A DNA stretch of 64,000 nucleotides from Tubulanus polymorphus (Eukaryota > Animalia > Nemertea): contig NC_134035.1 in NCBI RefSeq assembly GCF_964204645.1, forward strand, positions 2,170,001-2,234,000, written 5' to 3'. Below, one piece after another: positions 1 to 64,000 of this stretch. The notes under the pieces were generated by a model that was not told where the DNA came from, searched no databases, and worked only from the letters and a program-made list of their open reading frames with translations. The translations under genes were made by a program, and so were the position numbers. Position 1 is the stretch's first letter. Each line of letters opens with the position of its first letter.

Positions 1-2646
1 GCATCTCGTGAGTATTATCTTAAAATCCTCTTTTTCGAATAGATCGGCTTAAAACTTACTTGTACGTCGTGGTTTTCATGTATTTGAATATTCATTGAGC
101 AGGTTCCTACTGATGGAGATGTTCTGGAGGAAGCTATTCGTTATTGTCAGCAACAGGCTTCGATCAAACCCCAGGTCAGTACCTATACAAGGGTTTTGCA
201 ATATTTTGAATCACTTAATCAACCACAAGCCGTCCTTAGAGAATGATTATATATTGATTGAAGCTTTCCAGCCTTTCTTACTGGGCCCTCAAGGTTGTGT
301 TCATGTCCTAGCGTACATGTTCTCTATGAAAACTGCTCTAAATACAGTATATTTCTATGCCTTAATTCCTTAATTTTCACCGTCACTGCGCATTTATTTT
401 GCACTGTGAAAGTGTGTCTTTTATACTTGTGTTTACTCATTTTAAGGCGACCACTGGCGACAAAGGACCGAAAACAAGCTCATCCACAGATGAAGATCCT
501 TCGGTAATTTATAAGCTCGTTATACTTTTATCGATGGACCATTGAATCTGGTTTGCATTGAATAGAATTGAGATGAATTTAATGAAATTTCTCTGGCTTT
601 GAGAAAACCATGGTTAGATCATCAGTACTATAAAGCCTAGCTCACAACAAGAATTTTGTGTTTATGCCCTTTGATGTTTAGTTCGCCTGCTATCGCAAAC
701 ATTGAAACAAGAAACAACTGGAAACTATGTTTCCTCTTAGGAGTGATGCACTCGGTCATGAAACAAATGAGAAAAATGTTTCAGTTTCATATTATGTGCC
801 CTTGGCTTAAGAACTTAGTGCCTGTCATGTCATTTCTTCCAAGAATCTTTTTGCTAACTTCAAAACTGATTTGAATACGTGTTATATTGTTATTTTGCTT
901 TATTTCAGGAAAAGTTATCCGCAACACCAGACACGCACAATCCATCCTCATCGACTTCAATTACGAAGGCGTCGAAAGAACAGCTTCCGTTGCTACAACA
1001 GCAGCAGCAACAGCAACCACAAATAACGAAAACTAAACCAACCGTAAAAACTGTAGCTAAAGAAATTCCGGCAGCTTCGATTTTATCGACTTCTCTGCCA
1101 GCAAAATTTCCAGCCCAGGTGGTCCCTAAGGGCGGAACGAAACGTCCCGGTTCTCCACTAGTCAAACTTACGAAAAACGCTGACGGGTCTGAAAAACAAC
1201 GGAAAGTCGCCGGTAATCCGATCGTGTTTAATGCATTGGCGAATAAACCGCAGCAGCAGCAGCAGCAGCTACCGAACCAATCAAAGGTTGAGTCGTCTGC
1301 TGCAGCCGACAGATCGAATCGAATGTCAGAAAAGTCTCAGAAAATCGTCGAATCGATCATGAACCCGTTGTTGATGGAGAGCGCGACGACGACGAAGAAA
1401 CAACGACCGATGACGACCGAGGAGTTCATCAAGCTTTTAAGCGCGACGCAGACATCGACGGATGCCGAACCGCCGGCGTTGGTCGCGCTGCGCGAACGCG
1501 GTATCGTTGCATCGAAATCGCGGTCGGCGCCGAACGTTATACCGCAACGCAAGACGATAAGCCCTCAACAGCTGCAGCAACGTCGACTGCAGCTACAGCA
1601 ACAGCAGCAACAGCAGCAGCAACGTCAGCGGTTACTTTCGCAGAAAGTACAGAGTGGTAAAATGTGCGTTGTTAAAACGGCGGCCGGTCAACGTGTAGTG
1701 CAAGTAACGCCCGGTCAGCGCAGTTCGAATACGCCACCCGCTGGCGCGATCATTTCAAGTGGCGGTAAAACCGTCATCGCTCGGTCGTCCACGGGTAACG
1801 TTTCGACGAATCTCGCGAAGCAGCAGCAAGCTCACAGAAAATCATCACCGGTGGGAATAATTTCCACGTCGCCGCGATTTCCGCAGCAACAAACCGTCAA
1901 TAAGCAAACGGCGGGGGTATCGGTTAAAAATCGAAGCCCGGTCGCGTATCTACCGGTGTCCGGTATGAAGGCGCAATTAACCGCGCAGGGAATAAATGTT
2001 TCCAACCCGTCTTCTATCATACGTAAATCATCGCCCGGAGCGGCGGCACCTAAACTAAAACAGATTACCAAATCGGCGATACAATTCCGACAGCAACAAC
2101 AACAGGCGACGACGATGAGGGCGGCGACGTCGACCGTCAGAGTACGAGCTTCGGTTGCCGCGGCGTCGAGTGGCGCGAGACCGATTAAAGTAATCTCACA
2201 GCGAAGCTCGTCGGGCGTCGTGCGTAATAAATTCAACGCGACGACGAATCCCGTTCATTTAGTGTCCTCGACAGGGCAGCAGATATTCAGCGTTCAGCCG
2301 TTCATGTCGCCGGTGTCGCAGCGAGTTTCCATCGCGAACGCCGCCGCCGCCTCGTCTAAGGCGGCGACGAATGTTAAAACCGCACGAACGGCTCCTGCCT
2401 CGTCGGCTGTGAAAGTAAGTCCTTGATAATTCCAAGATGATAACTCCAAGATTTGAGTAAATGATGTTGATATATGTTTTATTCGTTTAATTACAGGTAA
2501 AACACGTACCTTCAAGTCTTCCATTAGTGACGATATCAGCGAGTGCTGGCGCCCGTATCGAACAACGTAAGCACACTCCACCACTTCATACCCAGCTGGC
2601 TGAAACCGAAGTCATCGAAATCAGCAGCAGTTCGGATAGCGATTAA
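1..2646 (+). CDS. 3' part of a Q/S/T-rich nuclear protein gene, probably calcineurin-binding protein cabin-1-like; exons <1-7, 103-174, 447-503, 909-2414, 2497-2646
   Basis: All exons are GT-AG bounded and join in phase 0, and the 909-2414 exon lies in the 879..2426 ORF. Exon 103-174 reads VPTDGDVLEEAIRYCQQQ, which resembles a Cabin1 segment as I recall it (LEQAVKFCQ, not searched). The protein ends EVIEISSSSDSD*, and AATAAA occurs near 3558. The exon structure is solid; the identity is tentative. Confidence 0.6.
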
Positions 2647-2889
2647 ACTCGATTCAACGTAATCAGTACACTCAGCCTTACTCGGTACTGGCAGTGGTAG
2701 ATCAAGAGGGGCTGAACCCCTCCCTTTTCAGAACAGTGCCCTGTTTTCAAAATCTGAGCTGTTCTAAATTTTGACTACCCACTAACCTAAAAATGTTTAC
2801 GTGCTGTGTTATGTCGAAGGTCTTATTGTGAACTCGTTTAAGTTCTAATAATGCTAAGTTAAAATTTCGTATATCACCATAGATTTTAT

Positions 2890-3085
2890 CTAAGACCAGG
2901 CTAAGCTCATTTTGGTTCCGGCTCATTAGCCAATCTAAGACCAGGCTTAGCTCATTTTTGGTTCTGCAGCCAATCAGACACCCTAAGACTAGTCTACGCT
3001 GACTTTGGTTCTATAGCCAATCTAAGACCAGGCTAAGCTCACTTATGTATTATAGCCAGTATAACAATTTAAGACCAGTCTTATG
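2890..3085. repeat. Degenerate ~45-bp tandem repeat (taagaccaggctaagctca...agccaatc), interspersed repeat family
   Basis: About 4-5 imperfect units. Related sequence occurs near 54960-55035 and 56980-57035. Confidence 0.6.
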
Positions 3086-3117
3086 ATTTAAAAGCATATT
3101 TTAACTTAAACCAGCCC

Positions 3118-3249
3118 CAGGGCTAGTTGCTCAAAAGTTGGTTAGATTTAACCAGTGGATAGTTGACGTAGTGACAGTCAAAAGTTCATTGTCACTATGG
3201 TATTTATCAGCCAGTTATTTTTAACCGACCTTCGAGCAACTGCAGCTCC
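3118..3249 (+). mobile_element. ~135-bp MITE, family 1
   Basis: Imperfect TIRs (agttgctcaaaagttggtta...taaccgaccttcgagcaact). Related copies at 62526-62657 (inverted) and 63285-63417. Confidence 0.75.
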
Positions 3250-5983
3250 AGATGTTTAAATTGATGAAGATCTGTAATGATAATGGATTCGAACTAATTT
3301 TGTTGATGATAATACGATGTATTTATTTTGTGTCCGATTATGTGAATGTGATTGTATTATTTTTTGCTGGCCAGAACGTAACTTTAGTGATCATGAAGAA
3401 GTTTGTTCTTTCTGCGTGAAGCAAATGCATTTATGTAAATATATAATTTAGGTATTTCAAGTTCTGGTAACATAAAATGTTCAATTTTGTCTGCTCCATC
3501 ATAAATGTACACGTGTGAATTGTTTATTCGGTTTAAGGGATGATAATTTTTTTACAAAATAAATTTTCCCCGAAACTCTTCTAAGCAAACTGTACTACTG
3601 TGATTCTTTTTTGTTGCGATTGTCATCATCTGGACTGTGTTCTTGTTGGTTGTGGATTTAAATACGTTAATGTCTGTATTATTATCGTGTACACGTATAT
3701 TAGGAAGATACTGGACTCTAAGCCTTGTATTGTATAGACAGCAGATTGTCCCAAGTGAGTGCAGTCTACGGACAGCAGATTGACAACTGCATCGGATATA
3801 TAAATTGGCACCAACTTTTCTTATCGATGTATTTGATTGACCATTGCAGGGGCCATGTTCTAGAACGAGTTCGGTCTAGGGCATGACGGGGCACACATTC
3901 TTCAGTCCTACGGTTTGCAGTTGCCGGTAGTCATCTTTTTCCGGTATACTTCTGGATAGTGCGATAGCGGGGTTGTAAGTGTGATTACCGCTAAAACTTA
4001 TCTAACACAGCACTAACAGTCAACCTCCTTACAAGTAGTCATTCAATCAGTCATCCATTAAAATGTGTCCAGAGTATTGGACTTCTCCCAAAAATGAAAT
4101 TGGATTTTTTTTAAATCCGGAATTCCGGAGAAGTGGCAACTCTGAGAGTTTGAGTACCAATTCATATTTAAAATTCTACTTAAAATAGCATACGTGAAAA
4201 TCATTTGGGATAAGTTGTCAAGGTATACTTGGATAAGCGAGTTATAAAAAAGACCAACTTGGACCAATTTATAAGTCAGAAAACTAGACAACAAAACGAC
4301 ACGAATCGTACTGTGAATAAATTAATTATCGTTTAATTCTGTGAAAATTCTATCGACAAAAATATTTGTACACATGCACACGTTACAAGAAGCGCCCGAG
4401 ATATATTATAATTATTATTATGATGTGTATGAACAATGCAGATATTCTTTAATCTTCTCAAGCGTACTAGCGTCACGAACACACACAACCTATGTAAAAT
4501 TAAGAGAAGTAAATGTACCAACCAAGTCCTTTATACTGCCATTCTTTTTAATGCACTTCTAAGGGAATAAATATGCAAACTCGAACGCAAATGGCATTCT
4601 TTATAATGCTAAATTCTTTATAAGGACATGTGAATGATTGGTTCTAACAGTGGCGCTATAAAGGACTTGTACTGTACATGTAAATGAATGAAATTATAAT
4701 GATTCGCTCCATCCATAAACAGTACTGAAGTAAACTCCGATTGAGTTGGATATTTTTTCTGATCATCTTTATTCATGAAGTTCTGTTACGGATTATTTGT
4801 AATGATGTTATCAATCAATTGTATTTTACAATAATGTACTGCACATGACATCGGGATTAGATCCAAATTCAGATCCAATTGTTACTCGGACCATAAGACC
4901 CGGACGAAAAGACAGTGCAAGTTGGAACTGTTGTTTAAACGGTCCAAAATATCCTTCTCTATGATATTATATACATGATTCCGCAATTTGATAAATCTTA
5001 ATTTTTATGACATAAAAATCCATGATTTACTCACATAATTGCTACACATATCGTACTACTATAGTTTAGTAGGATGAGATATACTAGCTTAAAAATAAAA
5101 TCTCTATCATACGCAGCGTGTGATAATTAATCAAGTATTAATCAGCATCCCGGACCCATAGACAATCCAACTCTTAGTCACCATTCTACCAATTTTTTTC
5201 TAAATTCACGAAACATTCCTAAATTTCAAAACTGATCATCTAAACGTCGCCTTAAGAGATGAGATCCGCGTAAAGCGAACTTTTGACATCAATCTCGCGC
5301 CCCTAGAATATCAGGAGTTGGCACGCGATCGTAAGATGGACAACTAGGCTACATCTCTAAGAAACGATGATCGATGAAGCACCCGACATAACGCACTAAT
5401 TATTCATTTAATAGCATAACTCAACAAATACAAGCATTCCATATCATTTCAAAACTTCCAGTCCCGAAAAAATCCGACCACGTGTTCTACTATACACAAT
5501 GGAACCTCATTGTTAGTATCATTTAAAGAAACCCAATCTATCAATTTAAACGACTGCTATCGTATCCTCTAACTAGCCTTCAGAGTTATGTATCTTTTCT
5601 CATTGATATCCATCAAGACTGGAAAATAGCGTCGACTATCTAGAACCTCATCGTTTCCATTTCATTTTGCGTTTTCATTTTAAGTTAATCTCTGAAGATT
5701 GGATAGACCTACTCGTTCGACGCAAAAGATTTAAAGCTACTTTTCGATATTTTCGGTTTTTTTCAAAATGCAATAAGGTTCCAATGTATATCGAAATAGG
5801 CCGCGTAATAGTGAGTGCATATCAGGAATTCCGAGTGATACAAAACTAAAACTACGTCCTTCCTTTACTGACGTTAAGTCGCATACACACACGAAATGAG
5901 ACACTCAGAGTTCGTTATATGATAAATGTTGATTTAAACGAGTATATAAGTTTAAACGTGATTGAAGTCGTGTCTCGCGCGCA

Positions 5984-7879
5984 CTACTTGAGCAAAGCCT
6001 TTATTTCGTCCTTCTCCGCGCAGTCGTAGTACGAATCGCCAGACGGAGCTTTTACGCTCTTGTATTCAGCACCCTGAAAAATAGGAAAACCAACGATGAA
6101 ACAGGGCGACATCACAAATATTTCTGAAGGGTCGACCCAGTCAGACCTCACAACTGACTACTATTTGAGAGCGGTCTCTACTCTTTTAACCCTTTCCGTG
6201 CTGACTAATTAATACCCTATAGTGCTGGAGAAAATGTGAAAATTTGGGAAAATTCCACTGTAGTCTGTTGAATAACGGGAATAGCACTATAATGCGTCTA
6301 CACCGCGGCGCGGTGTATCATTAGTTACTAATATTTCACTACGTTTGACAGGTGCTGCCATCTTTCAAGAGAGATAATTACTAATTAAATCAATACACCT
6401 CAGCGCGGTGTACTAGCAAAATCCATCACTGATTTATACACCGCACTGCGGTGTAGACGCACTGAAAGGGTTAAGAGTTCAACTCCGCCCAAAAATATCA
6501 AAAAACCCTCAATCTCAGAATACTATTCATTTTCAATTTGACTTCTATTTTCTATATCAAATAACTCTAAATTATGGTGAAAACTACTACGATTACGACA
6601 GAAATGTGAAGGCGGAAACAAGGCAAAAACTCGATTTTCGCGGCTACCTTTGATATCAACAGCTTGACGCAGGACGTGTGACCTTCGTATATCGCAGCCA
6701 ACAGAGGCGAAATTCCGTATTTGTCTAGTTTCTGCAACGAAATTCAAAACAGCGTCTTTAAAATCTAGTAATTCGTTGTAAAGCTTACGCCAGGGTGGCC
6801 ACTTACTTGGAAATTAGGGAAAGGTCAGGGAATTTATTTAACCCTTTTCAATGCTGACTAATTAATTCCAGAAAGTGCTGGAGATAGTAAATTTAAAAAT
6901 CCCAACTTCTGACTTACTTTTTTGACTGTGTCTTTGATCGAATTCTTAGCAGGTAAAATCAGGGAAAATGGAGTGAATGTCAGGGATAAAGCAAGGCTAA
7001 ATTAAAGTGGCCACCTTTCAACAGAATTTGAGGAAAATTTTTGAATGCGTTAATTTATTTGGTACACTAGCGGCAGATCCACTTACGTCGATATCAGCAC
7101 CTTTACTTATTAAATATTCGAGCACTTCTTTTTGTCCGTAGTCGGCGGCTAGATGGAGAGCAACGCGTCCACTTTCCAAATCGTCGTTCACCGTACCTCC
7201 CTAACGACAGAACAGATCAATAGATTTAACATTTCCTAGGGCCGGGCCATTTCCTAATCCTAGTTCCGATACATGTCTTCTTACATTTCTCCAGTCCAGT
7301 TCACAGGGACTTGTCACACTTGATAGTGAATGAATAAACCCAGTATCAATGACCAACCCCAGCATCCCTGTTTTTTTTTAATTTAATGAAAATTTGTTTT
7401 TGGGCAGTGGATATTTTACGTCGTCGCTGATTGGCTAATTCTATCCCTAGGGGTAGAACGGACCCTAACCCTAATCCTACCTAACCCTCTGGGTCGTTAG
7501 ACCCTAAACCCATCGGAACCCTAACCCTAAACCAAATAAAATGATTTTAATGTTACTTTAATTAGTTAAAACTATAATATATAGTAATTATGTACGGTAA
7601 AATAGCGGAAGTTAACACTTTTTTGCCGTTCTATATGGTGTTAAATAAATATCCACTTTGTAGATAGTTGGTCCTACGAAGCAGCAGCAGCAGGCCTGTA
7701 TATTTTTCCTGGAATACTCCAACAACAAAAACGGAAAACTCGATCAGACATTGATTGAATTGATTGACAAGACAAAATACGTAAAATAGTAAACGATTTA
7801 CCGATTGTAGAAGTTGTTCGACTTCTTTTTCAACTTTTTCTAAGTCTCCGTTCTTGATGGCCCATAAATATTCCCCCAT
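5984..7879 (-). CDS. MTPN: Myotrophin (ankyrin-repeat, capping-protein regulator V-1), 121 aa; exons 7879-7802, 7200-7087, 6731-6648, 6073-5984
   Basis: Spliced translation is [121 protein letters not shown]. It matches myotrophin along its length, with three phase-0 GT-AG introns. Confidence 0.95.
6186..6474. mobile_element. piggyBac-like MITE (TTAA-flanked), family 2
   Basis: TTAA-CCCTTTCCGTGC...GCACTGAAAGGG-TTAA. Further copies at 53991 and 55449, fragments near 6838 and 58641-58666. Confidence 0.85.
6791..7018. mobile_element. MITE with CAGGGTGGCCAC...GTGGCCACC termini (hAT-like), containing a family-2 fragment
   Basis: Inverted termini and internal CAGGGAA-type repeats. Family-2 end at 6838-6887. 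Confidence 0.55.
7463..7533. repeat. Degenerate (CCCTAA)n-like tract in MTPN intron 1
   Basis: Several ccctaa units with interruptions. Confidence 0.5.
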
Positions 7880-8689
7880 TTTCAGCAGCGGACGGTTTTG
7901 CAGTCGAAAAAATTTTTGTTCAATAAATTTTCTTTTGTCGTATATGAACGTATGAAACGTCAATCAAATTTTATTCAATGCAATAAACATTAGCTTTATT
8001 ACAATTTAAATTAACTTTATTGTTCGATTCCGGCAGCGGTCCGGTGATCAAACTTGAAACGGTCGAAGTGAACTATTTTGCAATATTGTTTTTCAACCAC
8101 TTAAATGTTGACTGTATAGTATGATGATGTTCATTCCCATTTTGGGAAATTCTCAATAAGTAGCTCGTGGTCATCAATTACGTTGTTTTGAGTTTCCTTT
8201 TTACTATTCGTGGCTTTCAAGTCTACTTACTACAGGATCACTGAACGATTCGGATCGCTGCCAGGATTGGGGCATGGTGGATGACCGGTGTAAGTGAGAC
8301 GTAACGCCGTTTACTGACCGCATACCCACCACGATCCCAGGCCTTGGAAGATGTTCTTATAAAGAGATAAGCTATATATTGAGCAGCTTACGTATCTCCA
8401 TATTACTACTAACAGTTCACAACTTCATTTTACAGGTATGTCTTTCGCATTTAACTTTCTACCTATTTTCTGCAAATTCTATTTGTAAACCCGTGTTCGT
8501 AAATTATATCTAATGGAATATTGACTAGTTTCGCAATACACTTTCACTAATGCGACTATTGTGCCAGATTTTACAAAATAGATTTTCTAAATGTGTCGAC
8601 ATGAGTTTGAGTGAATCATGAATAAGGCTTTATCAATGCAGATTTATTTCGCGCAAGAATATATTGATTAATGATTAATTAATCTCACA

Positions 8690-9697
8690 ATGTGTGAGTC
8701 AGACAGTCAGACGCGACAGTCGGTCCAGTCCACTCAAGACATGGAAATGAATTTTACTGAGATGCAAATCGGTCGAACCTATAGCAGTTACATCGTCATC
8801 ATGTCTGTGGCGAACAAGTCTGGAATCTACCGTACTGTGTCATTGGTCATTCTGCCTATATTGTTTCTGTTAGGGGCATTCGGAAATTCGGCTACTTTCC
8901 TGATAATGATAAGTCGCAGATTTCGGGGTTTATCTTACGCTAACTATCTGATCGTTTTGTCGATCGGGGATTTTATGTTCTGCATCAACCTATCTTTGAT
9001 GCCCGTTTTGCAGTTTGTTTTCTTATTCGTTAACATCGGTCCGATATTTCTGATGAATTCACTGATCAGTTGTCAAATCTACGAATTCGTAATGATAGTT
9101 GCGGCCTGTAATAGTTCCTGGTTAATCGTGGCTATATCTATAGAACGTGCGGCAGTTGTTCTCTTCCCGTTCACATCTCGTTTGATATGTACACCTAGAT
9201 TCGCTAGATTCGCCATATTGACGATAACTTCAGTGAATGTACTGATTCTTTATCTTCTACCTACTGTGTCGATGCATTTTTCTAACCAGTCTTTCGGATG
9301 TTACTATGAATTATTTGACCAATTAACATATTTCATCATAATTGTCATTCACCTTTATCTTCTACCTCTAATTTTGATAATTACATCAAATTCTGTTATA
9401 ATCGTTCAGTTATTCAGGGGTTCTGATGTGGTTTCGACCGATAAGAAAACTACAAAATCAAAACGTACAACGATAATGCTTGTAACAGTTTCACTCGCAT
9501 TTGCAATGTTTACACTTCCAACAACTATCGCAGTATTCCTACCGATCCCTTTGGAACAGACCGATTTTCTTTATGACGTGTTCACTCAGTTCCAATTGTG
9601 TAACTATGTCGTAAATTTTTACATATATCTTTTACTGGGACGAGAAATTCGTGAATATTTCTGCACACGATTACTTTGTCGAAATTCAAACAAATAA
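8690..9697 (+). CDS. Rhodopsin-class 7TM GPCR, family A paralogue 1 (likely start MNFTE at 8747)
   Basis: Intronless ORF with 7 hydrophobic segments, GN in TM1, ERA at the DRY position, a TM3/ECL2 Cys pair and NFYIY at the NPxxY position. The first 19 codons resemble the 5' UTR of paralogue 2. Confidence 0.92.
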   Translation: MCESDSQTRQSVQSTQDMEMNFTEMQIGRTYSSYIVIMSVANKSGIYRTVSLVILPILFLLGAFGNSATFLIMISRRFRGLSYANYLIVLSIGDFMFCINLSLMPVLQFVFLFVNIGPIFLMNSLISCQIYEFVMIVAACNSSWLIVAISIERAAVVLFPFTSRLICTPRFARFAILTITSVNVLILYLLPTVSMHFSNQSFGCYYELFDQLTYFIIIVIHLYLLPLILIITSNSVIIVQLFRGSDVVSTDKKTTKSKRTTIMLVTVSLAFAMFTLPTTIAVFLPIPLEQTDFLYDVFTQFQLCNYVVNFYIYLLLGREIREYFCTRLLCRNSNK

Positions 9698-11308
9698 TCA
9701 TTTAGAACTGTAAGTTTGATTTACCAATATTTAATACCGTGTTGTCAGAGGCCGTCAGAAAATGAGATTTTCGGTGCTTCCATGAATAATCAAAAATCAC
9801 TTTTTACTCTGTCAAGACGTCAATCTTTCTACTACCTGCAATACCAATGCATAGACTAAACGAATTTAAAAGGAAAAACAAAAACAAAGAGTTTTCAAAC
9901 TATATTTATTTACATATCGGACTTGAAACTACACATTAAGTTATTACCAAAATTTGTTGCAAGTTTTTGAAAATGTAATGCCATTTTTTAAATTTATAAA
10001 CATACATACATTATATCATATACGGACATTGAATATATAACGAACCCAGAAAAGGGTTTATGCTTCACGAAACTCGGTAACATCTAGGTACGAGGATAAC
10101 TCAATGGGCTGACGCAGTCAAGATTTGTATGTAGGATGTAATTTCCGAGCTGTGCTCGAAGAGATGACCTTCTGCAAACGCATTAATCAACATTCAGATG
10201 GATGTTTCGACAATTGCGGTTATTCTTATACAGTAATTAGCCAAATTGAACATAGATATCTTACACAATGGCAAAATCTACAATTATATGTTGGAATTCA
10301 TGAGATCGATTATTTTATCAGTACATAAACTATATGCAACTTTTTCGGCATTATCAATTTGTTTTTTTTTATTAGAAACTTGTGTGAGAATAGTTTTCTC
10401 CTCGCAAAAAAATTGAATGCCAATTTTGATGCCAAGGTATGAACGATTTCCGTTGATATAACGAAGGAAAATACATGTGTATCTTATTGAGATAGCTAAC
10501 CCCCCTTTCTACGGGCCTGCTAACTGACCACTAGACGGGTTTCACACGAGCCAAAAAAGCTCTTCTACTTTGACTTTCACGCGCTGTGCGGAATGATGTC
10601 GATAAATTCGGCATTCTCAGCAATAATAAAGAAATAATCACGTAATTTATGAAATATCAACTTCCATGAACGACTGTGTCCCTGCAGACCTAATGGATAT
10701 CATGCAATCATTTATGAATATATTAACTTTATTGTCAAAGAAGAAGACAATGATAACATAATAACATAATTAACAACGATGACGGATAACCGCATACAAG
10801 GATTTTGTGTATATTGGTGCGGATGGTAGAAAGAGGTCTTATTTCCACTATCCGTACAGGAAATAATAGATAACATTGTATCTTTAGAGTTATAAATTAA
10901 CAGACCCCCGTTTGACTTTAACTCTATATAAGTACTGGTGGAGGATGTTCATGTTACATGATTTACTTAAAGTTGGAAGTATTAGGATTACTGCGTATGT
11001 TTCTCGAAATAAATCTCCCCGGTTCTTCTCCGTAGAAAGGGCAGATTAGAAGTAAATGCAATTCGTCTTCTACTTCATTCATGTTACATAACTGACTAAG
11101 TCTCTCATTATATGGAATTGGGGTGCGTGAATAGAGAAGCGACGCACAATGTATGAAACTATATCAGGTTTGCAAGTAACGAAAATAGCAGCAGAACTTC
11201 AACGACAGTGTATACTACAATACGAATACTGTCATATTATCGCTGTAGGTCGTACGTGTGATTACAGCCCATCGATTCACTCCTTGAAATCGCTGAACAG
11301 CCTATGAT

Positions 11309-12340
11309 ATGGGCAGGAACGCAACCACCGGTACCACTGCCGCATCTGCAAGTGTTACTGAAACTTACGTTTGCCCGATACTCGATCTCCAAGTACGGAA
11401 ACATAATATTCTAGTCTATTTCATTTTTCCTGTATTCGCAATCGGTGTGATTCTCAATATTTTCAGTATCATTGTTTTGCGGAGATTGTCTGACAGCGGG
11501 CAAGCCATTCACCTTCTTATCCTCGTCGCGCTATCGGATATAATCTATCTTACAAATACATTCCTAGACGGTCCACTCCGTCACCTGATACATAGAGCCA
11601 TCTACGGAGACCTGACGTTTCGTCGATACGACTACGAGGTGTTTCCACTGTGGAACTGGATTCGAATTGCGTCCTATAAGTCGACGGTAACGATTCGAAA
11701 TTGGATGATAGTTCTCGCCGCGGTAGTTCGATGTCTTCACGTTTTGTTTCCATTCTGGTCACGGCGCTGTATTGACAGGAAAAAGATTCATATTTCTACA
11801 TTAATCATCATAATCATTTCTGTTGTTGCTTATGTCCCTCGTTATTTTGGTGCGCACATAGGCATGACTCAATGTAACGGTTCACCACGCAGCTTTCCTC
11901 GTCACCCGAAATTCTACAAAAGTCGCTCGATTGACAAGTTTAGCACTTTGGTGTTTATGTTATTAACTATATCCATCCCAGTCGTGTTTATTCTGTTTGC
12001 CAACGTAATTCTCTTGTGGTCATTGTATAGGTCCAGTAAGCTGCGAAAGTCAATGGCTACCAAAAAAGATGATAGATCTTCCGCAGCTAAAAACAAAGCG
12101 ACGCAGTTAGTTTTAATCACGACATTTGTTTATGTAGTGTGCGAGTTACCGACGCTCGTCTCGAGGGTATGGAACTATTTCGTTAAGAAAGGTTGGGACG
12201 AGGTGCTGCTCAGGTCTATATTTGTTGTTACCGATAATCTAACACCGATCGACTCGGCGATTAATTGCGTAATCTATCTGGTCGCTAGCAGATCATTTCG
12301 GTCAGCAGCGATAAACCTATGCAGAAAAAGTGTTTCCTGA
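11309..12340 (+). CDS. Rhodopsin-class GPCR, family B (FMRFamide-receptor-like, putative chemoreceptor)
   Basis: 343-aa intronless ORF with N-terminal NAT sequon, LALSD-like TM2, VRC at the DRY position, CELP in TM6 and DSAINCVIY in TM7. Confidence 0.9.
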   Translation: MGRNATTGTTAASASVTETYVCPILDLQVRKHNILVYFIFPVFAIGVILNIFSIIVLRRLSDSGQAIHLLILVALSDIIYLTNTFLDGPLRHLIHRAIYGDLTFRRYDYEVFPLWNWIRIASYKSTVTIRNWMIVLAAVVRCLHVLFPFWSRRCIDRKKIHISTLIIIIISVVAYVPRYFGAHIGMTQCNGSPRSFPRHPKFYKSRSIDKFSTLVFMLLTISIPVVFILFANVILLWSLYRSSKLRKSMATKKDDRSSAAKNKATQLVLITTFVYVVCELPTLVSRVWNYFVKKGWDEVLLRSIFVVTDNLTPIDSAINCVIYLVASRSFRSAAINLCRKSVS

Positions 12341-12993
12341 TTCCCTAGATTTCTATCAATCGGCCCAATACGCAACGAAAGATGTGTTAACTCAAACTAA
12401 TGATGTTTGTATCAATTTGTATCAAACTTTCTCGAAATTTATATTTCTATTTTCACGCATATTTCAAGTTTTACATTTTGTCATTTTCTCGAATGTTACT
12501 CGACGATCACAACATCTCATCAGGGAACTCGTGTGATTCCGTCACGATGAAAGAGAAACCCTTCGAAATCATTAGAATAATTAGATACAGAGTGTCTCAA
12601 GGCATTAAGGGTGTTCGCCTTTATCATTCCTGCATCCCACATCCAGATTTAGTCGTAAAATAACCCAATACACTGTGTTATATTTGCTGTATATTTTATA
12701 TAAATATAACTGTAAATTTTGTGAATAAAACATCTCAACTACAAAACAAAAACAAACCAAAACAAAAAAAAAACAATAAAACCTGATCTCTACATATTTT
12801 CTATGTAATGAATTTTATAGATATAAATCATAAATCTCCAGCCGATAGTGGTGCTGCAGGAACTGTCGGGAAAACTGTAAAAAAGCAGAAGTCATTTCAA
12901 GATTTATTCTTTGAATACAACCGACCCACCCCCCCCCCCCCGGACTAATCGGAAATCTCTTGAGTTTATGACGAGCAAACATGAATCCAATGG

Positions 12994-13944
12994 TTATTTG
13001 ACTGAATTTCTACAGCGGATTTTCATACAGAAATAGTCACGAATTTCTCGTCCCAGTAGAAGATAGATGTAGAAATTTACGACATAGTTACACATTTGAA
13101 ACTGTGCAAACATGTCGTATAATACATTTTTTACTTCTTCGGAGAGCGGTAAAAACACAGCAATAGTAGGCGGTAGCGTGAATACTGCGAATGCGAGTGA
13201 AACTGTTACAAGCATTATTGTTGTACGTTTTGATTTTGAGGTTTTCTGATCGGACGAAACCATTTTTGAACCTCTGAATAACTGAAATATTATAACAGAA
13301 TTCGACGTTAGAATCAACGTTAAAGGTATTATGTTAACGTAGATGACAATCATAGAGAAATATGTTATTTGGTTAAATAACTCATAGTAACATCCGAACG
13401 ACTGATTCGTAAATCTTAACGACAGAATAGGCGTGAGATATAGAAACAGTAAATTCACAGCCGTAATTATCAATGTAACAAATCTAGCGAATCTCGGTGT
13501 ACATATCAAACGAGATGTCAACGGGAAGAGCACAACAGCCGCACGTTCTAGAGATATAGCCACGATTAACCACGAACTATTGACGCCCGCAAGCGCCATT
13601 ACAAATTCATAGATTTGGCAACTGATCACCGAGTTCATCAAGAACACGGGACCGTCTTTAACGCGCAAGAGAACAAACTGTAAAACAGGCATCAATGTAT
13701 AGTTAATACAAAACACAAAATCACCGAGAGACAAAGCGATAAGATAATTTGCGTATGATAAATTACGAAATCTGTGACTCATCATAATCAGGAAAGTAGC
13801 TGGATTTCCAAACGCTCCCAAAATGAACGCGATAGGGAGAATGACCAGTGACACAGTACGGTAGATTCCAGACCTGTTCACTACAGACATGAGAGCGATG
13901 TAACTGCTGTAAGAACGACCAATTTGCACCCGAGTAGAATTCAT
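12994..13944 (-). CDS. Rhodopsin-class GPCR, family A paralogue 2
   Basis: 316-aa intronless ORF, colinear with 8747..9697, with the same ERA and NFYIY motifs. Confidence 0.92.
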   Translation of the reverse strand: MNSTRVQIGRSYSSYIALMSVVNRSGIYRTVSLVILPIAFILGAFGNPATFLIMMSHRFRNLSYANYLIALSLGDFVFCINYTLMPVLQFVLLRVKDGPVFLMNSVISCQIYEFVMALAGVNSSWLIVAISLERAAVVLFPLTSRLICTPRFARFVTLIITAVNLLFLYLTPILSLRFTNQSFGCYYELFNQITYFSMIVIYVNIIPLTLILTSNSVIIFQLFRGSKMVSSDQKTSKSKRTTIMLVTVSLAFAVFTLPPTIAVFLPLSEEVKNVLYDMFAQFQMCNYVVNFYIYLLLGREIRDYFCMKIRCRNSVK

Positions 13945-15083
13945 GATTCATACAGATCGAATGGAAGCGTGTACTGACTGTCGAGTGTACTGACTAACCG
14001 AGATTGAACTAACTGTCTAAAAACGTTCCTGAACTGACCGTGTCCTCTGGCGTATCGGAAAATTGATTTCACTTCAATATGAAAATGTCATTTAAGTCTT
14101 TGTTACAGCTACAGTTTCTTTGTAAGATTGATTGTTAACAGCGAATAGAAAATCGATTCTCAGAAATCTCACATAGTTTACTCAGATTCTTTTGAAAGTT
14201 TATTATTGTGTCACGAATAAACGTAGGTCTATCTAAATTAAATATCAATACTCGATGTCGTACAACAGTTCATCGTATATTGTGAAATATTTGATAGTAT
14301 AACACATCTGAACTGGTCGGAAATCAGTTCTACACAGCGAAACCACAGGTAAAAATAACATCAGTTCATTATTCAACCACATAGATAGACAGGTCCGTAG
14401 CCAGGAGTTCTAAAAGGCAATCAATCTTTATTTCTAAATGGGCGGGGGGGGGCGTTAATTCGTATCTCTGTTAATGTTCGGTACAAAACGTATCTCTGTT
14501 GGAGGATAACAACCGTAATAACTCGTGATAACCTCGCGAACATTTGATAATGATTTATCCTGGAATGAATTGATAATAATGTCCTATTTCGTGGTAGCTT
14601 TCATATTTTTGTTAAGAGATAAATAAAATCAACGTTACTATTACTTAATTATTGTCGACTGCGAATGAATCCGTTAATTGTTAGAGAATCTTACTAGGAA
14701 CTCAGGTTACGAAATGTTTAGTAATGTATAGGATATTATCGAACTAGATTATGAAGATAATCCTGAATGGAATGAGAAGAGGGTTTATTGAGATTTGTGA
14801 AATGTTTGTATTCGGAGGTAGTATTGGATTTTCGTTCACAAAGGCTGTTGTTGTGCCAACACATTCCGATGTTTCCAGTTCGGAAACAAGTCAGTACCAT
14901 AAACTATTTAGACTACATGCAACAGAAAGAGTTTGTCCTGGGCGCTGCAGAAACCGATCAACATTAAATTGATAAGGACAAAGGTGTAAATAAGATTGTC
15001 TCTTCCTCGAAATTATCAAGAAAACACGATTCTAATTCTTTATCGATTCATTCGTTTATTTCATATTTGAAAATGGTGGATTT

Positions 15084-18000
15084 TCATCGGCAGAAGCCGC
15101 AAGTTTTCTCGCAATTCTTTTTCATGTAACTGATATAAGTACTTTCAGTACAATATTTCGTCCAACCGGAACAGTTGACGTTCGTATCCTTGCACGATGA
15201 CGCTGAAAATAATAGGAAACTCATCGTAGACAATCATTCTTATTGTGTGATCGGACAGTTTTACAAGTTTTGTATGGTAAATGACTACGAGTCTGAAACC
15301 AGATTTTTACTTACATCCTCCTCCTGAACCTCCGCTGAAAATAGAAATTTAGATTTAGATGATACACATGATTATAGATGACTAAATTTGAAATAAATAG
15401 TATCCATGATTGTTCAGTACAGTTACAGTATAGGTCAGTAGCCGTTTCTTGCTATAGCTTATAGCAGTATATAGCAAGGTTATAGCAATTTCTTATGTCT
15501 CGCACAATGGGAAAACTATTTTTCTGGTAAATGGTTTTTCCTACTAAAGAACATCAATAACATTCAGGTTTTATGTTTGTTTCGTGATGTGTGCGTAATG
15601 AAATTTGGTCGAACTGTTTTACGATTGTAAACGCTTGAGTTGAATCGTGTCTTTAAACTCACCCGCAGAGATTACAAGTTTTTTTACAATTCTTCTTTAC
15701 GTAAGCGTTGGTGCTGCAGTAATTGGCCCATCCGCTACACGATGAGTTGGCATCGACGCAAGCTGCGATAAATCAAAGCGTAATTAGATTAGAAATGATG
15801 CCAGCGATGAAGCATCGATCTCTGAATAAAGGGAAAACGTGGACTGATATCGATCAAAGATTGATATTTTTCCTGTCGGTGACGACAGCGTTAACAATAT
15901 TACATTCATGTAAAGCATTTTGCAATGATGCGGGTCTTATCAGCTTATGTGCGGTCGGAACTGGCAGCCTTCAAATATTAAGCCTATGACAGTCTTATTA
16001 ATTTACTAATTTTCTAATATTTTCTATGAATTATCATTCATTACATCTAAACGCATCCATGTATCCGGGTTTCTTTGACTCAACTCACATGATCCTCCGT
16101 TATCTCCGCCGTTGCCTCCACTCCCGTTGCCCCCGTTGTCTCCTCCATCGGTTACCGAACAGCCGTACAATTTCTGTACCATTTTGATGTCACGACTGTG
16201 CAGTTTTCGAATGCCGAGTCGTGCGTTGGGATCTTTAGGAGTCATCGAAGGTTTTCCGTTAGAGCTATGAAAATAAACGTGTTGATCAGAATATGAAATT
16301 CCCAATGGAAGCGTTCCCGTGATGATGTCGTTATTTCATATGGTGTTTTCAATAAGATTTTATAAATGACGTTCAAATTGAATAAAAATGACAATTGGAA
16401 GGCCGGGGTCCGGAATAGATGAAAGAGAATTTCTCGAATAAATCAGCCAAATCAAAGGCCTCTATTGGGGTTCCGCCCTTTGTTTTAGTAAGACATTTTT
16501 GAAGAAATACATTCCAAAGTTTGCAATCTCTGAGAGGATACGTGTGACAAATTAACATGTTTTAACAATATCTATCTTGACGAAAAGGGAACGTAGGGGT
16601 CCAGACTCCCGAGACGACTCCCTAAATCTCCCCGTGATAAAATCCTCCACATACCTGAACGCGTATTTCCCGTATTGCATGACCGATGCATATTCGTATG
16701 GAAGCCCTTGATTGTTGGTGTTATCTATGTTGAAATTGTGTCTCTTCGCTGGAAATGGAGTTCAGATTTAAAACGAGTTTTTCGAATGTCACTTTAACTG
16801 CAAAATCGAATAATGATCTACAGACCTTCGGGGATATTCTCCCAGTTGATGGTCAGGTATTTGTCGCGATCGGAACGACATTGTTCGTGTTGAAATCCGA
16901 GAGCGTGTAGAAATTCGTGTTGAATCGTTCCGGCTCCGAGACATCCGTGTTCTTTCAGTGACATCATCTGTTTATTACGGACCATTCCAACGTACGACCA
17001 ACATCTACAAACATTCAGACGACTCACTAACTGAATTTTCGATTTGAATATGTTTTGCTATCTAAACAAAAGCGATTGGTAACGCGTGATTATTTCTTAT
17101 TATTTCTTTATTAGGAATTAGAACCTGGGATTTGAACCTGGATCTTTCGTCTGCCAGCCTTGTATCTAACCACTATAGACCACCAGGTTTTGGTGCACGA
17201 AATGAACGGGAAACAAAGAAGCATTCTCTGCTTGTTTCGCTTGTTTGGTGACTCGTTTAGCGAAACGATTAGCGACTACAGCATATTGACAACAGCGTTT
17301 CATTAAACACATCTCATATTTAGGAGCTTCGCAAAAAGCAGCAAAACAAGTGAAAAAACTAAATGGTTTACCCGGAACCGCTGTAGATCGAGATGTAATT
17401 TGTTTGGTCTGTTCTTTCTATGAACTCGATGCACGAACCGACCTTGTCCTGCAGTTCTTTCAGAGCACCGCGAATACGTGTTTGAGCGGAGGTACCTTAG
17501 ATAATAATTTAGAAAATGTTAAATCAGCTAAATTGGACAGAATTGACGTGAAGTAAATTTGAAGTATTTTTTCTCTAATACGCACTCATTTGTGACATAT
17601 CGTAGTAAATCTTTCCATTAGTCCATTTGCGCAAACGACTAGCCGCGTTTCTAAATGAATTCGGGACTCCGGCCATATCTCCTTCAAATTTCCCAGAAAA
17701 TTCTTCTAAATGAGTTCCTGCAAGACACGAAGCAGTAGTTAACTTTCCTCAGAATAACTCGATGTAGAAATTCTGACAGCCTCACTGTACTCAGTTCGTA
17801 TTTCTGCATTCCGGGACGTGAAAAAAAATTCATATTTATTTTGCATTTGAATCGAATGAAGAAACAAAAGTAAAATTACTCATCGCTGTTCAAGGGAAAA
17901 TAGAGAAAACCGCTTTAAAAATTGTATAATTCGTCCAAATTGGAAATTGGTAAGCTTTAAGTTGAATAGTTAGCTACAAGACATTTATATGAAAAAGTCC

Positions 18001-18698
18001 TTTGTTATTATACTATTTATCCGTTGTTAACTTACGTTTGTATTCCTCGAATTCGGATTTATTCTGAAAAACAATCGAAAAAATAATCATCATTGGCCGG
18101 GGTGATAATACCGAAAATGTAAACCGCTCTGAACAGCCTGGCTGTATTTAGCGCTATATAAGACACATATTATTATTATCATTATTATTATTATCATGTA
18201 GCTGAAATGCGCAGAAATTTATCAATGATATTTAGGTAAAAAATCCCACATTGCGAAAAAAGGGAAATCAGTCTGAAATGTTTACTTGAGCTAATAGTTT
18301 ATCCAACTTTTCGACTATCCTAATAAGTCAACTTCACTGATACTGAGGAAATGATGATTTATACGCCAAACTTGAAGAATCTTTCAATTTTATTTCACTT
18401 TTTATTGGTCAAAGCCGTGGCGTTATAAAAGGCGTTGACAATGTTTACGACATTTAAGAATCAGTTGTATTGATGTTTCGGTTAGCTCCAGCCATCTTTA
18501 AATTTTGAACAAAAATCTGAAAATGGACGATCTAACCGAAACACTATTATTATAGATTTTCTTTTCGTTGTTGATCGTCGATATTGTGGGTTCTATATGA
18601 ACCCTAGTTTCATCTTTAACACGACCTATAGTACGTACCAGCGAGTAGACATTTGCGCAAACGGCTGCCGCAACGATTATTGCAATCCACGACGTCAT
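15084..18698 (-). CDS. Secreted astacin (M12A) zinc metalloprotease with two C-terminal ShK domains; exons 18698-18639, 18063-18036, 17717-17586, 17495-17372, 17004-16826, 16748-16655, 16264-16089, 15762-15663, 15334-15315, 15202-15084
   Basis: Signal peptide MTSWIAIIVAAAVCANVYS, pro-peptide FEGDM, GCWSYVG, zinc motif HEFLHALGFQHEQCRSDRD, Met-turn SVMQY and a Gly-rich linker. The two six-Cys ShK domains are CVDANSSCSGWANYCSTNAYVKKNCKKTCNLC and CKDTNVNCSGWTKYCTESTYISYMKKNCEKTCGFC. Splice phases are consistent and AATAAA follows the stop. Confidence 0.93.
17121..17187 (-). mobile_element. tRNA-derived SINE head
   Basis: The minus strand has an A-box-like TGGTCTATAGTGG and a B-box GGTTCAAATCC but no good cloverleaf. 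It is intronic. Confidence 0.5.
18117..18193 (+). mobile_element. L2/CR1-group LINE or SINE 3' tail
   Basis: tgtaaaccgct...agcgctatataa followed by (ATT)n. Same tail type as 49908-49979. Confidence 0.55.
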
Positions 18699-19086
18699 CT
18701 TGTGAGAAGCTTGGTGCAACAAGTAACAATAATCTACCCGTGGTCAGTCAGTATTTATGCTGAATCGCTATCGTTGAAAGATTAGCCGGACATGAAATAT
18801 TATGAGATTAATGACGAATTAATCGATTGCGTATATGTGGATTTTCTCACAGGTGCTTGGTGTATCATTATGTCGTGTTCACATCGGGATACGCGTAAAT
18901 TTCATTTGTTGTTTTAGTTTAGATGATGATAACGAAAACGCCGCCTTTAATCTCTGCTATAGCGTCCGAACATTTTAATCCGGATGCGAACTCAAACTGA
19001 ATGATTTTTGAGTTAAGTTAACCGGCCCTAGGTTTATGGCTGGTCGAATGTGCCGGTTCGAGCTAGATGATCAGATTTCAAGTATA

Positions 19087-19398
19087 TGATATATAGAAGA
19101 TGAGCTAGATAGCTTACAGTGAAACATATGCTCCGGAAATTTGAGCACATATTTGAAACTCTACATTAGTAAATATGGCCTTCGTGATTAATCCAGATGG
19201 TCATTGTCCAATTGACGTGGCCATCTGAGAGTATAAATACGCTTGTCGTGGACTCATTCGAGGGTTCTCTCTCTTGTGCTAGACTCTCTTGTTCTAGCTC
19301 TCACAACAGCTCGGTCGGCTCAATAAACTGAATTAACTAACAACCACGGTTCTTGTCAATTCTCTGAGCTAGGAATTTCACTACGGAACCCTATATCA
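19087..19398 (+). mobile_element. Solo LTR (312 bp)
   Basis: TGATATA...TATATCA termini, 4-bp TSD TATA (19083-19086 and 19399-19402), internal TATAAATA (~19233) and AATAAA (19322). Confidence 0.75.
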
Positions 19399-19786
19399 TA
19401 TAGCATCTTATGATCCAACGACTTAAGAAGATTCTAAAAATTCTCGAGATTGAAAATAGTTTAACAACTACAGATATAAATGTTTTGCAGTTTAATACGC
19501 GTAGATTCAACGGCAATTAATGTTGCATACTATAGCCCTGGCATATTTAAATTGAACAATATATTGACCGTGTTACCTCGTCAGGTTCAATTTGAAACTG
19601 TTTATTGCAGTGAATGGTAAGAAATTATTTCATTCACGCACAACTTTCAGAGAATTGATTTAATCTTAAGACGACAATAAATTCATGTTCAGAGATTAAA
19701 TTAGTGAAATCAATGCCTACGCAAATATGTGACTTCATTTAATACACTTTAATACACGGAAGATCCATCAATGTCGCGTGTGAATA

Positions 19787-20737
19787 ATGAAGAATTCCAC
19801 TCAGTTGCACATTGCTAGACCTTACAACACTTATATCGTTCTCATGTCATTGGTTAACAAGTCGGGTATCTATCGCACGCGTTCATTAGTCAGTTTGCTT
19901 ATTTTGTTTCTGCTAGGGACCTTCGGAAATTTAGCTACTTTCCTGATAATGATAAGTCGCAGATTTCGAGGTTTGTCTTACGCTAACTATCTTATCGCTT
20001 TGGCTCTCAGTGATTTTCTGGTTGGCGTAGGTTCTACCCTGATGCCAGTAGTGCAGTTTATACTCGTGCAGCTAAACATCGGCCCTGTATTTATGATGGA
20101 GTCGCTGGTCATCTGTAAAATCTGTGAAGCTTTTATGGCATTCGCTGCGCCGAATAGCTCCTGGTTAATCGTGGCTATATCTCTAGAACGTGCGGCAGTT
20201 GTTCTCTTCCCGTTCACATCTCGTTTGATATGTACACCGAGATTCGCCCGATGCGCGATTGTCATTATCGTCACAGTTGATGCACTAGTAATATGCATTC
20301 CTCCAGCTACAGTGATCAAGTTTTCTGACCACTTTGGGTGTTATTACGAGTTATTCGACCAATTCATGATCTTTATGACGTACGTCGTCTATGCTTACCT
20401 GCTGCCGTTAGCGGTGATATTCATTTCGAATACTGTTATAATAATTCAGTTATTCAGGGGTTCGGAATTGGTTTCCTCCGACCAGAAAACCACAAAATCA
20501 AAACGTACAACAATAATGCTTCTAACAGTTTCACTCGCATTTGCAATATTCACACTTCCAACTGCTATTACTATTCTAATACCAATCTCCGCAGAACGAA
20601 GAGAATTTCTTTTAGACATATTCGATCTTTTCCTATTGAGTAACTTTTCAATCAATTTTTACATATACCTTTTACTGGGACGCGAAATTCGCGAATATTT
20701 TTGTTCAAAATTATGCTGCAGAAATTCAGACAAATAA
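19787..20737 (+). CDS. Rhodopsin-class GPCR, family A paralogue 3
   Basis: 316-aa intronless ORF, colinear with the other family A genes. Confidence 0.92.
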   Translation: MKNSTQLHIARPYNTYIVLMSLVNKSGIYRTRSLVSLLILFLLGTFGNLATFLIMISRRFRGLSYANYLIALALSDFLVGVGSTLMPVVQFILVQLNIGPVFMMESLVICKICEAFMAFAAPNSSWLIVAISLERAAVVLFPFTSRLICTPRFARCAIVIIVTVDALVICIPPATVIKFSDHFGCYYELFDQFMIFMTYVVYAYLLPLAVIFISNTVIIIQLFRGSELVSSDQKTTKSKRTTIMLLTVSLAFAIFTLPTAITILIPISAERREFLLDIFDLFLLSNFSINFYIYLLLGREIREYFCSKLCCRNSDK

Positions 20738-21936
20738 TGATATCGATAATCGTTATTTTGAACTTTACCCGTGGCTTCAGAGACCCTCAACTAATGGCGT
20801 AGTGCGTTCTGTGCATCTCAATAACGTAATCATTAGATTTCTACATCAACTAATTCGAATGCTAATAATTAATATGATAAGAATAATTTCAAGCGAAGGA
20901 AAGTAAGAATTCTTTTCTATTTTCTAGTTTTCTATTTGAATCTATTAGTAGCAGCCGTATGGTAACGTCAGTTGGGTATCGCCAATAGAAACTTGGGAAA
21001 TATTTACTTCTTTGAGTACTTGGAAAAACGGGCAAACCAAAAGAAAATGGAATTCATCTCTTAGAGTTGCTGCTTAATTAAAAACTTTTGACAGATTCTG
21101 TCCATTCGTTCAATCTGCGGCCACCGGTTTCTATGGGTATCAGGTGATTCAAACAGTTGTCCGGGTCCTCAATGTTACTATTTTCTTTGAAAAGCGTAAT
21201 AATGATTTTAGATAAACACACTAGAATGGGCAGTAATACATCTTCGTCAAATTTCATGATTCATTGGAGATGCCATCGATACCACAAGCTTTGAGATTTT
21301 TGTGGCCGTCAAAGTATCAATGACTATTAGTTCTGGGTGACCGTCATTAACTGAATTAACTGTTACGCATATCGAAGAAGCTGTATCGCTGCTAGCCAGA
21401 GTGGACTATTCTATGAGTCAACTGGTTAGCACGCTTGCTCTTTGCGACCCACGGCGAGTGCGTGTCATTTTATCGTCACCTCTTGATCGACACAACGACG
21501 AAATTGGTGAATTGGCTTTTGTAAAAACGCACAGAAGTTCTATTGTTTTTTACCATTGAATTCATTTAGATAGATTTACATATTTAACTAAATGCGATTA
21601 AAACCTGTGCGGGAAACGTAAAGTTTTCACGATATGAAAAAAAAAAAACGATTGATAACAACAAAAATACGAGACGAATATGATAAAAAAGGAATCTCTG
21701 CTGGTTTGATTGTTTGGTTGGTTCCTTCTCGACGGGGATATCGAATTTCTATAAAGATGCACATCTAAAAGTACTACGGGCAATCTGAACCAGACGATTC
21801 CTATATTTCTATTCCGAACACATTTGATTACAATGTCGACCTGTCTAGATATTTGTATATTTCACATATTCGCCATATTTTTATTTAAGTAGAATAGCAA
21901 CGCTTTGGCGTGGTTTAACTAACAAACTTAAAGTGA

Positions 21937-22872
21937 TCAATGTTTGCTTGAATTTCCACAACGTATAAATCTAATACAGAAATATTCACGAATTTCTCGT
22001 CCCAGTAAAAGATAGATGTAGAAATTAATCGAATAATTGAAAACCTGGAACTGAGTAAGTGTATCGATGATAAATTCTTTCCGTCCTGTAGAGATCGGTG
22101 CGAGTACAATAATAGAGGATGGTAGGGTACATATTGCAAATGCGAGTGAAACTGTTACTAACATTATTGTTGTGCGTTTTGCTTTAGTAGTTTTTTTCTC
22201 GACTATTTTTGAACCTCTGAACAACTGAAATACTATAACGGAATTAGATGTAATTATTAAAGTCAATGGAAAAAAGCAAACGTAGACAACGAAAGTGATG
22301 AAAACAGCCATTTGGTCAAATAGGTCGTAGTAGCAACCGAAGTAGGAGTTGGGGAAATGCATCGAAACAGTAGGAAGAATGCATAGAATTAGTACATTCA
22401 CTGCAGTAATTGTCAATGTGGCAAATCTAGCGAATCTCGGTGTACATATCAAACGAGATGTGAACGGGAAGAGAACAACTGCCGCACGTTCTAGAGATAT
22501 AGCAACTATCAGCCAGGAACTGGTAGAAGAAGCAAGTGCGATTGTAAATTCGTAGATCTGACAACTGATCAGTGAAATCATCACATATTTCGGACCAGTT
22601 TCTACGCGCAAGAGAACAAACTGTAAAACAGGCATCAAAGTAAAACTGATACAAACCAAAAAGTCAGCGATCGATAAAACGATCAGATAGTTCGCGTAAG
22701 ATAAACTGCGGAATCTGCGACTTAGCATAATGAGAAAAGTAGCCGAATTTCCAAAGGCTCCTAACATAAACAAGATAGGCAGAGTGACCAATGATATGGT
22801 GCGGGAGTTATCAGACTTGCTTGCCACAGACATTAGAGACAGGTAACTGTTGAATGGTCGACCAATCTGCAT
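21937..22872 (-). CDS. Rhodopsin-class GPCR, family A paralogue 4 (ancestral ATG at 22887 followed by a stop at codon 3; ORF restarts at Met6)
   Basis: 311-aa intact 7TM ORF. The upstream sequence reads ATG AAT TAA ACG CTG ATG, against MNSTQM in paralogues. Confidence 0.85.
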   Translation of the reverse strand: MQIGRPFNSYLSLMSVASKSDNSRTISLVTLPILFMLGAFGNSATFLIMLSRRFRSLSYANYLIVLSIADFLVCISFTLMPVLQFVLLRVETGPKYVMISLISCQIYEFTIALASSTSSWLIVAISLERAAVVLFPFTSRLICTPRFARFATLTITAVNVLILCILPTVSMHFPNSYFGCYYDLFDQMAVFITFVVYVCFFPLTLIITSNSVIVFQLFRGSKIVEKKTTKAKRTTIMLVTVSLAFAICTLPSSIIVLAPISTGRKEFIIDTLTQFQVFNYSINFYIYLLLGREIREYFCIRFIRCGNSSKH

Positions 22873-23500
22873 CAGCGTTTAATTCATAATTCACCAGACT
22901 GTGAGACTGAAGATAAATTCAATTAATTTCAGCCTTTCAGAATACGGTACTGCATGGATGTATGTTCAAGATTGAATGGTATTATTCACTGGCCAATTTG
23001 TTCAGAACCAATGGACGACTAGACATCTAATCCGTTGAAATTTGTATCTCATTTACAAGTTTCTCCAAATAGAAATAACGCAAACGTTTTATTCGACTCG
23101 GCAAACTTCTGCACAAGAGATTAATGAAAGTATATATTTGAAAATGCAAAATGTAATATCATTTCTACCACCGAGTTTTTAAAGAGTTCGTTTTCGTTCA
23201 TTTCAAATATCTAATTGTACAATTTTACTGTTTTCAAATATTTCCTCAAAATATCAAATGCCTTTTCCGGATTTTCCATTTGACGAGCATTTTACATGAT
23301 GCAACGTAACGTCGATTCAAATATATTTCAAATGTATCTATTTTACAAAAAGTGAGATGCCCTTGATGAGTGTTCCCGTGATGATTGCAGTGTGCTTAAA
23401 ACTATCATCATGATCGCTTCATGATTGTAAAATCGTTACCAGGCATGTCGTGAATTCAGCCTCTATCGATTCAACCGTAGATACGGCGGTGGTGGCTACA

Positions 23501-24532
23501 ATGACAGCTAATAGTTCCAATCAGTGTCCGCTGCAGCCGTTCACGCCGATCATTATAACATCCGTGGCAATTTTACCGACAGGAATTTTAGGTGTTATAC
23601 TGGATGTGATCACTGTATTTGTCTATCGACGCATTGCTAGAGCCCAATCGAACAAAGGCTTTAACTCTTCCACTTGGCTCATGCAGTTGTGGGCTGGGTT
23701 TGACGCAGTGGCGCTTTCTACGAGTTATTTGGGTACCTCACTGCAGTTTGCGGCTGCGCTAGTTGCTCATGGTGAGCTTGCATTTCACATTCACAAAGGC
23801 AACATTTTTCCATATTTCTTCCTGACTGGTCCAGCTGGAGTCGGCTCGGTGCTCGTGACTACGGAGCCATGGATGATCGCGATGCTTACAATTGATAGAT
23901 TCTTACACGTTTACGATCCGTTCCGAGCACCACGGTGGACCAGCAAATTCAACTTTTCATTAATTTTCAGCTTTGTATTGTTTTGTTCCGCATTTCAGAG
24001 AGTTTTACTGTTCATACCGTTTCCTGCATTTAAACCAATGACCAGTATTGACTTGGTCCCAGTCAGTTGCCCTTACGGATTACCCGGTTATGAAACAGTC
24101 TGGAGGAGAAATAACCTGGAGAAATTTCTATCTAGATTCAGCATTGGCATATACGGTGTGTTAATACCTGTATCAATCATAGCAATGTTCAATATTGGTA
24201 TTCTGATTGTAGTTTCCAAAAGCGCCCTTTCCATTAAACGAAATGTCAGTGTTCCTAAATCTCACAATGCCCGGGCAACCGCCGTCGTACTTTCAATTGT
24301 GTTCAGCTACCTGTTACTGAAGGGACCTGCTGCTATGATACATGTTTATCAGGGTGTCACACCACAGGGTAAAGCTCTGAAGGCCCTGTACAAGCGACCG
24401 TGGCTGTATGCTTGTACACGGAACATCGGTTCCTTTACCGGTATCGTCAATTTTATAGTTTTTTCATTTATAAACCCTACATTCAAAAAAGAACTCCGGA
24501 ACATGTTGTGCCGTAACAGGAGAAATAGATAA
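23501..24532 (+). CDS. Rhodopsin-class GPCR, family B (divergent)
   Basis: The ORF-track start at 23450 is GTG; the first in-frame ATG is 23501 (MTANSS, sequon). It has 7 TM segments, DRF at the DRY position and NFIVF in TM7. Confidence 0.88.
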   Translation: MTANSSNQCPLQPFTPIIITSVAILPTGILGVILDVITVFVYRRIARAQSNKGFNSSTWLMQLWAGFDAVALSTSYLGTSLQFAAALVAHGELAFHIHKGNIFPYFFLTGPAGVGSVLVTTEPWMIAMLTIDRFLHVYDPFRAPRWTSKFNFSLIFSFVLFCSAFQRVLLFIPFPAFKPMTSIDLVPVSCPYGLPGYETVWRRNNLEKFLSRFSIGIYGVLIPVSIIAMFNIGILIVVSKSALSIKRNVSVPKSHNARATAVVLSIVFSYLLLKGPAAMIHVYQGVTPQGKALKALYKRPWLYACTRNIGSFTGIVNFIVFSFINPTFKKELRNMLCRNRRNR

Positions 24533-25868
24533 AAATACCAACAGAGGCTCCTCTTATTCATTGTGTTTGTGTTTCAATTAAAGCCATAAAACCATGAAAT
24601 GTATCCGATTACGGATTAGGTCATAAAATATAGTCATGTCGTAAGCGAGATCTTGCATTCTTTTACAATAGTATATATGATTATCTTTCGATTGGTAAAA
24701 GGTCACCGCAAAGCACTGTACTATGATAAATGTGTAGATCATTAGCTTAATTTGTTATTCATTTACTTAAAAAAGATGTTAGATGTTAGATTCGTGAACC
24801 GTTCAATGAGCGCAGGAAATCCCAGCATAAGCGTTGGGATTTTCCATTTCCGATTCGTCATTAGAATTCATAAATGTATATTGTCACAAATTAAGTATTC
24901 GGACAAGCAGCCATTGATATTTTGAGGTATAAATATTCAAGATTAAAAAGATTGAAGTCAGTCGAATCCATCCATAAAAACACCTTAAAATAAGTAAGTT
25001 TTTTGTCTCGGAAACTGCGCCTTACCTCGTATAGTGTAAGCAGAACTATAAATGTAACACTGAGTTGAGAATTAGAAAAATAGAAAATTTTAAAAATGCC
25101 CGCTATCAAGTAAAGAAGAGTCTCTCTATATCCTGGTGCTATCCAAACCATAATGATCAATGGTTAAGAGGTTCTTGATTAATTGACTTGAGCGGTTTAT
25201 ACCGAACTGCCCGCAACCGAGTAAAGAGGAGTCTCTCTATATCCTGGTTTCATCAAAACCGTACATAATCGCAGGGCTTAAGAAGTTCTAATGCATTTTC
25301 AAACAGCCGATTAGTTTGATATTTATAAACCTAATAAACAATGTCAACCAAGCTTCTACTTTCGCAGAAAGTCCATATATACACTTACAGCAAACCTTAC
25401 CTAGCTCTTGTGAAGTTGGACCGGCAAAAAACTGATCCGAGTTAAGTGAAAGTCCGAGCTCAGGAAGGAAATGATTTCTTTTGTTTCTGCCCGAGTTGGT
25501 TCATGTGTTAGATAGACGTGGACTCTTAGATTCAGAGTCCATGGATAAACAGTGCATATTTTAAATTCTATTAAGAAAATTCGTTTCAGCGTGTTATACG
25601 TTTATATCAATAATTATTTCTAACATCGAATGTTTCCATTAAATGATATATATTAGTTAACATGTGCTTGTCTTAAAACTATTAATAAAAGTTCAGGCCT
25701 GACCTCATGTGTGGGCTCTCTCATTAGCCAACAGAGGTGCACTTACAACATCCATGGACGTATGAACTACTGTTTATACGTCCATGCTTCATCATAAGGC
25801 GTACAAATCCCACTTTGAAATAAGCTTAAAATACGGAAAAGGCCTTGTGTAAACCGTCATCAAAAATC

Positions 25869-26843
25869 TTATTTCTGACGATGTTTTGTCCGTGTAACCA
25901 AATCAAAGAGTATACGGCGAAATTTCGAGTTGGCCGCGACGTAAACGAAAAAGTTCAGAAACGAATCGTTCACCGACATCATTAGTGAAAACTTTCGCAA
26001 CGTACCTCGCCATGCAGCCTTACTACCGGCTAAAGAAGCCAGTCTATCGATACAGGGCGATATTTCACAGATAATAAACAGAAACACGATCATTAAAACG
26101 GTAGTCGTCGCCTGCGAAACGGATTTAGATTCTTTCCGTGTAGCGCCGAGTTCGGTCTTATTCGACGTGAGTTTAACGGCTTTGAATATGATTAGAAAAT
26201 TGAATATTATCAGCGCTAACATCGGACCAAAAGCTACAGCAACGTAATATCGCACATTATCTTTAACTGACTTGGGTAATGCATAGATTTCTAGTGATTT
26301 GTCACATATGTTTGGTCTGTAGCCATATTTTGCAGTAATTGCGCCGTGACAGCGCCAAATAACTGCAACCAGTAACAAAATGACAAAGACGATATTGAAT
26401 TTTGCTTTACTGATCCAACGTCGAGCAAAAAATGGAAAATATAAATTGATCACTCGGTCGGCCGATACAGCGGGAATAAACATATTCCTGAATTGTAGGG
26501 ATGTCCCATAAGCATACAAAGATGGTATAAAAAATGCGGGATAGACATTCGCTCCTCCGAGGCGGAATACCATAGTTCCTTTCAGAAAGTAGTATGCCGC
26601 AAATCTTACAGCAAAATAGAAAAAGGAACATATCAAATACAGAATATCAGCAGCGGCCAAAAGTTGTAGCAAGTGAAACGATACGATAGGAGATTGAAAA
26701 GCGCGTAAAACAATGATGTTCACGATATTCAAAACGACTCCAAATACACAAATCGGTCCAATGTAGAAAATGTTCAACATCGAAATGATTTCCCGACTCG
26801 GTCTCTCCGGGCAAAACAGACCTCCGTAAGTTGTTGCGTTCAT
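25869..26843 (-). CDS. Rhodopsin-class GPCR, family B (FMRFamide-receptor-like)
   Basis: 324-aa intronless ORF with NAT sequon, LAAAD, DRV, CEISP and NDSFLNFFVY. Confidence 0.9.
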   Translation of the reverse strand: MNATTYGGLFCPERPSREIISMLNIFYIGPICVFGVVLNIVNIIVLRAFQSPIVSFHLLQLLAAADILYLICSFFYFAVRFAAYYFLKGTMVFRLGGANVYPAFFIPSLYAYGTSLQFRNMFIPAVSADRVINLYFPFFARRWISKAKFNIVFVILLLVAVIWRCHGAITAKYGYRPNICDKSLEIYALPKSVKDNVRYYVAVAFGPMLALIIFNFLIIFKAVKLTSNKTELGATRKESKSVSQATTTVLMIVFLFIICEISPCIDRLASLAGSKAAWRGTLRKFSLMMSVNDSFLNFFVYVAANSKFRRILFDLVTRTKHRQK

Positions 26844-28367
26844 ATCTCAGTGAAGACAAATTGCTGAATGAATTCAATGAATATCAGCGAAACTGTAAGG
26901 ATGTCTCTATTGTGTTCAAGATTGAATGGTTCTATTCACTGGTCAATTTGCTCAGAATCGATGGACGACTGAATTTAATCCGTTCCAATTTGTATCTCGT
27001 TAGCAACTTTCTCCCGATAGACATAACGTTAAAGTTTTATTCAAAATCCTGTACGAGAGCAAAATGTGAAAATAACTTTTATTTATAGATCTTATAATGT
27101 AAAATATGATATCATCACTACAACCGAGTTTTTATAAAGAGTTCCATCTAGTTCATTTTCAGACCCCAATAAAGATATTGAATATGTAGATGTATTCATT
27201 TCTAGCTGTCGGAAATAAGATTTAAATTCAACGCGCTATTGCTGCGTGTGAAAATCAAAATACTATTGAAATCGAAAAGTTCACACAAGTTAGCCTCGAA
27301 ATACGCCGTCTTCAATCTTAAACAATTCTCAGATCTTGATCTTGATATTTTACTGCGTCTATGACTGCGTTGCCGCATATTGGTGACGCAAGGAGTTGCT
27401 CAATTCGGGCGAGCTTTGAGGTAGTGGTATACTACTTGCTTCAATTTCGCCCTATATGTACAGGCGTTTTAGTCCATGGTCCACTACAGATCTTGGGGAA
27501 AAGGTGTTACCGTACGTGATAATTCCGAGATGTACGGTACACTGACAGCTTGTTAGTATTTCCGCTGCTTGTGCGTGATGATACAGGAGAGATACAGTCC
27601 TCATTGGGGATGGCAATCGTGCCAGGTGATCTTTTGATCTAGTGAATTCACGGCGCTATGAATAACACCCTACCCCCAACAAAATTGATCACAACTATTT
27701 CTTATACAAATATCTACTGTCAAAGATATAAGCCGCAATTTGGACCGGACTAAAATTTGGCCCGTGCCTAATTAGAGAGCGCGCAAACCAATCATGCAAA
27801 AATACTGAAAAATGCTTAGAAAAACGAAGTGAAGTGAATCACTTTCAGAATCAGTTTTTATAGTTTGGATAATTCTCTAAACACTCGTATCATTAACATT
27901 CGTATCTCCCCCTCTCCCCTCTCCCCTCGCCTCTGTCCTCTCCTCTCCGCCCCTCTCTTCTCCCCCTCTCCCCTCTTTCCTCAGTTGTTCTATCCGTGTT
28001 TCCTCTGTCGTTCTAATTGATTCAAATATTGACTTAACCAATCTCGAGTTCATCTTTACTTCACAGAAATAACGTTTATATATGTTTATTCAAAGGTATT
28101 AAAAACATATAGCAACAAAATTTATAACATGCGAATTTAGTAAAATGGTGAAGAAGAAAAGAATTGTTTGTAGTAACTGGTGTTCTAGAGGCCGAGAACC
28201 TAAGTACCTCTCGCGTCGTAGTATTTATTTCCTTATGTCCTCCAAATCGGTTATCACTATTATTTTCTAGTATGTGCCAGATTTGAATAAATAATGCTCC
28301 TACGAGGCACCTGCACCTTATCATGCATCAACTCCTTGACTCCAACAACATGACTCCAAACTTGAAA

Positions 28368-29327
28368 TCAATGGTTATTTTTGACTGAATTTCTACAGCG
28401 GATTTTCACACAGAAATATTCACGAATTTCTCGTCCCAGTAAAAGATATATGTAGAAATTTACCACATAGTTACACGTTGCAAACTGAGTTGTAATGTCA
28501 TATAGAAAATCTCTCTGCTCCGGTGGAATGGGCAAAAATGAAGTAATAGTATTTGGAAGTGTGAATATTGCGAATGCGAGTGAAACTGTTAGAAGCATTA
28601 TTGTTGTCCGTTTTGATTTTGTAGTTTTCTTATCGGTCGAAACTATTTTTGAACCTCTGAATAGCTGAATCATGATAACTGTATTTGATATTAGAATCAA
28701 AATTAACGGTAAAAAGTTAATATGGATGGCCAGTATGACGAACAGTTTCAATTGGTCGAATAATTCGTGGAAACATCCGAAAGACTGGTCGGTAAAATGT
28801 ATTGATAAAGTAGGAAAAAGGTATAGAAACAGCGCATTAATTGCGGTTATTATCAATGAAGTCAATCTAGCGAATCTCGGTGTACATATCAAACGAGATT
28901 TGAACGGGAAGAGCACAACTGCCACACGTTCTAGAGTTATTACTACTATTAACCACGAACTATTGCAGGCTGCAAGCGCCATCATAAATTCATAGTTTTG
29001 GCAACTGATCACCGAGTTCATCATGAATATAGGACCATCGTCAACGTGCAAGAGAACAAACTGTAAAACAGGCATCAGAGTAAAATTGAAGCAGTACGTG
29101 AAATCACTGAACGACAAAATGATAAGATAGTTAGCGTAAGATAAACTGCGAAATCTGCGACTTATCATTATCAGGAAAGTAGCTGAATTTCCAAAGGCTC
29201 CAAAAAGGAACAGGATCAGCAGAATGACCAGTGACACAGTACGGTAGATTCCAGACCTGTTCGCTACAGACATGATGACAATGTAACTGTTATAAGTTCG
29301 GCCGATTTGCATCTGAGTAGAATTCAT
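28368..29327 (-). CDS. Rhodopsin-class GPCR, family A paralogue 5
   Basis: 319-aa intronless ORF, near-identical to 30583..31536. Confidence 0.92.
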   Translation of the reverse strand: MNSTQMQIGRTYNSYIVIMSVANRSGIYRTVSLVILLILFLFGAFGNSATFLIMISRRFRSLSYANYLIILSFSDFTYCFNFTLMPVLQFVLLHVDDGPIFMMNSVISCQNYEFMMALAACNSSWLIVVITLERVAVVLFPFKSRLICTPRFARLTSLIITAINALFLYLFPTLSIHFTDQSFGCFHELFDQLKLFVILAIHINFLPLILILISNTVIMIQLFRGSKIVSTDKKTTKSKRTTIMLLTVSLAFAIFTLPNTITSFLPIPPEQRDFLYDITTQFATCNYVVNFYIYLLLGREIREYFCVKIRCRNSVKNNH

Positions 29328-29872
29328 TTTTCATGCAGAACAAATGAGAGTGCTCTGAATGTCTGAGAGTGTACTGGAACTGATCGTATTTTCTCGCGTA
29401 TTGGAAAATTAATTTGACTCTAATAAAAAGATATCCTCAAAGTCTTTGTTAAAGCTGCAATTCATTTGTAATATCCATTGTTAACAGTGAATCAATAATC
29501 AATTCTTTGAAACTTTATACAATAGACTCAGATTTTGTAAAAATTTAACTAAATTAATTCTCAATATTCGTTGTACTAGAATTCCTTGTAACTGGTCGAA
29601 CATTATAAAGAGTAAAACATCTGAACAGGTTGGAAAATATCTGACATTTCTGTACAGGGAAAACACAGGTAAAATAACTTCAGATCATTATTCAGCTACA
29701 TCAATACATAGGCTCCTAGCCAGGAGTTCGTTATTTCTGAAATGTAAATTTTCTATTTTCTATTAGAAAGACAAATCACAGAGCTCCCGCATTCGACACA
29801 CACTCGTTTCTAAATCAATTCGACAAATAATTACGTTGCATAATTCGTTGATTGACGAGCGATTTGAAAACG

Positions 29873-30492
29873 CTCGCGCGCGTCTAATAAACTAGTTAAC
29901 CGTTAAAGTACTGTTCGTTTCGTTGTTTCTATATTCTACACCGATGTAGCAGGGCTATAAACCATGAAGATTGAGGGGTTAAAGGGGTAGGCGGGTGGAT
30001 CGGCCTTTAGAACACCAGTTACTACAAACGACTTCTTTTCTTTCACCTATACTAATATCACATATTGTTATAAATTATATTGCTATAAGTTTTTTAATAC
30101 CTTTGTTCTATATACATGTGAACGCAATTTTTGTGAACTTGAGCAAATATTGGTTAAGTCAATATTGCATCCCATAGAAACTGGTTCAGGAAGTGAACCA
30201 CAAACGAACAGTACTTTAACGGTTAACTAGTTTATTAGACGCACGAGCTTTCGCTACTAATGTATAGTAGCTTATCTCATTCACCTGATGAATCTACTAT
30301 ACAATAGTAGCGAAAGCTCTAGTCAGTAACCTGACTGTGGTTTAGCTTCACGATCGGATATTTTCACAAACAACATATAAGCCCATCCGATTATAAAAAG
30401 CTTACCACCAACGATTAGGTAACTAACTACGAAAGCTCGTGCGTCTATAAACAAGTTAACCGATAAAGTACTGTTCGTTTCGTTGTATCTAC
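29873..30492. mobile_element. Penelope-like retroelement pseudo-LTR remnant (direct and inverted partial copies)
   Basis: A ~50-bp block (ctcgygcgtctaataaactagttaaccgttaaagtactgttcgttt) occurs at 29873 (+), 30201-30250 (-) and 30432 (+). It also contains a hammerhead-like core with an inverted copy. Confidence 0.55.
30279..30327 (+). ncRNA. Minimal type I hammerhead ribozyme-like motif
   Basis: attcac-CTGATGA-at-ctactat-aca-atagtag-c-GAAA-gctc-TA-gtcagt: both conserved boxes, a perfect 7-bp stem II, and helix I pairing at 5 of 6 positions. Confidence 0.55.
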
Positions 30493-30582
30493 TTCGTTCA
30501 ATCTACAAGTAAGTAATCACTATTATTTTCTAGCTTATTGCATCGACTCCGTGACTCCAACAACATGACTCCAAACTTGAAA

Positions 30583-31536
30583 TCAATTTTTGACTGAATC
30601 TCCACACCGGATTTTCACACAGAAATATTCACGAATTTCTCGTCCCAGTAGAAGATATATGTAGAAATTTACCACGTAGTTACACGTTGCAAACTGAGTT
30701 GTAATGTCATATAGAAAATCTCTCTGTTGCGGAGGAATTGGCAAAAATGAAGTAATAGTATTTGGAAGGGTAAATATTGCAAATGCGAGTGAAACTGTTA
30801 CAAGCATTATTGTCGTACGTTTTGATTTTGTAGTTTTCTTATCGGTCGAAACTATTTTTGAACCTCTGAATAATTGAATAATTATAACAGAATTTGATAT
30901 TAGAATCAAAATTAACGGTAAAAAGTTAATGTGGATGGCCAGTATGACGAACAGTTTCAATTGGTCGAACAATTCGTGGTAACATCCGAAAGACTGGTCG
31001 GTAAAATGTATTGATAAAGTAGGAAAAAGGTATAGAAACAGCGCATTAATTGCGGTTATTATCAATGAAGTAAATCTAGCGAATCTCGGTGTACATATCA
31101 AACGAGATGTGAACGGGAAGAGCACAACTGCCACACGTTCTAGAGTTATTACTACTATTAACCACGAACTATTGCAGGCTGCAAGGTCCATCATAAATTC
31201 ATAGATTTGGCAACTGATCACCGAGTTCATCATGAATACAGGACCGTCTTTAACGTGCAAGAGAACAAATTGTAAAACAGGCATAATTGTAAAACTGACG
31301 CTGAACGTGAAATCACTGAGAGACAAAATGATAAGATAGTTAGCGTAAGATAAACTGCGAAATCTGCGACTTATCATTATCAGGAAAGTAGCTGAATTTC
31401 CAAAGGCTCCAAAAAGGAACAGGATCAGCAGAATGACCAGTGACACAGTACGGTAGATTCCAGACCTGTTCGCTACAGACATGATGACAATGTAACTGTT
31501 ATAAGTTCGACCGATTTGCATCTGAGTAGAATTCAT
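30583..31536 (-). CDS. Rhodopsin-class GPCR, family A paralogue 6
   Basis: 317-aa intronless ORF. Confidence 0.92.
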   Translation of the reverse strand: MNSTQMQIGRTYNSYIVIMSVANRSGIYRTVSLVILLILFLFGAFGNSATFLIMISRRFRSLSYANYLIILSLSDFTFSVSFTIMPVLQFVLLHVKDGPVFMMNSVISCQIYEFMMDLAACNSSWLIVVITLERVAVVLFPFTSRLICTPRFARFTSLIITAINALFLYLFPTLSIHFTDQSFGCYHELFDQLKLFVILAIHINFLPLILILISNSVIIIQLFRGSKIVSTDKKTTKSKRTTIMLVTVSLAFAIFTLPNTITSFLPIPPQQRDFLYDITTQFATCNYVVNFYIYLLLGREIREYFCVKIRCGDSVKN

Positions 31537-34045
31537 TATTCATACAGATCAAATGAGGGTGCTCTGAATGTCTGGAGTGTACTGGAACTGACCGTGTTTT
31601 CTCGCGTATTGGAAAATTAATTCAACTGTAATATAAAGATATCATCAAAGTCTTTGTTAAAGCTGCAATTCATTTGTAATATCCATTAACAGTGAATCAA
31701 AAATCAATTCTCTGAAATCTAACACAATAGACTCAGATATGGTGAAAGTTTATCATGACATTGTGTAACTAAACCGATTATCAATATTCGTTGTACAAAA
31801 AATTCGTTGTAAATGGTGAATTATCCGACGGAGTAAAATATCTGAACAGGTTGGAAAATATCTCTAATTTCTATACAGGGAAAATAGCTTCAGTTCATTA
31901 TTCAGCTACATCATTAGCCAGGCGTTCTCAAGGCCTCACGTTCGCAAGTTCGTTATTTCTAAACGTAATTTTTCTTATTTTTTCTATTAAAAAGACAAAT
32001 AACAGAGATCCCACATTCGACAAACACTCGTTTCAATCAGTTAGACAAATATTTACGTTGTCTAATTAATTGATTGACGAGCTATTTGAAAACGGTTTTG
32101 AATTCATGGATCAAGTTTTAGAGCTTTCTTGTTCCGGACAGATCCGGCAGCTATAGAAATTGATAACTAATGTCATTGCAGTTTACAAAAAAAGACCCGG
32201 CCGATTATGAGAAAACATGGTTTCAGTTTTTTAATCTAAATACAGTCGGTCACCGCCTCATTAACTAATTAATGAGACCAGTGAAACCAATATTTATTGT
32301 ATAAGAATTCATGCAAATAATTCTTCATTAATTTTCACAAAAATCTACATCTGCAGGTTGGAGGCGCAAGTTGCTTTTTTGAACAATGTCCTGTCGCGCT
32401 CGACAAACTGGAACCATGACCGTGACCGAGGCGTGATTAGCTTATGTACATTCTGTACATGAGTCAGTTATAGATATATATCGGCTGTCATACGAGACAC
32501 ATGTACAGTTTTGTGTGGGTTTAGGATATTTTGAATATGCGAGAAACTGGGAAAAAAAACTGCTCGTGGCATCTAGAACCCGTCGTTCTCTCCCAGACGA
32601 AACTAGGAATATCCCCGATTCAAATCTACTCTTAAGCCTAATTCTTTCATAGAAAATTGTTTCTTTAATAGTTTCAGAGCATTTTTTTCTGGTTACACAG
32701 TGAATTAGTGGTAGTTGAATGCACTATTTTAGAGAATAAAATTTAATTTGCTTGAAATTCTTCCTTTGGCATGTGAGCCTATCGCTTTACCGGATGCTAA
32801 TACATTCCGCTGACAAAAGAGTTCTATCAAAAATGGTTTGAAATTCGTTTTAAAAAGATGTTCCCCTTCGAAAAACCTCAAACGATAGTAGGATTATTCA
32901 TATACAATGGAACCGTATTAAACATTGAACGCAATTCGGCTAATAAAAATATATCTTTATTACTCGCATGCCACAGTGTGATAGCGAGGCTGAGTTAGAT
33001 ATCTACCGTACAGTGCTGCCCCTATGAATTACGATAGCGGAATTTTTGTGAACTAAAATAGTGGTGCATATTTACCGCCGGAATTTAAATGTCCTTGTTA
33101 CGTAAAATACGGACCAGTGTGGCGCCTAATTCTGATTGAATATGATACTATGAAAACGTTCTGAATTTTGTATGATATTGCCTTATTTTTTAGGTAACAT
33201 ATTTAATTCTTTTTAACTAAAATTCACTTACTTATCAATTAATATAGTATTTATATACAGAATAACTGATTCATTTACATTTTTGAATGATAATTTATCA
33301 TCTGAATTGACAAAATGTCCATATTTTTTCTTCGATATGTTCTAATTGCGCGCAAATAATCAGGGAACATACAAACACCTGTCGTTCTCTCCCAGACCAT
33401 ACTAGAAATACCCCGAGTCAAATTTACTCTTTCAAGGCTTATTCTTCAATAGAAAAATTGTTTGGTTCAACGTTCAGAGCATTTTTAAGAGTTTAACAAT
33501 TTTCCTCGGAATCCGGCCCGCAAATCGGTAATTAGTTCGTCCACTAAAGCCGTTCGAAGACTCTGGCAAGCGAGTATTATGTTAGTTCACGTTTTCCACG
33601 CTAACGTTATACATAGCGGCAGCACAAGACGGTCAAGAATGAATTGATCGCGCTATTTTACTGTGGAGCGGGCTCAATTCAATTGCTAATTCTTTATTTA
33701 CAGTGAACTATTCCCTCAATTGATAAAGACTTTAAAGCCACGATGATTTTGAATGTACGAATTTTGATATTGGGTGAGAAGATAAGAATTCATGATACTT
33801 CATGTCCTCAGGGACGCACAGGGGGACCTCACTCCAGTTGACTTTGCTTTGCAGACATGTCACGACACAGAGGCCGGCCCGCGGCCCTGACTCGACCAGT
33901 TTCAAGTTGCAATGGCTTTCTCCCACTGCCACAGGCTGGGCTCTTGTGTAAAACGAGAATCTGTTAATCCAGTGCCGCACTGAAAACTGCTGAAAACTTT
34001 TGCTTAAGCCTTTACTATGTCAGAGTAATTGTACTGTTTTGCTTC

Positions 34046-34215
34046 CCTTACCCATCCTCCCTCAACCTCTCACCCCTTCCTCGACCTCTCACCCCATCCT
34101 CCCTCAACCTCACCCCAACCTCTCACCTCATCCTCGCCCAACCTCTCACCCCATCCTCCCTCAACCTCACCCAACCTCATCACCCCATCCTGCCTCAACC
34201 TCACCCCAACCTCTC
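34046..34215. repeat. C-rich minisatellite (cacccc/atcctccctcaacct); shorter copy at 37106-37258
   Basis: Direct reading. The minus strand is rich in G runs. Confidence 0.8.
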
Positions 34216-34529
34216 AGTCAGTCTCCCTGTTAATGTGATTTCAATTTTAGAATTTCAGGTTTTCCTCTGTCGGGCTGTGGTGTAAGCTTCATCACGAATA
34301 CTGGACATGGTGGACTTCAACTGAAATTTATCACAGGCTAGTGAATGTGTGAGTAGAATTTCTTATAAGTTTCCAAAACAATTATGAGAAAGCAGTTTAT
34401 CTGTAAACACTGTTTACACTGCATTTCATAACAATTGTCAATGGGGTTATTTGTAGCATCCCTGTAATTGTGTTGCAGGAATTATAATTCAGGGTTTTAG
34501 TAAGAGCATCAATTTTAACCTTAGAAATT

Positions 34530-35255
34530 AATTGAATATTTGACATCATTGAATAAAAATCGTTTTTGGACCGAATTTGGCGGGCGAATTTCATGTAAAT
34601 TTGTGACGAAAATAAGGGGGTCGAAACACGACATCCTGAATATCTCATTTTAGGAGCATCGGATCCGAAATGTAACCTCATATTTGTAATCAGCACCCCA
34701 AAAAACACGTCTACACAAAATTCCATTAAAATTGGGCCAAAAAAAAATTTTGACTTTGTACCCCATTTTTGGGGTGCATATTTTGGGCATTAAAACCCTT
34801 ATTTGCTCATGAAGATGAATTCCGATTCAAAATCTGATTGCGGATCCGGAATCTACACCTCAGAATACATATTCCTACTAATTTTCGAAGGAATCAGAGA
34901 AAAAAATATTTTCGCCGAAAAAAAACTCCTGGACTAACACCTTAGATTTTTGCCATTTTTTGCCAAAAAATCGAATCTCTTCGATTTGCTTAAGATTTTA
35001 GTCCGCTATATTTTAAGGGGTGCTGATTCCAAATCCGCAATCAGATTTCGAATATCTCAAAAACTCTGGGGTCCAAGACCTTTTGAAAATTTAGGGGGTC
35101 CCTCAAAAATTCGAATTTCTCATTTTCTGGGCCTCAGATCCAAAAAATTCTTTCAGATTTGTAATCAGCACCCAAGAATACATGTCTGTACTGAATTTCA
35201 TCGAAATCTGAGACAAAAAATATTTGACCCCTGACACTCATTTTTGTGGAGTAGC
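34530..35255. mobile_element. Non-autonomous DNA-transposon-like insert with repeated TAATCAGCACCC/GGGTGCTGATT subterminal motifs (second copy ~37575-38286)
   Basis: Direct and inverted motif repeats, with no coherent protein. Boundaries are approximate. Confidence 0.5.
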
Positions 35256-38200
35256 CTACCTTAGATTGCCATTTCTCTGATACACCGGTAACTAGGCTTT
35301 ACTCTAACTCTGTATGTTAGATTTGTGGCCTCAAATCTATTAAGTTTCATGTATATTTTTTAGGATGTTTGTCATCATTAGGAACTACATGTATGTATTG
35401 ACGTTTTTGTTTGTTGATCAGGACTACATCAGATGAACTGGATGAATATATGTTGGCAGCGTTAGAACTCACCGAGAGGATAAACAAACAAACAAACGAA
35501 CACATATTGGGAGAACTTGACTTCAGTTATAGTGAACTTTATGTCCACGAGGACTAAATATGTGACACTACCGATTGGCTATGTTTGAACTAAAACGGGG
35601 CAACTGAAAAAAAACTGCTCGTGGCATCTAGAACCCGTCGTTTTCCCCCAGACGAAACTAGGAATATCCCCGATTCAAATTTACTCTTAAGCCTAATTCT
35701 TTCATATAAAATTGTTTCTTTAATAGTTTCAGAGCATTTCTTTTCTGGTTACAGTGTTATTGGAGTTGAATGCACTATTTTAGAGAATAAAGTTTAATTT
35801 GCTTGAAATTCTTCCTTTGGCATGTGAGCCTATCGCTTTACCGGATGCTAATACATTCCGCTGACAAAAGAGTTCTATCAAAAATGTTTTGAAATTCGTT
35901 TTAAAAGGATGTCCCCTTCGAAAAACCTCAAAAGATAGTAGAATTATTCATATAGAATGGAATCGTATTAAACATTGAACGAAATTCGGCTAATAAAAAT
36001 ATCTTTATTACTCGCATGCCACAGTGTGATAGCGAGGCTGAGTTAGATATCTACCGTACAGTGCTGCCCCTATGAATTACGATAGCGGAATTTTTGTGAA
36101 CTAAAATAGTGGTGCATATTTACCGCCGGAATTTAAATGTCCTTGTTACGTAAAATACGGACCAGTGTGGCGCCTAATTCTGATTGAATATGACACTATG
36201 AAAACGTTCTGAATTCTGTATGATATTGCCTTATTTTTTAGGTAACATATTTAATTCTTTTTAACTAAAATTCACTTACTTATCAATTAATATAGTATTT
36301 ATATACAGAATAACTGATTCATTTACATTTTTGAATGATAATTTATCATCTGAATTGACAAAATGTCCATATTTTTTCTTCGATATGTTCTAATTGCGCG
36401 CAAATAATCAGGGAACATACAAACACATGTCGTTCTCTCCCAGACCATACTAGAAATACCCCGATTCAAATTTACTCTTTCAAGGCTTATTCTTTGATAG
36501 AAAAATTGTTTGGTTCAAACGTTCAGAGCAGTTTTCAGAGTTTAAGAATTTTCTGCGGAATCCGGCCCGCAAATCGGTAATTAGTTCGTCCACTAAAGCC
36601 GTTCGAAGACTCTGGCAAGCGAGTATTATGTTAGTTCACGTTTTCCACGCTATCGTTATACGTAGCGGCAGCACTAGACGGTCGAGAATGAATGAGAATG
36701 AATTTTACTGTGGAGCGGGCTCAATTCAATCGCTAATTCTTTATTTACAGTGAACTATTCCCTCAATTGATAAAGACTTTAAAGCCACGATGATTTTAAA
36801 TGTACGAATTTTGATATTGGGTGAGAAGATAAGAATTCATGATACTTCATGTCCTCAGGGACGCACAGGGGGACCTCACTCCAGTTGACTTTGCTTTGCA
36901 GATATGTCACGACACGGTGAGCTGGTGAGGCCGGCCCGGCCCTGACTCGACCAGTTTCAGTTAGTTACAATGGCTTTCTCCCACTGCCACAGGCTGGGCT
37001 CTTGTGTAAAACGAGAATCTGTTAATCCAGTGCCGTACTGAAAACTGCTGAAAACTTTTGCTTAAGCCTTTACTATGTCAGAGTAATTGTACTGTTTTGC
37101 TTCCCTTACCCATCCTCCCTCAACCTCTCACCCCTTCCTCAACCTCTCACCCCATCCTCCCCCAACCTCTCACCTCATCCTCGCCCAACCTCTCACCCCA
37201 TCCTCCCTCAACCTCACCCAACCTCATCACCCCGCCTCAACCTCACCCCAACCTCTCAGTCAGTCTCCCTGCTGTTAATGTGATTTCAGTTTTAGAATTT
37301 CAGGTTTTACTCTGTCGGGCTGTGGTGTAAACTTCATCACGAATACTGGACGTGGTGGACTTCAACTGAAATTTATCACAGGCTAGTGAATGTGTGAGTA
37401 GAATTTCTTATAAGTTTCTAAAACAATTATGAGAAAGCAGTTTATCTGTAAACACTGTTTACACTGCATTTCATAACAATTGTCAATGGGGTTATTTGTA
37501 GCAGCCTGTAATTGTGTTGCAGGAATTATAATTCAGGGTTTTAGTAAGAGCATCAATTTTTACCTTAAAAATTAATTGAATATTTGACATCATTGAATAA
37601 AAATCGTTTTTGGACCGAATTTTGTGGGCGAATTTCATGTAAATTTGTGACGACCGAAACACGAAATCCTGAATATCTCATTTTAGGAGCATCTGATCCG
37701 AAATCTAACCTCATATTTGTAATCAGCACCCCAGGAAACACGTCTGCACAAAATTTCATTAAAATTGGGCCAAAAAAAAATTTTGACTTTGTACCCCATT
37801 TTTGGGGTGCATATTTTGGGCATTAAAACCCTTATTTGCTCATGAAGATGAATTCCGATTCAAAATCTGATTGCGGATCCGGAATCTACACCTCAGAATA
37901 CATATTCCTACTAATTTTCGAAGGAATCAGAGAAAAAAAAATTTTCGCCGAAAAAAAACTCCTGGACTTACACCTTAGATTTTTGCCATTTTTTGCCAAA
38001 AAATCGAATCTCTTCGATTTGCTTAAGATTTTAGTCCTCTATATTTTTAGGGGTGCTGATTCCAAATCCGCAATCAGATTTCGAATATCTCAAAAACTCT
38101 GGGGTCCAAGACCTTTTGAAAATTTAGGGGGTCCCCAAAAAATCGAATTTCTCATTTTCTGGGCCTCGGATCCGAAAAATTCTCTCAGATTTGTAATCAG

Positions 38201-40384
38201 CACCCAAGAATACATGTCTGTACTGAATTTCATCGAAATCTGAGACAAAAAATATTTGACCCCTGACACTCATATTTGTGGAGTAGCAGCCTACCTTAGA
38301 TTGCCATTTCTCTGATACACCGGTAACTAGACTTTACTCTAACTCTGTATGTTAGATTTGTGGCCTCAAATCTTTTAAGTTTCATGTATATTTTTAGGAT
38401 GTTTGTCATCATTAGGAACTACATGTATGTATTGACGTTTTTGTTTGTTAGGACTACATCAGATGAACTGGATAAATATGTGTTGGCAGCGTTAGAACTC
38501 ACCGAGAGGATAAACAAACAAACGAACACATATTGGGAGAACTTGACTTCGGTTATAGTGAACTTTATGTCCACGAGGACTAAATATGTGACACTACCGA
38601 TTGGCTATGTTTGAACTAAAAACTGGGCAACTGAAAAAAAACTGCTCGTGGCATCTTGAACCCGTCGTTCGCTCCCAGACGAAACTAGGAATATCCCCGA
38701 TTCAAATTTACTCTTAAGCCTAATTCTTTCATAGAAAATTGTTTCTTTAATAGTTTCAGAGCATTTCTTTTCTGGTTACAGTGTTATTGGTAGTTGAATG
38801 CACTATTTTAGAGAATAAAGTTTAATTTGCTTGAAATTCTTCCTTTGGCATGTGAGCCTATCGCTTTACCGGATGCTAATAAATTCCGCTGACAAAAGAG
38901 TTCTATCAAAAATGTTTTGAAATTCGTTTTAAAAAGATATTCCCCTTCGAAAAACCTTTAACGATAGTACAATTATTCATATAAAATGGAATCGTAGTAA
39001 ACATTGAACGAAATTCGGCTAATGAAAATATCTTTATTACTCGCATGCCACAGTGTGATGGCGAGGCTGAGTTAGATATCTACCGTACAGTGCTGCCCCT
39101 ATGAATTACGATAGCGGAATTTTTGTGAACTTACTTATCAATTAATATAGTATTTATATACAGAATAACTGATTCATTTACATTTTTGAATGATAATTTA
39201 TCATCTGAATTGACAAAATGTCCATATTTTTTCTTCGATATGTTCTAATTGCGCGCAAATAATCAGGGAACATACAAACACCTGTCGCTCTCTCCCAGAC
39301 CATACTAAAAATACCCCGAGTCAAATTTACTCTTTCAAGGCTTATTCTTTAATAGAAAAATTGTTTGGTTCAAACGTTTAGAGCAGTTTTCAGAGTTTAA
39401 GAATTTTCTGCGGAATCCGGCCCGCAAATCGGTAATTAGTTCGTCCACTAAAGCCGTTCGAAGACTCTGGCAAGCGAGTATTATGTTAGTTCACGTTTTC
39501 AACGCTATCGTTATACATAGGGGCAGCACTAGACGGTCGAGATTGAATTGATCGCGCTAATTTTACTGTGGAGCGGGCTCAATTCAATCGCTAATTCTTT
39601 ATTACTAATTGAGATCTACATATAAAGTGAGATTGAAGTGAAATAAAACATAAGAATGATTACAGTTAGATTCCTTGTTTCGTGTCGTCAATGTTTTAGT
39701 TAAACTCATATTGACTTATCAGTCACTTGCCTGGAAATCAGAGATAACTCATTCGATTCTAGGCAGATCAAGTCAGGGAAAACATCATGCATGCCAGGGA
39801 ATAGTCGAGGAAACTGATTTAGAAACGACTGCATTGTTTTCAGATACCGACTTTACCGACCGTATCTATGATACACTATAGAAACAGTCGTTTCTAAAAT
39901 AAGTTCAAATACGTTAGACAAATTAATTACGTTGCCCCGATTAACTAAACTATGGAGAATTTGAATGACTGTTGAATTCCGGGTACTATTACTAACAAAT
40001 TCGAGGTTTGATAATTTCTTTGTTTTGTCGAAAAAGGTTTTTAATTCATTTTCAGGTTTTCATTTATTGCCATCCAACGATTTTTTTGTCATTACTGGAT
40101 GTACTAATACTGATGACTGAGACGAATTTGTTTGTAACAGTTGAAATGAGTTCATGCTCATTCATTTGAGTTGCATAAGAATCCTGAATTTGAAAGGAGC
40201 TGGATTAACCGAAAGATACGACATCGCCCGCCCGCACCAGGTGGTTTCACTGAACCCAGGACGCCTGGTTGGTCCAGCTGGATAACTTCCTTAGACACCA
40301 TGGAATCAATATACCCACTAAAATTCATGCACAGAATTTGTTCATTCATTTCGTCGACAAATTATATCATATCATTTTTCTGGT

Positions 40385-43148
40385 TGCAGGCTCAAGTTGC
40401 ATATTTGAACAATGACCTGTCGCGCACGACTAACTGGAACCATGACCGTGACAGGGACGTGATTAGCCTATTTGCATTCTGTACATGAGTCAGTTATAGA
40501 TATATCGGCTGTCATACGAGACACACGTACAGTTTTGTAGGGATTTAGGATATCGACTCTGGGAGAAAATACGTGAGATTTTTGGAACGGAAATACATTA
40601 TTTGGAATTCTCAAATTCGAAATTTCAAAAACCCTCGTTCGTATCAGGATGACATTGACTCCGTAGCTGCAAGCTAATAGTTTTTGAAACGGGAATTCGC
40701 TATCCGACTAACACGAATCCGAATTCTCGAATTCATCGTTCATATCTGGATAAACTGCAGCAATCAGTGTTAGAGCTGATGATATCGTAGAATGGATTCT
40801 CGTTGTAGACGACGACGCTATAAGAAATCTGTGAGGGATAAACTAGTGTAATATCGGGATATAATAAGCTGATAATCGATCAGTGTATCGGACAATGATC
40901 ATCGGATTAATTATCAAACGTAATCGCTAATTGAGAAAACCTTTGTTGAGACATTTTAGTGATGTTTATTTGAATTCATTTATTTTCAAACTTGAGGTTA
41001 AGTCAGATTCCTGTTTGTTCTTCGTTAATTCATTCCTGTATGATTAACCATTTTCAAAAATAAACATAAATATATCATAATTAGTATTCTATATTGGATG
41101 TTGTTTTATTCATTCCACTCTTATTGTGATACTCTAAAGATATTTAATGACTGGGAGGATTCGATCATAGGACAGAGGCTCTAAAATACCCTGGCAGGCG
41201 GTGAATAACAGCGCTGGCAAGTGAGGAAATTGGCTCGTTTTTTCCCTGGCAAGCGAGGAAACTGGGAGGTCAGGAAATTGGCTCTTTTTTGCCCTGGCAA
41301 GCGAGGAAACTGGCTCCTTTTTACCCTGGCAAGCGAGGAAACTGGCTCTTTTTTGCCCTGGCAAGCGAGGAAACTGGCCCTTTTTTGCCCTGGCAAGCGA
41401 GGAAACTGGCTCCTTTTTGCCCTGGCAAGCGAGGAAACTGGCTCCTTTTTGCCCTGGCAAGCGAGGAAACTGGCTCCTTTTTGCCCTGGCAAGCGAGGAA
41501 ACTGGCTCCTTTTTGCCCTGGCAAGCGAGTATTGGTCCGGTCCCGCATATTATAGGTCCGCTTCCGTAAAATGCCTGCCTCTCCTGGGGGAAGTGGCCTC
41601 TTTGGCTCCTTTTTGCCCTGGCAAGCGAGTATTGGTCCGTTCCCGCATTTTATAGGTCCGCTTCCGCAATGTGGCTGCCTCTCCTAGGCGAAGTGGCCAC
41701 TTCCCCCAGGAGAGGCAGGCAATTTACGGAAGCGGACCTATAATATGCGGGACCGGACCGATACTCGCTTGCCAGGGCAAAAAGGAGCCAAAGAGGCCAC
41801 TTCCCCCAGGAGAGGCAGGCATTTTACGGAAGCGGACCTATAATATGCGGGACCGGACTGATACTCGCTTGCCAGGGCAAAAAGGAGCCAAAGAGGCCTC
41901 TTCCCCCAGGAGAGGCAGGCATTTTACGGATGCGGACCTATAATATGCGGGACCGGACCGATACTCGCTTGCCATGGTAAAAAGGAGCCAGTTTCCTCGC
42001 TTGCCAGGGCAAAAAGGAGCCAGTTTCCTCGCTTGCCAGGGCAAAAAGGAGCCAGTTTCCTCGCTTGCCAGGGCAAAAAGGAGCCAGTTTCCTCGCTTGC
42101 CAGGGCAAAAAGGAGCCAGTTTCCTCGCTTGCCAGGGCAAAAAAGAGCCAGTTTCCTCGCTTGCCAGGGCAAAAAAGAGCCAGTTTCCTCGCTTGCCAGG
42201 GTAAAAAGGAGCCAGTTTCCTCGCTTGCCAGGGCAAAAAAGAGCCAATTTCCTGACCTCCCAGTTTCCTCGCTTGCCAGGGAAAAAACGAGCCAATTTCC
42301 TCACTTGCCAGCGCTGTTATTCACCGCCTGCCAGGGTATTTTAGAGCCTCTGTCCTATGATCGAATCCTCCCAGTCATTAAATATCTTTAGAGTATCACA
42401 ATAAGAGTGTAATGAATAAAACAACATCCAATATAGAATACTAATTATGATATATTTATGTTTATTTTTGAAAATGGTTAATCATACAGGAATGAATTAA
42501 CGAAGAACAAACAGGAATCTGACTTAACCTCAAGTTTGAAAATAAATGAATTCAAATAAACATCACTGAAATGTCTCACCAAAGGTTTTCTCAATTAGCG
42601 ATCACGTTTGATAATTAATCCGATGATCATTGTCCGATACACTGATCGATTATCAGCTTATTATATCCCGATATTACACTAGTTTATTCCTAACAGATTT
42701 CTTATAGCGTCGTCATCTTCAACAAAATCGAGAATGCTCTACGATAGACTCAGCTCTAACACCTATTGCTGCAGTTATATCCAGATGTAAACGATAAATT
42801 CCGATAACGATAAATTTATTTTGACCGAGTAGCGAATTCCCGTTTCAAAAACCTATGTATTTTCTTGCAGCTCCGGAGTCAATGTCATCCAGATACGAAC
42901 GATGGTTTTTGAAATTTCGAATCTGAGAATTCCAAATAATGTATTTCCGTTCCAAAAATCTCACGTATTTTCTCGCAGAGTCAATATCCTAAATTCCTAC
43001 AAAACTGTACGTGTGTCTCGTATGACAGCCGATATATCTCTGACTAATGTACAGAATGTATATAGGCTAATCACGTCCCCGTCACGGTCATGGTTCCAGT
43101 TAGTCGTGCGCGACAAGTCATTGTTCAAATATGCAACTTGCGCCTCCA
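40385..43148. repeat. 2.76-kb spacer-less palindrome (foldback-like), centre between 41696 and 41697
   Basis: The arms are reverse complements and the centre is gaagtgg|ccacttc. Inner arms are near-identical; outer arms are diverged. Confidence 0.95.
41291..42234. repeat. 32-bp minisatellite (gccctggcaagcgaggaaactggctccttttt; 7 units left, 8 inverted units right) around ~99-bp repeats
   Basis: Units counted at 41291-41514 and 41979-42234. About 2 + 3 units of 99 bp lie between them. Confidence 0.92.
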
Positions 43149-45177
43149 ATAAAATGAATTCATAAGGTGATGACCGACTGTAGATTTTAGAAAACTAATC
43201 GAAATGGTCAAAAACTCCAAGTGAAACTGAAACTCATGTGTTGTAGAAAATAATAGTCAATAACCAGGGACAGTATTTTCTTGTCAGCGGTTTTGTACAA
43301 ACCAAATTTATCCTGTTGAGCAAATCTGATTTGATTCAGATGACACGTGACTGGCAAATTACCGGTGCGATTAGGAAAATCAAATCTGATTTGACAGGAA
43401 AAATTCACTTCATGTTAATTAATTGCGAACCGAAATTATTTGCATAAGTTTTGAACCGTTTAAAACATCCAATATCAGACCGTGTTTCCTGCAATTTCCT
43501 ATGACTAGCTGCTTTCAAATCCAATACATTCAATATCATTCGAATAGGGCTTTTCGATATAACAATAGTGTTAACTTTATTGTTCCATGAGAATCACAAT
43601 CAACAGGAATATATAAATATCTAGAGAGAGTTAACAGTTAGACAGTAGATAGAAATGAGGAAATAAGTTGTTTAGAAAGTCAGAAGATCTTTTTTGTTGA
43701 TACAAGTAGTACATAAAACGTTAAATGCCACTATAATTTGAAACAGTACACCCGCTGATGGATAAATTGATAAATACTTGTACATATCCCTGGGCTGCCC
43801 TGCTGTTTACTGTCATCATCAATTTTAACACGTGATTTCTATGTTTAAAGCTGCTATCACACGTCAATATCCCGCAAAACCCATATTTGATGATAAAACA
43901 GCTTATTGGGAGTTTCTTTCAAAGTATTGACTAAACTTCATCTCATCACCTGATGATAAAGTTGAGTCATCAAATTTGAAACCGTTTAATCATCACCTGT
44001 GGGTTTTGCTCAGTAACTCTGAAATACTGAGATCAATCAATCTCTATACCAGTCATGCTATCACACAATTTGGCCCGGGTCAAACTGGCCTCGACCAGAC
44101 CGCAGGCAAATTTGCCCTGTGACTAATTAGAGTGCGTAAATCACTCACTTGTTATTGAAATGCTATGAAAATGATGCTGTAGCAAGCGAGGTGATTCACT
44201 TCTGGAACCAGATCTGACCTGTGCTAAAATCTGGCATGAGTCAGGTCCTATGTTTTCGGTGTGGCCAAATTTTGCTCGTATCAAATAGGCCCGATTTGGC
44301 ACCAGCGCAAATGTTTGGCCCAGGTTGAATAAAAATGCTCGTGTGATTGCGACTAAAAATAGCCTAAATACCGGATAAGCTTTACTGTACAAATAGCTTC
44401 TGAATATAAAATAGATACTGGTACATGTAAATGTATTATCCTGTAAGATACCAACGTTTTTTATTGTTTAGTTATGAAGACATGAGATTTTAGAACTGAA
44501 TATCTGCAACTGTGAGTCTATTTAGTATGGCGAAGTATATTCTATCCAGATATCGGATATCGGATATCACTCACTGCAAATTCTAGTGTCTGCAATACTT
44601 AGTACAACTTACAGAACAAGAATAAGGCAATACCTTATACATACTCGATGTACTATAGCGTACTAGCTGATATATAAAACCTAATAATCAATAACGAAAT
44701 AATTCCCTCACTAAAAGTGAATTTATGCATCATACATCAAGACCGCAATGATTTGCCAACATTCTACTTGACACCGGCGCAGAGCTGTAGTGATCGGTTA
44801 TCGGTTCAAATCAGAGATTGGTGCGGGATCTAATAATAGCAGAATGGTGGCTGGCAAGTATCTTGGTCGAACATTCTTCTCCGGGCTCTCCCCTCATCGG
44901 AAAAAAACCTCGAATTGGCTAATAATTCGTGCTCAGTGGTTCAAGGATAGAGAAATGGAATGTTGTGGTCTCGATTTAACGATGCATTAATTCACTTTCA
45001 GTGTTTCGAGTGCGATGTATTATTACATGGAAAATCCACCATAACAAATGATAGATATTCAAACCAATCTAACTATAGACATGAATTTCAAATCAATTTT
45101 AAAAAGATCAAAATTGTCTTTCAGCGTAAATGGAATGCATGAAGTAAGCGTGATGGTCGTGTACAGTGAGTGAAGTA

Positions 45178-48100
45178 TCACTTTGCGTCATCAGAAAGTT
45201 CAGTCGTAGAAGATGCCATCAGGAGATCGAGTTGTTTCCGAGCCCCTTCTAGGAATACATCTAGACTGGAGAGTTGTCTTCGATTTACAGCTTTATCGCG
45301 CTGTAAGAGAGTAATGTAATACATACACACACTGTTTATCGAGGTTATCCCCTATTTTATGCTTTTTTTACATCCTCCCTCAGCAGGGATTTGAACCTGA
45401 TGGCATCGAGACTGCCAAAACCAAAACCTTGCCCGACTAGCCCGAACGTGCAGCTACATGCGCAGCTTAGATGATATCAATATTAGCCAATCAGAAATCC
45501 CATGGGTTTTTCCATTTATAGTTTATCCATGAAATTTGCTTCACTGATTACACAACAGGCAATCTGATTGACTGAAGTTTTATGCGGCAAACTTGCGCAC
45601 TCAGATTAGTGTCGTGGCTGAGTCTAGCGATGCTATCAGGTTTGTACCCACGCCGAGGGAATATGCCTTTTTCACTAAAAGGTGTATGAAATATTCTAAT
45701 TCGTCTAACACTGACCTGTCTCTGTTCGTCAACGTATAAATTCATTTCGGCTTTATTCGTCTGTAACATCTGTTTTCGCGAGTCGGCGCTTTTCTTTCGC
45801 TCGTCTTCGAAAGCGGTTTCTAAAGTTTTCTGAAAAAAATAACATCAACAGTGAGGATAACCGATCTAAGATGGCAATTTGAAGATTAAACAATAAAACA
45901 TGCATAACTTACGAGATTTTTCTCCCGCTCCTCTCTGATAATCTCGTCGAAGTGAAGTCGACACTTTTCTTTTTCTTCGTCCAGTAAATTAGCCATCTTC
46001 CCCTGAAATGTATTAGTCAATATGTGTACTCTGCTCTTCATTCATAGTGATATGGCTCTAACTCAAGGGGCTGATTATACGTAATTTTTTAAGGCAAATG
46101 ATATGATCCATTGAAGAGTTGTATATTGAGATATGATGTATGGCAAACAAGTAAATTTGCACATGCATGTAGTAACTAAACAAAAGGCATCAAATTATTG
46201 CAAAAATGAGTAACAGTTGAATCAAAATTCATATACTCCTACGAAAAAGGCAATTAACTTTTAAACATTTGTAAGTTTCAGCGTCCTGCAATGCAGCAAT
46301 CAAAAGTATTTCCGAGCAAGTAATCATCCCCTGCCAAGCAAGACCATGATAAAACCGAACCGAAATGATAACAAACAATTTCCTTTCTATAATTTGAATA
46401 ATCGCAACGTAAACCCTGACTTTACCTTTTCATCTCGTATGAGCTGCATTGATTTCTCTCTTTCTTGTTGTAGTACTGTTTCAATTGTTTTCTGACTGGT
46501 ATCGCGCTCCTCCTACGACCAGAATACCGAATGGAATAATATTCAGTTTAAACGACGGATGAAACAAAAGAACTGGAATCTCGCGTCCGTGTCAACAGTT
46601 ATCAACTTACCAACAGAGCGAGTTTTATGGCTTCGCGACTTTTCTCTCTCTCGTTCGATAAACATTTCTCCAGTTCCTCCTAAAACAAAATCATTCATCG
46701 AAATTGCATCATGAAGTTTCATTTAGATTACATACAGTAGAACCTTGTTACAACGAACTTCAGGAGGCCAGAAAATCTGTTTATTGTAACTGGTAGTTCA
46801 TTGAAATTATTGAACTTAACCTACTAGGGACGTTAAATCGTTAAATGCCAGGTCGCTATTAACGAAATTCAACTAAATTATAAGTTGATTCAGCTTGCCT
46901 TGGATCTTGGTTCTTGAGGGAAAATTCTGCAAATTCTAGGCTAGTCGCAGCAGGGATAGGACAGCACCGTATGAATTGGGGAAGGAAAATTCAGAGCATG
47001 CAATAATCCGAGGCTATAGGCTCTGTTGCAGTTGGAGTCGTGAAATGTTTGGATGCTTACCCGATGTTTCTGTTCCAAGTCAGCGATGAGTTCATGTATT
47101 TTCTTGCTGTTATCGATGCGATCTTGTTCTAACGAATCGTTCAATTGCTTTCGCTAAAATAAACCAGAAGCAAATTCCTTTTACGTTTAGGATCATCTAA
47201 CTTTCCAAAAGGGATGGTTCTTAAAGTATGTACACAAAAAGATCGAAAATCAAAAACTCGTTGTACCACATTGCCAATGACCTCTTCCTTATGTGTTTGT
47301 TGAGCATAAATGCTTGCCAATAGGTAGACTTAAAAAATAGCGGATTTCAAAAACCTTAACAAACATGTCTTGCATCCAGGTCAATCTTATTTTCAACGCG
47401 TCTGGCCGCATAATCTTAACATAAAGGCTGGTTTCAACAGAATCATTAGGGATTTAGAAGCCAAATAAACAAGGCCAAATACATACTAGTAAAACATGGT
47501 GTATTTTGATAACATCAATTACGTACGCTTTGTTCAAATAGCTACCTCTTTGCGTATATATACTTAAAGAACAATCCAGAAGTTTCCATGCCCTGCACTT
47601 ATCCTTACCTGCTCATGCATAGAATTTTCATACATCTCGGCTTTAGTTTTCAGTACATCCTGCAGGTGGCGTTCGCTGACTTCTTGTTGCTCCAAAATGG
47701 CCACTTTACAAAGTTGTTTATATTCCTCGACGATCAAAGCGACCGCGTCGTGACCGGCTTTTCTTACCGCGTCTAAATCGAGTCTGTGTCGAGTCTACAA
47801 AAAGTGGGAAATATGTGAAACATTATGAGATCATAACAGTTTGATCCAGGGTTCATAGTAGCAAGGCTAAGACAAAAATAAGCACTTTCAAGCATAGTAA
47901 AAACAAGCACTTTGATCATAAAAGTAAGAATTTTGTAAGGCAAAAAACAGATGCTCTTCCTATCGTTTAAGACCGTCCAAAAATAATTTGGGGATATCAA
48001 AAGTCAAAAGTAAGAACATTAAAATTTTTGTGAAAATTAAGCACTTTGTAAGGGCTTTGCTCGATTTCATCAAAATTAAGCACTTTTGAAACTAGCTATG

Positions 48101-50788
48101 AATCCTGAGAAATTGTCAGTACCTGTAATTTCTCATACTCTTGTCTCTCGGTTTCTAATTGCCGTCGACAAGTTTCCAGTTCTATTTCCAGCTGTTTGTT
48201 TGATGCTGTTATTCTTTCTAATTCCTGAAAATGAATTAATGCATATACAAACACGAATCCGAGTCCGAATCTGCGTTAGTGCGGTATTTAATACTATATA
48301 ACTACTAAAACAATCGACTGGTTCTCATCATTTCAGCATTGATCATGATGAAGAGAACAAACCTTTTTAAATGCGGATTTCTCGTTTTCCAAAGCCGACA
48401 ACTGAACTCGTGATAAAGTGGTCGTTTTATCAATCGATCGAGTATTATTCGAATCACCAGCAGCAGACGGATCATTCTTATGATCATCGTTATTCAGTAA
48501 AGACGATGACGACGATGCAGTAGATGAAATTCGGCCATTTTCTTGTGACGCTTCCTTGAAAATATCGAGCATATGTACAATTTATTGTATAGAAACCTTC
48601 AGACAGTCAATATTTGTAGCATGAGATCTTGGCGAACACTTTTTGGGGTTGTGTATATGAAACATAAAGCATCGTTGTTCCAAGATTGGTCTAATGGGGT
48701 GGTTCCAGACTGCAGCTGGGTACCTACATTAACTCAAGAGAGCCAAACCAACTGAAATGTGCTGCCCACTGAAAGAGCATTTCAGTCATATTCAATATAC
48801 CTAACGCGCATGTATCAAATAAAAGCAGTCATTGACCACACTCATATACAGTAAACCCATCAAATTTTCACTTGATGAACACAGATCTTAGAACCAGTGT
48901 AATATAGATAACCAAATAATGTTCATTGTGCAACTAAGAATTTCATCAAACTTGAAAAACATTGGTCCAGATTTATTCAAGTTACGAGCAGTTTACCGTG
49001 TTATTTTTTTTCTGATCTTTTTTCTAACACTAAAGTCCTCACCGGTTTGAATAGTTGTGTTTCAGTATTGCTACTAGATCGATCCAAGTCAAGATCTTCT
49101 AACATTTTCAGCACGGCATCCTCATCAGCCGTTTCAGATCTCAGACCAGCGACGAAAGCGCCCGCGATTTTATCAGTATCGACACGCGAGTCATCGGGCG
49201 CTGAATCAACGGCAGTTTGTTCGACGGATGAGGTAGAAGTCAAATCTAAGTCGAGAAAGCTGCTCTGCACCTGCAATACGTACGGTAGAAAATATATATT
49301 CATCAATATTCTAATGTTAATTCTAATGAATTTTTGAGTTGGTAAAATAGAAAGGCGTGGCGAATGAAAGTGAAATCGCACTAATCACTATTTGAAAGTG
49401 AAATTTGTGAAAAATGCAGTTTGTTGAAGTTTGTTAGAATTTAAGTCACTGGACTTATGCAGGTACAGTTGAACCTTCGTTAATACGATTCTGTTAAAGA
49501 TGAAACTCGTTTATTACAATGATTTCCAACCTGTCCGAGCTAAGATATTAATATCAAACAAGATAAGACAAAACCTGTTTAATAATACAAACAACAATTT
49601 CACTTTTGCCCACAAGATTTGTATTAGTGAGGTTCCACTGAATGTCTGAGGGGATGCAGGATCCAGGCTATAGATTGATATCTGCAATAATTCACATTGC
49701 AGACCTATAACGGTACATGTATTTAATACATGGAATGCTCTAGGTATGGAATTGCATACGTAGAGCTATCAGGGATAGTCCATCTATTGATGCTTTTAAG
49801 CATAATCTTAAAACTTACCTTTTTAGACAAACATTTGAAATGTGATTTTTATATCTACCTATTTTCTATGTTTTATTGTATCTTAATGATTCTTATGTTT
49901 TTATGCTTTGTAAAGCGCCGTGATAAATTCCATTAGTACGGCGCTATATAAGAAAATAAATAATTATTATTATTATTATCAAAATACCTGATTTAATGCA
50001 TTATGAGCGGTCAGAACATCTCGTTCCAAGTCAAACGCCGGGTATGTCTCCGGAGGAGGATCGTTGCTTGAAGAGGTCGCAGACGGCGGTTGACCATCGA
50101 TGAGATTAACAGCAGACGTCGATGTTTGAATCAGATCTGGCTGAGCGCCAACTTAAAACAGAAAGAATTCTTTTAACTAGGCCTATCGCGAAAAAGATGC
50201 CACAAAAACTTGTTGAACGTGAAAGAATTATATTCTATAATACAATTGAAATTCAACAAAGGTCCATTGTGTGGGACAGTCGCCTAATCAAGGCTTGGAT
50301 ATTATCTAAGACTGATCTAAGTGTAAGGCATAGAGCAATCTTACCACTCACAACCAGTTCATGAATTTATTTATAAAAAGACGACCCTGAAATCAATACG
50401 CACCGCCGACTGGAAAAACAGCCCATTGAGCAATAGTAGCTTCACCAGGTCGAGCTTCGCCAGGAGCGACCGGTTCAGCACCCTAGAAAACAACCATTTC
50501 ATCAGTTACAGGATAATCAAGCTGGGTATAATGGTTAGACTTACACCATGCAAAATGCCAGTTTCTCATCATCTAAAATTTTTAAAAATGGTCGGGGTTG
50601 GATTTTTTATTTTCTATTTTTCCGACAATTTCAAATAAATAATGGGCCTTATATTTCAACAACTAAAATCATAAAATTGAATATTTGGCACGCGACAGTT
50701 CACTGCTCGGCCTTACCTCAAAGCCACCAAATTCTCCAAAGTCGTCATCATCATCGTCTTCCAAATACTGACCGGACGCTGCAGAGTC
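45178..50788 (-). CDS. CCDC91: Coiled-coil domain-containing protein 91 (p56, GGA-binding partner); about 13 exons located, start codon unresolved
   Basis: Exon 50788-50717 encodes EDDDDDDFGEFGGFE (GAE-binding motif) and the next exon has AQWAVFP. Central exons are coiled-coil. The last exon, 45300-45178, reads RDKAVNRRQLSSLDVFLEGARKQLDLLM, matching the CCDC91 C-terminus. Confidence 0.88.
45377..45443 (-). mobile_element. Possible tRNA-derived SINE head
   Basis: B-box GGTTCAAATCC on the minus strand with a weak A box; intronic. Confidence 0.35.
49466..49640. mobile_element. Tc1/mariner-pogo-type MITE (CAGT.GAACCT termini); related copy ~46735-46873
   Basis: ta-cagttgaaccttcgttaatacga...tgtattagtgaggttccactg. 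Confidence 0.55.
49741..49979 (+). mobile_element. 5'-truncated L2/Crack-type LINE 3' end
   Basis: Encodes WNCIRRAIRDSPSIDAFKHNLKTYLFRQTFEM*, followed by the stem-loop agcgccgt...acggcgct and an (ATT)n tail. Confidence 0.8.
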
Positions 50789-53700
50789 CTACAGTGATAG
50801 AGAATCTACTATTACTATTCAAGTAGGCCTTTACCTCAAAAATATAATTTACCCAGCATTAAAAGAGCCATTGGCCATAGTAAGGCTAATGATGGGACAA
50901 AGAAATACTTATATTTTTTCTCGTAAAATGAAACAGCTTTTCATCTTGGAAATCAGAATATATATCATACTATTATTATATTTTATCAAATACCAACTAC
51001 GATAAAACATCAGTATCATCTAATTAGGCTAATAAGAATCAATGTCTCACGGTAAAACATTCACATTTCAAGGGAGGACTATATTACTGAGTCCACTATT
51101 TAGCGGGATAACCTGCCGAGTGATAAGCAGATTATTACGTGTTCAGGCTGCACTGGTTGTCCCATTGTGAAATTACAGGAACAATCCAATAGGATTAGTG
51201 TGGGGAAACAATGATCTGAATGATGTAAAGCAAGATGAAACAAATTATCAATCAAGTCCCAATGCAATTTCAGAACTGTTGACGTGGATTGATATACGTT
51301 AGCCTATCATAGATAGTATCTATGTCAAAACCGTTTGGATTGAATTGAAATTCTAAGATCAAGATTTAGACATAAATTCTTACGATTTCTGACATAATTC
51401 TTATCGATAAATTAGTGCACACAGGTAGATTTATAAAAATGATCTCGTTCCGAGTTGTCAGACGATTAAACGGCGAATTTAGCGTCAAAATCAAACTTTT
51501 AGAAACGAAATAATTTACGATTTTGACAATTAAATCGCGCTGTGGAGCCCTTACTCGCTTGCCACAGATGGCATTGTGAAGCGTCAGCCAGTCATCACCA
51601 GTACTCAGCTGCCACGGTATGCATTTTATAGCGTCAACCAGTCACTACTTCCCCACAAGGCGAATTTACCAGTCACTACATACCTCTCCACAGCACATAT
51701 AAGGCGAATCTATCCCGTCAAATCAGATTTGATTTTCCTAATCATAATTTGTTTGTCACGTGTAATCTAATCAAATAAGATTTGCACAACAGGATGAATT
51801 TGACGACTTGTACCAAATGGCTGACAAGAAAATACTCAGTCTCGCTTCAAAATATTGAATGAGTTCTCTGATGAAATAAACAAAGCAGGGTCAAGCCCAA
51901 AGGGCTTCATTTGAATCAACCTTTGATTGTTGCTAAAAACTTCATGAAACGATAAGGTGTTAACGTGAATCATATTTATTTTCATACAACAATTATAGAA
52001 AATGCCAGATTGGATGCTTGAGGAATTATAATGTAAGTTCCTCAACTACGATGACTGTATTTCAAAAAAAGACCAACCACAATGGTTACATTTTTTGGGC
52101 ACTTTTTCCACCCTCGACTAGGGCCAGTCTCAGCAGCGCAACACGTAATGTATTTATTCCCTCAAGAAATGAAAACACATTGAAATTTCAAAATTTCCAG
52201 ACCCTTGTTCCAGCTGCGTGGATACTCAATTTGCCCTTAAAAAAGTGTATTATTAATTTCTTTAGTTCTTCTGTCAAAGTATGCCCCTCGATCTGCCCAA
52301 TTTTGAGGAACTAGGTTCCAATTAGAATCCAAAATCTGCATCACAGCAAAAATAAATTCCTCTCAAATAGACTACAGTTTTATTTATTAATTTATATACT
52401 TTTATTTATTCATCTTACTATCAATTCATTATAATATATAATAATAATAATAATAATCACACAGACTCGATAAAGATGCACATGCCGCAGCAGGCTAATT
52501 CTCCAAACAAATAACACAAAAAACCCCAGAAAAATCTTGGCCGGAAATCACGCGAAGATAAAGCGCTACAACTTTCAAATGGACGAAGTTAAGTTCTCAG
52601 AAACTGGAATGCTTACGAGATATTGCAAATTGTGAATATTGCTCGAGGAAACTGAGATGATATGCGAAAGATTAGAAATATTCTAAAAAAATGCAACTCA
52701 CAAATTATGCATTTTCTAATTCTAAAACGACGGAATAATAAAGACAATGGCAAGAACTGTACTTATTCAATTCTAAAATTATATAAAACCATTTAAAAGT
52801 GGTTGTTTAGTAATTATCCATTCAAGCGTAACCTTTGAAAACACAACACACTTTAACAATTACCTCAAACGATCAGTTTTTCAATGGTTTCGCAAATTTA
52901 CGTCTTAAAAATATTATAGAACCCGGTTTTGAAATGAACGCACCAAACTTAAAAGGAATCAAACCAATTTTTCAATTATTCGACCCAAGAAACTAGATAA
53001 TCTTTGAATGAATTTGGTTCCTCAATACATAATTGTATAAAAGTCAAATATCAAAACTGATGTTTTTGTCAGATAATGAAAATATATCATCTTTGCATCA
53101 GGATCCAGTTCGACAGTTCTGAGTTAAGTTTCACTCAACAGTTATATGAGTCCATTTTCAATATTTCAACCCAAGTCAAATCCTTGCCCACAACTGTTAA
53201 ACTAGATCCTGAGTGCCTATCAACTACATTTCGTACTACAGTAGCAAAGCACAATCCTAACATACCAATAAGAAAGTGGTTTGGTTTTTTTTTCATGATA
53301 ACAATCAAAAAGAATTGTATTATCATAGTAACATAGTTGGAATTTGGCATAAAAATATAAGAAACTACTTTCATAGAATGATATCAAGTTCTATTGCAAC
53401 CATTTATGCTAAACTTCGGTGAAATTGTTTGCCTGGATTTCGCTATTTTAAAGTCGATGGCTACTGCTACTGCTAACAACAAAAATTTAATATGAAAATT
53501 AACGATATCGATAAAATGGCTACAGCTACATATTTAACAAAATTGTAACATTAACATCTTAACTGCTTAGTTCAGTACATTTCTACAACCAATCAAAACT
53601 TATGCAAGCCGGGTAAAATTTAGTAGTACCCAAGAAATCAGCCCCCAAACTTGCCATCAATTGCGCATGGACTTAATCGTGTTCCTTATCAAGCTGGCTA

Positions 53701-53820
53701 CAGCAGTGTGTGCTCGTGTGTGTTCTGACTAAGGAAAAATTCCAAGTGCAGTAGTAAAATTTTATCCCTGATTTACTTTAACGTCAAAACTCTTAGGTGT
53801 GGGTGTTACAACTAAACGTA

Positions 53821-54336
53821 CAGTAGACTCTGCCTACAGCGGTAGTGCCGGCACTGGCATTACGTTACCAGTACAGACGATATAGATTATATAGTCGGTA
53901 TAGTCGGTGTATAGTCGGTATAGATTTTTGGATGTTTCTACATTGACAAACAGTTGGGAGAGAAAATCTATTCATTACTATTCTACCAAATTAACCCTTT
54001 CAGTGCGTTTACACCGCAGTGCGGTGTATAAATCAGTGATAGATTTTGCTAGTACATGTATTGTATTGATTTTGATGTTGATATAGTAATTGTATTGATG
54101 TAATAAGTAATTAGTAATTATCTCACCTGAAAAATTGCTGCACCTGTCAAACTTAGTGAAATACTAGTTACTAACGATACACTGCGCCGCGGTGTAGATG
54201 CACTAGTAGTATTCGTTATTCAACACACTAGGGCGGAATTTTTAAAAATTTTCAAATTATCTCCAGCACTATAGGGCATTAATTAGTCAGCACTGAAAGG
54301 GTTAAACGGATTACCTGTTTTAGGCGGCGTCTACTG
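53821..54336. mobile_element. TA-flanked MITE hosting a family-2 MITE
   Basis: TA-cagtagactctgccta...taggcggcgtctactg-TA. Confidence 0.7.
53991..54305. mobile_element. piggyBac-like MITE, family 2
   Basis: TTAA-CCCTTTCAGTGC...GCACTGAAAGGG-TTAA. Confidence 0.88.
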
Positions 54337-55098
54337 TAATTAAAAATTCACGCAAAACGACAGCGCTGACGATCATATCTAATTTCAACTATCATCAGCA
54401 ACGATCGCAAATTGTAAACGATCGCAAATTGTAAACGTAAGTTTTTTCACGGATTAAATCCGCGAACTGCAACTAGATTCATACTAGACAACAATCAAAC
54501 ACATAATTGGACAAAGAACGCCGAGAAATTAACACGTCTACACACTACGATTCTTTTTACATCTTCCGTTCTTCTGACTATTGTTTTTAAAATATATAAA
54601 ATATTATGTACAACTGTTTTAATTAAGAGCTTTAATAAAAAGCCTCAACCGCGGGAAGATAAAAATATATCACTGTCAAACAAGTGAATGGAGGGAAACT
54701 CTGGAATAATAAACACAATATAGTAAATACCGTTTAACAATGATCCCCAATAATGAAAAACCTTTTTCGGACGGACGCAGACTAAGTATCGAAAAATATT
54801 CTTCATTTTACCGAAAATCCCTACAGTCAGAGATATGTTTTTTCAAATATGTTTTAATGGTAGATTTATGACAAGATATCTGCTACAAGGTCGCTAGCTA
54901 CAAGGTCGTCTGGTACAAGGTCGTCTGCTACCCTCAACGGGTCAGTTTCACAGTCATGGCTTAGATTTCAGACCAGTATAAAACCAGCTTAGGTAGTTCT
55001 ACCAAGTCTTATGATTTAAGACCACTTTCTAAGATCAAAGTCACGACTGAGCTACTGAATCCAAGGTGTCAAAGGAGAATCATACAATATATATATCG

Positions 55099-55100
<2 letters not shown>

Positions 55101-55157
<57 letters not shown>

Positions 55158-55163
55158 GTATAT
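55101..55163. repeat. (TA)n microsatellite
   Basis: Direct reading. Confidence 0.95.
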
Positions 55164-55332
55164 AAATAATTAAAACATATTTCACAATGATTTTTTATCA
55201 AATTTTCTATTTACATCGAGTTTATAACAATCAATGATGTGGATGGATGGACATTTCATTAACGAATTAGACAAACGGCCTAAATCCAAAATATGAATGC
55301 GAATGCTGCGTTCAATGTAACTCGTATATTCT

Positions 55333-55820
55333 CACGGAGGAACCTCGTTAAAACAACCTCCGATGATAAGTGATTTTTTGGTTTACGAACCTAGAATTTC
55401 ATGATCCCAAAAAGGTAGAAAAAGAAATGCCATTGTAGGGCCAGTTGCTTAACCCTTTCAGTGCGTCTACACCGCAGTGCGGTGTATAAATCAGTGCTAG
55501 ATTTTTGCTAGTACACCGCACTGCGGTGTATTGATGTAATTAGTAATCATCTGTCTTGAAAAATAGCAGCTCCTGTCAAACATAGAGAAATACTAGTAAC
55601 TAATGATACACTGCGCTGTTGTATAGACGCACTAATGTGGTATTCCCGTTATTCAACACACAAGGGTGTAATTTTTTAAAATTTTAAAATTATCTCCAGC
55701 ACTATAGGATATAAATTAGTCAGCACTGAAAGGGTTAAAAGCAATATAATAATGGATATAATGAACTAGCAAGCAGTTTCTGGTTTCTTGAAGTTCGTTA
55801 TAAAACGAGGTTCCGCCGTG
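55333..55820. mobile_element. Tc1/pogo-type MITE hosting a family-2 MITE
   Basis: TIRs cacggaggaacctcgtt...aacgaggttccgccgtg. Confidence 0.7.
55449..55738. mobile_element. piggyBac-like MITE, family 2
   Basis: TTAA-CCCTTTCAGTGC...GCACTGAAAGGG-TTAA. Confidence 0.88.
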
Positions 55821-56308
55821 TATAAAAAGGCTCGGAATTTTCATGAAAACATGTATTAAAACTATAGGACATCGTCTCATCATCGGGATTCAAAACCTGA
55901 TTGTATTAAGACCTCGCACCCTTTGTCCGTAGCTATGAGCCAAACAGGCAGACGGTCTCAGCATCCCGTCAAATATAAGAATTATGGATGAAAGATGAAT
56001 GATACGCGATGATGAGATGCAGGAAATCTCTTTTCAATATCGACGAAAAATACGAACAGAAATAGGTACAGAAAGTAGAAAATTCAAGGGACACGCTAGG
56101 GGTGAATATTCTCGGACGGTCGGCAGCAGTCCATTGCATCTTCTAAAATAATCCGCTCGCGCGTTAAACTGAACTCTTACAGCACCTCGACCCGGTTTTA
56201 GTCGATCGAAAAAACAAATCAATCCCATCGTCGTATAAACGTTAAAATCGCAATTCTCCAGTCGATTCCGAAGCAGTTTAAACCAGCGAGCGAGCGAACG
56301 TCTGTCGT

Positions 56309-59300
56309 TCAGTTAACCCACGCGTACTCCGGCCACCACGCGTACATCGTTTTCAAACTGTTACAGATCTTCCACAGCGCGTCGAAATGCGCGATTTCGT
56401 TGTGTTGATTGAACGACGACGAATCGATGAATATATGACCCGGATACATTTTCCAATTCGACACGAAACCGCTGCGCACGATCTGCTTCATCGCCGCCTG
56501 CAGAACGGCCGGGAACGTCGCGTCGGAAACATAGTTCGACGCGTACGTCGTTTCGATGGCGCCGAACATGGCCAGGTAGTCCTGACCGTGGAACGCATAG
56601 CGCGTCGCGAAACCGACGTTGAACGGATCGTACGGTCGCGACGCGAGCGGTCGCGCCGTCACGATGTACCGATAGACGGGCATGCCGTTCGTTAAGCCGC
56701 CGAGGGCCGAGACGACGTCGTTGTACGGGCAGACGGCTCGTACGTACGACACGAGCTCGGTGAATCCTTCCTCCGAGTACATGTCGCGTTGTAGATTCTG
56801 CGACACGTCGGCCATCGTCGTGTTGAACACGGCGAACTGCGACTCGAATTCGGCGGTTTCCATCGGTGTCAGACTCTGCTGCGTGCGGAAATACGGAGGA
56901 TTCAAATCAGCTTCATTGCGTTCATTTCCTACAAAAAATACGAACAAATCATCAAGGTTCAGTTACAGTTTATCATAGTTTAGATTTAAGGCCAGTAGAC
57001 CATCTTAGTTCTACAATCTAACAATTTAAGACAGTTCTCAGGCTCAAACTCCAAAATTACCACGCATTTGTTCCCATTGCATTTTCGACATTTTGTATCT
57101 CGGGCCAATAGCTAAATTTTGACAAGACAACTTTTTGAATTTCTACCCTGTTCTAGAGCTAGACCCCCGTACTAACATTGTAACCAAGTGTCATCAAGAT
57201 CGACCCACGCTATTAATGAAGCTAAATAGCTGAAAGACAGACACACAGACAGTGCGAGAGAAAGGGTCTCACGGATAGCCTGAGAACAAAATTTGCAAAA
57301 CAAAATTTTGGTCTAATTGTGAGAGTAACTTTTATATTGAGAGATAGTGAAGTCTTGCAATAGATCTCGGTTGTTGGGAGTCTGATCACATGACTTACCG
57401 ACGACTAATGTAACTTTATTTCCGTCTCCGTTCTTCAAACGGTCGAGAGGCGCGCCCGGTAACACGTCGCCGTCGACGTAGATCATCGCGCCGGATTTAA
57501 CGCCCAACGCCGGGAATCGGAACTTCCACGGTTTGTTCCACGCGGGAAACTCGTCGTAAGGCGCCAACTTGACGACGTCCTCCGGGTGAAGATCGTACAA
57601 ACATTTCGTTTTGTTCGCCGCCTCCGTGCAATTCGATTTCCTATCGAGAGAGAAAATAAAACGATAAAGCGTCGCTGAAATAATGAATCAAACAAGTTCC
57701 GTAGTATTCCCGGAAATAGAAACAAAATTAATGAATCTATGATGATAGTAACCAAAATTGTGGCTCATTTATCAAAGGACCTCAGATTTATTAAACATTT
57801 TGTAAGTTTAACATGCTGCAATGGAAAGTTGTGTTTTCAGCGAGTATAATCCCATCTGTTAGCAATATGAGTTCCAAAGTTGTGAATTAAGATTTGACTC
57901 AGAGTTAACTCATTGTAAAATGAATTAATTCTAACTCAGAGTTAACACTAAATCATGACTATGGAACATGAGCCCGGGCTTTTTCCAAGCAAGACCACGA
58001 AAATCAGCGAGAGTTGATATCACTTACGTCATGAACGGTTCGTTATCCTGTAAAACTTGCGCAGCCGAACGATTTGATATCAGACCTCCGCTCATTATCC
58101 ACGCTCTGTGAAACAAACCGGCGGCTTTCGGCGAGGCGATCATAGCCAGCACGCTGGTACCACCCGAACCGAGACCGACTACAGTCACCTGGAATTATTG
58201 ATTGAACAGAGGAAATTTAGTGAAAACGACAGGAAAGTATCGATACAAGAGAGAGAGAAGAGAGCTACTTAGGTAGTCGCAGTTCGGTAATCTGCTGCCG
58301 CAAGATGATCACCCTCATCACCCTTTGAGTAATGACTAGGTATCAGGGTATCAGGCCTGGTAGTTCAACTCCAAAATGCTGCTCAGAAATCCCGAACAAA
58401 CACAATTACACAGAGATACAGGTTGTACAATGTCCCTGCATTTAACTTGTTGTTCAACTCATTTGTTACATAGAATTCTTTATATACCCGGTACTATTCT
58501 TCAGCCACAATCATAAAATGATTACTTATTGAATGATTTTGAATTTAAAGAACATTTTCTCTGGAAATACTTTCAATTTGCCTGATTGGTATGCAGTCAC
58601 TTAGTGACGCATTCATAGCCTGAACAGTAGAGTCCATCATCGGTGTAGACGCGCTAAAAGGGTTAAGACTATGTAATGAAGATACTCACTCGTGTCGGAT
58701 CGCCGCGGAATGCGCGTATGTTATTCTTGATCCAGCGTAACGCTTCGATTTGATCCTTCAGTCCGTAATTACCGGATGGTTGCTCGAGAGCGCCGAGCGC
58801 CAGGTAGCCGAACGCGTTCAAACGATAGTTGATGCTGACGACGACCATGTGCGAGCCGTGAACGAGACCGGTCATGTTGAATCGATCGAGTTCGTCGCTG
58901 CCTCCGACGTTCAGGTCGCCGCCGTGCACGTATACCATCACCGGGTGATCGGTGACGTTATCCTTCGGCGTCCAGATATTCATAAACAAACAATCTTCAG
59001 CTCCTACAGCCTGCACGCGATAAACAAATTTAAAATATTTCTATCGTTAGTTTTTGTAATCTCGATCACATTCATAAATTTGCTGGGTGCGCTGTTATAT
59101 GTAATGGTCTATTAAACATCTTATTTTAGTAGCCATTTAATACATGTAGCCACATTTTAATATATTGATAATCTTATTCTATAGTAGCCATGTAGCCATG
59201 TAGTACATGTTACCTTTTTAAACTAACATATGCTTCTCATTAATGTATTTTCAAGTTACCCGAGTAGGTTTCACACATGTCAAACTCGACGAAAGTCATC

Positions 59301-62300
59301 GCATTGCTGAAGTCGTCTAGATTTTTGATTCAAAATTTGTACTTCATATCCAATTTACTAAAGGCAAGTCTTCATTTGGATAAATTGATAATACGTAATG
59401 ATCATCTAAACTACGACTTATGCAAATTTGATTACTATTAACTACTTTCTGTAGCATTTTTGTTTTTTCATATCAGAATCGTAGAGAAGTCTTTTCAGTT
59501 TCATGAAGCGCGTGATAACTTCAATAATTATACTTCTCTATTTTGAGAAGAATGATTAATTTAACTGAACAACATGTTTATAGATCTACTACTGGCTGGA
59601 ACTGGAATATTGGATTAGGAATGATGGATGATAACTTGTAAAATATGCGCGCACAACTGAGTAAACAGCCTTTTGGGGCAATTCATTGTGTCAACATTTA
59701 AATACCCGGTATTATGAATTGTGTATATTATTCGTACTATCAAATAAAAGAAAAATTCATTCATACATTCTTAAAACAAATTCATACCTTAGCTCCGACG
59801 ATTTGCATGCATCGAGATCGATAGCCTTTAGCTGAGTATTGCATCGAAGCACCGAACACATGACTGCAGTCGTCTTTCGTTACGAGCGATTGCGGCGATT
59901 TCCAGCGTAGGTTACCGGTCGGTGGATGAGCGTACGGCACTCCCTGAAACATAAAACAAAACCATATTCAAAACCCATGAGATACCGGTAATCACATATC
60001 AAAGCGAGTAAGTTTTTCAGTAAAAACTTTCATATTTTTGTACAAATTAATGAGCAATCAAAGGGGGATAGGTAAGACCCTCAGTAACACATTTGACATT
60101 TCTGTTCAATCAATCAGTAATCAAGGGGGTAAGACCCTCAGTAATACCTCTCATATTTCTGTCCAAATTAATCAGTAATCAAGGGGGGTAAGACCCTCAG
60201 TAACACCTTTCATATTTCTGTACAAATTAATCAGTAATTAAGGGGGGTAAGACCCTCAGTAACACCTTTCATATTTCTGTACAAATTAATCAGTAATTAA
60301 GGGGGGTAAGACCTCAGTAACACCTTTCATATTTCTGTACAAATTAATCAGTAATTAAGGGGGGTAAGACCCTCTGTAAGCTTCCGTCCGTGTTACCTTG
60401 TAACTGAATATGTCATCCACTTCGCTACCAGTTATAGTCACTCCACAGCCTAACGTTACAATCGGAACTCCGAACTGCCATTCAGATTTCTTCTCTTTTC
60501 TCTTCTCTTCAATGATAACACACAAAATTCATAGATTCGTAGAGACATACACAATAAGTTACTAAATCGTGATATCGTAAATTGAAATGAAGAAGAAATC
60601 GAACGTGGAAGACTGATCAACTTTGTTCTTTAGATCATGGCAGTAGACCCTAGCCTGCCATGAGTAGAATCCTTGATTGCCACAGTAGTATTGCAGGTTC
60701 AGAACACTGCAGCATCATAAGAGTCGGTGTGTAGGTATCTAAAATCTTACCTTGATTGGTTTTTTGTTGATGATAAACGATCGGACCGACGATAACGGCT
60801 AAAACGATGATAATCAATAGAATAATAATGACGGCTGCTCGAGGCTTGCTGTATTTCGGCGACGTGAAAAACTCCTTGAATTTGCTCAAACACGTTTTCG
60901 GCAGGCTTTGTTTTTCGTCTTTTTTCACCAGGTCGGCCGTCGATTTCGCCTGCAATTACAAGAAGATATTAAGCTAGTGTAATAACAAAAATTTAGAACT
61001 GACTGAACGTAAAAATGTCAAAGCTAAGCTATAAGTACATTTAGACGCTTTTAAGACAGAAGTGCGAATGACAATGCTTACCACAGTGCTGCTGCTGTTA
61101 GCCGGAGTCATACCCTGAGGCGCGGTGCCGTCCGGACGGAATGATATTTGCACATCTTGCGGATACGAGACCCGCGAACTCTGATGAAACATAGAACAAA
61201 ATAAGGAATACATGTTCAATATATGCATTCTCTTTATATAAAATCATGTAATAATCTTGTCATGATAGTTACTCCGAGATATAATGCATACCAACGAAGT
61301 AAATGCCATTTTTCACTGATATTTCACAGGATATCATCTTAAATATTCCGTATTTACAAAACTAACAATCATAATCAAATTAAACACGACTTAAAATTCA
61401 CCGATATGGCCAAACGCACCTAGCAATGAAAAAAAAAAAACATCTTTCCTCGTGAACACATTGTCTATGCAGTGTGCGTTGATCATGATCTTCTTAATGA
61501 AAATGATCCCTGATATGTTTTTCACATTCCCAAATGCAAGTATACATGCACTTTATTCTGATATACTTTAGAAACACTTTGGGCCGCTTGTAAATTTTTC
61601 ACTAGAGAGATAGAGAGAGAGTAGTATCGCGATTAAACTGGCTTCGACGTTACGCGACATAGAAATTATTAGCAAAGTTCTGATTAAAGAACTAATCAAC
61701 GGCATATGGTGCCGTGAAATGAGCGAACTTTCAAACAGCAACGATTGAAATCCAATCTCGGAGTGTCAGACGCGTATCGCAGTCAGACGTGTTTCATTGA
61801 TTTTTCAAAAAAAAGCGCAATTCGATCTGGAAAAAAATTCCAATGAAATCTGACGACTCAAAACGAAGTCGAAACAGCGCAACGCGTTAATCATAAATTC
61901 AACAACGTTTAGCCGATAATTCATTCAGATTTCACAGGAAAAAACGTACGATTTAGTGAAATCCCTTCAATACCACCTGCTCGAATGAAAACAGCCGATT
62001 GAAAATATTTGTTAGCATTATAAACTGTGTACGCTGCTACTATTTCTAAAATGCTATAGAGCACATGTGTAACTTAGAACCTATAACTAACTAATAATCA
62101 GTTTCACTGTCTCGGATAGATAACTTCCATCCATCTTTCTCTATAAGATCTTAAAATTTAAATGTGTTTACTTCTATAACCATAGCCCAGTAACAATATC
62201 AGTTGAAGTCAATGAAAATGAGAACTTAGTTCCACCAGACAGCAACTCGGTCCCGACCGACCATTATTAATCGTCCACCTTCGGAAAGACATTTAGCTAC

Positions 62301-62452
62301 ACTGCCACCTATTGGTTTAATTAGCGAGTAACTCTTACCGCTGGTGAAGGCTGTTCGCTGCCGCCGGATACTTTAATTGCACCATCCCAGGAATCACGTC
62401 TGCTCGTATTGGTCGGTTTCGGTAACGTTCCGAGTCGAGATTGATGAGAACT
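56309..62452 (-). CDS. Type II membrane type-B carboxylesterase/cholinesterase-like protein lacking the catalytic Ser (neurotactin-like); exons 62452-62339, 61180-61082, 60949-60751, 60506-60397, 59943-59788, 59010-58690, 58188-58028, 57640-57399, 56928-56309; 5' end not resolved
   Basis: YKGVPYAHPPTGNLRW, EDCLFMNIWTP, PVMVYVHGG, SINYRLNAFGYL, GNYGLKDQIEALRWIKNNIRAFRGDP and VTVVGLGSGGTS. A single TM (AAVIIILLIIIVLAVIVGPIVY) follows a hydrophilic N-terminal region. Splice phases are consistent. Confidence 0.9.
60017..60374. repeat. ~60-bp intronic tandem repeat, about 6 units
   Basis: Unit aagaccctcagtaacacctttcatatttctgtacaaattaatcagtaattaaggggggt. Confidence 0.9.
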
Positions 62453-62525
62453 CTAGCAAAACAAACATTTAAATACTTTAAAAAATGAAACACGTGTGTT
62501 TAACTCACAACTGTGGAACTGGACC

Positions 62526-62657
62526 CAGGGGCAGCAGTTGCTCAAAAGATGGTTAAAGATAACCAACCGATAAATACTATACAATGAACTTTTAATTGTC
62601 CACTTTTTCAACTATCCATTGAATAACTGTCAACAATTTTTGAGCAACTGACCCCTG
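62526..62657 (-). mobile_element. MITE family 1 (inverted copy)
   Basis: Termini cagggg..cagttgctcaaaag...ttttgagcaactgacccctg; the interior matches 3118-3249. Confidence 0.75.
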
Positions 62658-63284
62658 ATGTTTGGTAAATAGCCTATGATATTTTCTAAGGATGAGTAAA
62701 AAGAACATTTAAAAAGCCCGAAAATGTGATGTGATAAATGTCTCTTCTAAAATTGAAGTATTTGGTTCATTCTATAGGGCTTCCAGCAGATCAATAACTA
62801 GCTAAACTTTTTCTGCATTTCATGCATTAGTATATACCTAAACCATTGTTAAACTGCGATACTGCTGCTGCAGGCGAGCAGCGAGCTATTGGAACATTTG
62901 CGGTTGGCTTGACTACAACAAACTACGTAGTTAGTTACTCAATACGAAGTAAATTTTTACAATATTTAACTAATTGTACGACAGTGGCAGCTATCGGCAA
63001 TCGGCGCAGTGTATTGGCTATCGGCAATCGTCGCAGTGTATTGTACTTTGCGCGTTTAAATCTGATATCATCTCGGATAATTGTGTGTTACACAACAGCA
63101 ACACTTGAGTGAGTAGTGAGTTGACTGTAGACTGTATTTCATGCGAAATGAATTAAGTGCAATTTAAAAAAAATCTAACAGCGGAACACGAACAAGTGCA
63201 TACACAGACATAGCCGATATATATTTGATTTAACTCAATTCTATCAATCTGCTATAATTCTGTTACCACAAAGTCTGGGGGGGG

Positions 63285-63417
63285 GGGGCTGCCGTTGCTC
63301 TAAAGTTGGTTAGAGTTAACCAGTGGATAGTTGAAATAGTGACAATTAAAAGTTCATTGTTACTATAGTGTTTATCCATCGGTTATCGTGAACCCACATT
63401 TGAGCAACTGCAGCCCC
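63285..63417 (+). mobile_element. MITE family 1
   Basis: ggggctgccgttgctc...gagcaactgcagcccc; the interior matches 3118-3249. Confidence 0.75.
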
Positions 63418-64000
63418 GCCAGAATTCCTCGGAAAAATACTTGAAGAAAAAATTGAGGCAAGAAATAACAACAAAAACAAAGGAATTTGTACAATATTTT
63501 TCACACAAGTGCAAGATACTTTCAACAATTTTTCAAACACTACTCAACAAAGAATATATATATGTAGAATAGATACAGGTGCTTGTGCGTCATCACAGTA
63601 GCAAGCGAGTGACGAGTGACCGATCTGAAATACATCAAACATTTCACGATATGTTCACCCACCTGAGTTATAAATGATATAGGGCGACTATAATAACTGT
63701 CATTTTGCTGAAATAGCCACCATATATTCATTCAATACATACAGCGCGCCGAAAACAATGACTAGTTCAAATATTTTTGGGTCGCGGCAAAATTATGAAA
63801 ATTGTGTATTTATTACGTGGAGTAAAATTGAAAATTGTTCGTTTGTTTGTAGGATGAGTGAGTCGAGCGACGCAGAAGAAAACTCAGGCATTCACAGCCC
63901 CTACCCACTGCTCCCTACCCCCATCTCTCTGGCAATTTCGTCTGATTTGCGCAGAGGAAAAGTATTATAGGCCTACATGTACTGAAAATAATGTACCGGT

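Follow-up and report, generated by a model that had tools for sequence, protein, structure and literature searches.

The window analyzed here is a 64,000-nucleotide stretch of the genome of the nemertean Tubulanus polymorphus, and it contains six intact, intronless paralogues of the class-A G-protein-coupled receptors (GPCRs). P1 (8747–9697, forward strand; 316 amino acids), P2 (12994–13944, reverse), P3 (19787–20737, forward), P4 (21937–22872, reverse), P5 (28368–29327, reverse), and P6 (30583–31536, reverse) were defined by their open reading frames and the Pfam 7tm_1 profile. All six match 7tm_1 (PF00001) at 57.5–65.4 bits, as compared to the cut-off of 30.5. At the presumed positions of the class-A signature residues (N in TM1, D in TM2, E/DRY, the proline in TM6, and NPxxY), the alignment reads GN, LSxxD, ERA (in which the R is kept and the Y is lost), TLP, and NFYIY (in which the P of NPxxY is replaced), with the helices placed by motif and hydrophobicity. 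The closest solved structures are the galanin receptors, at an E value of only 7e-8. P4 is without the usual MNST start, and its homology extends five codons upstream of the ATG. P5 and P6 share 95% identity in their coding sequences, but only 80% in the upstream flanks. By its TM4-ECL2 segment, P3 falls in a clade, designated “X”, apart from the other five genes, and in a whole-protein comparison the nearest relatives of P3 sit on other contigs.

How does the silent-site rate vary along these receptors? We calculated pS by sliding Nei-Gojobori over the codon alignment, using all pairs of the six paralogues except P5/P6. The gene-wide average is about 0.5, while pS drops to a minimum of 0.06 at alignment codons 131–150, corresponding to the TM3/ICL2 junction. 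It is 0.19 at codons 236–255, and about 0.33 at codons 46–70 and at codons 291–310. The synonymous rate is thus strongly uneven rather than uniform along the genes, and lowest in the cytoplasmic-face segments, a result in favor of the earlier note on this DNA. That note also described the ICL1, ICL3-TM6, and TM7-helix 8 segments as similarly homogenized. They are indeed reduced, but only about two-fold (pS about 0.2–0.35), and are less frozen than the TM3-ICL2 core. In P3, on the forward strand, these two-fold reduced blocks lie approximately at 19924–20001 (ICL1), 20428–20559 (the end of TM5, ICL3, and TM6), and 20653–20703 (the end of TM7 and helix 8). Contigs of paralogues pile up on the first and the last of them, and in the reads of another individual, paralogue reads pile up on the blocks. 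At the N-terminus, most of the shared residues in the first 25–30 codons use different codons, as noted earlier.

The TM3-ICL2 block is nearly invariant. Positions 9116–9193 of P1 and 20159–20236 of P3 are one base apart (ATA/CTA, a replacement), and the codons that they share have no silent differences, just as first reported; the identity between P3 and P4, originally put at 22 codons, spans 24 codons in the codon alignment. The wider block of low synonymous rate in P3 covers 20159–20251. It includes a 33-nt core at the end of TM3 and in ICL2, encoding the peptide LFPFTSRLICT. The core is the exact family consensus in P1 (9161–9193, forward), P3 (20204–20236, forward), P4 (22441–22473, reverse), and P6 (31090–31122, reverse), and has a single mismatch, in each case a replacement, in P2 (13498–13530, reverse; F to L) and P5 (28881–28913, reverse; T to K). 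Among the four-fold degenerate sites with a conserved residue, codon heterozygosity is below 0.1 at none of the 31 non-block sites and at 13 of the 58 block sites, including eight of the ten in the B1 core. The proposal that protein-level selection alone cannot account for the silent-site pattern is supported.

The core extends far beyond the window. Genome-wide, the 33-nt sequence of P3 has 182 exact copies, and 407 copies with three or fewer mismatches, spread over all 12 large contigs. The fully degenerate pattern for the core peptide has 296 genomic sites, and the reversed-pattern controls have none. The 93-nt block is 95–100% identical on contigs C2 and C4–C11. There is nothing unusual about the six genes within their family, a lineage-specific set of roughly 400 class-A GPCR genes without introns. 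This large expansion, with at least 126 hits scored among about 1,850 candidates, forms tandem arrays accompanied by truncated copies and relics. Its members are candidate chemoreceptors, judging solely by how large the family is and how it is arranged. A metagenome pattern scan for the core gave no hits, the search of sequencing runs matched solely Tubulanus polymorphus runs, and the protein relatives recorded in a word search are all from this same species. No paralogue contigs were found in a transcriptome-like run from 2015. In another run, X4 (type unspecified), contigs of paralogues are present and those of P3 and P4 are absent.

These counts bear directly on the main proposal of the earlier note, that conversion in short tracts, confined to the six clustered receptors, is what keeps their interface constant. 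A 21-nt haplotype common to P1, P2, and P3, and a tract in P3 that ends within the gene, both described below, speak for such exchange. However, the genome-wide counts already contradict it as the keeper of the interface, as the same nucleotides recur in about 400 copies on 12 contigs. Moreover, the nearest whole-protein relatives of P3 are on other contigs, and the block is equally invariant in genes without a neighbor in this cluster. We consider this explanation very unlikely.

Could the blocks represent the true neutral divergence of a young family burst, with the remainder of each gene having diverged unusually fast? The gene tree has the form of a star, and its inner branches are short, which speaks for a burst. 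In contrast, aligned non-coding flanks upstream of dispersed members share only 67–77% identity, a level that fits the pS of the whole gene but not that of the blocks; they do not reach about 95%. The flanks indicate that the family is old, and that the block, rather than the rest of the gene, is anomalous. Furthermore, outside the blocks dN/dS lies in an ordinary range, 0.22–0.36. A young burst is thus extremely improbable.

We next consider translation-level causes, such as codon optimality or a programmed pause, and an overlapping reading frame. Several codons of the core, CCG and CGT among them, are indeed rare. However, four different Leu codons are each fixed at their own position. Synonymous codons are therefore fixed by position and not by class, which argues against codon bias as the cause, and a sister subfamily varies them freely. 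As for the other frames, the +1 frame is closed by a conserved stop, the +2 frame lacks a start and stays open over only about 30 codons, and the antisense frame is open, but its wobble positions coincide with those of the sense frame. Explanations of this kind are hardly likely. At the RNA level, folding (z-score +0.97) does not explain the low silent divergence, and the blocks have no match in Rfam.

The model of the earlier note can also be scaled up to family-wide concerted evolution by identity-dependent ectopic gene conversion. The protein-constrained segments would stay alike enough to convert, even between chromosomes, while the ligand-facing segments would have escaped early. Such regional gene conversion has been described in the variable exons of the clustered protocadherins in fugu and zebrafish (PMC1852091, citing Noonan et al. 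2004), whose many receptor paralogues likewise combine a diverse part with one that is near-identical even at silent sites. In the present family, all four protein-conserved blocks have a low pS (0.06 at the minimum, against about 0.5), and the sequences are alike within the family but differ between subfamilies. Multi-site haplotypes discordant with the gene tree, a fragment (L050) that is a mosaic with L048 and has its breakpoint at the block, the high coding identity of P5 and P6 relative to their flanks, and the excess similarity of nearby pairs described below are also in its favor. Nevertheless, the following observations lead us to regard family-wide conversion as possible but doubtful.

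First, concerted evolution is expected to give the converted region a genealogy independent of the remaining sequence, and apart from local exceptions the two remain coupled. The third-position distance in the blocks climbs in step with the non-block distance, and the ratio of core to non-block distance is nearly constant, at 0.20–0.26 in every bin above 0.08. The Mantel correlation between the block and non-block synonymous distances is 0.48–0.50 (p 0.0002), and 0.46 with interchromosomal pairs alone; the control of two non-block halves gives 0.55. For the core alone the correlation is weak (r 0.20–0.23, p about 0.04), because few core sites vary. Separate trees of the N-terminal, TM4-ECL2, and C-terminal segments gave AU p values of 0.45–0.48, with power too low to reject a shared topology. 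Second, GC3 is 0.25–0.44 in the blocks and 0.42 outside, and is thus not raised as it is in the protocadherins (PMC1852091), although a criterion taken from that system may not hold for nemertean conversion. The homogenized parts of the protocadherins are, in addition, long 3′ regions with more than 99% identity within one tandem subcluster, while the core described here is 33–45 nt long in about 400 copies on 12 contigs. Exchange on this scale would have to be very frequent between chromosomes, over about 90 nt of homology. Two further analyses were set aside. A GENECONV-like permutation test gave signals in 289 of 861 pairs, each time within the same blocks, but it only rediscovers the rate heterogeneity along the gene, and was discarded as evidence. 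An analysis of homoplasy (retention index) on cross-validated trees found block sites no more homoplastic than held-out sites, on a tree that is too star-like for this purpose.

Third, dead copies of the genes are not homogenized. Eight dead fragments, a small sample biased by its selection on similarity, differ from the consensus in the blocks by 0.108 at codon positions 1 and 2 and by 0.239 at position 3, as compared to 0.029 and 0.129, respectively, in the intact genes. The fragments decay in the blocks at roughly their own neutral rate, and one of them has a stop and six private changes within the core. This argument is weakened by the fact that dead copies mutate at all sites, and could escape identity-dependent conversion faster than intact genes. 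Finally, a sister subfamily of four genes, three of which are tandem neighbors, retains the FPFTSR.ICT peptide with no dip in pS (0.22–0.55 in B1, as compared to 0.22–0.36 outside). Its tandem members thus do not homogenize the same segment. In L031/L032 and L033–L036 as well, the peptide is kept and the silent sites are different.

Some conversion has nonetheless occurred locally. The 21-nt haplotype at the 5′ edge of the block, “variant A” (20162–20182 in P3, forward), has 15 copies in the genome, 11 of which are on this contig. P3, which belongs to the other clade by the rest of its sequence, bears this P1-lineage haplotype, and fitting variant A to the tree of the non-block sites takes five changes (AU p 0.004). 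The short converted tract in P3 covers about codons 128–138 and stops before codon 162. In addition, pairs within 1 Mb of each other are 10–30% closer in the blocks than predicted (p 0.01). The suggestion that short conversion tracts are at work therefore holds for such local similarity, but not as the main cause of the constant core. Domain-restricted conversion is a feature of the chemokine receptor pair CCR2/CCR5. It has also been described for TLR1/TLR6 (PMC2077338). As in these pairs, segments on the signaling side are kept alike between tandem paralogues, while the ligand-facing parts differ. Those are adjacent pairs with long tracts, however, and only the local component, at the 5′ block edge of P3 and in the coding sequences of P5 and P6, is similar here.

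Within-genome analogues of a comparison between species point to constraint at the nucleotide level. The best reading of these sequences, to which we assign a probability of about one half, is purifying selection on an embedded nucleotide element, accompanied by minor local conversion. Synonymous constraint elements are functional elements embedded in coding sequences (reviewed in PMC4014394). As in such elements, the silent rate drops locally within the open reading frame, unexplained by codon usage, and here the constraint is also relaxed in the relics and absent in the relatives with the same peptide (the sister subfamily and L031–L036). Such elements are recognized by comparing orthologues of a single gene, while the present case involves hundreds of paralogues in one genome. 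Among the points against selection on nucleotides is that the four blocks of low synonymous rate are the most conserved protein segments, as conversion filtered by selection would naturally predict.

How might nucleotide selection operate in this family? The cytoplasmic-face segments are conserved at the protein level, like those of GPCR families in general. Beyond this, their silent sites evolve at about half of the background rate, and those of the 33–45-nt TM3/ICL2 core at a quarter or less. The most likely cause is purifying selection on an element that is read as DNA or mRNA inside the coding sequence throughout the family. The run of about 33 invariant letters may serve family-wide control, either as a target for base pairing or as the binding site of a sequence-specific factor. 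Short conversion between neighbors, as at the 5′ edge of the P3 block, would add a small local similarity without holding the core constant. More tentatively, the core may be an “address label” of the family, a putative DNA or mRNA element that lets one factor or small RNA recognize all of the approximately 400 genes. Such a label could serve collective silencing or the expression of one receptor per cell, and selection on the label, rather than on the protein, would freeze the silent sites.

Lineage-specific expansions of intronless rhodopsin-class chemoreceptors are a general pattern among invertebrates (PMC11526382). The present family resembles them in its hundreds of single-exon class-A GPCR genes, its tandem arrays, and its birth-and-death fragments, although its chemosensory role is putative. 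To our knowledge, no chemoreceptor family of this kind has been described in which the silent sites of a core are frozen.

When paralogues differ little at silent sites, the routine interpretation is gene conversion. This receptor family is a large and clean case in which the coupling to the gene tree, GC3, the dead copies, and the sister subfamily with the same peptide point to nucleotide selection instead. If conversion is the cause after all, then the family represents an unusually far-reaching concerted evolution among dispersed protein-coding genes. If nucleotide selection holds, then about 400 receptor genes bear a common embedded element, which would offer a direct way into the question of how a spiralian recognizes and regulates a very large receptor repertoire as one set.

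Nine open reading frames (ORFs) encoding rhodopsin-class GPCRs of 311–360 amino acids lie at 8.7–31.5 kb of the window. Six of them form one subfamily, with amino-acid identities of 62–76% (94% between P5 and P6): P1 (8747–9697, +), P2 (12994–13944, −), P3 (19787–20737, +), P4 (21937–22872, −), P5 (28368–29327, −), and P6 (30583–31536, −). The closest solved structures are those of the galanin receptors (E 7e-8). The three further GPCR genes interspersed in the cluster, at 11309–12340 (+), 23450–24532 (+), and 25869–26843 (−), are about 20% identical to P1–P6, and the nematode-type Srw/Srx profiles fit them at least as well as 7tm_1 does. No additional copy or pseudogene of the subfamily was detected inside the window by tblastn. 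P4 (21937–22887) lacks the MNST start of the family, and its start is probably shifted, since the similarity to the other members reaches 5 codons upstream of the first ATG. A 515-residue ORF with a GTG start (879–2426, +) has no Pfam match. Between P5 and P6 (30242–30322, both strands), the precursor model of mir-7563 gives a weak, palindromic hit (37 bits versus a gathering score of 80), which may be just a hairpin-like repeat.

The codon alignment reproduced the pattern that the earlier note had described. The P1 and P3 segments at 9116–9193 and 20159–20236 are one base apart, and this difference is a replacement. Between P3 and P4, 24 codons of the same TM3–ICL2 block show no difference, and most of the residues shared in the N-terminal part use different codons. 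Judging by the motifs in the alignment, this block (B1) would comprise the end of TM3 (with ERA replacing DRY), ICL2, and the start of TM4, and we read the remaining low-dS stretches as the probable TM1-end/ICL1/TM2-start, TM5-end/ICL3/TM6, and TM7-end/helix 8. Over the whole gene, pS is 0.34–0.58 (0.105 for P5/P6) and dN/dS is 0.22–0.36. The dS is indeed heterogeneous along the genes: in 20-codon windows over 14 pairs, the mean pS is 0.06 at codons 131–150, 0.19 at 236–255, and about 0.33 at 46–70 and 291–310. In sets of first 34 and then 45 members drawn from many contigs, the codon heterozygosity at conserved residues is 0.3–0.7 in most of the gene, versus 0.00–0.11 over the eleven consecutive codons of the B1 core. 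At 4-fold sites with a conserved residue, heterozygosity averages 0.42 outside the blocks (below 0.1 at 0 of 31 sites) and 0.25 inside them (below 0.1 at 13 of 58), and 8 of the 10 such sites in the core fall below 0.1. On these counts, the core is frozen, while the other three blocks, which looked similarly homogenized in the earlier note, are slowed only about two-fold.

The low-dS block is a feature of the whole family, not of the cluster. A search with P3 in the species' own 268-Mb assembly gave about 1,850 preliminary candidates, of which at least 126 were scored as matches, all with identities of 63–69% and spread over the large contigs C1–C12. The 93-nt block of P3 is 95–100% identical in all 40 scored places, on contigs C2 and C4–C11. 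The fully degenerate pattern for FPFTSR(L/F)ICT has 296 genome matches, and roughly 70% of the first 100 in the list have exactly the same codons. The 33-mer core (20204–20236), which is exact in P1, P3, P4, and P6 and bears one replacement change each in P2 and P5, has 182 exact copies in the genome and 407 with up to three mismatches; the reversed-pattern controls for this search gave 0 matches. The confirmed observation is much larger than the earlier note stated. The public record holds six proteins of the P3 kind for the species, one of them encoded at 100% identity on C12. The family seems almost wholly unannotated, because the whole genome contains hundreds of intact family ORFs as against these six proteins.

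Among sequencing runs, the gene was found only in those of the same species, and the peptide pattern was not found in the metagenome scan. The paralogue reads and contigs over P3–P4 pile up precisely on the four blocks. Run X4, of unstated type, yielded paralogue pieces only, with zero unique P3–P4 sequence, which would fit a transcriptome in which P3 and P4 are silent and other members are expressed.

Several simple causes of the frozen core were excluded. Between members on different contigs, roughly 350 nt preceding the ATG align at 67–77% identity, a level comparable with the silent divergence of the coding sequence, which excludes a recently arisen family whose variable regions have accelerated. 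Codon bias is ruled out, as Leu is encoded by CTA, CTC, TTG, or TTA and Arg by CGT or AGA according to the position. Regarding overlapping ORFs, a conserved stop closes the +1 frame inside the block, the +2 frame lacks a start and stays open for about 30 codons, and the wobble positions of the open antisense frame coincide with those of the sense frame. The block folds no better as RNA than its shuffles (z +0.97), and no Rfam family matches it. Upstream of the genes, about 330 nt are kept at approximately 70–77% across contigs, in the window (13945–14344, 29328–29727, and 31537–31936, all −) and at loci L017, L024, L025, L027, L029, and L030. Between this part and the start codon lies a variable number of ~18-nt tandem units of the CAGTCAGTACACTCTCA type (at least 10 copies in L017), and together they are probably a common promoter or 5′ leader.

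How much of the pattern is due to gene conversion among the six neighbors, as the earlier note proposed? Conversion does happen locally. P1, P2, and P3 share a 21-nt haplotype at the block's 5′ edge, and 11 of its 15 genome copies are on the window's contig. In the tree built without the blocks, eight intact carriers form one clade, P3, P2, L037, and L038 are placed elsewhere, and the haplotype requires 5 changes. The AU test rejected a single clade of carriers (p 0.004) and the core clade plus P3 (p 0.034). By site painting, P3 follows its own clade at all sites outside approximately codons 128–138; this run is over before codon 162, and the tract is therefore no longer than about 100 nt. The L050 fragment matches L048 at 98% identity 5′ of the block and at 84% 3′ of it. 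For P5/P6 (28368–31936), the coding sequences are 95% identical, the upstream regions are 80% identical over 577 nt, and just 54 nt downstream are alignable; either the entire coding sequence was converted, or a recent copy was overwritten by older flanks. Pairs within 1 Mb have smaller block distances than expected from their non-block distance (p 0.01), the difference being 0.019 overall and 0.036 in the core. These effects are small compared with the five- to ten-fold freezing of the core, and local conversion is thus a minor layer rather than the dominant signal.

Could conversion instead operate family-wide, in an identity-dependent manner? If the blocks came from a homogenized pool, then their silent distance would be independent of the distance elsewhere in the gene. 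The block silent distance climbs with the non-block distance, with a core/non-block ratio of 0.20–0.26 in each bin above 0.08. The Mantel r between block and non-block distances is 0.50 (p 0.0002), as compared to 0.55 for the control with two non-block halves; it is 0.46 for interchromosomal pairs only, 0.48 once the loci chosen by block variant are removed, and 0.20–0.23 for the core alone (p ~0.04). Raised GC3 in converted regions of the protocadherins has been taken as a mark of conversion (PMC1852091), whereas GC3 is not raised in the receptor blocks (B1 0.39, B2 0.25, B3 0.25, and ICL1 0.43, versus 0.42 outside).

The relatives of the family are also informative. L033–L036, about 40–45% identical to the family, retain FPFTSR.ICT and RTTIML.TVS, and 58–63% of their block third positions differ from the family, equal to outside the blocks. 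The fast lineage L031/L032 has silent differences in the blocks as well. Relatives with the same peptide thus vary silently, and the peptide therefore does not require these nucleotides. In the four-gene sister subfamily L052–L055, with three genes in tandem within 14 kb, pS shows no dip at B1 (0.22–0.55, versus 0.22–0.36 outside), and thus adjacency does not homogenize this segment.

An nhmmer search with the family profile revealed eight copies, truncated or reduced to relics, in the sequence flanking the studied loci. In the blocks, these dead copies diverge from the consensus by 0.108 at positions 1+2 and 0.239 at position 3, versus 0.029 and 0.129 for the intact genes, and their excess divergence is about the same as that outside the blocks. 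In the 600-nt fragment adjoining L049, the core contains six private changes as well as a stop codon. However, dead copies might escape an identity-dependent process sooner than intact genes, since they mutate at all sites. Family-wide identity-dependent conversion is a serious rival, albeit a less likely one in our estimate than selection on the nucleotides themselves.

Truncated copies were also observed in recurrent arrangements. Several intact genes are followed, 0.4–1 kb downstream and in the same orientation, by a TM7/helix-8-end relic of about 100–140 nt (L040:2745–2836, L048:2517–2635, L012:2914–3056, and L018:386–484), which may be the footprint of a duplication unit. The independent truncated copies L050:1184–1792 and L009:1–564 both stop at consensus ~660–668, where the TM5-end/ICL3 block starts, and this position could be a recurrent breakpoint. 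The full-length member L042 (C11:1828075–1831095 of the assembly G000) has a 2-nt deletion in the ICL3 block with the blocks otherwise intact, which reflects either a mistake in the assembly or very recent pseudogenization.

The bulk of the signal looks like a silent rate that is lowered to a constant degree at particular sites, and it is linked to the intact genes of this one family. We propose, with a probability of about one half, that purifying selection on a putative nucleotide element embedded in the coding sequence would hold these silent sites.
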